From Burkholderiales bacterium (GTDB lineage: Bacteria > Pseudomonadota > Gammaproteobacteria > Burkholderiales > JAEUMW01), in NCBI GenBank assembly GCA_040507665.1, contig JBEVOI010000182.1:1-37343 (forward strand): a DNA stretch of 37,343 nucleotides, read 5' to 3'. Below the pieces are notes generated by a model, which was not told the DNA's origin, searched no databases, and saw only the letters and a program-made list of their open reading frames with translations. Positions 1 through 37,343 of the stretch are shown in pieces. Position 1 is the stretch's first letter; each line of letters starts with the position of its first letter. The position numbers and the translations under genes are program-made.

Positions 1-816
<816 letters not shown>

Positions 817-1056
817 TCAGCCGCGTACCTGCCACTGGTCCGGGGTCAGGGTACGCATCGAAAGGGCGTGTATTTCCTCGCGCATGCGGTCGCCGAGGGC
901 GGCGTACACGAGCTGGTGGCGCTGCACGGGTGTCTTGCCCTGGAACGCCGAGCTGACGATGACGGCTTCGAAGTGGTGGCCGTCGCCTTCCACGTGGACC
1001 AGCTCGCAGGCGAGCTTCTCCTCGATGTTGCGCTTGATGCTGTCGGGGGTAACCAT
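817..1056 (-). CDS. ibaG: BolA/IbaG family protein
   Basis: EGDGHHFEAVIVSSAFQGK..VQRHQLVYAALG...EIHALSMRTLTP; canonical position upstream of murA. Start taken at ATG 1056 (ORF track extends to 1077). Confidence 0.9.
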   Translation of the reverse strand: MVTPDSIKRNIEEKLACELVHVEGDGHHFEAVIVSSAFQGKTPVQRHQLVYAALGDRMREEIHALSMRTLTPDQWQVRG

Positions 1057-1083
1057 GGGATCGTCTTCCGGAAGCAAGAGGAC

Positions 1084-1842
1084 CTAGTAACGCAGCTTGT
1101 AGCCCTGCGCCAGAAGCCGCAGGGTCAGGAATGATAAGGCCGCGAGGCTCACGGCCACAACCGCGAGGCTGAGTTGCGGCGGAATGTCGGAAACGCCGAA
1201 GAAGCCATAGCGGAATCCGTCGATCATGTAGAAGAATGGATTCAGGTGCGAAACGGTCTGCCAGAAAGCCGGCAGCGTATGGATCGAATAGAACACTCCG
1301 GACAGGAAGGTAAGCGGCATGATTAGGAAGCTCTGAAACGCCGCAAGCTGGTCGAACTTGTCCGCCCAGATCCCCGCGATGATGCCCAGGCAACCCAGGA
1401 TGGCGCTGCCGACACATGCAAATGCCAGCGCCCAGAGCGGATGGTCCAATCGCAGGTCCACGAACCAGAGGGTAACCAGAAATACACCTGCACCGACCGC
1501 GAGTCCGCGCACGATCGCCGCGATCGTGTAAGCGAGAAACAAATCGCCCGGCGAGATCGGCGGCAGCAGCACAAAGATAATGTTTCCCGTAATCTTCGAC
1601 TGGATCAGGCTCGAGGAGCTGTTGGCAAAGGCGTTCTGGAGAATCGACATCATCGCCAGACCAGGGATGAGGAACGCGGTGTATGCCACGCCCGGGAACG
1701 CTTCTACCCTGCCCTCCAGCACGTGGGAGAAAATAAGGAGGTAGAGGAGCGCAGTCACCACCGGGGCGAGAATCGTCTGAAAGCTCACCTTCCAGAACCG
1801 GAGCAGTTCCTTGTATAGCAGGGTGTGGAAACCCGAGCCCAT
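1084..1842 (-). CDS. ABC-2 type transporter permease (YadH-like)
   Basis: Multi-TM protein with KELLRFWKV..QTILAPVVTALLYL, FLIPGL, PLTFLSGVFY, NPFFYMIDGFRYGF motifs. Confidence 0.9.
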   Translation of the reverse strand: MGSGFHTLLYKELLRFWKVSFQTILAPVVTALLYLLIFSHVLEGRVEAFPGVAYTAFLIPGLAMMSILQNAFANSSSSLIQSKITGNIIFVLLPPISPGDLFLAYTIAAIVRGLAVGAGVFLVTLWFVDLRLDHPLWALAFACVGSAILGCLGIIAGIWADKFDQLAAFQSFLIMPLTFLSGVFYSIHTLPAFWQTVSHLNPFFYMIDGFRYGFFGVSDIPPQLSLAVVAVSLAALSFLTLRLLAQGYKLRY

Positions 1843-1846
1843 CGCG

Positions 1847-2743
1847 CTAGCGGTTCATGACCCGGACGAACACGTCCTCGAGGTCCGGCGTAGCGATCTC
1901 CATCTCCTGCACACTCACTCCTGCAGCTCGAAGCGTCTCCAAGACGCGCCCGACCTGGTCGAAATCCCTGAGCTCCAGCGTATGCGTCGTTCCTTCCTTC
2001 CCCGGATGGAGGTCATCCAGCCCTGCGGGCAGCCAGTCCGGGACGATGCGCAGCCTGAGCGTGCGCCCCGGCACGCTCCGCAGCAGGTTGGCCGTGGTAT
2101 CGAGCGCGACGATCCGCCCCTGTTTCATCATTGCGATACGGCCGCAGAGGGTCTCCGCCTCTTCCAGGTAATGCGTCGTAAGGACGATGGTGTGGCCCTC
2201 ACGGTTGAGCTCGCGAACGAACTCCCATAGCCCCTGCCGCAACTCCACGTCGACTCCCGCCGTTGGCTCGTCGAGCACGATCACTGGCGGCTTGTGTACA
2301 AGCGCAAGGCCCACCAGAACGCGCCGCTTCATGCCACCCGAAAGCGCCCGCATGTTGGTATCGGCCTTTGGGGTCAGCCCGAGGCGCTCGATGATCTCGT
2401 CGATCCACGCGTCGTTGCGGCGCAGGCCGAAATAGCCGGACTGGATCACCAGCGCTTCGCGCACGGTGAAGAAGGGGTCGAACACTAACTCCTGCGGCAC
2501 GACACCCAACGCCCGACGCGATTGGCGATAGTCGCGCACCACATCGAAGCCCAGCACCCTTAGCGTACCGCTGTCCGCCAGGCAGAGCCCGGCGAGCGTG
2601 TTGATAAGGGTGGTCTTGCCGGCGCCGTTCGGGCCGAGCAGCGCGAAGAACTCCCCTGCATCGATGTCAAGGTCGACACCGTCGAGCGCCTGTACGTTCC
2701 GGAAGCGCTTGCGCACCTCGCGCACCTCAATCGCGGCCATCAC
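1847..2743 (-). CDS. ABC transporter ATP-binding protein (YadG-like)
   Basis: Walker A GPNGAGKT, signature LSGGMKRR, Walker B IVLDEPTAGVD, H-loop TTHY; adjacent to its permease. Confidence 0.92.
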   Translation of the reverse strand: MMAAIEVREVRKRFRNVQALDGVDLDIDAGEFFALLGPNGAGKTTLINTLAGLCLADSGTLRVLGFDVVRDYRQSRRALGVVPQELVFDPFFTVREALVIQSGYFGLRRNDAWIDEIIERLGLTPKADTNMRALSGGMKRRVLVGLALVHKPPVIVLDEPTAGVDVELRQGLWEFVRELNREGHTIVLTTHYLEEAETLCGRIAMMKQGRIVALDTTANLLRSVPGRTLRLRIVPDWLPAGLDDLHPGKEGTTHTLELRDFDQVGRVLETLRAAGVSVQEMEIATPDLEDVFVRVMNR

Positions 2744-2787
2744 GTCGCTTTGGAAAATGAAGCCGTGTGACAGGCTGGCTCGTGCGC

Positions 2788-3078
2788 TCAGGCCCCCGGC
2801 GCGTGGGTCAGCAGGTCGAGCACCCCATACAGCGTACCAAGGCTCTTGAGGTTTTCAGGAAGGTTGATGTACACGATCTCGCGCTTCTGCGCGCGCGCTT
2901 CACGCAACCACTGCACAAGCAGCGCGAGTGCGGCCGAATCGACTTCAGTCACCGTGGCGAGGTCCACCCGGGAAACGGGCTCGACGAAGAGTTGGCGCCC
3001 GCGGGCGAGGAGCGCTGTCGCGGATCGCAGGGTGACCGGGCCTTCGATTCGGAAGCGGTCACCGTCGCGGACGATCAT
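2788..3078 (-). CDS. mlaB: STAS-domain protein of Mla system
   Basis: VDLATVTEVDSAALALL STAS motif, LYGV near C-terminus; overlaps mlaC by 4 nt. Confidence 0.88.
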   Translation of the reverse strand: MIVRDGDRFRIEGPVTLRSATALLARGRQLFVEPVSRVDLATVTEVDSAALALLVQWLREARAQKREIVYINLPENLKSLGTLYGVLDLLTHAPGA

Positions 3079-3707
3079 TTTCCCGATGTGGCTCCGCCCG
3101 ATCCAGCGTCGCGATTCTTCTGCTGCAGGCTCGCAATCAGGCCATCGATGCCGGAACGTTGAACCTCGTCGGCGAAGGACCCGCGGTAGGTGGTCACCAG
3201 GCTCACGCCCTCGATGCTCACATCGTAGACCTTCCAGCCGGCGGCACTCTTCTCCATGCTGTAATCCACCGCGATCGGCTGCCCCCCGGCGGCCCGGTTG
3301 ATCTGGCTCTTCACCGTGACGTCCGTCGCAGTGGGATCCACCTTCAGCGGCTTGAATTCCACGGTTTCATTCTTGTACTGCGTGAGCGAGCTGCCGTAGG
3401 TACGCACGAGCAGGTTTCTGAACTCGGTGACCAAGGTTTGCTGTTGCTCCGGTGAGGCTTGGCGCCAGCCCTTCCCGACAGCGAGCCGCGTCATCTTCGT
3501 GAAATCGAAGTTGGGAAGGACTTTCGCCTCTACCAACTCCGTCACTCTCTTCGGATCGCTTCTGATGTCCTTATTCGCGCGCAGGACCGCCAGCACCTCT
3601 TCAGAGGTGCTCTTCGCAAGCACGTCGGGCGGGGTGTCCTGCGCGGTTGCGAGTGCGTTGCCGGCAACGAAGCCGAAGAGTGCGAGGATAAGAATGGCTT
3701 TCTTCAT
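3075..3707 (-). CDS. mlaC: Periplasmic phospholipid-binding protein (Ttg2D)
   Basis: Signal peptide; DFTKMTRLAVG..W, LLVRTY, WKVYDVSIEGVSLVTTYRGSF motifs. Confidence 0.94.
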   Translation of the reverse strand: MKKAILILALFGFVAGNALATAQDTPPDVLAKSTSEEVLAVLRANKDIRSDPKRVTELVEAKVLPNFDFTKMTRLAVGKGWRQASPEQQQTLVTEFRNLLVRTYGSSLTQYKNETVEFKPLKVDPTATDVTVKSQINRAAGGQPIAVDYSMEKSAAGWKVYDVSIEGVSLVTTYRGSFADEVQRSGIDGLIASLQQKNRDAGSGGATSGK

Positions 3708-3737
3708 GAGTTCACTCCAATTGGATACAATCTAGGC

Positions 3738-4214
3738 TCACTCCTTGGAGGAGCCGCCTTCCTGGGCTTTGTTATAGAGCATCTGCCCGATGAGCTTCTC
3801 CAGCACAACCGCGGACTGAGTGATCTTGATGGCGTCGCCCTCCTTCAGCATCTCGTCGTCACCGCCTGCATCCAGTGCGACGTACTGCTCGCCAAGCAGA
3901 CCCGAGGTCACCACCGAGGCCGTCGTGTCCTTGGGGAAAGGGTAACGCTGGTCGATCTTTAGGACCACCCGGGCCACGTATTTCTTGGGATCGAGAGTTA
4001 CCGATTCCACGTGACCGACCAAGACACCTGAACTGCGAACCGGCGCCCGCCGCTTCAGGCTGCCGATATTCCCGAACTCGGCCGTAACGGCGTACTCCTT
4101 CTCCGCCTGAAAAGAGGTGCTCGCGTTGCTGACCTTGAAGGCCAGCAACATGAGCGCGATGATCCCCGCGGCGGCGAAGACGCCGACCCAGAGGTCGATG
4201 GTCGCTCTGCTCAT
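3738..4214 (-). CDS. mlaD: MCE-domain outer membrane lipid asymmetry protein
   Basis: N-terminal TM; FGNIGSLK.RAPV..SGV.VG; TSGLLGEQYVAL; TQSAVVLEKLIGQ. Confidence 0.95.
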   Translation of the reverse strand: MSRATIDLWVGVFAAAGIIALMLLAFKVSNASTSFQAEKEYAVTAEFGNIGSLKRRAPVRSSGVLVGHVESVTLDPKKYVARVVLKIDQRYPFPKDTTASVVTSGLLGEQYVALDAGGDDEMLKEGDAIKITQSAVVLEKLIGQMLYNKAQEGGSSKE

Positions 4215-4216
4215 TG

Positions 4217-5011
4217 TCAGTCTCCGATGAACATGAACGCAGTGAGCACAAAGTCGAGGAAGAGGATGGCGAGCGACGACGAAACCACCGTGCGGGTCGT
4301 GGCGTGGGATACGCCCTCCGCCGTCGGCGGAGCATCATAACCCTCGAACACCGCGATCGCGGTGACGGCGACGCCGAACACGATGCTCTTGATGACACCA
4401 TTGACGATGTCGTCCTCGAAGTCCACGGCGCTTTGCATCTGCGACCACCAGGCGCCGCTGTCCACGCCGATGAGGACCACCACGATGAGGTAGCCGCCGA
4501 ACACCCCGACGACACTGAAGAGCGCCGCGAGCAATGGCATCGAAAGAACGCCGCCCCAGAATCGCGGCCCCACCACCCGAGCGATGGGATCGACCGCCAT
4601 CATTTCCATTGCCTGCAGCTGTTCGGTTGCTTTCATCAGGCCGATCTCGGCCGTGATTGCGGACCCGGCCCGTCCTGCGAACAGCAGAGCGGCCACCACC
4701 GGTCCGAGTTCCCGCACCAAAGACAGCGCCACCAGCGAGCCCACCGACTCCGCTGAGCCGTATTTTTGTAGCGTGTCGTACCCCTGCAGCCCTAACACCA
4801 TACCAACGAACATGCCGGACACGATGATGATGACCAGCGACAACACACCGGCGAAGTAGATCTCCCGGAGTGTGAGATGGAAACGGCGGAAGCTGGTCGC
4901 CGAGCGCAGCAGCACGAACGCAAAGAAGCGGCTCCCGTACCCCAGGCGCGCAATCCCGGCAATAACGCGCTCGCCGAGCAGGCGCAGTCCGGATGCTGCG
5001 GCCTCAAGCAC
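4217..5011 (-). CDS. mlaE: Mla ABC permease
   Basis: [56 protein letters not shown]. Confidence 0.96.
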
Positions 5012-5816
5012 GGGGCAGCTCCAGAGCCAGGTCCTCCCGCATGGTCCGACCCGGGTAATGAAACGGCACCGGGCCGTCGATCTCTCCGTGGACGAACTGA
5101 TGAACGAACGGCGTCGTGCTGGAACGAATCTCGTCCGGCGTACCCGCGGCGACCACCCTGCCCTCGGACAGGAAATAGAGGTAATTGACGATGTGCAGGG
5201 ACTCGTCCACGTCGTGGGTCACGAGTATGCTGGTTGCGCCGAGCGCGTCGTTCAGCTTGCGCACGAGGTTACCGATTACAGACATGGAGATCGGATCGAG
5301 TCCCGTGAACGGCTCGTCGTACATGATCAACATCGGGTCCATGACCGTTGCGCGGGCTAGCGCTACCCTGCGGGCCTGCCCGCCCGACAGCTCCGACGGC
5401 ATCTTGCGAGAAGCGTTGCGCAATCCGACCGCGTGCAACTTCATCAGCACCAGATCCCGGATCATTGATTCGGGCAGATCAGTGTGCTCCCGCAGCGGAA
5501 AGGCAACGTTGTCGAACACGGCCAGGTCGGTGAAGAGCGCCCCGAACTGGAACAGGAAGCCCATCCGGCCCCGCAGTTCATAGAGTTCGCGCTGGTTCAT
5601 GTCCGGTACCAGCCGCCCGTGCACCTTGACCTCGCCATGCTGAGGCTGCAGCTGACCGGAGATCAGCCGCAGCAGAGTCGTCTTGCCGCTCCCGCTGCCA
5701 CCCATGATTGCCACGACCTTTCCACGTGGGATGGAGAGGTTAAGACCAGAAAAGATCGGGTGGCCGCCGAAGCTGAAGGCCACGTCCTTCAACTCGACGA
5801 GGTTCTCGGATTTCAT
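5004..5816 (-). CDS. mlaF: Mla ABC ATPase
   Basis: [65 protein letters not shown]-terminus. Confidence 0.96.
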
Positions 5817-5844
5817 TTCGGGGGAGCGCGACGAAAAGCGTTGA

Positions 5845-5873
5845 ATTGTAGGCTAATCCAGGCCCCATCACAA
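5845..5873 (-). promoter_or_regulatory. Putative sigma70 promoter of the mla operon
   Basis: Minus strand reads TTGTGA-N17-TACAAT, ending 28 nt before the mlaF start codon. Confidence 0.55.
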
Positions 5874-6153
5874 AGGCGCCCGAGCGGTATTGCGCACCCG
5901 CTGCTCACGGCCACGCGGGGACCGACCGCAAGACCGAAGGCAGGGGACGAGTCTGTCGCAGGTCCGGATCTACGGCGGAACAGGCCTGCGCCCCTCGTCG
6001 CGGTGCCGCGCCGCTCCCGTTCACAATGCCTGCGGACCCTCAGAGCGATCATCACCGACGCATGTTGCGCAGAACGGTAACCCCGCGTATTGTCCACGAC
6101 CCGTGGCCCGCGGGCGTTTCGCCAGCGTCGGCACCTTACACCGGATTGCCCCC

Positions 6154-6912
6154 GTGGATTTCCCTGCACTCGCCTTCAGCCGTGTTGCCAAGCAGTTCGG
6201 CCGCAAGACTGCCCTGGCGGGATTTACGCTGGATGTACAGCCGGGAGAATCGTTTGCGCTGGTGGGCATGAACGGCGCGGGCAAGACGACCCTCCTCAAG
6301 TGCCTGCTGGACTTCTGCGAACCCGACTCCGGCAGCATCAGCGTGTTCGGGGTTGCGCACCGGGAGACCCGCTCCCGGGCACGCCTGTCGTTCCTGCCGG
6401 AGAGGTTCACTCCGCCCTATTTTCTGACAGGACGGGACTTCCTGCGTTACATGCTCGAATTGCAGCGCGTCGCCTATCGGGAGGAGGATGCCATGTCCAC
6501 CCTCGACTCGCTAGATCTCGACCGTACCGCACTCGACGTGCCCGTACGCACATATTCGAAGGGCATGACGCAGAAGCTCGGGCTTGCCGCCTGCCTTCTC
6601 TCCCCCAAGGACCTGTTCGTCCTCGACGAGCCTACCAGCGGCCTGGATCCGAAGGCGCGGGCCCTGCTCAAGGGGCGGCTCAGGGAACTGCGGGCAAGGG
6701 GAAAGGCCGTCTTTTTCACCTCGCATGCCCTTGCAGACGTCGAAGAGATCGGAGATCGCCTCGCGGTCCTGCATCTTGGTGAGCTTCGCTTCGTGGGCAC
6801 CCCGACTGACTTGAAGACACGATATCGTACCCAAAGCCTCGAGGACGCGTACCTCCGCTGCATCGATGTCGAGATCACCGCAACCCCTCCAGCGCTAACC
6901 GCAGCAGTGTGA
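6154..6912 (+). CDS. ABC transporter ATP-binding protein, PilH-like (type IV pilus-associated)
   Basis: GMNGAGKTT, signature YSKGMTQKLGLA, LDEPTSGLDP, FFTSH. Start placed at GTG 6154 because the upstream part of ORF 5890 looks non-coding. No adjacent permease; candidate partner at 23146. Confidence 0.82.
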   Translation: MDFPALAFSRVAKQFGRKTALAGFTLDVQPGESFALVGMNGAGKTTLLKCLLDFCEPDSGSISVFGVAHRETRSRARLSFLPERFTPPYFLTGRDFLRYMLELQRVAYREEDAMSTLDSLDLDRTALDVPVRTYSKGMTQKLGLAACLLSPKDLFVLDEPTSGLDPKARALLKGRLRELRARGKAVFFTSHALADVEEIGDRLAVLHLGELRFVGTPTDLKTRYRTQSLEDAYLRCIDVEITATPPALTAAV

Positions 6913-6982
6913 CGGCTTCCCGCCAATCTGGCACAATTTCGACAGGGCCTTGTCACCAAGGTCGGGAACGATAAGGAGATCT

Positions 6983-8422
6983 GTGGATACCATCAGCCCA
7001 ATCAGGCCCACCCTCGTTATCGTCGATGATGACCCGCTCATCACTGACACGCTCAACTTCATTCTGTCGCGGGATTTCCACGTGTTGGTCGCCCAGTCTC
7101 GCGCCGAGGCGAAAAGCGTCATGCGCCAGCTGGACGAACCGCCGGCGTTGGCGCTGATTGACTTGGGCCTGCCACCGACGCCACACCGCCCCGACGAAGG
7201 ATTCAAGCTCATCACCGAGTTGCTCGCCTATTCGCGCAGTATCAAGATCCTGGTGCTATCGGGGCAGAACGACGAGGCCAACGCGCGCCATGCGCGTACC
7301 CTCGGCGCGATCGAGTTCATCGCCAAGCCATGCGAGCCGGAAAGGCTGAAGGAGATGCTCACGAAGGCCTTGCTCGTGCGCGATGCGGAGCGGCGGGCAG
7401 GGCCGTCGGACATCAAGATTGTCGGCCAGAGCATGCTCATTCAGAAGCTCAAGCAGCAAATCGCCCAGTACGCCAGCGCCCCGTTCCCGGTGCTGATCGA
7501 AGGCGAATCCGGGAGCGGAAAGGAGCTGGTTGCAAACTCGCTGCATCTGCTGTCCGGTCGCGCGGGCAAGCAGTTTTTTGCGCTTAACTGCGCAGCGATC
7601 TCCCCGACCCTAATGGAGCCTACGCTATTCGGCTACACCAAGGGCGCATTCACCGGCGCGCAGGCGCCGCGTTCCGGCTACTTCGAGGACGCCGCCGACA
7701 GCACGCTCTTTCTGGACGAGATCGGCGAACTACCACTCGAGCTCCAGGCGAAGCTATTGCGGGTCTTGGAGAACGGCGAATTCCAGCGCGTAGGCGAGAC
7801 TCACACTCGAGTCAGCAACGCCCGGGTGGTGGCAGCGGCGAACAGGGATCTCCGCGCCGAGATGAAGGCCGGGCGCTTTCGTCCCGATCTCTATCACCGG
7901 CTGTCGGTATTCACCGTTTACGTCCCGCCGCTGCGCGACCTCGGTGAGGACAAGAGGCTGCTGCTCGAGCATTTCGCCGGGTTCTACGCCCGCCAGGCAA
8001 ACATGCCTCGTTTCGAGCTCGACCATCCAGCGACGGAGCTGTGGCTTCAATACGGCTTCCCCGGAAATATCCGTGAGCTGCGCAACATCTGCATTCGCCT
8101 CACCACAAAGTATCCAGGCCAGAAAGTGAACCGCGAGGAACTTCAGTCGGAGTTCGATATGGAGAGCTTCTACGCCCAGACGCCGAGCGACCCAGGCGGT
8201 GCCCAGGATGCAAAGGGACTTCTCGACGGCGCGAAGCGGCATCTCCAGTCCCAGAAGAACTTCAATCTCGATGTCTACTTGCGCATGTGGGAGCAGAGCT
8301 ATGTCGAGGCCGCACTCCACATTACGCACGGCAATCTGTCCCAGGCCGCAAAGCTGCTCGGCATCCACCGCACTACGCTTTACAGCCGGATGCAGAACTA
8401 CGAGCGGGTAGACGACAAGTAA
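6983..8422 (+). CDS. Sigma54-dependent response regulator (REC-AAA+-Fis HTH), PrsR-like
   Basis: Receiver LVIVDDD...IDLGLPP...AKP; Walker A GESGSGKE; GAFTGA; LFLDEIGEL; FPGNIREL; HTH GNLSQAAKLLGIHRTTLY. GTG start at 6983 follows AGGAG. Confidence 0.93.
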   Translation: MDTISPIRPTLVIVDDDPLITDTLNFILSRDFHVLVAQSRAEAKSVMRQLDEPPALALIDLGLPPTPHRPDEGFKLITELLAYSRSIKILVLSGQNDEANARHARTLGAIEFIAKPCEPERLKEMLTKALLVRDAERRAGPSDIKIVGQSMLIQKLKQQIAQYASAPFPVLIEGESGSGKELVANSLHLLSGRAGKQFFALNCAAISPTLMEPTLFGYTKGAFTGAQAPRSGYFEDAADSTLFLDEIGELPLELQAKLLRVLENGEFQRVGETHTRVSNARVVAAANRDLRAEMKAGRFRPDLYHRLSVFTVYVPPLRDLGEDKRLLLEHFAGFYARQANMPRFELDHPATELWLQYGFPGNIRELRNICIRLTTKYPGQKVNREELQSEFDMESFYAQTPSDPGGAQDAKGLLDGAKRHLQSQKNFNLDVYLRMWEQSYVEAALHITHGNLSQAAKLLGIHRTTLYSRMQNYERVDDK

Positions 8423-8484
8423 GCTCCCTTCGCGGGGTGCGATCGCGCCCCACGGTCCAGCTGCCGAAGTTGCCGAGAACATCA

Positions 8485-10023
8485 GTGTATTACGAATAGT
8501 TCGGGCTGGACCGCCCTCCGTTCAAGATCACTCCCGACACCGACTTCTTCTTCGCCGGCGGCAATCGTGGCGCTGTACTGGAAGCGCTGATGTACGCGGT
8601 TACCCAGGGCGAGGGTATTGTCAAGGTTACGGGTGAGGTGGGCAGCGGAAAGACGATGCTCTGCCGAATGCTTCAGTCTCGCCTTCCCGCAAACATCGAG
8701 CAGGTCTACCTCGCGAACCCGAGCGTTTCGCCCGAGGATATCCTGCACGCCATCGCATTCGAGCTTGGCCTCCATACGGCCCGCGACGCGAGCCGCATTG
8801 AGCTCATGCACAAGCTGCAGGAACATCTCGTGAAGCGCCACGGTGAAGGGCGCCAAGTAGTAGTTTTTGTGGAAGAGTCCCAGAGCATGCCAGTTGCGAC
8901 GCTCGAGGAGATCCGCCTGCTGTCAAACCTCGAGACGCAGCACCATAAACTTCTCCAGATTGTCCTCTTCGGTCAACCGGAACTGGATGAGATCCTCGCC
9001 CAGCCGAACATCCGCCAGCTGCGGGAGCGCATTGCCCATAGCTTCTCGCTGCAACCCCTTCGCACCGAGGAAATCCGTGAGTACCTGATGTTTCGCTTGC
9101 GCGCAGCCGGTTACCGAGGACCCGACCTGTTCTCGCCGAAGCTTGTGCGCTACATCGCGGACACGACGGGCGGGCTCACCCGCCGCGTCAACCTCGTCGC
9201 GGACAAGGCTCTGCTGGCTGCCTTTGCAGGCAGCACCCACACGGTGACGCTCGCTCACGTGCAGGTGGCAGTGCGGGACAGCGAATTCAGCCCCAAGAGA
9301 ACCCCTGGAACTTCGCGCTGGATGCCCGCCATTGGCCTACTTTCGATCGGTGCTGCCTTGGGAATCGCGGCTTTCTGGTGGCTCGGTGGGCCGCGCCCGG
9401 TCTCGGTAACCGCACCCGCCGGGGTCACTTCGGGCAATTCGTCGTTGGCCGGCCAATCAGCTTCGACGACCGGTTCGAACGCTTCGGTCGCCGAGGTACC
9501 CGCAGCAGGAGGCCGTACCAAGTCCTTGTCTGCGTCGGAATTCCCGGCCGCCGCCGGGTCAGCGGCGCGGATGACGCCTTCCCCATCCTCGGCAGCGCCT
9601 GCAGCACCCTTGTCCGGCGCGTTGGCGCCTCACTCTTCGAACTCCGATCATTTGGGACCCTCTACTGATTCGCCACCAGACGTACCCGCTGACATCCTCA
9701 GGGCAAGGTTGGCCGCTACCGATGATTGGCTTGGGAAGGCGGGCAAAAGCCGATTCACCATACAGCTCATCTCGGCGGCGGACAATCCAGATGACCTGAA
9801 GCGATACCTCAACTACCTGGGGAAATTTATTGAAAGCGATGAGGTGTATGTGTACCGTACCCGCATCCAGGGGAGGTCTTATCTGACAGTGGTATACGGG
9901 ACCTTTCCAAGTCGTCAAGCCGCGCAGTTGGCCTTGGACCGACTCCCGGAAGACGTGAAGACTTATCGCCCTTATGTGCGCTCGGCACCCGGCATCCGGT
10001 ACGAAGCGCCGCAAAAGCGGTAG
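8485..10023 (+). CDS. ExeA/MshM-family AAA+ ATPase with TM segment and C-terminal SPOR-like domain; in-frame TAG at 8497-8499 (open ORF from ATG 8590)
   Basis: GTG TAT TAC GAA TAG TTC GGG... = (M)YYE*FGLDRPPFKITPDTDFFF in frame with ORF 8590..10023. Walker A GEVGSGKT, LQIVLFGQPEL, RQLRERI; C-terminal FTIQL...YLTVVYGTFPSRQAA...LP...PYVRS resembles SPOR. Confidence 0.85.
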
Positions 10024-10055
10024 CTTAACGTCGGTCGGGAAGGGCCGGGAGCGAC

Positions 10056-10071
10056 GGGTACCATACTTGCT
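10056..10071 (+). promoter_or_regulatory. Putative sigma54 (-24/-12) promoter upstream of secretin operon
   Basis: GGGTACCATACTTGCT: GG(10057-58)-N10-GC(10069-70) with TTGCT; intergenic, about 75 nt before the secretin ATG. Confidence 0.65.
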
Positions 10072-10144
10072 TTGCCCCGCTCCGCGATCAAAAATGCAGA
10101 CATCTTCGGGAATCTCCCTCTGCAACCCCGGCCCCCAATAAGAG

Positions 10145-11986
10145 ATGACGAGCCTACTACACTCGGGTTTCTGCGGGCGACGTAATTTCGAGCACGTCGT
10201 CTCGACGTTGACACTCGGGTTGTGCGCCCTGCTGTCGAGCTGCGCCTACAGGCCAGTCATCCCCCAATCCGATGCCCACCTCACCACCAGCCGTGTGCTT
10301 TCTCCCGCTGGTGAGCCACCGCCTCCTGTGCGCTCCAGCGGGAATTTCCTTCCACCACCCAAAGCAGCGCCCAAGCCTGCCACGTACAGTGTGGTGGTTA
10401 ACGAAGTACCGGTGCGGGAGCTTCTATTTGCACTCGCCCGGGATACGAAGCAGAACATCGACGTCCATCCAGGGATTAGCGGTCTCGTAACCTTGAACGC
10501 GGTGAACGAAACCTTGCCCGCGATCCTCGACCGCATCGCAAAGCAGGTCAACCTCCGTTATCGTCAGGAAGGCAATACGATCATCGTTCAACCTGATGCC
10601 CCCTTCTCGAGGACGTATCGGGTCAACTACGTGAACATGACGCGAGACACCACGTCGACAGTAGGTGCGACCGTTCAGATCGCGGGCCCGAGTGGGTCGG
10701 GTCAGGTATCGGGCGCGGGCGGTGCGGTTGCGGGCGGTGGCGGGGCTGGCGGCAACGCCTCGTCGACGACGGTTCGCACAACTTCAAAAGGCGATTTCTG
10801 GGAACAGCTCAGGGAAAATATCCGATCCATCGTCTCCGCGAACCGGCAGCTGGCTCAGTCCGCGGATGAGCGCGCAGCCCGAGCGGAAGCAATGCGGGCC
10901 GCCCGCGAAGAGCGGGTTGCCCAAGCTGAGGCAGCGAGCAAGGCCGGCCAATCGGCAGCCGAGCTTTTCTCCACGGCCTTTAGTCAGCCCCCCGCACTCC
11001 CGGGGGACCTGAACAACGAAATCGTGATCAATTCGTTTGCCGGAACCGTTACCGTCCTCGCGACCGAGCGCGAGCATCGTCTTGTCCAGCAGTACCTCGA
11101 CCACGTGCAGACCGCCGTGCAGCGCGAAGTGCTCATCGAGGCGACGATCGCAGAGGTTACGCTGTCCGACGCGTTCCAGGCGGGAGTGGACTGGAGCGTA
11201 ATTACGAATGGGGGGTTGGCGATTACGCAAAACCTCCTTACTGGTACTTTAGCGACGCCCCCCGCCTTCTCCCTCGCTTATGCTAGCGGCAACTTCAAGG
11301 GACTTATCCGCGCCCTGGAGCAATTTGGAAGCACGCAGGTGCTGTCGAGCCCGAAGCTCATGGTGATCAACAACCAGACCGCCCTGCTGAAGGTGGTGGA
11401 CAACATTGTCTACTTCACAATTCAGGCCCAGCAAGGGGTGTCGACCGGTGGGGGCGTTATTCAACCCAACACTTTTACCACGACCCCCCAGACGGTCGCG
11501 GTGGGCGTCATCCTATCGGTGACACCGCAAGTCCACGAGTCGGGTCAGGTAACCCTGACGATTCGCCCAACGATCACCCGCATCCTGAATTTCGTGGATG
11601 ACCCCAATCCGTCACTCTGCACGACTGGTGCCGGCGGGCTGGTGCAGAACTGCATCAAGAATCCGGTGCCTCAGCTGCAGGTAAGGGAGATTGAGTCGGT
11701 GCTGCAAGTGGGCACCGGGCAGACCGTCATTCTCGGCGGCCTGATGCAGGACGACGTGGCACGGGATCGCAGGGGGCTGCCCTACCTGTCCACGCTTCCT
11801 GGCGTGACCGGGACGGCATTTAGCGTTCGGGGCAACGTCACAAAGAAGACCGAACTCGTCATCTTCCTGAAGCCCACCGTAATAACCCATGCCTCGCTGG
11901 AAGCTGACGACCTCAAGTTCTTCCAGCGCTTCCTGCCGGTCTTGGACAAACCTGAGACCCTGCCTCCGCCGCGTAACACCCCATGA
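10145..11986 (+). CDS. Secretin, MshL-like, probable lipoprotein
   Basis: Lipobox-like LCALLSSC; N0-like YSVVVNEVPVRELLFALARD; VLIEATIAEVTL...GVDW; VLSSPKLMVINNQTA; GVILSVTPQ; GQTVILGGLM; KTELVIFLKP. True start may lie further downstream. Confidence 0.92.
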   Translation: MTSLLHSGFCGRRNFEHVVSTLTLGLCALLSSCAYRPVIPQSDAHLTTSRVLSPAGEPPPPVRSSGNFLPPPKAAPKPATYSVVVNEVPVRELLFALARDTKQNIDVHPGISGLVTLNAVNETLPAILDRIAKQVNLRYRQEGNTIIVQPDAPFSRTYRVNYVNMTRDTTSTVGATVQIAGPSGSGQVSGAGGAVAGGGGAGGNASSTTVRTTSKGDFWEQLRENIRSIVSANRQLAQSADERAARAEAMRAAREERVAQAEAASKAGQSAAELFSTAFSQPPALPGDLNNEIVINSFAGTVTVLATEREHRLVQQYLDHVQTAVQREVLIEATIAEVTLSDAFQAGVDWSVITNGGLAITQNLLTGTLATPPAFSLAYASGNFKGLIRALEQFGSTQVLSSPKLMVINNQTALLKVVDNIVYFTIQAQQGVSTGGGVIQPNTFTTTPQTVAVGVILSVTPQVHESGQVTLTIRPTITRILNFVDDPNPSLCTTGAGGLVQNCIKNPVPQLQVREIESVLQVGTGQTVILGGLMQDDVARDRRGLPYLSTLPGVTGTAFSVRGNVTKKTELVIFLKPTVITHASLEADDLKFFQRFLPVLDKPETLPPPRNTP

Positions 11987-13185
11987 GCCTCTTGATGCAG
12001 GCCTTGCAAAAGGCTGCGAAGGAGCGGGAAGGAACAGCCCACTCCTTGAGCGAGGGAAGCGCGATGACCGGCGACCTTTCGCTTGAGCCCCTCGAAGGCG
12101 TTACATCCACGAAGCCCAGCGCAGGGACGTCCGCGTCTGGCTCGCACGGCGGCCCAACCCCGGCTCAGGCGGCCACCGTGCTGCAGAGTGCCGAAGCGGG
12201 ACCTGGAGTCGTTGCATGGCTTCAGGATCATCGCAGGGCGGTATATGGCGGGTTGATTGGGGCCATCTTGCTTGGGTATGGCGCTTACTTTTACGTCTCC
12301 GTCTACCACCCGGGTCTGCTTCGCCGTCCCCTTAGCCCTCAGATCGCAGCGAATGTTCCGCCGGCGGCTCCGTTGCCGCCCGCCGTCCCCGCTCTACCTG
12401 AGGCGACGACAGCTGTCGGGTCTGCAAACGCTCTCCCAGCGAGCTCCGACGCGGCTGCGACCGAGCCAGGGCCGCGGTCGCGCCCTGCGGCACGTTCGGG
12501 AGGCACTGCGGAATCGCGCCCGCGCATGCAGCCTCCAGCGCCGTCAACGACGCCCGGGCCGCGTCAGCCCCACAGCTCCATCGCCGTTAGGCCGGGGGGC
12601 GAAGGACCTAAAATCAGTCCACAGCTCGTCGACGCCTACGACGCTTTGCGCACGGGGCGCATCGAGGACGCCAAGCGGCTTTACGATGCGGTGCTCCTAT
12701 CGGAACCGCGAAATATTGACGCCTTGCTTGGCAGGGCTATGGTCGCCCAACAGCAAGTTGACCTGGACCTTGCCACTCGATACCTCTACCAAGTAATCCA
12801 GCTTGAGCCCTCCAACAGCATTGCACAGGGAGGGCTCATCAACCTGTTGGGCCGCGCGGATCCGCAAAGCGCCGAAAGCCGGCTTAAGTCCTTAATCTCA
12901 AAGGACCCCTCTGCCTTCCTTTACTTTGCACTCGGAAACCTTTACGCGGACCAGGGCAACTGGCCTGCTGCGCAAGCGTCTTATTTCCAGGCGCACCATC
13001 TCCAGCCGGACAGTCCGGACTATGTTTACAACCTCGCGGTGAGCCTCGAGCACCTCAGCCAGCCCAAGCTCGCCCTCAGCTTCTATCGTCAGGCGCTCGA
13101 ACTGGCCAAGTCGGGGGGCCGTGCCAACTTCGACTCTGCCTCGGTTCAGGAACGCGTAGTCAGGCTCGCTGCTGGCGTGGATTAG
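11983..13185 (+). CDS. TPR-repeat protein, MshN-like
   Basis: MSLLMQALQKA N-terminus, TM segment, Pro/Ala-rich linker, C-terminal TPRs (FALGNLYADQGNW..AQ..YFQA; YNLAVSLEHL.Q..LAL.FY.QAL). Confidence 0.8.
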   Translation: MSLLMQALQKAAKEREGTAHSLSEGSAMTGDLSLEPLEGVTSTKPSAGTSASGSHGGPTPAQAATVLQSAEAGPGVVAWLQDHRRAVYGGLIGAILLGYGAYFYVSVYHPGLLRRPLSPQIAANVPPAAPLPPAVPALPEATTAVGSANALPASSDAAATEPGPRSRPAARSGGTAESRPRMQPPAPSTTPGPRQPHSSIAVRPGGEGPKISPQLVDAYDALRTGRIEDAKRLYDAVLLSEPRNIDALLGRAMVAQQQVDLDLATRYLYQVIQLEPSNSIAQGGLINLLGRADPQSAESRLKSLISKDPSAFLYFALGNLYADQGNWPAAQASYFQAHHLQPDSPDYVYNLAVSLEHLSQPKLALSFYRQALELAKSGGRANFDSASVQERVVRLAAGVD

Positions 13186-13187
13186 CC

Positions 13188-14897
13188 GTGGCCGAGCAGA
13201 GGAAGAAGCTCCGCCTCGGTGAGCTACTGGTCCAGGCCGGTCTAATAACGCCCGACCAGCTGCGAATCGCGCTAACCGAGCAGAAGCAGAACAACGTCCC
13301 GCTCGGTCGCCTCCTCGTCCGCCTCGGATTCGTCACCGAAGGCGCAATCCGGGACATCATGGCCCGGACTATCGGGCAAGAGAGCATCGACCTCACCAAG
13401 ATCGTGGTCGATGCGGAAGCGCTGAAGCTCGTCCCGCAGGACTTCGCCCGCCGTCATCGTCTAATCCCGATCGCCTACGAGGCCGACAGCCGCGTACTTA
13501 CGGTCGCAACCACCGAAATCTTCAATGTCGTCGCGCTCGACCAGTTGCGCGCGCTTCTAGGCCCGCAGATCGAGCTCAAGGCGCAACTCGCCGGCGAAGC
13601 ACAACTCGAAGATTACATCGACCAGTTCTACGGCTTCGAGCTTTCCGTCGATGGCATCCTGCAGGAAATCGAGACCGGTGAAATCGATTACACCAGCTTG
13701 CAGGCCGGCGGGGACGAATACACCCAACCCATAGTTAGGCTGGTCGGCGCCTTGCTCGTGGATGCCGTAAAGCGCGGTGCCTCTGACATCCACTTCGAGC
13801 CAGAGTACGCCTTCCTGCGGGTGCGCTACCGCATCGACGGTGTACTCGAACAGATCCGCAGCCTGCACAAGATGTACTGGGCGGGGATTGCGGTGCGGAT
13901 CAAGGTTATCAGCGGGATGAATATCGCCGAGACCCGAGCGCCGCAGGACGGGCGATTGTCGCTCAATCTGAACGGTCGCCCAGTCGACTTCCGGGTATCC
14001 AGCCAACCTACCATCTACGGCGAGAACATCGTGCTTCGCGTTCTCGACAGGGAAAAATCCATTATCAGTCTCGAAAGGATGGGGCTCGCGCAGGAAACGC
14101 TCAACAAGCTGCAGCTCATGCTTGCACGACCGGAGGGTGTGCTCATCCTCACCGGCCCGACCGGGAGCGGAAAGACCACCACCCTCTACTCTCTGCTTTC
14201 GCAGTTGAATGTGGAGTCGGTGAACATCATGACTCTCGAGGACCCAGTCGAATATCCGGTAACGATGATGCGTCAAACGTCGGTAAATGAAGCAGCCAAG
14301 ATGGATTTCGCGAACGGTATTCGCTCCATCATGCGGCAGGATCCGGACATTATTCTCGTGGGCGAGGTGCGGGATCAGGAAACCGCGGAGATGGCTTTTC
14401 GCGCTGCAATGACCGGCCACCAGGTATTCACGACATTGCACACCAACTCGGCCTTGGGCGCCTTTCCGCGCCTGCTAGACATCGGTATCGATCCGGCCAT
14501 CATGGCCGGCAACATCATCGGCGTGATCGCGCAGCGGCTCGTGCGCGTACTCTGCCCCGCCTGTAAGGAGGGCTACACCCCTTCTCCCGAAGAACGCAAC
14601 GTCCTTGGCCTGACGGATGATCGCCAGGTTGAGATCTATCGACCTGTCGGCTGCAAGCAGTGCATTAGCAAAGGTTATCGTGGTCGCGTCGCGATCATGG
14701 AACTTCTGCACATGGACGCCGATCTGGATGAATTGGTGGCGCGCAGAGCAACCGCGAGAGAGCTCCGCATGTTAGCGGTCGAGAAGGGGTTCCGTCCGCT
14801 CATCGACGACGCCGTCGACCGTGTGCTCGAAGGTACAACCAGCCTGATGGAAGTTTCACGCGCGGTAGACCTCACCGGTCGCATTCGCTGGATCTGA
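13188..14897 (+). CDS. Type IV filament assembly ATPase (GspE/PilB/MshE family) with N-terminal MshEN domain
   Basis: RLGELLVQAGLI; ASDIHFEP; GPTGSGKTTTLY; TLEDPVEY; RQDPDIILVGEVRD; TGHQVFTTLHTN; tetracysteine CPAC...CKQC. Confidence 0.96.
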   Translation: MAEQRKKLRLGELLVQAGLITPDQLRIALTEQKQNNVPLGRLLVRLGFVTEGAIRDIMARTIGQESIDLTKIVVDAEALKLVPQDFARRHRLIPIAYEADSRVLTVATTEIFNVVALDQLRALLGPQIELKAQLAGEAQLEDYIDQFYGFELSVDGILQEIETGEIDYTSLQAGGDEYTQPIVRLVGALLVDAVKRGASDIHFEPEYAFLRVRYRIDGVLEQIRSLHKMYWAGIAVRIKVISGMNIAETRAPQDGRLSLNLNGRPVDFRVSSQPTIYGENIVLRVLDREKSIISLERMGLAQETLNKLQLMLARPEGVLILTGPTGSGKTTTLYSLLSQLNVESVNIMTLEDPVEYPVTMMRQTSVNEAAKMDFANGIRSIMRQDPDIILVGEVRDQETAEMAFRAAMTGHQVFTTLHTNSALGAFPRLLDIGIDPAIMAGNIIGVIAQRLVRVLCPACKEGYTPSPEERNVLGLTDDRQVEIYRPVGCKQCISKGYRGRVAIMELLHMDADLDELVARRATARELRMLAVEKGFRPLIDDAVDRVLEGTTSLMEVSRAVDLTGRIRWI

Positions 14898-14971
14898 AGC
14901 GAGGGCTACCTGCTCCCCAAAGATCGATCCCCTAGAGACCGCGCCTGGTTTAACCGCCTCCACTAAATCCC

Positions 14972-16177
14972 ATGCCCGCCTATCAGTACAAAGCGCTCGG
15001 CAAGACCGGCCACGCTGCCAAGGGCACGCTAGACGCGGCCAATGAGGTCGATCTCGAGGTCCGCCTACGGCGTATGGGGCTGGATCTGATCACCTGCCGT
15101 CAACTCGCCGCAGCCGGAGGATCGGGGTCGCGCGGCAACGTCTCCCGACGCGACCTTATCGCCTATTGCTATGACATGGAGCAGATTACCCGCTCTGGTA
15201 TTCCGATCCTCGAGGGGTTGCGGGACCTCCGCGATTCGGTCGACACGGCGAGGTTCCGCGAGGTTCTGACGGCAATGCTTGAGGACATGGAGGGCGGCAA
15301 ATTGCTTTCCCAGTGCCTGGCGGCGCACCCTTCGGTCTTCGGCGCCGTGTTCGTTAGTCTGGTCAAGGCGGGCGAGCAGACGGGCCGGCTCACGGAAGTA
15401 TTCGAAAACCTCGGCGCGGCGCTGCGCTGGCAGGACGAACTCGCGTCCCAGACGATGCGTCTGTTGGCATATCCTCTGCTAGTTCTGATAGTTGTCGCCG
15501 GCGTCCTGATCTTCCTGCTCACTTACTTGGTGCCCCAGGTCGTGGGCCTGCTGAAAACGATGGGTGTGGCAATGCCGATCCAGACCCGCGTGCTGATTGC
15601 GGTGTCCGGCTTCACGGTGAAGTACTGGTATCTACTGATCGGACTTCCCGTTATCGCGACCGCAGTCGCGGTCATTGCGGTCAAAAGCAATCCGAAGGCA
15701 CGATTCATCTGGGACGGACTGAAGCTGCGGCTACCCGTTGTGGGTCAGATTCTTCAGAAGATCATTCTGGCGCGTTTCGCAAACTTCTTCGCCCTCATGT
15801 ACCGCTCGGGAATTACCGTGCTCGACTCCATCAAGACGTGCGAGGATATCGTCGCCAACAAAGTCATCGCGGACGGGCTTGCTCGCGCGGGGCAGCAGAT
15901 CAACGCCGGCGAAAGCCTTACCGAGACATTTCAAAGGCTGGGCTTGTTCCCGCCCCTGGTGATCCGCATGCTGCGAACGGGCGAAAGCACGGGCGCCCTC
16001 GATACCGCCCTCCTGAACGTGAGCTACTTTTACACACGGGACGTTCGGGAATCCGTCGACAAAGCTCTCAAGCTCCTGGAACCCATGCTCACCCTGGTGT
16101 TGGGGGGTATCCTCGCGTTTATCATGTTTGCCGTCCTTACCCCGGTGTACGAGGTAATCGGCAAGGTGAAGATCTAG
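14972..16177 (+). CDS. Inner membrane platform protein (GspF/PilC/MshG family)
   Basis: MPAYQYKA start, two GspF repeats (GIPILEGL..; GEQTGRL; GESTGALD), LLEP near the C-terminal TM. Confidence 0.95.
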   Translation: MPAYQYKALGKTGHAAKGTLDAANEVDLEVRLRRMGLDLITCRQLAAAGGSGSRGNVSRRDLIAYCYDMEQITRSGIPILEGLRDLRDSVDTARFREVLTAMLEDMEGGKLLSQCLAAHPSVFGAVFVSLVKAGEQTGRLTEVFENLGAALRWQDELASQTMRLLAYPLLVLIVVAGVLIFLLTYLVPQVVGLLKTMGVAMPIQTRVLIAVSGFTVKYWYLLIGLPVIATAVAVIAVKSNPKARFIWDGLKLRLPVVGQILQKIILARFANFFALMYRSGITVLDSIKTCEDIVANKVIADGLARAGQQINAGESLTETFQRLGLFPPLVIRMLRTGESTGALDTALLNVSYFYTRDVRESVDKALKLLEPMLTLVLGGILAFIMFAVLTPVYEVIGKVKI

Positions 16178-16199
16178 GCCCGAAACTGGCCAGTCAACC

Positions 16200-17738
16200 A
16201 TGACGGACAAAGTACTCATTGCCATCGCTGCCGAGCAGGCAACCGTGTCGCGCTGGCGGGACGGGAAGCTCGGACCCTGCCAGAACTTCGAAAACGACGA
16301 AGCGGGGTGGGCTGGGTTCGAGAGCTTCCTCAAGGTGGCAAAGGGAATCCCCACCTACATGATGGTGGATGCAGTCGAGGAAGATTATCGATTCGAGACG
16401 CTGCCCCACACCCAAGGCAGGGACCGCCAGCAGATGATCGGGCGGAAGTTGCGGCAGCTGTATCGAAACACACCCTACTACACGGCATGGATGCAGGGGC
16501 GGGACAGCGGAAAGCGACGGGACGATATCTACCTGTTCGCAGCGCTCACCAATCCGGACATGCTGTTTGGCTGGGTGCAGGGTCTCGCCCGCCAGCAGAC
16601 CCCGCTGGTGGGCATCTATACTCTTCCCGTCGTCAGTATCGCTCTCGCGGAGCGCCTCAAGCTCAAGGCACAGAATCTCCTGCTCGTCTCCCAGCACGCC
16701 TCCGGCCTACGCCAGACGGTGCTACGTGAAGGAAAGCTGCGGCTTTCGCGTCTGACTCGGCTCGAGGCCGCCAACGGCGAATCCCGCGCCAGCGCCTATG
16801 CAGAAGAGATTCAGAATACCCGCCTCTACCTTCACGCCCTGAAGGTAATGACACTCGACGACCATATGACGGTGGCCGTGCTTGACAAGGACGACTCCCT
16901 CGGCGAGTTGGGCCATCTGGTCCAGCAGCGGTTTGTGAATACGCGCGTCGAACACCTTTCCCGAGCCGATGTCGTGACCAGGCTCGGAGTGTCGCCCGAG
17001 GTGCTTGCCTACGGCCGCGACGCGATCTATTTGCAGATCCTCGGCCAGAAGACGCCGGGCTGCAACCTCGCCCCATCGGGAATGCTAACCCACTACCGCC
17101 GCCTCAAAGCACGCCGCGCCATTTACGGCGCCAGCGCTGCGGCCGCACTCGCAGCGGTACTCTGGGTCGGTGGCAACGTCTGGCAGCGTAGCGAGATCGA
17201 CTTCGAGACCCAGCGTCTACGCGCAGCAGCGACCATTGAGGATCAGAAATACGAGACCGTAACACGCCAGTTCCCCAAGGCACCGACCTCCGCTGCGAAT
17301 CTGAAGAGAACCGTCGAGATCGCCGAGAAGATACGGGTGAGCGCACGTACCCCTGAAGGCATGTTGGTCGCTGTGAGCCGCGCCCTCGAGGACAGTCCCG
17401 GCATTTTCCTTCGGAGCGTCACATGGAAATGGGGGGCCCCGGAGACCGCCGAACTCGCGGGTGGGGGAACGCCACCCGCTAGTGAGCATCGCCAGCAAGC
17501 CACCATAGAAGCGGAGATCCGCCCCTTCAAAGGCGACTTTCGGGCAGCAATCACAGCGATCGATAGGTTTGTCGAGCAGCTATCGAAGGAGAAGAATGTC
17601 GCAGAGGTGCGTGTCGTCCAATTACCGATCAACGTGAGCGAGACCTCCGTACTAAGTGGCAATACCGCGAAAGAAACGCAGGTCCAGGCCGCCACGGCCC
17701 AGTTCAAACTCGAAGTCCTTCTGAAGCCAGGCGTATGA
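16200..17738 (+). CDS. Alignment-complex protein, PilM-PilN fusion / GspL / MshI-like
   Basis: Cytoplasmic actin-like-looking region (LRQTVLREGKLRLSRLT, EEIQNTRLYL), single TM (RRAIYGASAAAALAAVLWV), coiled coil and PilN-like C-terminal domain; follows the platform gene. Confidence 0.68.
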   Translation: MTDKVLIAIAAEQATVSRWRDGKLGPCQNFENDEAGWAGFESFLKVAKGIPTYMMVDAVEEDYRFETLPHTQGRDRQQMIGRKLRQLYRNTPYYTAWMQGRDSGKRRDDIYLFAALTNPDMLFGWVQGLARQQTPLVGIYTLPVVSIALAERLKLKAQNLLLVSQHASGLRQTVLREGKLRLSRLTRLEAANGESRASAYAEEIQNTRLYLHALKVMTLDDHMTVAVLDKDDSLGELGHLVQQRFVNTRVEHLSRADVVTRLGVSPEVLAYGRDAIYLQILGQKTPGCNLAPSGMLTHYRRLKARRAIYGASAAAALAAVLWVGGNVWQRSEIDFETQRLRAAATIEDQKYETVTRQFPKAPTSAANLKRTVEIAEKIRVSARTPEGMLVAVSRALEDSPGIFLRSVTWKWGAPETAELAGGGTPPASEHRQQATIEAEIRPFKGDFRAAITAIDRFVEQLSKEKNVAEVRVVQLPINVSETSVLSGNTAKETQVQAATAQFKLEVLLKPGV

Positions 17739-17802
17739 CCCGCGAGCATCTCCCTGCGGAACTCAACATCACCGCGATTCGTCCAGGCCGGGGGGGCGCC
17801 CG

Positions 17803-18417
17803 ATGAACCTGCGCGATTTCACTGCGCTGCGCACCCCGCTATTAGTGTTGCTTTCGGTTGTCGCTGTCGGCGCGGTCTCGATCGAATATTCCACGGGCCT
17901 GGTAAAGCGCGCTGAATCCGAGCTGAAGGCCCAGAAGGCCACGCTGCAAGAGGCCCGTACTCGTTACCAACGCTCGGGGGACGAGAAGGACACAATAGTC
18001 CGCTACCTTGGCAGCTATGAAAAGTTGCAGCGGGAAGGAGTTGTCGGAGAGGAACAACGCATAAACTGGATCGACGGTCTGCGCCTCGCGAACATCCAGT
18101 CCGAGCTCTTCGGCGTCGACTACCAGATCGGGGTTCAGCAACCCTATGGCGGCGTCGGCGAGTTTGATGCTGGCGGCATCAAGTTGCGACAGTCAGTTAT
18201 GAAGATCCGAATCCCGCTGCTGCACGAGGGCGATTTGCTTCGATTCCTTGCGAGACTCGAAAAGCAGCGCGTGGGCCTGTTCACGGTCAACAAATGCTCC
18301 CTTGAGCGGACCGGAACGGCGAGCGCCTCACCGCGCTACCAGCCCAATCTAAGTGCGGAATGCGACCTCGCCTGGATCACACTGATCGAAGATAGCGGCA
18401 AGGACAAGAAAGCATGA
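17803..18417 (+). CDS. PilO/GspM/MshJ-like protein
   Basis: N-terminal TM, coiled coil, then MKIRIPLLHEGDLLRFLARLE and a C-terminal beta strand; position in operon. Confidence 0.65.
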   Translation: MNLRDFTALRTPLLVLLSVVAVGAVSIEYSTGLVKRAESELKAQKATLQEARTRYQRSGDEKDTIVRYLGSYEKLQREGVVGEEQRINWIDGLRLANIQSELFGVDYQIGVQQPYGGVGEFDAGGIKLRQSVMKIRIPLLHEGDLLRFLARLEKQRVGLFTVNKCSLERTGTASASPRYQPNLSAECDLAWITLIEDSGKDKKA

Positions 18418-19067
18418 AGCGAATCGCACTCGCGATGATTCTTGTTTCGGCTTCGTCTGTATACGCAGACAGCATGGGACGTCTCTTCTTTACACCGGAG
18501 CAGCGGTTGATGCTCGACAGTGCCAGACGGCAGAAGGTGAAGATCGAGGAGCAGAGCGAGGAGCAAGCTCCAGAGATCGTCAGTCTGAACGGAGTAGTCA
18601 AACGCAGCGACGGTCAGACGACCGTGTGGCTCAACAACCGCGCGGTAAGCGATCGTCGAACACCGGGTGGCGTCACTATCGTTCCGCAGGGCACTGCGTC
18701 GGACCCTGTGACCTTCAGGATGCCGCAGGGCGACCGCGCCGTCAGCCTGCGCGTCGGTCAAAACCTCGACGTTACAACCGGCCAGGTGGTCGAGCCCTAC
18801 GACCCCATAGCAGCCGAGATGAAGCGCGCCTTCGCCGCCAAGCAAGCCGAGGCGGCACGGGGGAAGAGGCCGGACGATGCCGAGACAGCGCCGATTGGCG
18901 CTCCAAGCAAGGCAGCCGAGGCCAAGACTTCCGCGGGAAGCCAGGCAGCAGGCAGGGTTTCGGGCACCGTTTCCGCGTCCGTTTCCAGTCAACCCCCAAG
19001 GAAGACCGAGCCCCCTGCTCCAAAAGCCGACAGCGGCGAGGCAGTTTCCAAGAAGCCGTCGTCCTGA
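18414..19067 (+). CDS. Exported pilus accessory protein, MshK/PilP/GspC-like position
   Basis: Signal peptide, GRLFFTPEQR..LD, LNGVVKRSDG..TVWLN, low-complexity C-terminal tail; 4-nt overlap with the previous gene. Confidence 0.6.
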   Translation: MKRIALAMILVSASSVYADSMGRLFFTPEQRLMLDSARRQKVKIEEQSEEQAPEIVSLNGVVKRSDGQTTVWLNNRAVSDRRTPGGVTIVPQGTASDPVTFRMPQGDRAVSLRVGQNLDVTTGQVVEPYDPIAAEMKRAFAAKQAEAARGKRPDDAETAPIGAPSKAAEAKTSAGSQAAGRVSGTVSASVSSQPPRKTEPPAPKADSGEAVSKKPSS

Positions 19068-19072
19068 GAGTC

Positions 19073-20500
19073 ATGACTGACCGCCAACGGCGCGCAGGCC
19101 GAGAGGAAGGCATTGCCCTGCTGACGTTGCTCGCGGTCGTCTCATTGGGCGCGGCGCTCGCCTTGCTCGCAATGGCAAGTCCTCAGCCCTTGGACCTGAA
19201 ACGCGAGGAGATCACTGGCAAGGCGCTGGCCAAGGCCAAGGATGCACTTATTGCATATGCGGCAACCTACGCTGACTCCCATATTGGCCAAGTGCCGGGC
19301 TATCTGCCCTGCCCCGACCTCGGCACCGCCGGAATTGGCGGGGAGGGCACCGCAGAGGCCACGTGCGCCGGGGCGAACGTCTCCGTCATCGGACGCCTTC
19401 CTTGGAAAACCCTCGGCATCGAGCCGCCGCGAGATGGGTCCGGCGAATGCCTGTGGTACGCGGTGTCAGGCACTTTCAAGAACAGTCCGAAAACCGAACT
19501 CATGAACTGGGACACCATCGGTCAAATCGAGGTCTACGGGCCGGACGGCGTGACCCTGCTGGCGGGGTCGCAACCCGAGAACCGCGCAGCGGCGGTGATC
19601 TTTGCGCCCGGGGTCGCACTCGGACAGGACCGGCAGGACGACAACCCGGGCACGCCGCAGAAGCCCATCTGCAGCGAGGACTACACGCCAGCGCGGTTCC
19701 TAGAAGCCGTCGACGCACTCAACAACGCTGTCGCGAACGGTACTGCCGGGGCATTGTCCCGCTTCATCGCGGGAGACAAGAGCAACGGGTTCAATGACCG
19801 TCTGCTCCTCCTAATGCCTTCCGAGATTTTTGGTGCCATCGAGAAGCGGTCCGACTTCGCTCCGAAGCTCGCGAGTCTCGCGCAGACGGCTGCCCAGTGC
19901 CTGACCCAGTACGTCCGCGAGAATGCGAACTACGCGGCCGGAGACCATCGGATGCCCTGGACCGCCCCTGTTGTCCTAACGGCCTACACGGCGGACGGTT
20001 ACTTCGACGACGCAGCGAATAGCTTGTCAGGGCGGTATCCGTTTCAGCTCGATACGACCAAGGCAACACCGGTGCCGAATCCGCTCGCGTCGACTCTCGC
20101 CGGTGCCAGCTGCGCCTTCCGAACCAGCGGTGCGGACGAGAACTGGTGGGACAATTGGAAGGATCACCTCTTCTATGCGGTAGCTGGGGACTTCAAGCCC
20201 AGCGCCTCCAATCCCAGTCCGGTCACCTGCGGCTCCGGCTGCCTGCAGGTGAATGGCAATCCCGGGCAAGTGGCCATAGTGATGTTTTCCGGTAAGCGCC
20301 TCGCGGGCCAAACCCGCTCCAGCGACGTTGCGAAAGGTACGCTCGCAAATTACCTGGAGGGACGAAACCTTACCAATCATCCCAACGCCGGTGGCAACAG
20401 CAACTACGAGAAGGGTGCTCCCAGCACCACCTTTAACGACGTGCTCTACTGCGCAGGACTAGACGGGGCCGGCAACCCCACTGCCGTCGCGTGCCCTTGA
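19073..20500 (+). CDS. Large PilX/GspK-like minor pilin with tandem duplicated head module
   Basis: ATG 19073: MTDRQRRAGREEG|IALLTLLAVVSLG (class III-type leader lacking Glu5); GYLPCPD, GRLPWKTLG, DGSGECLWYAVS. The upstream part of ORF 18626 overlaps the previous gene and is spurious. Confidence 0.78.
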   Translation: MTDRQRRAGREEGIALLTLLAVVSLGAALALLAMASPQPLDLKREEITGKALAKAKDALIAYAATYADSHIGQVPGYLPCPDLGTAGIGGEGTAEATCAGANVSVIGRLPWKTLGIEPPRDGSGECLWYAVSGTFKNSPKTELMNWDTIGQIEVYGPDGVTLLAGSQPENRAAAVIFAPGVALGQDRQDDNPGTPQKPICSEDYTPARFLEAVDALNNAVANGTAGALSRFIAGDKSNGFNDRLLLLMPSEIFGAIEKRSDFAPKLASLAQTAAQCLTQYVRENANYAAGDHRMPWTAPVVLTAYTADGYFDDAANSLSGRYPFQLDTTKATPVPNPLASTLAGASCAFRTSGADENWWDNWKDHLFYAVAGDFKPSASNPSPVTCGSGCLQVNGNPGQVAIVMFSGKRLAGQTRSSDVAKGTLANYLEGRNLTNHPNAGGNSNYEKGAPSTTFNDVLYCAGLDGAGNPTAVACP

Positions 20501-20565
20501 GAGCGGAACTCGAGTCGATTCCCTACCCGATGAAACGATTCCCGGCTAACGCCCGAGCTTGGTGC

Positions 20566-21348
20566 ATGATTTCCAGGCGCCCGCACCCACTCGCAGCACG
20601 CGGATTCACACTCGTCGAGATGGCGGTGGTCCTGGTTGTGGTCGCGTTGGTGCTCGGTAGTCTGCTCGTGCCGCTCGCAAGCCAGGTCGAGCAGCGCAGG
20701 ATCGATAACACCGCCCAGACGCTCGAACAGGCCCGGGATGCACTGCTCGCATTCGCCGCCGCTCGAGGCCGACTGCCATGCCCCGCCGGGACCGCAAATG
20801 GTCAGGAGGTATTGACCACCAACGCTGCAGCCGGCGACTGTGCAAACTTCTGGGGATACCTGCCTGCGGCGACCCTCGGGCTAAGTCCGCTCGATGCGGA
20901 CGGCTATGCGCGCGATGGGTGGGGTTTGGACCAGAACCGCATTCGTTACGCGGTTCGGAACGCAACCGTCGGCGGGCAGACATTCGTCTTCACGAAGACT
21001 GGGGGCATCAAGGCTGCAGGAATGCCTGCCTTCAACAGCTGGCAGTTCCTCTACGTGTGCAATAGCGGGAGCGGCGTAACGGCCGGCTCCGACTGCGGCT
21101 CTGCGTTCACTCTGACAAGCGAGGCGGTGGCAGTGATCTGGGCAGTAGGACCCAATGCGGCGCTCCCAATGGGAGGCGCAAGTACTGACGAAGCAGAAAA
21201 CCCGAATCCTAACGGGGGGAGTGCGGATCGAATCTTCGTGAGTCGCCCCCGCGCTACCGGGACCGCCGCGGAGTATGACGATCAGATGGTCTGGGTTACG
21301 CCGCCGATTCTCTTCCAGCGCATGATCGCCGCAGGTCAACTACCCTGA
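20566..21348 (+). CDS. Type IV minor pilin / pseudopilin
   Basis: ARG|FTLVEMAVVLVVVALVLG prepilin motif; GRLPCPA, GYLPAATLGL, DGWG..NRIRYAV, YDDQMVWV. Start uncertain (20530 or 20566). Confidence 0.9.
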   Translation: MISRRPHPLAARGFTLVEMAVVLVVVALVLGSLLVPLASQVEQRRIDNTAQTLEQARDALLAFAAARGRLPCPAGTANGQEVLTTNAAAGDCANFWGYLPAATLGLSPLDADGYARDGWGLDQNRIRYAVRNATVGGQTFVFTKTGGIKAAGMPAFNSWQFLYVCNSGSGVTAGSDCGSAFTLTSEAVAVIWAVGPNAALPMGGASTDEAENPNPNGGSADRIFVSRPRATGTAAEYDDQMVWVTPPILFQRMIAAGQLP

Positions 21349-23048
21349 TTCATGGGTGCGAGTTCGAAACAAACGCGCCCTTTCTCGTTCTCCGCAATCG
21401 TCAGCCGGTACCCCAGTTGCTCCGCCTGTTTCGCCGCCTGATACAGTCCGATCCCGAGCCCGGTCTGAGAATTGACCGGTCCGCTGAACAGGTGTGTCGC
21501 CACTGACAGCCCGATCGGGCTTCCGTCGTCGCACACCCGCAGCGAGGAACCCGGTCCGCCGTTCGACAAGTTCGCGGAGATTCGCAGACCCGGCTCGTTC
21601 TTGGCCTTGTTCAGCGCGTTCTCGATTAGATTCTCCGCAACGCTGCTGAAGAGGTCGCCGGGCAATTCGCCTCCCTTCTCTCGGGAAGCGACGCCGAATT
21701 CGATGTTGCTGTCCGCGTAACGCTGCTTCAACTGTTCCCACCAAGCCGTTGCATCCACCATCTCGCTGCGGGAACGGCTCGGCGCCTGCAGCTTATCCAA
21801 GGTAATCTGCAAGCGCTGGGCAATCTGCGGGAGCTGACGTTGCATGAGCGCTTGCAGCTTCTCCGGCTGATGTCCGTTGCTGTACTCCACCGCCGAGCAG
21901 AGAGATTTAAGCGACTGGAGCAGATTCTTGACGTCGTGGGTGAGGCGCGCGCCCGTTTCGAAAATCGCCTGGTGATAGGCGTTCTGCCGTTGCTGCTGCT
22001 CGCGCCACTTCGCTTCGTGAAAATAGCCGAGGAGCTGCGCAAGAAGCTTGAGATGGATCATTAGCGCGGGGCTTAAGGACCAGCGCGTATAGATGTCGAG
22101 CCTGAGCTCCTTGAGCGCAAACTCGGCGTGAAACTTGGATTCGGTTCCGACCTGGCCTTCGCCTTGGGGCGTCTGCCAGCGAACGCCCGCCACCCAAGGC
22201 AGATCCGACATATCCTCCAGGGCGAGGGTAAGGAAGCGCGCTGGTTGAGGCTCCCGTTGTGCGTGCTCGGCGAGATTGCGCATCCAGACCTCAAACGGGA
22301 GTCCGATCGTGAGGAAATAGCGCGAGACGAGATACTTTGCGCCGGCAAATCCGCTGTGAGGGTTCCAGAGCCAACTGAGCGCCATTAGCATGAAAGCGAT
22401 CACGAGCAGCGTCCGCGCGAGCGCGCTCGCATATTCGTCGCCGCTTACAACCTTCAGTACAAAACTCCCGAGCACGAGTGCGGCGACCAGCAGAAACAAG
22501 AGAATGCTGTATAGCAGGTCGACCGCCACCGGCGCCGTCGTCCGGTCGGGTTCTACCTTGATCGGGAGCATCCCGAGGAGCAAGGCCGGCAGCGCGAACC
22601 GAACTAACATCACGATGACTTGAGGAAAGGTCTCGCCGTCGAACAGGTGCGGGACGACCCACATGAGCAAGACGGCGAGGAGGTAAAGGGCGGCGAGAAA
22701 GCCTATCAGGCGCTGGGGACCGCGACGACTTCCGGCAATGCTGCCGCCGATAAGCGCGAACAGAAGGGCGATCCAGACGGCCATCAGCCACCAGTTGCTC
22801 CAAACCACGAAAAGCAACCCAACGCCGACGACAACAAAGGCTTGAAAGAAATCCAGCTTGCGATCGCCGAGCCAAACTGGCTGCCAGAGCAGGAAGAATC
22901 CGAAGTGGGCAAGAAGGAACGCACGCGACCACGATTCGGCGATTTCAAAGGCGAGAGAAGCGTGGAGCGCGAGCAGCATCAACGCCAGAAAGCGCGTTGC
23001 GTGACTGCGGGTGAATGGCGCCTGCGGAAGGGTGGCCTGGGTGTTCAA
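21336..23048 (-). CDS. Membrane sensor histidine kinase, PrsK-like
   Basis: About 8 N-terminal hydrophobic segments; H-box ARLTHDVKNLL; N-box ENLIENAL; G1 VCDDGSPI (degenerate); G2 GLGIGLYQ. Confidence 0.88.
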   Translation of the reverse strand: MNTQATLPQAPFTRSHATRFLALMLLALHASLAFEIAESWSRAFLLAHFGFFLLWQPVWLGDRKLDFFQAFVVVGVGLLFVVWSNWWLMAVWIALLFALIGGSIAGSRRGPQRLIGFLAALYLLAVLLMWVVPHLFDGETFPQVIVMLVRFALPALLLGMLPIKVEPDRTTAPVAVDLLYSILLFLLVAALVLGSFVLKVVSGDEYASALARTLLVIAFMLMALSWLWNPHSGFAGAKYLVSRYFLTIGLPFEVWMRNLAEHAQREPQPARFLTLALEDMSDLPWVAGVRWQTPQGEGQVGTESKFHAEFALKELRLDIYTRWSLSPALMIHLKLLAQLLGYFHEAKWREQQQRQNAYHQAIFETGARLTHDVKNLLQSLKSLCSAVEYSNGHQPEKLQALMQRQLPQIAQRLQITLDKLQAPSRSRSEMVDATAWWEQLKQRYADSNIEFGVASREKGGELPGDLFSSVAENLIENALNKAKNEPGLRISANLSNGGPGSSLRVCDDGSPIGLSVATHLFSGPVNSQTGLGIGLYQAAKQAEQLGYRLTIAENEKGRVCFELAPMNQGS

Positions 23049-23102
23049 TTTGTCAGAACGCTTGTTGCATGCGCAGCCGCGCGAAACGCGTCACGGCGGC
23101 CG

Positions 23103-23114
23103 ATTCTATATAAT
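23103..23114. promoter_or_regulatory. Back-to-back putative -10 elements for the divergent kinase and permease genes
   Basis: ATTCTATATAAT: TATAAT on plus (23109-23114) and TAGAAT on minus (23108-23103) in an AT-rich patch; no convincing -35 boxes. Confidence 0.35.
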
Positions 23115-23145
23115 TTGTGGCTTTAGTCAGCAATCGGCGTTCCAC

Positions 23146-23916
23146 ATGTTGCATCAAATCATCATTATCAGTCGCTTCGTGATACTTGAGGCATGGCGGA
23201 CGCGCCTGCCATGGATCATCGTGACAGCTCTCGCCGTCGCAGCCGGTATCAGCATGTTTGTCAAGGAATTGGCGATCACCGAGAGCAACAGGGTCGAGGT
23301 TGCATTCTTAGCCGAATTGGCACGCCTCTCGGGGGTATTCATCACCGCCCTGTATGTCGTGAGCACCATGGCTCGCGAGTTCAATGATCGCGTCGCGGAT
23401 CTCACTCTGTCGCTGGAGTTGCCGCGCGCGTCCTACGTCCTCGGCAAGCTCGTTGGGTACGGCACCGTCACGATCGCCATCTCAGTGGCGGCCGGGATGC
23501 TACTCTTGCCATTCGCTCACGGAACCGGCCTTCTCACTTGGACCTTGTCTTTGGTGCTCGAGCTGTGGGTCGTGGTGGCACTGAGTCTATTTTGCATCAT
23601 CACCTTCAATCAAGTGATGCCGGCCGCTAGCTTCGTTCTCGCCTTTTATGTTCTTGCCCGCTCCGTCGGTGCCATGCAACTCATCGGCTCCTCGCCACTA
23701 CTTTCCAACGAAGGACTCACTCACCGCTTCACGCAGGGGCTGTTGAATGCCCTCGCGTATGCGCTGCCCGGGCTTGACCGTTTCACTCAAACCAGTTGGC
23801 TGGCGGACGGTGGTGCCAACTTGGGCAGCGTTGGCATCGCCCTTGGGCAGACCGTCGTTTACGTACTCCTACTGGTAGCCGCAGCCCTGTTTGATTTCCA
23901 CAGGAAAAATTTCTGA
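23146..23916 (+). CDS. ABC-2 type permease, PilI-like
   Basis: Six hydrophobic segments; REFNDR...LSLELPRASYVLGKLVG motif typical of ABC-2 permeases; ends AAALFDFHRKNF. ATG at 23146. Confidence 0.8.
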   Translation: MLHQIIIISRFVILEAWRTRLPWIIVTALAVAAGISMFVKELAITESNRVEVAFLAELARLSGVFITALYVVSTMAREFNDRVADLTLSLELPRASYVLGKLVGYGTVTIAISVAAGMLLLPFAHGTGLLTWTLSLVLELWVVVALSLFCIITFNQVMPAASFVLAFYVLARSVGAMQLIGSSPLLSNEGLTHRFTQGLLNALAYALPGLDRFTQTSWLADGGANLGSVGIALGQTVVYVLLLVAAALFDFHRKNF

Positions 23917-23923
23917 CTCCGCG

Positions 23924-24658
23924 ATGAGGCACCGCGAGCAGCGCTCTTGGAAGACGGTGCCGAGGCCGGTGCTAGCAACCCTGGGGATCGGGTTGGCTCT
24001 GCAGATCGGTTGGCATGCAGTACAGCCGAGCCCCAAGGCGCGCGCCGAGGACCTCGGGACACCACCTCCTGCAATTGTGCTCCGTGCAGCGAGCCTCGGC
24101 GATCCTATCTTTCTGGCATACGCGCTGTTGCTGCGGCTCCAGGCGTTCGACAACCAGCCAGGCATCAGTATCCCATTTAAGGATCTCGACTACCCCAGGG
24201 TTATCGATTGGCTAGATGCTCTTCTCACGCTTGATCCCTTGAGCCAATACCCACTGTTGCTGGCCTCGACCGTATACGCGCAGGTGCCCGACGAGGCGAA
24301 GCGAAGGCTGATGCTCGACTTCGCCTATCGCCGCTTCATGGAAGATCCTGTGCGCCGTTGGCCGTGGCTCGCCCACGCCTCCGTCATGGCAAGACATCGC
24401 TTGCAGGACCTGCCGCTTGCTCTTAAGTACGCGCAAGCAATCGCAGATCACGCGCGCGATCCTTCCGTGCCTTCATGGGCTCGACAGATGCACATTTTCC
24501 TGCGCGAGGAAATGGGGGAGCATGAGGCGGCAAAGATCCTTCTCGGGGGTCTGCTTGCGAGCGGGACTATCCAGGATCCCCACGAAGCCGCGTTTCTGCT
24601 GCAACGACTTGAAGCGCTTGAGAAAGCTGAAAAGTCGCCAAATACGCCGAAAAGGTGA
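23924..24658 (+). CDS. Membrane-anchored helical/TPR-like protein, PilG (Myxococcus)/XapA-like ABC accessory
   Basis: N-terminal TM; LRAASLG...LLLRLQAFD, LDALLTLDPLSQYP, DPVRRWPWL; lies between the permease and the pilin. Confidence 0.6.
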   Translation: MRHREQRSWKTVPRPVLATLGIGLALQIGWHAVQPSPKARAEDLGTPPPAIVLRAASLGDPIFLAYALLLRLQAFDNQPGISIPFKDLDYPRVIDWLDALLTLDPLSQYPLLLASTVYAQVPDEAKRRLMLDFAYRRFMEDPVRRWPWLAHASVMARHRLQDLPLALKYAQAIADHARDPSVPSWARQMHIFLREEMGEHEAAKILLGGLLASGTIQDPHEAAFLLQRLEALEKAEKSPNTPKR

Positions 24659-24843
24659 CGATGGCGCAAGCATCGTGGTTCCTGATGCGTGCCCGGTTGA
24701 TTAAAGTTGTGGTAATCAGCCAATCTCACCAGGGTCGGACAGAAAGCAGCATTCCAGCTATCGTCGCCACCTTTTGTGCGCGCGTTGCATTCCGGCAGGC
24801 CTATAGACCGCTCTGTCCGCCGTTTCCCCGGCGCAAGGCTCGT

Positions 24844-24859
24844 CGGCATGCTCCTTGCG
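24844..24859 (+). promoter_or_regulatory. Putative sigma54 (-24/-12) promoter of the major pilin
   Basis: CGGCATGCTCCTTGCG: GG(24845-46)-N10-GC(24857-58), close to TGGCACG-N4-TTGC; about 40 nt before ATG 24900, which has an AGGGA RBS. Confidence 0.75.
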
Positions 24860-24899
24860 AGGACCGCCAAGACCCAACTTTGCTCTCAGGGAATTTCAA

Positions 24900-25592
24900 A
24901 TGAGAAAACAGGCAGGCTTTACGTTGATCGAGATCGCGATCGTGTTGGTGATCATCGGTCTCCTTCTCGGTGGCATCCTGAAAGGTCAGGAACTGATCAC
25001 CGGCGCGAAGGTGCGCAACCTGATTTCCCAGGTCGACGGAGTCAAGGCCGCCTTCTTTGGTTTCCAGGACCGCTATCGTGCCTATCCTGGGGACTATTCA
25101 CAAGCCGCGGCCAATATTGCCGGCGTAACGGCCGGGGGGAACGGTAACGGCCGGGTAGAGGCGATTGGCACGTCTGGGACGACCACGCCGGAAGAGCTTC
25201 TTGTGTGGGACCACCTTTCGCACGCGGGATTCATCACTGGCACCTATACCGCGACGAGTAGCACCGCCGCATCGAGCCCCGCCACGAACCCCGCCAATCC
25301 CTACAACGTGCTCATCCAACTTATCTACGACACCGGGTATGCAGAGGGCACCAGCGCGAGCGCTGGCGTGAGCCGTCACAACGTAAAGACCGGTAGTCAG
25401 GTTCCCGTGGAGATCATGGCTGAGGTAGACCGAAAGGTCGACGATGGACGCGCCAACACCGGTGGTTTTCGCGGCTCCATTTACTCGGGTGGCGGCGGCA
25501 TCGGCACCAGCACGGGGTCATGCTGGGATAATGGCGGCAACTGGCGTACGACCAGTGGAGAAGCGAACTGCGGCGGCGCGAGCCTCCTCTGA
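24900..25592 (+). CDS. Probable major type IV pilin
   Basis: MRKQAG|FTLIEIAIVLVIIGLLLGGILKGQELI; own promoter and terminator; C-terminal Cys pair (GSCWD...ANCGGASLL). Confidence 0.92.
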   Translation: MRKQAGFTLIEIAIVLVIIGLLLGGILKGQELITGAKVRNLISQVDGVKAAFFGFQDRYRAYPGDYSQAAANIAGVTAGGNGNGRVEAIGTSGTTTPEELLVWDHLSHAGFITGTYTATSSTAASSPATNPANPYNVLIQLIYDTGYAEGTSASAGVSRHNVKTGSQVPVEIMAEVDRKVDDGRANTGGFRGSIYSGGGGIGTSTGSCWDNGGNWRTTSGEANCGGASLL

Positions 25593-25617
25593 TCCGACCC
25601 TACAGAATTTACCTTCG

Positions 25618-25650
25618 AAAAGAGCCCGCGACCGCGCGGGCTCTTTTTTT
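25618..25650 (+). terminator. Rho-independent terminator (possibly bidirectional)
   Basis: AAAAGAGCCCGCG-ACCG-CGCGGGCTCTTTT perfect 13-bp inverted repeat with a T7 tract, 25 nt after the pilin stop. Confidence 0.92.
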
Positions 25651-25689
25651 GCCAAAGCAGGACCGACAGCAACCGATTCGGCGATCGCC

Positions 25690-26430
25690 ATGTTGAGAGT
25701 AACGACGCGCAAGCGCCGAGGGCAAAACTGCACGGAAGGAACGCAGAGGGGTTTTACCATTCTAGAAATGGCGATCGTCCTGGTCGTCATTGGCATCCTT
25801 GTTGGCGGCGTTCTGCTGGGGCAGGAACTCATTCTGACCGCCAGGGCACGCAGCCTGATCAACCAGCAGGAAGAACTGCGCGTCGCGTTCTTCAACTTTC
25901 AGGATCGCTACCAATTTCCCCCGGGCGATTACAGCGAGGCCATAGCGCATATTGGTGCTACCCGGAATGGGGATGGTGACGGCCGCATCGAGGGAACCCG
26001 CGAGGGCGGGACCGAGAACATCCTCGTCTGGGAGCACCTTTCGCGGGCGGGATTCATCGGGGGACGCTTCACGTACTCGGCAGCGCCACCGTTCGACAAC
26101 GCCATACCGAGGAGTCCCTTCGGCCCCTTCTTGGATATCGCCTTCGACAACTGGCACGGCGATCCCGCCGCAACCAATCGCAAGATCCACAATATCAAGA
26201 CCGGAAACGGGATTCCGGCCGCCATCCTGGGGGAGGTGGATCTCAAGATCGACGATAGCAAGGCGCTAGCGGGAAGCTTCCAATTTTCCGATTTTAGGAT
26301 CGATGGCGTGCCCTTGATCGCCCTCGGCGCGGGACCCGCATGCGTGAACGACGATTCAGCATCGTTCGGCACCTGGAACGTGGCCACCACCCCATCAGCC
26401 ACGAACTGCGGCGGCGCAACCCTGCTCTAA
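25690..26430 (+). CDS. Second type IV pilin, paralog of 24900-25592
   Basis: ...TQRG|FTILEMAIVLVVIGILVGGVLLGQELI; shares FQDRY..PGDYS.A, VW.HLS.AGFI.G, HN.KTG, EVD.K.DD, NCGGA.LL with the upstream pilin. Confidence 0.9.
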   Translation: MLRVTTRKRRGQNCTEGTQRGFTILEMAIVLVVIGILVGGVLLGQELILTARARSLINQQEELRVAFFNFQDRYQFPPGDYSEAIAHIGATRNGDGDGRIEGTREGGTENILVWEHLSRAGFIGGRFTYSAAPPFDNAIPRSPFGPFLDIAFDNWHGDPAATNRKIHNIKTGNGIPAAILGEVDLKIDDSKALAGSFQFSDFRIDGVPLIALGAGPACVNDDSASFGTWNVATTPSATNCGGATLL

Positions 26431-26459
26431 CAGTGGCTCTGGCCTCTGTAGCACTCGCC

Positions 26460-26848
26460 TCACCCCTGAAGCAACTTAGATTCCGAAGCCGCAAGGCACT
26501 CCTCGGTGCCGGGCACAGATGACGTCGCCTTCCTCGAGCACTGTGTCCGGCGACGGCGATCAGCTGCGCACGCGGCGCTTCCTTCTGTACCGACGTCACC
26601 TCCACCTCCAATGCCTGAAGGTCGAGTTCGCCGATCCGGCGGCAGATCGCGAGGGTCGCAGAAAAGCAAACGAGCGCTACTGCGTTTGTGATTCGCATGA
26701 GGTCTCGTCCGCCTAGTCGCTTGCGCCGCGGAAAGGCCGCGGATCGGCCGCAGCGTTGGGCACGCGTTTCCCAAATCCGGCGCTGTACAAGATTGAACTG
26801 GACACCGGCGAGCATCAGGGTCTGGGTCGACGGCATCAGGCTGCCCTC
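26460..26848 (-). pseudogene. 3' remnant of CPA2 (Kef-type) monovalent cation/H+ antiporter with RCK/TrkA-C tail, multiple frameshifts
   Basis: Stitching minus-strand frames gives EGSLM.STQTLMLAGV..N.V.RRI.ETRAQR / RGL(F)RGASD / IGELDLQALEVEVTSV / PSPDTVLEEGDVI / GTEECLAASESKLLQG*, matching my recollection of the C-terminus of betaproteobacterial CPA2 proteins found divergent from kdsD. Confidence 0.75.
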
Positions 26849-26872
26849 GTGTCCGTGTAACTCACTCGGGGG

Positions 26873-27059
26873 ATGCCGCTTTCCTACGATTCGCTGCAGA
26901 TCGTACTTGTCACTTGCGCGGGTCGCGCCGCTTCAGCGCATCGGAGTGGCCTGGCGATGCAGATCCACAACATCGCGGTGCAGTCGATGGGCACCGCTTC
27001 GCAGGGCGTAATCTGCGGTTACGGTCGTGGCGGCCAGAAACCTTGTTCGCCTGCTATAG
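26873..27059 (+). pseudogene. Inverted 5'/central fragment of the same CPA2 antiporter gene
   Basis: Plus-strand frames give YDSLQIVLV / RRFSASEW / LAMQIHNIAVQSM....VICGYGRGGQ / NLVRLL*: an N-terminus-like peptide joined to the RCK-N GxGxxG motif, with the TM domain missing. Confidence 0.68.
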
Positions 27060-27174
27060 ACGGGCGGCATTGCGCTGCGGCCCATTCCGTGTGGAGGGTG
27101 CGCGTTTCGTGCTGTGGCGACGATCAGATAACTGATAGTATTCGGAAATTTACCTCATTCCAGAACGGCATCTC

Positions 27175-28170
27175 GTGCATCCAGGGGTTCCCGGTCACCG
27201 TCTCTCGCCGCAGGCCCTCGAACTTGCACGTCGGGTGCTGCGTGTCGAAGCGGACGCCGTCGCGAGCCTGATACCGCGCATCGACAACCGCTTCCTCACC
27301 GCCCTCGAGCTGGTGCTGAACTGCCGCGGACGCGTGGTCGTAAGCGGCATTGGCAAGTCCGGTCACATCGCGCGAAAGATCGCATCAACTCTTGCCAGTA
27401 CCGGCACGCCTGCATTTTTTGTGCATCCCGCCGAGGCGAGCCACGGTGACCTCGGCATGATCACAAGGGACGACGTGTTCATCGGCCTTTCGAATTCCGG
27501 GGAGAGCGCGGAGCTGCTCACCATCGTGCCACTGATCAAGCGTCAGGGTGCAAAGCTGATTGCGATGACTGGCAATGCGGACTCTTCGCTCGCCCAGGAG
27601 GCCGACGTGCATCTCGATGCCGGCGTCACCGAGGAAGCCTGCCCACTGGGACTCGCTCCCACGGCGAGCACCACCGCGTCGCTCGCGCTCGGGGATGCGC
27701 TTGCGATCGCACTTCTGGATGCGCGGGGCTTCGGGGTCGACGACTTCGCCCGCTCCCATCCCGGCGGCACGCTCGGAATCCGGCTGCTCACCCGTGTGCG
27801 CGACGTCATGCGCAGTGGCGACGCACTGCCCACGATTGCCGCTACTGCCACCCTCGCCGATGCCATTCTAGAAATAACCCGCAAGGGCATGGGCATGACC
27901 ACGATCCTGGACAACGAGGGCAAGCTTGCCGGAATCTACACCGACGGGGATCTGCGCCGTTCGCTCCAGCAGCACGTGGACTTCACGACCACACCGGTGT
28001 CCGAAGTGATGACCCGAAAGCCACACACGGTCAGGGCCGACCACCTCGCAGTAGAGGCAGTCCAGATCATGGAGGAGCACCGCATCAGCCAGCTCGTGGT
28101 GGTGGACGAAGATCATCGCCCGTTGGGCGCGCTCAACATGCACGACCTTTTCCACGCGAAGGTCCTCTAA
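27175..28170 (+). CDS. kdsD: Arabinose-5-phosphate isomerase (KpsF/GutQ, SIS + 2 CBS)
   Basis: GIGKSGHIARKIASTLASTGTPAFFVHPAEASHGDLG, EACPLGLAPTAST, HPGG, CBS pair. Confidence 0.96.
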   Translation: MHPGVPGHRLSPQALELARRVLRVEADAVASLIPRIDNRFLTALELVLNCRGRVVVSGIGKSGHIARKIASTLASTGTPAFFVHPAEASHGDLGMITRDDVFIGLSNSGESAELLTIVPLIKRQGAKLIAMTGNADSSLAQEADVHLDAGVTEEACPLGLAPTASTTASLALGDALAIALLDARGFGVDDFARSHPGGTLGIRLLTRVRDVMRSGDALPTIAATATLADAILEITRKGMGMTTILDNEGKLAGIYTDGDLRRSLQQHVDFTTTPVSEVMTRKPHTVRADHLAVEAVQIMEEHRISQLVVVDEDHRPLGALNMHDLFHAKVL

Positions 28171-28194
28171 GTAAAAAGGCGGGCCGAATCCACC

Positions 28195-28725
28195 ATGTCC
28201 TTGAGCGAGCTCTACGACCGCGCGCGCCGCGTCCGCCTCGTCATCTTCGACGTCGACGGCGTCCTCACCGACGGGAGCCTCTACATCACCAACGCGGGAG
28301 AGGAGTTCAAGGCCTTTCACACCCAGGACGGCCATGGGATGAAGATGTTGAAGGCAACGGGCGTTCAGCTCGCGATCGTTACCGGACGCACTTCCCGCAG
28401 CGTCGAGTTGCGCGCAGAGAACCTCGGCGTCGGAATCCTCTACCAGGGCGTGGAGGACAAGCTCGCAGTTTTTGAGGAGTTGCTCGCGCGCTTCGGGTTC
28501 GAAAAGGACTGCTGCGCCTTCGTCGGCGACGACGTGGTCGATCTGCCGGTCATGCGCCGCTGCGGGCTTGCGGTCGCGGTGCCGGAGGCGCCGCCGCTGG
28601 TGAAGAGCCACGCCCACTACGTCACGCGGCAGATTGGCGGACGCGGCGCTGTGCGCGAAGTGTGCGAGATCATCATGCACGCACAGGACACCTTCGACAG
28701 GCAAATGGAGCAGTACCTGCGATGA
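28195..28725 (+). CDS. kdsC: KDO 8-phosphate phosphatase (HAD)
   Basis: FDVDGVLTDG, DGHG, GDDVVDLP, GGRGAVRE. Confidence 0.96.
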   Translation: MSLSELYDRARRVRLVIFDVDGVLTDGSLYITNAGEEFKAFHTQDGHGMKMLKATGVQLAIVTGRTSRSVELRAENLGVGILYQGVEDKLAVFEELLARFGFEKDCCAFVGDDVVDLPVMRRCGLAVAVPEAPPLVKSHAHYVTRQIGGRGAVREVCEIIMHAQDTFDRQMEQYLR

Positions 28726-29327
28726 GGGCGCGGCTCGCGGCACGCGCGACTACATGGTTCCCGCTTCTGTTGCTCGCGCTGCTTACTGGGCTCTCGTTCT
28801 GGCTGGAGCAGATCGTAAAGCCCGGCGCACCGATGCGCGATCCGCGCACGCGCCATGATCCTGACCTCATTCTCAAGTCCTTCACTGGGGTGAAACTCGG
28901 TCCGTCTGGTGCGCCACGCTACACGCTCGCTGCGAGCAAGCTGCTGCGGTTTCCAGACGACCAGACTGCCCGCCTCGACGAACCGCGGTTCGAGCAGATC
29001 GGCGAGACGGGAATCGTCACCACCATCACCTCGAAATACGGAACCGTCTCCGGGAACGGGGATAACGTCTATTTCATGGACGATGTAAAGGTCTTGCGCA
29101 GCCCCTACAAGGACCATAGCGAACTCACGCTGAACACGAGCTACTTGCAGGTGACACCGGAGCTGGGCCTTGCGCGCACCGATAAGCCAGTGACCATCCG
29201 TGACGCCAATGCAACGGTGACGGCGGTTGGCTTAGAATTGCGCAATGAAGAGCGCATCGTCAACTTGCTGTCGCGGGTCAAGGGACGCTATGAACCTCCC
29301 AGGAAGCCCGGTGCGCACCGCCGCTAG
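28722..29327 (+). CDS. lptC: LPS export periplasmic protein LptC
   Basis: N-terminal TM, HDPD, TDKPVTI, AVGLE...LLSRVKGRY; ATG 28722 overlaps the kdsC stop. Confidence 0.9.
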   Translation: MRARLAARATTWFPLLLLALLTGLSFWLEQIVKPGAPMRDPRTRHDPDLILKSFTGVKLGPSGAPRYTLAASKLLRFPDDQTARLDEPRFEQIGETGIVTTITSKYGTVSGNGDNVYFMDDVKVLRSPYKDHSELTLNTSYLQVTPELGLARTDKPVTIRDANATVTAVGLELRNEERIVNLLSRVKGRYEPPRKPGAHRR

Positions 29328-29940
29328 GCAGCCCCGTTCGCGCACAATCCGGACCGGAATGCTGTTCCTGCTGGCCTCCCTGCTTCCACCGCTTGCTACC
29401 GCAGACCTGTCAGACCGCGAAAAGCCGATCAACCTCGAGGCCGACCGTATGGAAGTCGACGACGCGAAGAAGGTCGCGACCCTCACCGGAAACGTTGTGG
29501 TGACCCAGGGCACGCTGGTTATCCGGTCCGACCGCATGGTTATCACCCAGGACACCGAGGGATTCAACAAGGGGATCGCATACGGTAACCCCGCCACCTT
29601 CCGGCAGAAGCGCGAAGGTTTCGACGAGTATGTGGACGGTCAGGCACAGCGCATGGAGTACGACGGACGCAACGAAAAGCTGGAGCTATTCGACAAGGCG
29701 GTGGTCAAGAAGGGCTCGGAGGAAGTCCGCGGAAACTACATTTCGTACAACTCGCGCACCGAGTTCTACCAAGCTTTCGGGGGCGGTAAGGATGCGAGCG
29801 GCAAGGAGATCGCCGGCCGGGTGCGCGCCGTCATCGTCCCGAAGAAGAAAGCCGACGAAGGCAAGCCTGCAACACCGACCGCCTCGGCAGCAGTCCCCCT
29901 CAAGCCGTCAGCGGATCTCGCGCGGCCTCCGGAACGCTAG
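29290..29940 (+). CDS. lptA: LPS transport periplasmic protein LptA
   Basis: [39 protein letters not shown]. Start uncertain. Confidence 0.93.
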
Positions 29941-30004
29941 TTTTGATGTTCGACGCAGTGTCCCGGCGTGCAAGCCGAGCCTCCCGGTCGTCCGTGCGCA
30001 GCCG

Positions 30005-30727
30005 ATGAGCGAGCTACGAGCGGAGCGCCTGCGCAAGCGCTATAGGGCACGCACCGTCGTGAAGGATGTATCCCTCTACGTCAATAGCGGCGAGGTTGTG
30101 GGCCTGCTCGGCCCAAACGGCGCGGGCAAGACTACCTGCTTTTATATGATGGTCGGGCTGGTGCCGGTGGACGGGGGCGAGCTCCAGCTCGATGGCAACC
30201 GGCTCACGCATATGCCCATGCACAAGCGGGCGCGCCTCGGACTTTCGTACCTGCCACAGGAGGCATCGATCTTCCGCAAGCTCACCGTGGCGGAAAACGT
30301 CGAGGCTGTGCTTGAACTGCAGGATCTCGACGCGAGCGAGGTCAGGGGGCAGGCAGACGACCTGCTGCAAGACCTGCACGTCGGTCACCTGCGAGACAGC
30401 GCAGCTATCAGCCTCTCGGGTGGCGAGCGGCGCCGGGTGGAAATCGCGCGGGCGCTCGCGACGCGGCCGCGCTTTATCTTACTCGACGAGCCATTCGCGG
30501 GTATCGACCCCATCGCCGTCCTGGACATCCAGAAGATCATCCAGTTCTTGCGCGAGCGCGGCATCGGTGTGCTCATCACCGACCATAACGTCCGCGAAAC
30601 GCTGGGTATCTGCGACCGGGCCTATATCATCAACGAAGGCACCGTGCTTGCTTTCGGCACACCGGAAGAAATCGTTTATAATGAAAGCGTGCGAAGGGTC
30701 TATCTCGGAGAGAATTTCAGGCTTTAG
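30005..30727 (+). CDS. lptB: LPS export ABC ATPase
   Basis: [66 protein letters not shown]. Confidence 0.97.
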
Positions 30728-30838
30728 TTCAAAGACTTGATTGGTCGCCGCAAATTTTGAGCCAAACGCGTTTCCGGCGATATCCGGGAAGCTTCTTCAT
30801 GCAAGAGCCAAGAGCGGGCGCAGCAGTCTCGCAAACCC

Positions 30839-32305
30839 ATGAAACACACGCTCCAACTCAGGCTATCCCAGCACCTCACCCTTACTCCCCAGCTCCAGCA
30901 ATCGATCCGGCTTCTCCAGCTCTCAACGCTCGAGCTTAACCAGGAGCTTGAGCGGTTTCTCCAGGAGAATCCCCTGCTCGAGCGCGAGGACGATGGCGAG
31001 GCGGAAGCGCCGACCCCGGAGGAGGCGAGCTTCACCCCTACCGACTTCTCGACCCCGGACCGTACCACGCGCGAGGAGTCGGAGACGCCTGAGGTCCCGG
31101 TGGAGACGCCCGAATACGACGCGGAAGCCCGCGCCGACCGGGACTGGATGGAGGACGACGGGGGCTCCTATGGCTCGCGCGATGACAGCGAGGAGCCAGA
31201 GTACCCGCAGCTCCCCGCCACATCTGCTTCCCTGCGCGACCACCTGCTGTGGCAGCTCAACGTCACCAACCTGCCCGAGCGCGACAAGCGCATCGTGGCA
31301 ATGCTCATCGACATGCTCGATGACGACGGCTATCTCGGCGGCGACTTGGCGGAGCTCGCCGAGATGCTGCCGGACGAGCTCGAGATCGACCTCGAAGAAC
31401 TACAGATCGCGCTCAGGCATTTGCAGAACATGGAGCCGGCCGGCATTGGCGCGCGAAGCCTGGCCGAGAGTCTTGTGCTCCAGCTCGAGGCCATGCCTCC
31501 GGACACGCCGCTGCGCAAGGAAGCCATCCACACGGCAAAGAACTATCTGGAGATCCTCGCCGCCAAGGACTACGGAAAGCTGAAGAAGCTGCTCCACTGC
31601 GACGACAACCTCCTGCGCGGCATTCAAAGCCTGATTGTCAGCTTGAATCCGCGCCCGGGTTCGAGTTACGGCAACTCCGAGACGCGCTATGTGGTCTCCG
31701 ATGTGATCGTCAAGAAGGTAAAGGGCACCTGGCTCGCATCGCTCAACCCAGATGCGATGCCCAAGCTGCGCATCAACCGCATGTATGCCGACATCCTCTC
31801 GCGCAATCGGGACGCGAGCTTCCAGCAGCTTGCAGGTCAGCTGCAGGAGGCGAAATGGCTGATCAAGAACGTGCAGCAGAGGTTCGACACGATTCTGCGG
31901 GTGTCCCAGGCCATCGTCGACCGCCAGCGACACTTCTTCGAGCACGGCGAGGTGGCGATGCGGCCGCTCGTCCTGCGCGAGATCGCGGAGACCCTCGGAC
32001 TGCACGAATCCACCGTGTCCCGGGTCACCACCCAGAAGTTCATGTTTACGCCGCGGGGCATTTTCGAGCTCAAGTATTTCTTCGGCAGTCATGTGGCGAC
32101 GGAAACCGGAGGCGCCTGTTCCGCCACCGCGATTCGTGCCCTCATCAGGCAACTGGTGGGTGCGGAAGATTCGAAGAAGCCCCTATCCGACAGCCAGATC
32201 TCGGAAATCCTCGGCCAGCAGGGCATCGTCGTCGCGCGTCGCACCGTCGCCAAGTACCGCGAGTCGCTCCAGATCCTGCCGGTGAATCTGCGCAAGTCCA
32301 TCTGA
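30839..32305 (+). CDS. rpoN: RNA polymerase sigma-54 factor
   Basis: LTPQLQQSIRLLQLS region I; HESTVSRVT HTH; RpoN box ARRTVAKYRE. Confidence 0.98.
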   Translation: MKHTLQLRLSQHLTLTPQLQQSIRLLQLSTLELNQELERFLQENPLLEREDDGEAEAPTPEEASFTPTDFSTPDRTTREESETPEVPVETPEYDAEARADRDWMEDDGGSYGSRDDSEEPEYPQLPATSASLRDHLLWQLNVTNLPERDKRIVAMLIDMLDDDGYLGGDLAELAEMLPDELEIDLEELQIALRHLQNMEPAGIGARSLAESLVLQLEAMPPDTPLRKEAIHTAKNYLEILAAKDYGKLKKLLHCDDNLLRGIQSLIVSLNPRPGSSYGNSETRYVVSDVIVKKVKGTWLASLNPDAMPKLRINRMYADILSRNRDASFQQLAGQLQEAKWLIKNVQQRFDTILRVSQAIVDRQRHFFEHGEVAMRPLVLREIAETLGLHESTVSRVTTQKFMFTPRGIFELKYFFGSHVATETGGACSATAIRALIRQLVGAEDSKKPLSDSQISEILGQQGIVVARRTVAKYRESLQILPVNLRKSI

Positions 32306-32332
32306 GTCGGCGCCACAACACGGAGACAGTTC

Positions 32333-32650
32333 ATGAATCTCAATCTGACCGGTCATCACATCGACATCACGCCGGCAATTCGCACTTATGTGACCACCAA
32401 GATCGAGCGCATCACCCGGCATTTCGACCATGTGATCGACGTCAGCGTCATCCTCTCGGTCGAAAAGCTTCGCCAGAGGGCCGAAGCGAACGTGCACGTG
32501 AGCGGCAAGGCCATCTTCTGCGAGACCGACCACGAAGACATGTACGCCGCGATCGACGCCCTAGTCGACAAGCTGGATCGGCAGATTCTCAAACACAAAG
32601 GCAGAAACGTCGTCCGCCGCAACGGGCCCGCCCTCAAGCACCAGGCCTGA
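32333..32650 (+). CDS. hpf: Ribosome hibernation promoting factor
   Basis: [37 protein letters not shown]; follows rpoN. Confidence 0.95.
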
Positions 32651-32707
32651 GCGAACCGCCTGCCGCTCAGGCCGCCTGAACCAAGCGTTCGTCCACGTCA
32701 CCGCCCC

Positions 32708-33208
32708 ATGAAGAGCCAGGCGCTCACGCTGCTTTCCCGGCTGCTGCCGCTCGCCAATGTGGCGCTCGACCTTGACGTTACGAGCAAAAAGCGGGTCTTC
32801 GAACAGGCGGGGCTCACCTTCGAGAACAACCAGCAGATTCCCCGCGTCGATGTGTTCGACAGTCTGTTCGCACGGGAGAAGCTCGGCTCCACCGGCCTCG
32901 GGCAGGGCGTGGCGATCCCGCACGGACGCATCAAGGGTATGAAGGATGCCGTCGGCGCTTTCCTGCGCCTGACCGCTCCCGTACCTTTCGACGCTCCGGA
33001 CGGCAAGCCGGTCAATCTGGTCTTCGTGCTGCTGGTGCCGGAACGGGCCACCGACTTGCATCTGCAGATTTTGTCCGAGCTGGCGCAGCTCTTCAGCGAC
33101 AAGAGCGTGCGGGAGCATCTGCTGATGGCCGAGAGCGCAGAAGCTGCGCACAAGCTCATCGTCGAATGGGAGCCCCATGCCCCGGGTCAGCGTAGCTCAG
33201 CTCTTTGA
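32708..33208 (+). CDS. ptsN: PTS IIA-Ntr
   Basis: SKKRVFE, REKLGSTGLGQGVAIPHGR, FDAPDGKPV. Confidence 0.95.
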   Translation: MKSQALTLLSRLLPLANVALDLDVTSKKRVFEQAGLTFENNQQIPRVDVFDSLFAREKLGSTGLGQGVAIPHGRIKGMKDAVGAFLRLTAPVPFDAPDGKPVNLVFVLLVPERATDLHLQILSELAQLFSDKSVREHLLMAESAEAAHKLIVEWEPHAPGQRSSAL

Positions 33209-34118
33209 GGACAACCGAGAGCGCCTTTCGCTCACATGGGGGGCGGGTAAGGAAGGGGCGGGTAGCGAGCTGTCGGGAGACCTGCTCAAGGCCTCTACCA
33301 AAGGCCTCATCGGCCACCTGAACTTCATACATCCGAACTGGATTCAAGTCCTCGGCGGCACGGAAACCGATTATCTCGCTCGCCTCGATCCCGTGTTGGC
33401 GCGCCAGTCGCTGCAGGAGCTCGCAGCGAGCGGGCCGGTTTGCCTTCTCGTCTCCGATGGCCGCCCGGCACCTGCCGATGTCTGCGCCATGGCCGACGCG
33501 CACCGCATACCGGTTTTGCTCACCCCGATCTCCAGCATCCAGCTCATGTGGATGCTGCGGCCGTACCTCGCGCGATCGCTCTCGGAGTTCGTCACCCGCC
33601 ACGGCGTGTTTCTCGATGTGCTCGGCATGGGCGTGCTGATCACCGGCGACAGCGGTGTCGGCAAGAGCGAGCTCGCGCTCGAGCTCATCAGCCGCGGTAG
33701 CGGCCTTGTCGCCGACGATGTGGTCGAGCTTTACCGTATTGGCCCGGACGTTCTGGAAGGTCGGTGCCCGCCTCTGCTGCGGGATTTTCTCGAGGTCCGT
33801 GGTCTTGGAATGCTCAACATCCGGACCATCTTCGGAGAGACTGCGGTGCGCGTGCGCAAGAACTTGAAGCTCATCGTCCAGCTCGAAAAGCCCGTGGCAG
33901 GGATCATCCCGGGGCTCGAGCGGCTACCACTCAACGCGAGCTCGGAGATCATCCTCGCCAACGAGATCCGCAAGGTGCAGCTACCCGTGGCCGCAGGGCG
34001 CAACCTCGCGGTGCTGGTGGAAGCCGCCGTGCGCAACACGGTGCTACAGCTGCGAGGCTACGACAGCACGCGGGAGTTCATTCGCCGTCACGAAGAGCAC
34101 CTGAACGGTAACAAGTAA
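33177..34118 (+). CDS. hprK: HPr kinase/phosphorylase
   Basis: HGVFLDVLGMGVLITGDSGVGKSELALELISRG..LVADD, LEVRGLG, PVAAGRNLAVLVEAA. Confidence 0.96.
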   Translation: MPRVSVAQLFEDNRERLSLTWGAGKEGAGSELSGDLLKASTKGLIGHLNFIHPNWIQVLGGTETDYLARLDPVLARQSLQELAASGPVCLLVSDGRPAPADVCAMADAHRIPVLLTPISSIQLMWMLRPYLARSLSEFVTRHGVFLDVLGMGVLITGDSGVGKSELALELISRGSGLVADDVVELYRIGPDVLEGRCPPLLRDFLEVRGLGMLNIRTIFGETAVRVRKNLKLIVQLEKPVAGIIPGLERLPLNASSEIILANEIRKVQLPVAAGRNLAVLVEAAVRNTVLQLRGYDSTREFIRRHEEHLNGNK

Positions 34119-34136
34119 CCTTTCACGCGCGCGCCG

Positions 34137-34973
34137 ATGCAGCTCGTCCTCGTCAGCGGCCTCTCCGGCTCAGGCAAGAGCATTGCCCTGCACATGCTGG
34201 AAGACAGCGGCTTCTACTGCGTGGACAACCTCCCTGCAGTGCTGCTGCCCCAAGTCGTCACGTTTCTCGGTCAGGCGGGCTATTCGAACGTCGCGGTCAG
34301 CATCGACATTCGCAGTGGCACCACGCTGCACAAATTCCGCGAATACCTCTCTGCGGTCCGCGACCAGGGGGTCGACGTCCGGGTGCTTTTCCTCGAGGCA
34401 AAGACCGAAACGTTGGTCAAGCGCTTCTCGGAGACACGAAGGCGCCATCCGCTGAGCGACGGGGCACTCACCGTGACCGAATGTATCGAGCGCGAGCGCG
34501 AGATCCTCACCGAAGTGGCTGCCGGCGCCCACCGGATCGACACGAGCGGTCTCAATCCGAGTGCGCTCCGGACGTGGATCATGAACTTTGTCCAGCTCGA
34601 TCGCTCCCGCCTCACCTTGCTGTTCGAATCCTTCGGCTTCAAGCAGGGGATCCCGCTCGACGCAGACCTGGTGTTCGACGTGCGCTGCCTGCCGAACCCG
34701 AATTACAACCCTGACTTGAAAGACCTGACGGGCAAGGATGCGCCCGTCATCGCGTTCATCGAGGCTGAAAGCCAGGCGCGGGAGATGCTCGAGGACATTC
34801 GTGCGTTCGTCGAGCGCTGGCTGCCCGCTTACCAGGCGGACAGCCGCAGCTATCTCACCGTCGCTGTCGGTTGCACCGGCGGCCGGCATCGCTCTGTCTA
34901 TTTCGCGGAGTCCCTCGCGCGGTACTTCCGCAGCTGTGCCCAAGTTCTCGTTCGGCACCGGGAGCTTGCGTGA
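34137..34973 (+). CDS. rapZ: RNase adapter RapZ (YvcJ family)
   Basis: [55 protein letters not shown]. Confidence 0.96.
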
Positions 34974-35049
34974 CGCTGGAGCCGCGCGCGGTCGCCGACA
35001 GCGCGGGCGAAAGTCCAGTGACCGTGCCGTCAGCGAGCTTTTCTCCCTT

Positions 35050-35664
35050 GTGAGCAAGACCATCACCCTCGCGCTCACCGGCGCCTCCGGCATGCCGTAC
35101 GGCATCCGCCTGTTGGACTGCCTGCTGAGAAGCGGCGCCAACGTCTGGCTGCTCTATTCCCAAGTCGCGCAGATCGTCGCCAGACAGGAGATGGACCTCG
35201 CGCTGCCATCGCGCCCGAAGGAGCTCGAGCTCTACCTGCGCGAGCGCTACGCGACCCACACCGAGCAACTGCGCGTGTTCGGGCGTGAGGAGTGGTTCGC
35301 GCCGGTGGCCTCCGGTTCGAACCCGCCCGATGCCATGGTGATCTGCCCGTGCACCATGGGTACGCTGGCGGCAGTCGCGGCAGGCCTTGCCGCCAACCTC
35401 ATCGAGCGCGCAGCGGACGTCGTGCTGAAGGAGCGGCGGCCGCTCATACTTGTGCCGCGCGAGACGCCGCTCTCCCAGGTCCATCTGGAGAACATGCTGA
35501 AACTGGCCCGCTGCGGCGCGGTCATATTGCCCGCCAATCCCGGTTTCTATCATCGGCCGGAAAGCGTGCAACAGCTGGTGGACTTCATTGTGGCGCGGGT
35601 GCTCGATCATCTGGGCATTGTTCATGACCTGATGCCGCGGTGGGGCGAAACGCCCCTCGCGTAA
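35050..35664 (+). CDS. ubiX: Flavin prenyltransferase
   Basis: TGASGMPYG, ASGS, PCTMGTL, RAADVVLKERR, PRETP, PGFYH.P; GTG start at 35050. Confidence 0.94.
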   Translation: MSKTITLALTGASGMPYGIRLLDCLLRSGANVWLLYSQVAQIVARQEMDLALPSRPKELELYLRERYATHTEQLRVFGREEWFAPVASGSNPPDAMVICPCTMGTLAAVAAGLAANLIERAADVVLKERRPLILVPRETPLSQVHLENMLKLARCGAVILPANPGFYHRPESVQQLVDFIVARVLDHLGIVHDLMPRWGETPLA

Positions 35665-35715
35665 TGGCTGGGCGGCGCACGCTCAATCCTGCGGAGACGT
35701 GCGACGCGCGAGGAC

Positions 35716-36300
35716 GTGGTGCAGATACCGATCTTTCCACTGAACACTGTCATGTTTCCGGGTGGCCTGCTTCCGCTGAGGGTCTTCGAGCAGCGCTATC
35801 TCGGCATGACCAAGCGCTGCATCCGCGATGGAACACAGTTCGGCGTATGTCTCATTCGCGAGGGCCAGGAGGTGGGAGAGCCCGCTCGTCCCTACGAGAC
35901 CGGCTGCATTGCCAGCATCCTATCCTGGGACATGCAGCAGCTCGGAATCTTCATACTCGTCACGCAGGGCCAGCAACGCTTTCGCATACTCGAGCAGTGG
36001 ACGCAACCCGACCGCCTGCGCATGGCCGAGGTCACGCTATTCCCGGAGGAGAAGGATGAGAAGTTGCCGGAAGAGCACGCGGCGTGCGCCGACATCCTGA
36101 AGGCGGTGGCGAGCCGCGCGGGCGAATCGAGCTTCCCGGCTCCGCTTCGCTACGACGACGCGGCGTGGGTAAGCTATCGTCTTGCCGAAGTGCTGCCGCT
36201 GGAGAATACCCTGCGCCAGCATTTGCTCGAAATGCCGGACGCAATCTCGCGCTTGCGAATGCTCACCACCGTCCTGGCGCAGCAGGGGCGCACAACCTGA
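35716..36300 (+). CDS. LON peptidase substrate-binding (LON-N) domain protein
   Basis: IPIFPL.TV.FPGG.LPLRVFEQRY..M, FGVCLI, G..RFRI; no ATPase or protease domain. Confidence 0.88.
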   Translation: MVQIPIFPLNTVMFPGGLLPLRVFEQRYLGMTKRCIRDGTQFGVCLIREGQEVGEPARPYETGCIASILSWDMQQLGIFILVTQGQQRFRILEQWTQPDRLRMAEVTLFPEEKDEKLPEEHAACADILKAVASRAGESSFPAPLRYDDAAWVSYRLAEVLPLENTLRQHLLEMPDAISRLRMLTTVLAQQGRTT

Positions 36301-36366
36301 CCCATCGCGTTGCGCCCAAACAGTAAGGGAATGCTCAACGCGGTCTCCGCCCCTCGTTGAGCGTGC

Positions 36367-36945
36367 TCATTGAACGTCCAGCGTTTCAACCCAAACCAGC
36401 TCGCACGCACCCGCCCCGGTATCCTCTCGCGAGAGCGAGCTACGCCAGCGCCAGCCGTCGGCCCCTTGCGCCTCCACCAGATAGCCGCTTACACGCACCG
36501 TGTCGCCCTTCTGAATCGACTTGAGCATTTCGTCGATCGCGGGCGTGGCTGGAATCATGTGCATATTCGCACTGTGGGTCTCGATCTCCCGCCGCGGGAT
36601 CGGGAATTCGGACGCGCGCCAATAAAACCAGCGCTCGCCTTGGCTCACGCTCAACTTCTCGCTCACAGCAGGGTTCGCCATAGGTCCCCAGCCCAGCGCA
36701 AGGTCTACGGGCGCGAGGCTTGACTCCCGGTCGAAGCGGTAACGCATCGACGAGAGCACTTTCGCCTCGATGCTGAACGTCTCGAGTGGCACGATGCGGT
36801 AGCCATTCTTCACCATTCCGAATCCTGCCGGTCCCGGCGACAGTGAGATTGCGGCAGCGGGCTGGACCGCCGACTTCGACCCGAGATGGGTGAAGTGATA
36901 CGCAAGCATTGCCGCGAGCAACAGGAGGAGAAGGCGGAGGAACAT
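36367..36945 (-). CDS. Conserved hypothetical exported/membrane-anchored protein
   Basis: ATG 36945: MFLRLLLLLLAAML...; APVDLALGWGPM, SANMHMIPA, WRWRSSLSREDTGAGACE look like a real conserved family. The N-terminal extension in the ORF track is likely spurious. Confidence 0.72.
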   Translation of the reverse strand: MFLRLLLLLLAAMLAYHFTHLGSKSAVQPAAAISLSPGPAGFGMVKNGYRIVPLETFSIEAKVLSSMRYRFDRESSLAPVDLALGWGPMANPAVSEKLSVSQGERWFYWRASEFPIPRREIETHSANMHMIPATPAIDEMLKSIQKGDTVRVSGYLVEAQGADGWRWRSSLSREDTGAGACELVWVETLDVQ

Positions 36946-37128
36946 GGAGGTGAGACGGCGAGGGGCCCGCGCGGTCCGGGCGCAAGTTCGGTGCCACTGG
37001 CCATAGCCCGTACAACTCCGCCACACGTATTGGTAGTATGTCAGGGTGATAAGCCCTGGGGCGTGCCGCGCTGACGGCCAAACCGACCGCGTGGCCTCGT
37101 CCGGTCGGCAGGCACTAGCGGAAGAAGA

Positions 37129-37343
37129 ATGAATCGACGTTACGCTAAGTCTGTACGGGTCGTATCGTGCGTGCTCTCGATCTGGCTGCTTGCTCCGGTC
37201 TCCGTCAGTCATGCGACGGAAGCGACACCGCCCCAGGACGAGGCGGTGATGAAGCGCGACGACTTGGAGGAATCGGTCGCCCAGCAAGGTCCAGGGCTCG
37301 CGCACGAGATCGGCCCGGTGCGTCTGGAAGCCCACGGACAGTC
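37129..37343 (+). CDS. Secreted protein, 5' part (possibly carbohydrate/metal porin)
   Basis: Open to the edge: MNRRYAKSVRVVSCVLSIWLLAPVSVSHA (signal peptide) ...GPVRLEAHGQS. The HGQ resemblance to OprB-like porin N-termini is weak. Confidence 0.5.
   Translation, partial: MNRRYAKSVRVVSCVLSIWLLAPVSVSHATEATPPQDEAVMKRDDLEESVAQQGPGLAHEIGPVRLEAHGQ

What the first reader, a model, noticed from the sequence alone, without database searches (positions are those of the whole stretch)
6154..26430. Chimeric type IV filament system: MSHA-like machine + PilGHI-like ABC exporter + PrsK/PrsR-like sigma54 control
Seen in sequence: about 20 kb encoding an ExeA/MshM ATPase, secretin, TPR protein, assembly ATPase, platform, three alignment-type proteins, four pilin-like proteins, an ABC ATPase, permease and accessory protein, and a two-component pair. 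Established: the core resembles Vibrio MSHA (mshIJKLMNEG), but here the order is permuted to M-L-N-E-G-I-J-K. Pilin-linked ABC exporters are known from Myxococcus pilGHI and Geobacter xap genes, and PrsK/PrsR from PEP-CTERM systems. Inference: these three modules form one co-regulated surface-filament or secretion system that fits none of T4aP, T2SS, Tad or canonical MSHA. I know of no experimental description of such a system. No PilT retraction ATPase and no prepilin peptidase are encoded in the locus.
Basis: partly seen in the sequence, partly recalled or inferred. Interest (0 to 1): 0.88.

Follow-up and report, generated by a model that had tools for sequence, protein, structure and literature searches.

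The report
Rearranged MSHA-type pilus locus with add-ons
This is a widely conserved but unstudied variant of the MSHA-type adhesion pilus of soil and freshwater Betaproteobacteria, whose main pilin gene is under sigma-54 control and travels with a small ABC exporter of unknown role.

Summary
The gene inventory is real, with one correction to the layout. The ABC ATPase (6154-6912) and the sigma-54 response regulator sit at the 5' end. The histidine kinase (minus strand), ABC-2 permease, TPR-like accessory protein and two major pilins sit at the 3' end, 16 kb away.

The three modules belong together:
- The same order recurs in uncultured Burkholderiales: regulator 45/45, kinase-permease-accessory-pilin 39/40 evaluable loci.
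- In 20 relatives the ATPase ortholog and the accessory protein co-occur (12 both, 7 neither, 1 accessory only).
- In three genomes of other orders the ATPase lies directly after permease-accessory-pilin.
- A -24/-12 sigma-54 promoter precedes the major pilin in 9/9 genomes.

It is not a chimera outside the known classes:
- The assembly ATPase carries the MshE c-di-GMP motif and is sister (support 1.0) to Aeromonas MshE, apart from GspE and PilB.
- The MSH core set (pilin, E, G, L, M, plus N) is present.
- A locus without a peptidase or PilT is normal for MSH.
- The PrsK/PrsR label fails. PilS/PilR is the better analogy, and Myxococcus pilA-pilGHI for the transporter.

Verdict: new variant of a known kind, moderate interest. 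The transporter's role is unknown.

The parts
6154..6912 (+). ABC ATPase of the ABC-2 (DrrA/NodI-like) type; presumed motor of the permease 16 kb downstream
   Evidence: Pfam ABC_tran E 4.6e-24. Best NCBIfam match is the DrrA subfamily, 146 bits, below its cut-off. Orthologs at >=52% identity occur only in genomes that also have the accessory protein. In G311, G302 and G192 it lies directly after permease-accessory-pilin.
6950..8422 (+). Sigma-54-dependent response regulator (receiver + AAA+ + Fis-type HTH)
   Evidence: Pfam Response_reg, Sigma54_activat (E 3.8e-62) and HTH_8. GAFTGA motif at residues 232-237. Lies directly upstream of mshM in 45 of 45 evaluable loci.
8590..10023 (+). MshM/ExeA-like ATPase with one membrane helix and a C-terminal SPOR domain
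   Evidence: Pfam AAA_22 E 2.2e-28 and SPOR E 4.2e-6. 45% identical to the A. caviae ORF at the MshM position over residues 2-232. TIGR03015 193.8 bits, below its cut-off of 324.5.
10057..10071 (+). Candidate -24/-12 site (GGTAC-N5-TTGCT) 73 nt upstream of the secretin gene
   Evidence: Found in the 4 same-genus sequences scanned (G000, G005, G003, G004) and in none of the other 7. Weak evidence: close kin only.
10145..11986 (+). Outer-membrane secretin, MshL-like
   Evidence: Pfam Secretin, Secretin_N_2 and STN. Best NCBIfam match is TIGR02519 pilus_MshL, 226.9 bits against a cut-off of 250.2. GspD scores 140.7 and PilQ 96.6.
11983..13185 (+). TPR protein at the MshN position
   Evidence: Several Pfam TPR families. 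Conserved position in all syntenic loci.
13188..14897 (+). Assembly ATPase of MshE type with an N-terminal c-di-GMP-binding motif
   Evidence: Pfam T2SSE E 8.6e-124 and MshEN. NF053729 scores 69.1 bits against a cut-off of 38. GspE (524) and PilB (508.3) are both below their cut-offs, the same pattern as A. caviae MshE. In the tree it is sister to A. caviae MshE, support 1.0.
14972..16177 (+). Inner-membrane platform protein (MshG/GspF/PilC family)
   Evidence: Pfam T2SSF, two repeats. 30% identical to A. caviae MshG.
16200..17738 (+). PilM-PilN/GspL-like fusion: cytoplasmic actin-like domain, one membrane helix, periplasmic alpha/beta domain
   Evidence: No Pfam or NCBIfam hit. AlphaFold model has pLDDT 85.3. 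Foldseek best match is P. aeruginosa PilM 5eoy_B, E 1.8e-13, with EpsL/GspL cytoplasmic domains also matched. Membrane helix at 307-325.
17803..18417 (+). Bitopic protein at the MshJ position; family not established
   Evidence: One N-terminal membrane helix. No Pfam hit. hhalign against the A. caviae ORF at the MshJ position gives probability 0.3%. Conserved in synteny.
18414..19067 (+). Secreted or periplasmic protein at the MshK position; family not established
   Evidence: Signal-peptide-like N-terminus read. No Pfam hit. Conserved in synteny.
19073..20500 (+). Large (475 aa) non-canonical pilin-like protein, possibly a tip or minor subunit
   Evidence: Hydrophobic N-terminal helix after Gly, conserved as G-(I/V/L)ALLTLLAVV in the same-genus genomes (G000, G003, G004, G005), with no Phe1 or Glu5. 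No family hit.
20566..21348 (+). Pilin-like protein with a canonical G|FTLVE prepilin motif (minor pilin candidate)
   Evidence: Pfam N_methyl E 1.1e-4. GspH and GspG models match only the N-terminal helix and stay below cut-off. Motif conserved in 14 genomes.
21336..23048 (-). Sensor histidine kinase with about 6-7 N-terminal membrane helices, convergent with the pilus operon
   Evidence: Pfam HATPase_c. Seven hydrophobic segments within residues 20-227. PrsK model scores only 40.8 bits against a cut-off of 300. It moves together with permease-accessory-pilin in G019 and G128.
23146..23916 (+). ABC-2 type permease, six predicted membrane helices
   Evidence: ABC2_membrane_3 23.6 bits, below cut-off. 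25 of 34 family members match it and 14 of 34 match ABC2_membrane_2. Six hydrophobic segments.
23924..24658 (+). Accessory protein: N-terminal membrane helix plus TPR-like alpha-solenoid, in a family with no name
   Evidence: At least 3295 clusters at E<=0.001; of the best 120 listed, every source-given name is 'hypothetical' and none has a Pfam domain. AlphaFold pLDDT 89.5. Only generic TPR matches: Foldseek E>=0.016 and VIA Z<=10.8. Its gene overlaps the permease gene by 4 nt in relatives (coordinates).
24845..24859 (+). Sigma-54 (-24/-12) promoter of the major pilin gene: GGCATGCTCCTTGCG
   Evidence: A GGCA(C/T)-N5-T(T/G)GC site lies 38-61 nt upstream of pilA1 in 9 of 9 genomes with pilA1. 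The strict motif occurs 27 times in 607,412 nt of both strands, and 9 of those are these sites.
24900..25592 (+). Major pilin candidate pilA1 (230 aa) with short leader MRKQAG|FTLIE and a C-terminal Cys pair
   Evidence: Pfam N_methyl E 3.9e-8. The N-terminal 30 residues are nearly invariant in 13 genomes.
25690..26430 (+). Second pilA-like pilin (paralog of pilA1; start codon uncertain)
   Evidence: Pfam N_methyl. Same C-terminal ...CGGA(S/T)LL ending as pilA1. A second copy was seen only in same-genus genomes and G015.

Best explanation
The locus encodes one MSH-class (MSHA-type) type IV pilus machine of a distinct, rearranged lineage. It is inherited vertically between mlaFE and kdsDC in uncultured soil and freshwater Burkholderiales.

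Shown:
- The core is MshM-L-N-E-G, then a PilM-PilN fusion protein, two small envelope proteins and two minor-type pilins.
- The assembly ATPase has the MshE-type c-di-GMP-binding N-terminus.
- The major pilin gene has a conserved sigma-54 promoter.
- The locus encodes a GAFTGA-bearing sigma-54 activator and a multi-helix membrane kinase.
- An ABC-2 ATPase, a permease and a membrane-anchored TPR-like protein co-occur strictly with the pilin module.

Inferred:
- c-di-GMP binding to MshE switches on pilus extension, as in Vibrio cholerae.
- The kinase and regulator set pilin supply through sigma-54, as PilS/PilR do. The kinase perhaps senses pilin in the membrane.
- Prepilins are cut by the genome's single A24 peptidase, encoded elsewhere.
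- The three ABC parts form one exporter that serves pilin or pilus biogenesis, like Myxococcus PilGHI. Its substrate is unknown.
- The likely function of the pilus is surface attachment.
For: Composition and families.

MshE identity:
- NF053729 scores 69.1 bits against a cut-off of 38.
- The window ATPase and A. caviae MshE give the same pattern: both below the GspE and PilB cut-offs, both with the c-di-GMP motif.
- In a FastTree of 25 ATPases, the 10 locus ATPases form a clade (support 1.0). It is sister (1.0) to A. caviae MshE plus one G008 paralog, and separate from the GspE (1.0) and PilB clades.

PilM-like fold of the 16200-17738 protein.

One unit:
- In 10 relatives' loci, ABC ATPase + regulator lie upstream in 8 of 9 evaluable, and kinase-permease-accessory-pilin lie downstream in 8 of 10.
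- In the 80 best of 175 related loci: regulator 45/45; ATPase hit in 41 of 46 loci with the regulator; 3' module 39/40.
- The 3' module moved as a block in G019.
- The ATPase lies directly after permease-accessory-pilin in G311, G302 and G192.
- In 20 relatives: ATPase ortholog in 12, accessory protein in 13, both in 12, neither in 7.

Sigma-54 control:
- Promoter in 9 of 9 genomes with pilA1.
- GAFTGA motif in the regulator.
- rpoN lies 4.4 kb downstream.

Parts supplied from elsewhere: peptidase and PilT. Denise et al. state that all MSH loci lack a peptidase (PMC6668835, passages).
Against: - The secretin (226.9 vs 250.2 bits), MshM and platform proteins all score below the NCBIfam cut-offs.
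- The Aeromonas ORFs at the MshI/J/K positions find nothing in the window by tblastn at E<=1e-3. The J-like protein shows no profile similarity to the Aeromonas ORF at the MshJ position.
- The MSH reference in the tree is a single unannotated Aeromonas locus, labelled by me from gene order and family scores. MacSyFinder was not run.
- The ATPase-permease-accessory complex is inferred from co-occurrence only. The complex prediction could not be run.
- Exceptions exist. L099 has mlaF directly next to the regulator with no ATPase. L059 shows no ATPase hit in 628 nt upstream of the regulator. L074 lacks the 3' module. G012 has permease-accessory without the kinase. G010 has only L-N-E-G-I-J.
- No pilus, no expression level and no c-di-GMP binding has been shown for any member.
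Confidence: 0.78

Rival explanations
1. It is a secretion machine: a T2SS-like pseudopilus that pushes proteins through the secretin, rather than a surface pilus.
For: - The pilin-like proteins match GspH and GspG models at the N-terminus.
- The large pilin-like protein lacks Glu5, as GspK does (recalled, not from a call).
- The fused PilM-PilN protein resembles GspL; EpsL and GspL cytoplasmic domains match at E about 1e-8.
- There is an ExeA-like ATPase.
- No retraction ATPase lies in the locus.
Against: - GspE, GspD, GspF, GspG and GspH all score below their cut-offs.
- The genome has a separate T2SS whose ATPase passes the GspE cut-off (704.8 vs 630.25).
- The locus ATPase sits with MshE, not GspE, in the tree.
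- There are only four pilin-like genes, and none matched GspI, GspJ or GspK in NCBIfam.
- The c-di-GMP motif is the MshE hallmark.
Confidence: 0.08
2. The ABC ATPase, permease and accessory protein are a separate envelope transporter. It is merely linked to the pilus genes because both lie between mla and kdsD-lpt, and it has no role in the pilus.
For: - The locus lies between two lipid/LPS transport clusters.
- The ATPase is 16 kb from the permease in the window.
- ABC-2 exporters usually move lipids, glycans or drugs (general knowledge).
- G012 keeps permease-accessory without the kinase.
Against: - In G019 the permease and accessory gene left the mla-kdsD site together with the kinase and pilin.
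- In G311, G302 and G192 the pilin gene lies between the accessory gene and the ATPase gene.
- No ATPase ortholog (>=52% identity) and no accessory protein was found in the 6 of 20 relatives that lack the pilus protein and both ABC markers; G013, 68% complete, has the accessory protein without it. G010 has a reduced core and lacks them too.
Confidence: 0.07
3. One reading: a chimeric type IV filament system that belongs to none of the known classes.
For: - The gene order is permuted relative to Vibrio and Aeromonas.
- I/J/K-position proteins are unrecognisable by sequence.
- There are two add-on modules.
- The 10 locus ATPases form their own clade.
- G008 also carries an Aeromonas-type MshE-MshG pair, so the two lineages can coexist.
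Against: - The clade is sister to canonical MshE with support 1.0.
- It shares the c-di-GMP motif, the MshL-best secretin, MshM and MshN.
- The single-locus layout and missing peptidase are MSH traits.
- A sigma-54 two-component system and an ABC transporter beside a pilin gene are already known from Myxococcus and Geobacter T4aP clusters (PMC6060248 and PMC5585712, passages).
Confidence: 0.1

Closest known systems
MSHA (mannose-sensitive haemagglutinin) type IV pilus of Vibrio cholerae and Aeromonas (mshHIJKLMNEGF-BACDOPQ)
   Same: - MshE-type ATPase with the c-di-GMP motif.
- MshL-like secretin, ExeA-like MshM, TPR MshN and the MshG platform.
- All in one locus, with no prepilin peptidase or PilT.
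- Identity to the A. caviae locus: MshE 40%, MshM 45% (AAA part), MshG 30%, MshL 26%.
   Different: - Order is M-L-N-E-G-I-J-K instead of I-J-K-L-M-N-E-G.
- I/J/K-position proteins are not recognisable by sequence.
- Four pilin-like genes here, against about eight ORFs after mshG in A. caviae.
- The major pilin is about 225 aa and sigma-54-driven.
- The two-component system and the ABC-2 transporter with its TPR-like partner are additions.
- No counterpart to the A. caviae ORFs at the MshH and MshF positions was found by tblastn.
Myxococcus xanthus T4aP cluster pilS/pilR-pilA-pilG-pilH-pilI (and Geobacter pilR/pilA with xapD)
   Same: A sigma-54 two-component pair, a pilin gene, and an ABC ATPase, permease and accessory gene all lie next to each other. 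The role of that transporter is also unknown there (PMC6060248, passages; GSU1501 xapD beside pil genes, PMC5585712, passages).
   Different: The machine class there is T4aP with PilB/PilT. Homology of the three ABC parts to PilH/PilI/PilG was not tested, because no reference sequence was on hand. NCBIfam gave no hit for the permease or the accessory protein.
PilS/PilR of Pseudomonas aeruginosa
   Same: A multi-helix membrane kinase, an NtrC-family activator with GAFTGA, and a -24/-12 promoter in front of the major pilin gene.
   Different: Orthology was not tested. The kinase gene here is convergent with the pilus operon, 13 kb from the regulator gene. That PilS senses pilin is recalled from memory (Kilmury and Burrows 2016, not seen here).
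PrsK/PrsR of PEP-CTERM/exosortase systems
   Same: A sigma-54 activator and a multi-helix kinase. The MshM-like ATPase is related to the PEP-CTERM-associated ATPase TIGR03015 (193.8 bits).
   Different: All three score below their cut-offs: 332.9 vs 502.6, 40.8 vs 300, and 193.8 vs 324.5. None of the proteins scanned matched an exosortase or PEP-CTERM protein family.
Rearranged MSH clusters noted in Sideroxydans ES-1 and Gallionella ES-2
   Same: Betaproteobacterial MSH-like clusters described as 'significantly rearranged' relative to Vibrio and Pseudoalteromonas, with function unknown (PMC3770913, passage).
   Different: That paper gives no gene list ('data not shown') and does not mention ABC or sigma-54 genes in the passages I read. 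I did not check whether those clusters are of this type.

Membership tests
MSH class of type IV filaments (MacSyFinder TFF-SF definition, Denise et al. 2019) | MshE-type assembly ATPase | tested here: met
   NF053729 c-di-GMP motif scores 69.1 bits against a cut-off of 38. Sister to A. caviae MshE with support 1.0, separate from GspE and PilB. The reference is one unannotated Aeromonas locus that I labelled from order and scores.
MSH class of type IV filaments (MacSyFinder TFF-SF definition, Denise et al. 2019) | MshL secretin | tested here: inconclusive
   TIGR02519 is the best family, but at 226.9 bits it is below the cut-off of 250.2. 26% identical to A. caviae MshL.
MSH class of type IV filaments (MacSyFinder TFF-SF definition, Denise et al. 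2019) | MshM (ExeA-like ATPase), MshG platform and a type IV pilin (mshA) in the same locus | tested here: met
   AAA_22, T2SSF and N_methyl Pfam hits. 45% and 30% identical to A. caviae MshM and MshG. The MacSyFinder profiles themselves were not run.
MSH class of type IV filaments (MacSyFinder TFF-SF definition, Denise et al. 2019) | Single locus without a prepilin peptidase | tested here: met
   No Peptidase_A24 in the window; one elsewhere, on C18. The trait is stated in PMC6668835.
MSH class of type IV filaments (MacSyFinder TFF-SF definition, Denise et al. 2019) | MshI/J/K accessory proteins | tested here: inconclusive
   The I-position protein has a PilM/GspL-like fold. The J-position protein has no detectable likeness to the Aeromonas ORF at that position. 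The K-position protein was not tested.
Type II secretion system | GspE, GspD and GspF equivalogs | tested here: not met
   524 vs 630.25, 140.7 vs 351.35 and 297.8 vs 424 bits. A true GspE lies on contig C340 (704.8 bits).
Type IVa pilus | PilB and PilQ equivalogs, with a PilT partner | tested here: not met
   PilB 508.3 vs 675.65 and PilQ 96.6 vs 284.35 bits. PilB proteins of G008 and G010 form a separate clade. No PilT lies in the locus.
PEP-CTERM PrsK/PrsR regulatory pair | Scores above the TIGR02916 and TIGR02915 cut-offs | tested here: not met
   40.8 vs 300 and 332.9 vs 502.6 bits.
PilS/PilR-type control of pilin expression | Sigma-54 activator with GAFTGA, and a -24/-12 promoter before the major pilin gene | tested here: met
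   GAFTGA at 232-237. Promoter in 9 of 9 genomes. rpoN is present. Binding and activation were not tested.
PilGHI-type pilin-linked ABC transporter (Myxococcus) | Homology of the ATPase, permease and accessory protein to PilH, PilI and PilG | not tested
   No reference sequences were available to me. Only the gene content and the position beside the pilin gene are alike (PMC6060248).

The most novel reading that the evidence does not exclude
This is a separate, ancient MSH sub-class ('MSH-2'), common in soil and freshwater Burkholderiales and other Gammaproteobacteria orders. In it a dedicated ABC-2 exporter with a membrane-anchored TPR partner is an obligatory part of pilin handling. For example, it could extract, proof-read or export pilin, or export a pilin-linked molecule, under a pilin-sensing kinase. 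That would add an ABC transporter as a true machine component of a type IV filament. It would also explain the long-unexplained PilGHI requirement in Myxococcus.
Probability: 0.3. Interest if true: 0.7.

Novelty: new variant of a known kind. Interest (0 to 1): 0.45.

Why it matters
Type IV filaments are central to attachment, biofilm formation and DNA uptake. The MSH class is known experimentally almost only from Vibrio, Aeromonas, Pseudoalteromonas and Shewanella (recalled).

Here a sister lineage turns out to be a stable chromosomal feature of many uncultured soil, bog, sediment and rhizosphere Betaproteobacteria:
- 13 of 20 relatives carry the pilus protein.
- The accessory protein occurs in 38 of 300 further genomes sampled from the class.
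- Its family has at least 3295 clusters at 90% identity.

The lineage always carries three proteins of unknown role: the ATPase, the permease and the TPR-like anchor. The tight link between pilin gene, membrane kinase and ABC exporter gives a testable handle on two questions: what pilin-linked ABC transporters do, and how sigma-54 and c-di-GMP together set piliation in environmental bacteria. It is not a new kind of machine.

Tried and rejected
- Single-protein scan of genome contigs with the I-position protein: 56 pattern matches, none confirmed. The scan with an 8-row alignment succeeded.
- Profile of the I-position protein against PDB sequences: nothing below E 0.14. Only the fold search identified it.
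- Profile of the J-position protein against PDB and hhalign against the Aeromonas ORF at the MshJ position: nothing. Its family stays open.
- Profile of the permease against PDB: best is the PmtD ABC-2 permease at E 0.29, not significant.
- Accessory protein:
  - Foldseek against PDB gave no match at E<=0.001.
  - VIA wide gave only generic helical-repeat matches, Z<=10.8, below the roughly 13 advised for repeats.
  - ESM Atlas gave own-family clusters named 'hypothetical', and TPR clusters only at 0.89.
  - tblastn against plasmids gave no match.
- A first sigma-54 scan demanding 9 of 12 consensus letters missed the pilA1 promoter. Reading the aligned upstream regions found it.
- A TGGAAC-N5-TTGCT site on the minus strand at 23129-23144, upstream of the kinase gene, is conserved only within the genus. 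I make no claim for it.
- Sigma-70 and terminator scans: counts are not above the shuffles, so no operon boundaries were drawn from them.
- RNA evidence: two metatranscriptome runs of one study (X19, X20) hold short contigs of 150-317 nt at depth 2-3.5. They have 0-6 differences, and lie over the kinase, permease, accessory, pilA1 and pilA2 genes and the spacer after pilA2. These are contigs of an RNA library in which DNA may be present. They show neither transcription, nor starts, nor levels, so I make no claim. Parts without cover mean nothing.
- Habitat: 20 of 23 listed runs hold part of the stretch, from 11 studies, and 6 runs hold half or more of its words. They come from soil and bog metagenomes. 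The best holders may be the source of the window.
- Complex prediction (ATPase against permease + accessory protein) did not complete, so nothing can be said about binding.
- Literature searches that found no description of this combination. The supplementary tables of Denise et al. 2019 list every detected system.
- Papers:
  - PMC3770913, PMC6668835, PMC6060248 and PMC5585712: passages only.
  - PMC4624765 (c-di-GMP and MshE in V. cholerae): search listing and start of the abstract only.
  - Recalled and not seen: Wu et al. 1998 (pilH), Kilmury and Burrows 2016 (PilS), Wang et al. 2016 (MshEN motif), Haft et al. 2006 (PEP-CTERM), Rollefson et al. 2011 (xap).
- The sigma-54 consensus, the GAFTGA motif and the two-part MshEN motif wording are recalled.

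Full report
**What is in the window.** The window is the whole of contig C326 of a metagenome-assembled genome (2.79 Mb, 365 contigs, 84% complete). Pfam and NCBIfam scans of the long ORFs, together with a reading of all frames, give this map:
- mlaF and mlaE, with an MlaC-like gene further upstream, on the minus strand, ending at 5816
- ABC ATPase 6154-6912
- sigma-54 response regulator 6950-8422
- MshM/ExeA-like AAA_22+SPOR protein 8590-10023
- secretin 10145-11986
- TPR protein 11983-13185
- assembly ATPase 13188-14897
- platform 14972-16177
- three family-less proteins: 16200-17738, 17803-18417, 18414-19067
- a 475-aa non-canonical pilin-like protein 19073-20500
- a pilin-like protein 20566-21348
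- a histidine kinase on the minus strand 21336-23048
- an ABC-2 permease 23146-23916
- a family-less accessory protein 23924-24658
- two paralogous pilins, 24900-25592 and 25690-26430

Downstream lie kdsD, kdsC, lptC, lptA, lptB, rpoN, hpf, ptsN, hprK, rapZ and ubiX.

The layout differs from what the title suggests. The ABC ATPase and the regulator are at the 5' end. The kinase, permease and accessory gene are at the 3' end, 16 kb away.

**Which class the machine belongs to.**
- The assembly ATPase scores below the cut-offs of both GspE (524 vs 630.25) and PilB (508.3 vs 675.65). It passes the MshE-related c-di-GMP motif model (69.1 vs 38). Its N-terminus shows the two tandem Leu/Gly-rich repeats.
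- For a canonical reference I used an Aeromonas caviae chromosome filed among the plasmids. It has the order I-J-K-L-M-N-E-G followed by pilin genes. Its MshE gives the same score pattern: 526, 524.2 and 73.6 bits.
- I built a FastTree (LG+gamma) of 25 ATPases. These were 10 locus ATPases, the A. caviae MshE and ExeE, the genome's own GspE and a fourth ATPase type from contig C62, two PilB above cut-off, and 9 unlabelled paralogs. One 259-aa fragment was dropped.
- In that tree the locus ATPases form a clade with support 1.0. It is sister, with support 1.0, to A. caviae MshE plus a paralog in G008. GspE and PilB form separate clades (run, read).
- The secretin's best family is MshL, just under its cut-off (226.9 vs 250.2). 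MshM, MshN and MshG counterparts are present.
- The 512-aa protein after the platform has no family hit. It folds with pLDDT 85.3 into three parts: an actin-like domain that matches PilM (5eoy_B, E 1.8e-13) and the GspL/EpsL cytoplasmic domains, one membrane helix, and a periplasmic alpha/beta domain. This is the PilM-PilN/GspL arrangement.
- The next two proteins could not be assigned.
- Denise et al. 2019 set mshA, E, G, L and M as the mandatory MSH genes. [quoted passage not shown]
- This genome has one A24 peptidase on C18 and PilT-type ATPases on C26 and C76.

By these tests the locus is an MSH-class system of a separate lineage. It is not a system outside the known classes. MacSyFinder itself was not run.

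**Whether the three modules belong together.**
- The PilM-like protein is found in 13 of 20 relatives, in 10 of 16 genera counting the window's own.
- In 10 fetched loci the whole order recurs between mlaF and kdsD. ABC ATPase + regulator are upstream in 8 of 9 evaluable loci (G011 is cut by a contig end; G010 lacks them). Kinase-permease-accessory-pilin are downstream in 8 of 10.
- A scan of one genome per species found 175 related loci. The best 80 are all uncultured Betaproteobacteria or Burkholderiales by record title, with a few obviously mislabelled bins.
- Among those 80:
  - The regulator lies directly upstream of mshM in 45 of 45 evaluable loci.
  - An ATPase hit lies upstream of the regulator in 41 of 46.
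  - Of the 5 without a hit, L049, L074 and L079 are cut by the locus end, L059 shows no hit in 628 nt, and L099 has mlaF directly adjacent.
  - The 3' module follows in 39 of 40; the exception is L074.
- In G019 the block kinase-permease-accessory-pilin sits on another contig in the same internal order. In G012 permease-accessory follow the minor pilin without a kinase.
- Across the 20 relatives:
  - ATPase orthologs (52-80% identity) occur in 12 genomes. The other genomes have only paralogs at <=41%, or none.
  - The accessory protein occurs in 13.
  - Both occur in 12 and neither in 7. One genome, G013 (68% complete), has the accessory protein only.
  - Kin are not independent, so this is a pattern, not a statistic.
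- The accessory protein is also present in 38 of 300 further genomes sampled from the class. That tally includes the unpublished G079 and G181.
- In six of those, from other orders:
  - G311, G302 and G192 have permease-accessory-pilin followed immediately by the ATPase gene.
  - G106 has the ATPase gene 1.3 kb upstream of the permease.
  - G128 has kinase-permease-accessory-pilin only.
  - G309 has minor pilin-permease-accessory.
- The ATPase gene is thus next to the permease module in some lineages and at the far end of the locus in the window's lineage. That is what one expects of partners, and it ties the transporter to the pilin gene.
- The ATPase is of the DrrA/NodI type that works with ABC-2 permeases. 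The permease family matches ABC2_membrane_3 in 25 of 34 members and ABC2_membrane_2 in 14 of 34.

**Regulation.**
- The regulator has a receiver domain, a sigma-54 interaction domain with GAFTGA at 232-237, and a Fis-type HTH.
- The kinase has about seven hydrophobic segments in its first 230 residues, then a catalytic domain.
- Upstream of pilA1, all 9 genomes that have the gene carry GGCA(C/T)-N5-T(T/G)GC, 38-61 nt before the start codon. The surrounding spacers are otherwise unalike outside the genus.
- The strict motif occurs 27 times in 607,412 nt of both strands, and 9 of those are these sites.
- The window's site is 24845-24859. rpoN lies 4.4 kb downstream, in its usual lpt-rpoN-hpf-ptsN cluster.
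- The PrsK/PrsR label fails the family cut-offs. The functional analogy is PilS/PilR.

**The unknown parts.**
- The accessory protein belongs to a family of at least 3295 clusters; in the best 120 listed, every source-given name is 'hypothetical protein' and none has a Pfam domain.
- It models with pLDDT 89.5 as one membrane helix plus a TPR-like solenoid. The matches are only generic.
- Its gene overlaps the permease gene by 4 nt in relatives.
- What the transporter moves is not known. The same is true for Myxococcus PilGHI (PMC6060248, passage) and for the ABC gene xapD beside the Geobacter pil genes (PMC5585712, passages).

**What is known in print.**
- Emerson et al. 2013 noted that Sideroxydans ES-1 and Gallionella ES-2 have MSH-like clusters with 'a significant gene rearrangement' and unknown function, data not shown (PMC3770913, passage).
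- Denise et al. 2019 do not use the terms 'ABC transporter' or 'sigma' at all (0 occurrences).
- Six searches found no description of an MSH-type locus with these two add-on modules.

**Verdict.** The inference that the modules form one system is supported by comparative evidence. The claim of a chimeric system outside all classes is not supported. I file it as a new variant of a known kind: an MSH-class pilus lineage with a sigma-54-driven pilin module and a pilin-linked ABC-2 transporter. Confidence is 0.78 for identity and unity. It is lower for the mechanism of the transporter. Interest is moderate (0.45). The system is widespread and unstudied, and it offers a clean handle on pilin-linked ABC transporters, but it is built from known parts.

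Noticed in passing
G000 contig C62 (locus L126:3349-5046 minus strand, with L126:5043-6233): The same genome has a fourth type IV filament ATPase (565 aa). It is below the GspE and PilB cut-offs and has no c-di-GMP motif. It sits next to a GspF-like platform gene, and groups with an unlabelled ATPase of G010 (support 1.0) outside the MSH, GspE and PilB clades.
   Followed up: partly
G008 contig C6 (locus L144:9070-11979): One relative that has the window-type locus also carries an Aeromonas-type MshE (58% identical to A. caviae MshE, split into two frames at about residue 452) and MshG (50%), with short pilin genes. The two MSH lineages can therefore coexist in one genome.
   Followed up: partly
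window 30638-30651: A strict GGCAC-N5-TTGC site lies about 190 nt upstream of the rpoN start (30839), inside the end of lptB. It may be chance: such sites occur once per roughly 22 kb.
   Followed up: no
window 23129-23144 (minus strand): TGGAACGCCGATTGCT lies in the 97-nt spacer between the divergent kinase and permease genes. It is conserved in the same-genus genomes only. A TATA(A/C)T-like box is also conserved there.
   Followed up: partly
window 5817-6153 and related loci: The whole pilus locus sits between the mla phospholipid-transport operon and the kdsD-kdsC-lptCAB-rpoN cluster in at least 6 genomes of 4 families (G005, G004, G008, G020, G018, and G000 itself). This is a stable chromosomal site among envelope-biogenesis genes.
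   Followed up: partly
G004 contig C16: In this 65%-complete same-genus genome the kinase, accessory, MshM and kdsD genes each match in several shifted pieces. This points to frameshifts from assembly errors or to decay of the locus.
   Followed up: no
G311 (locus L153, between the kinase and the permease): A 2.1-kb insert separates the kinase and permease genes. It holds an ORF ending in a hydrophobic stretch followed by an Arg-rich tail, as read by eye in the DNA printed, plus repeated GTAGGTCGGG-type elements.
   Followed up: no
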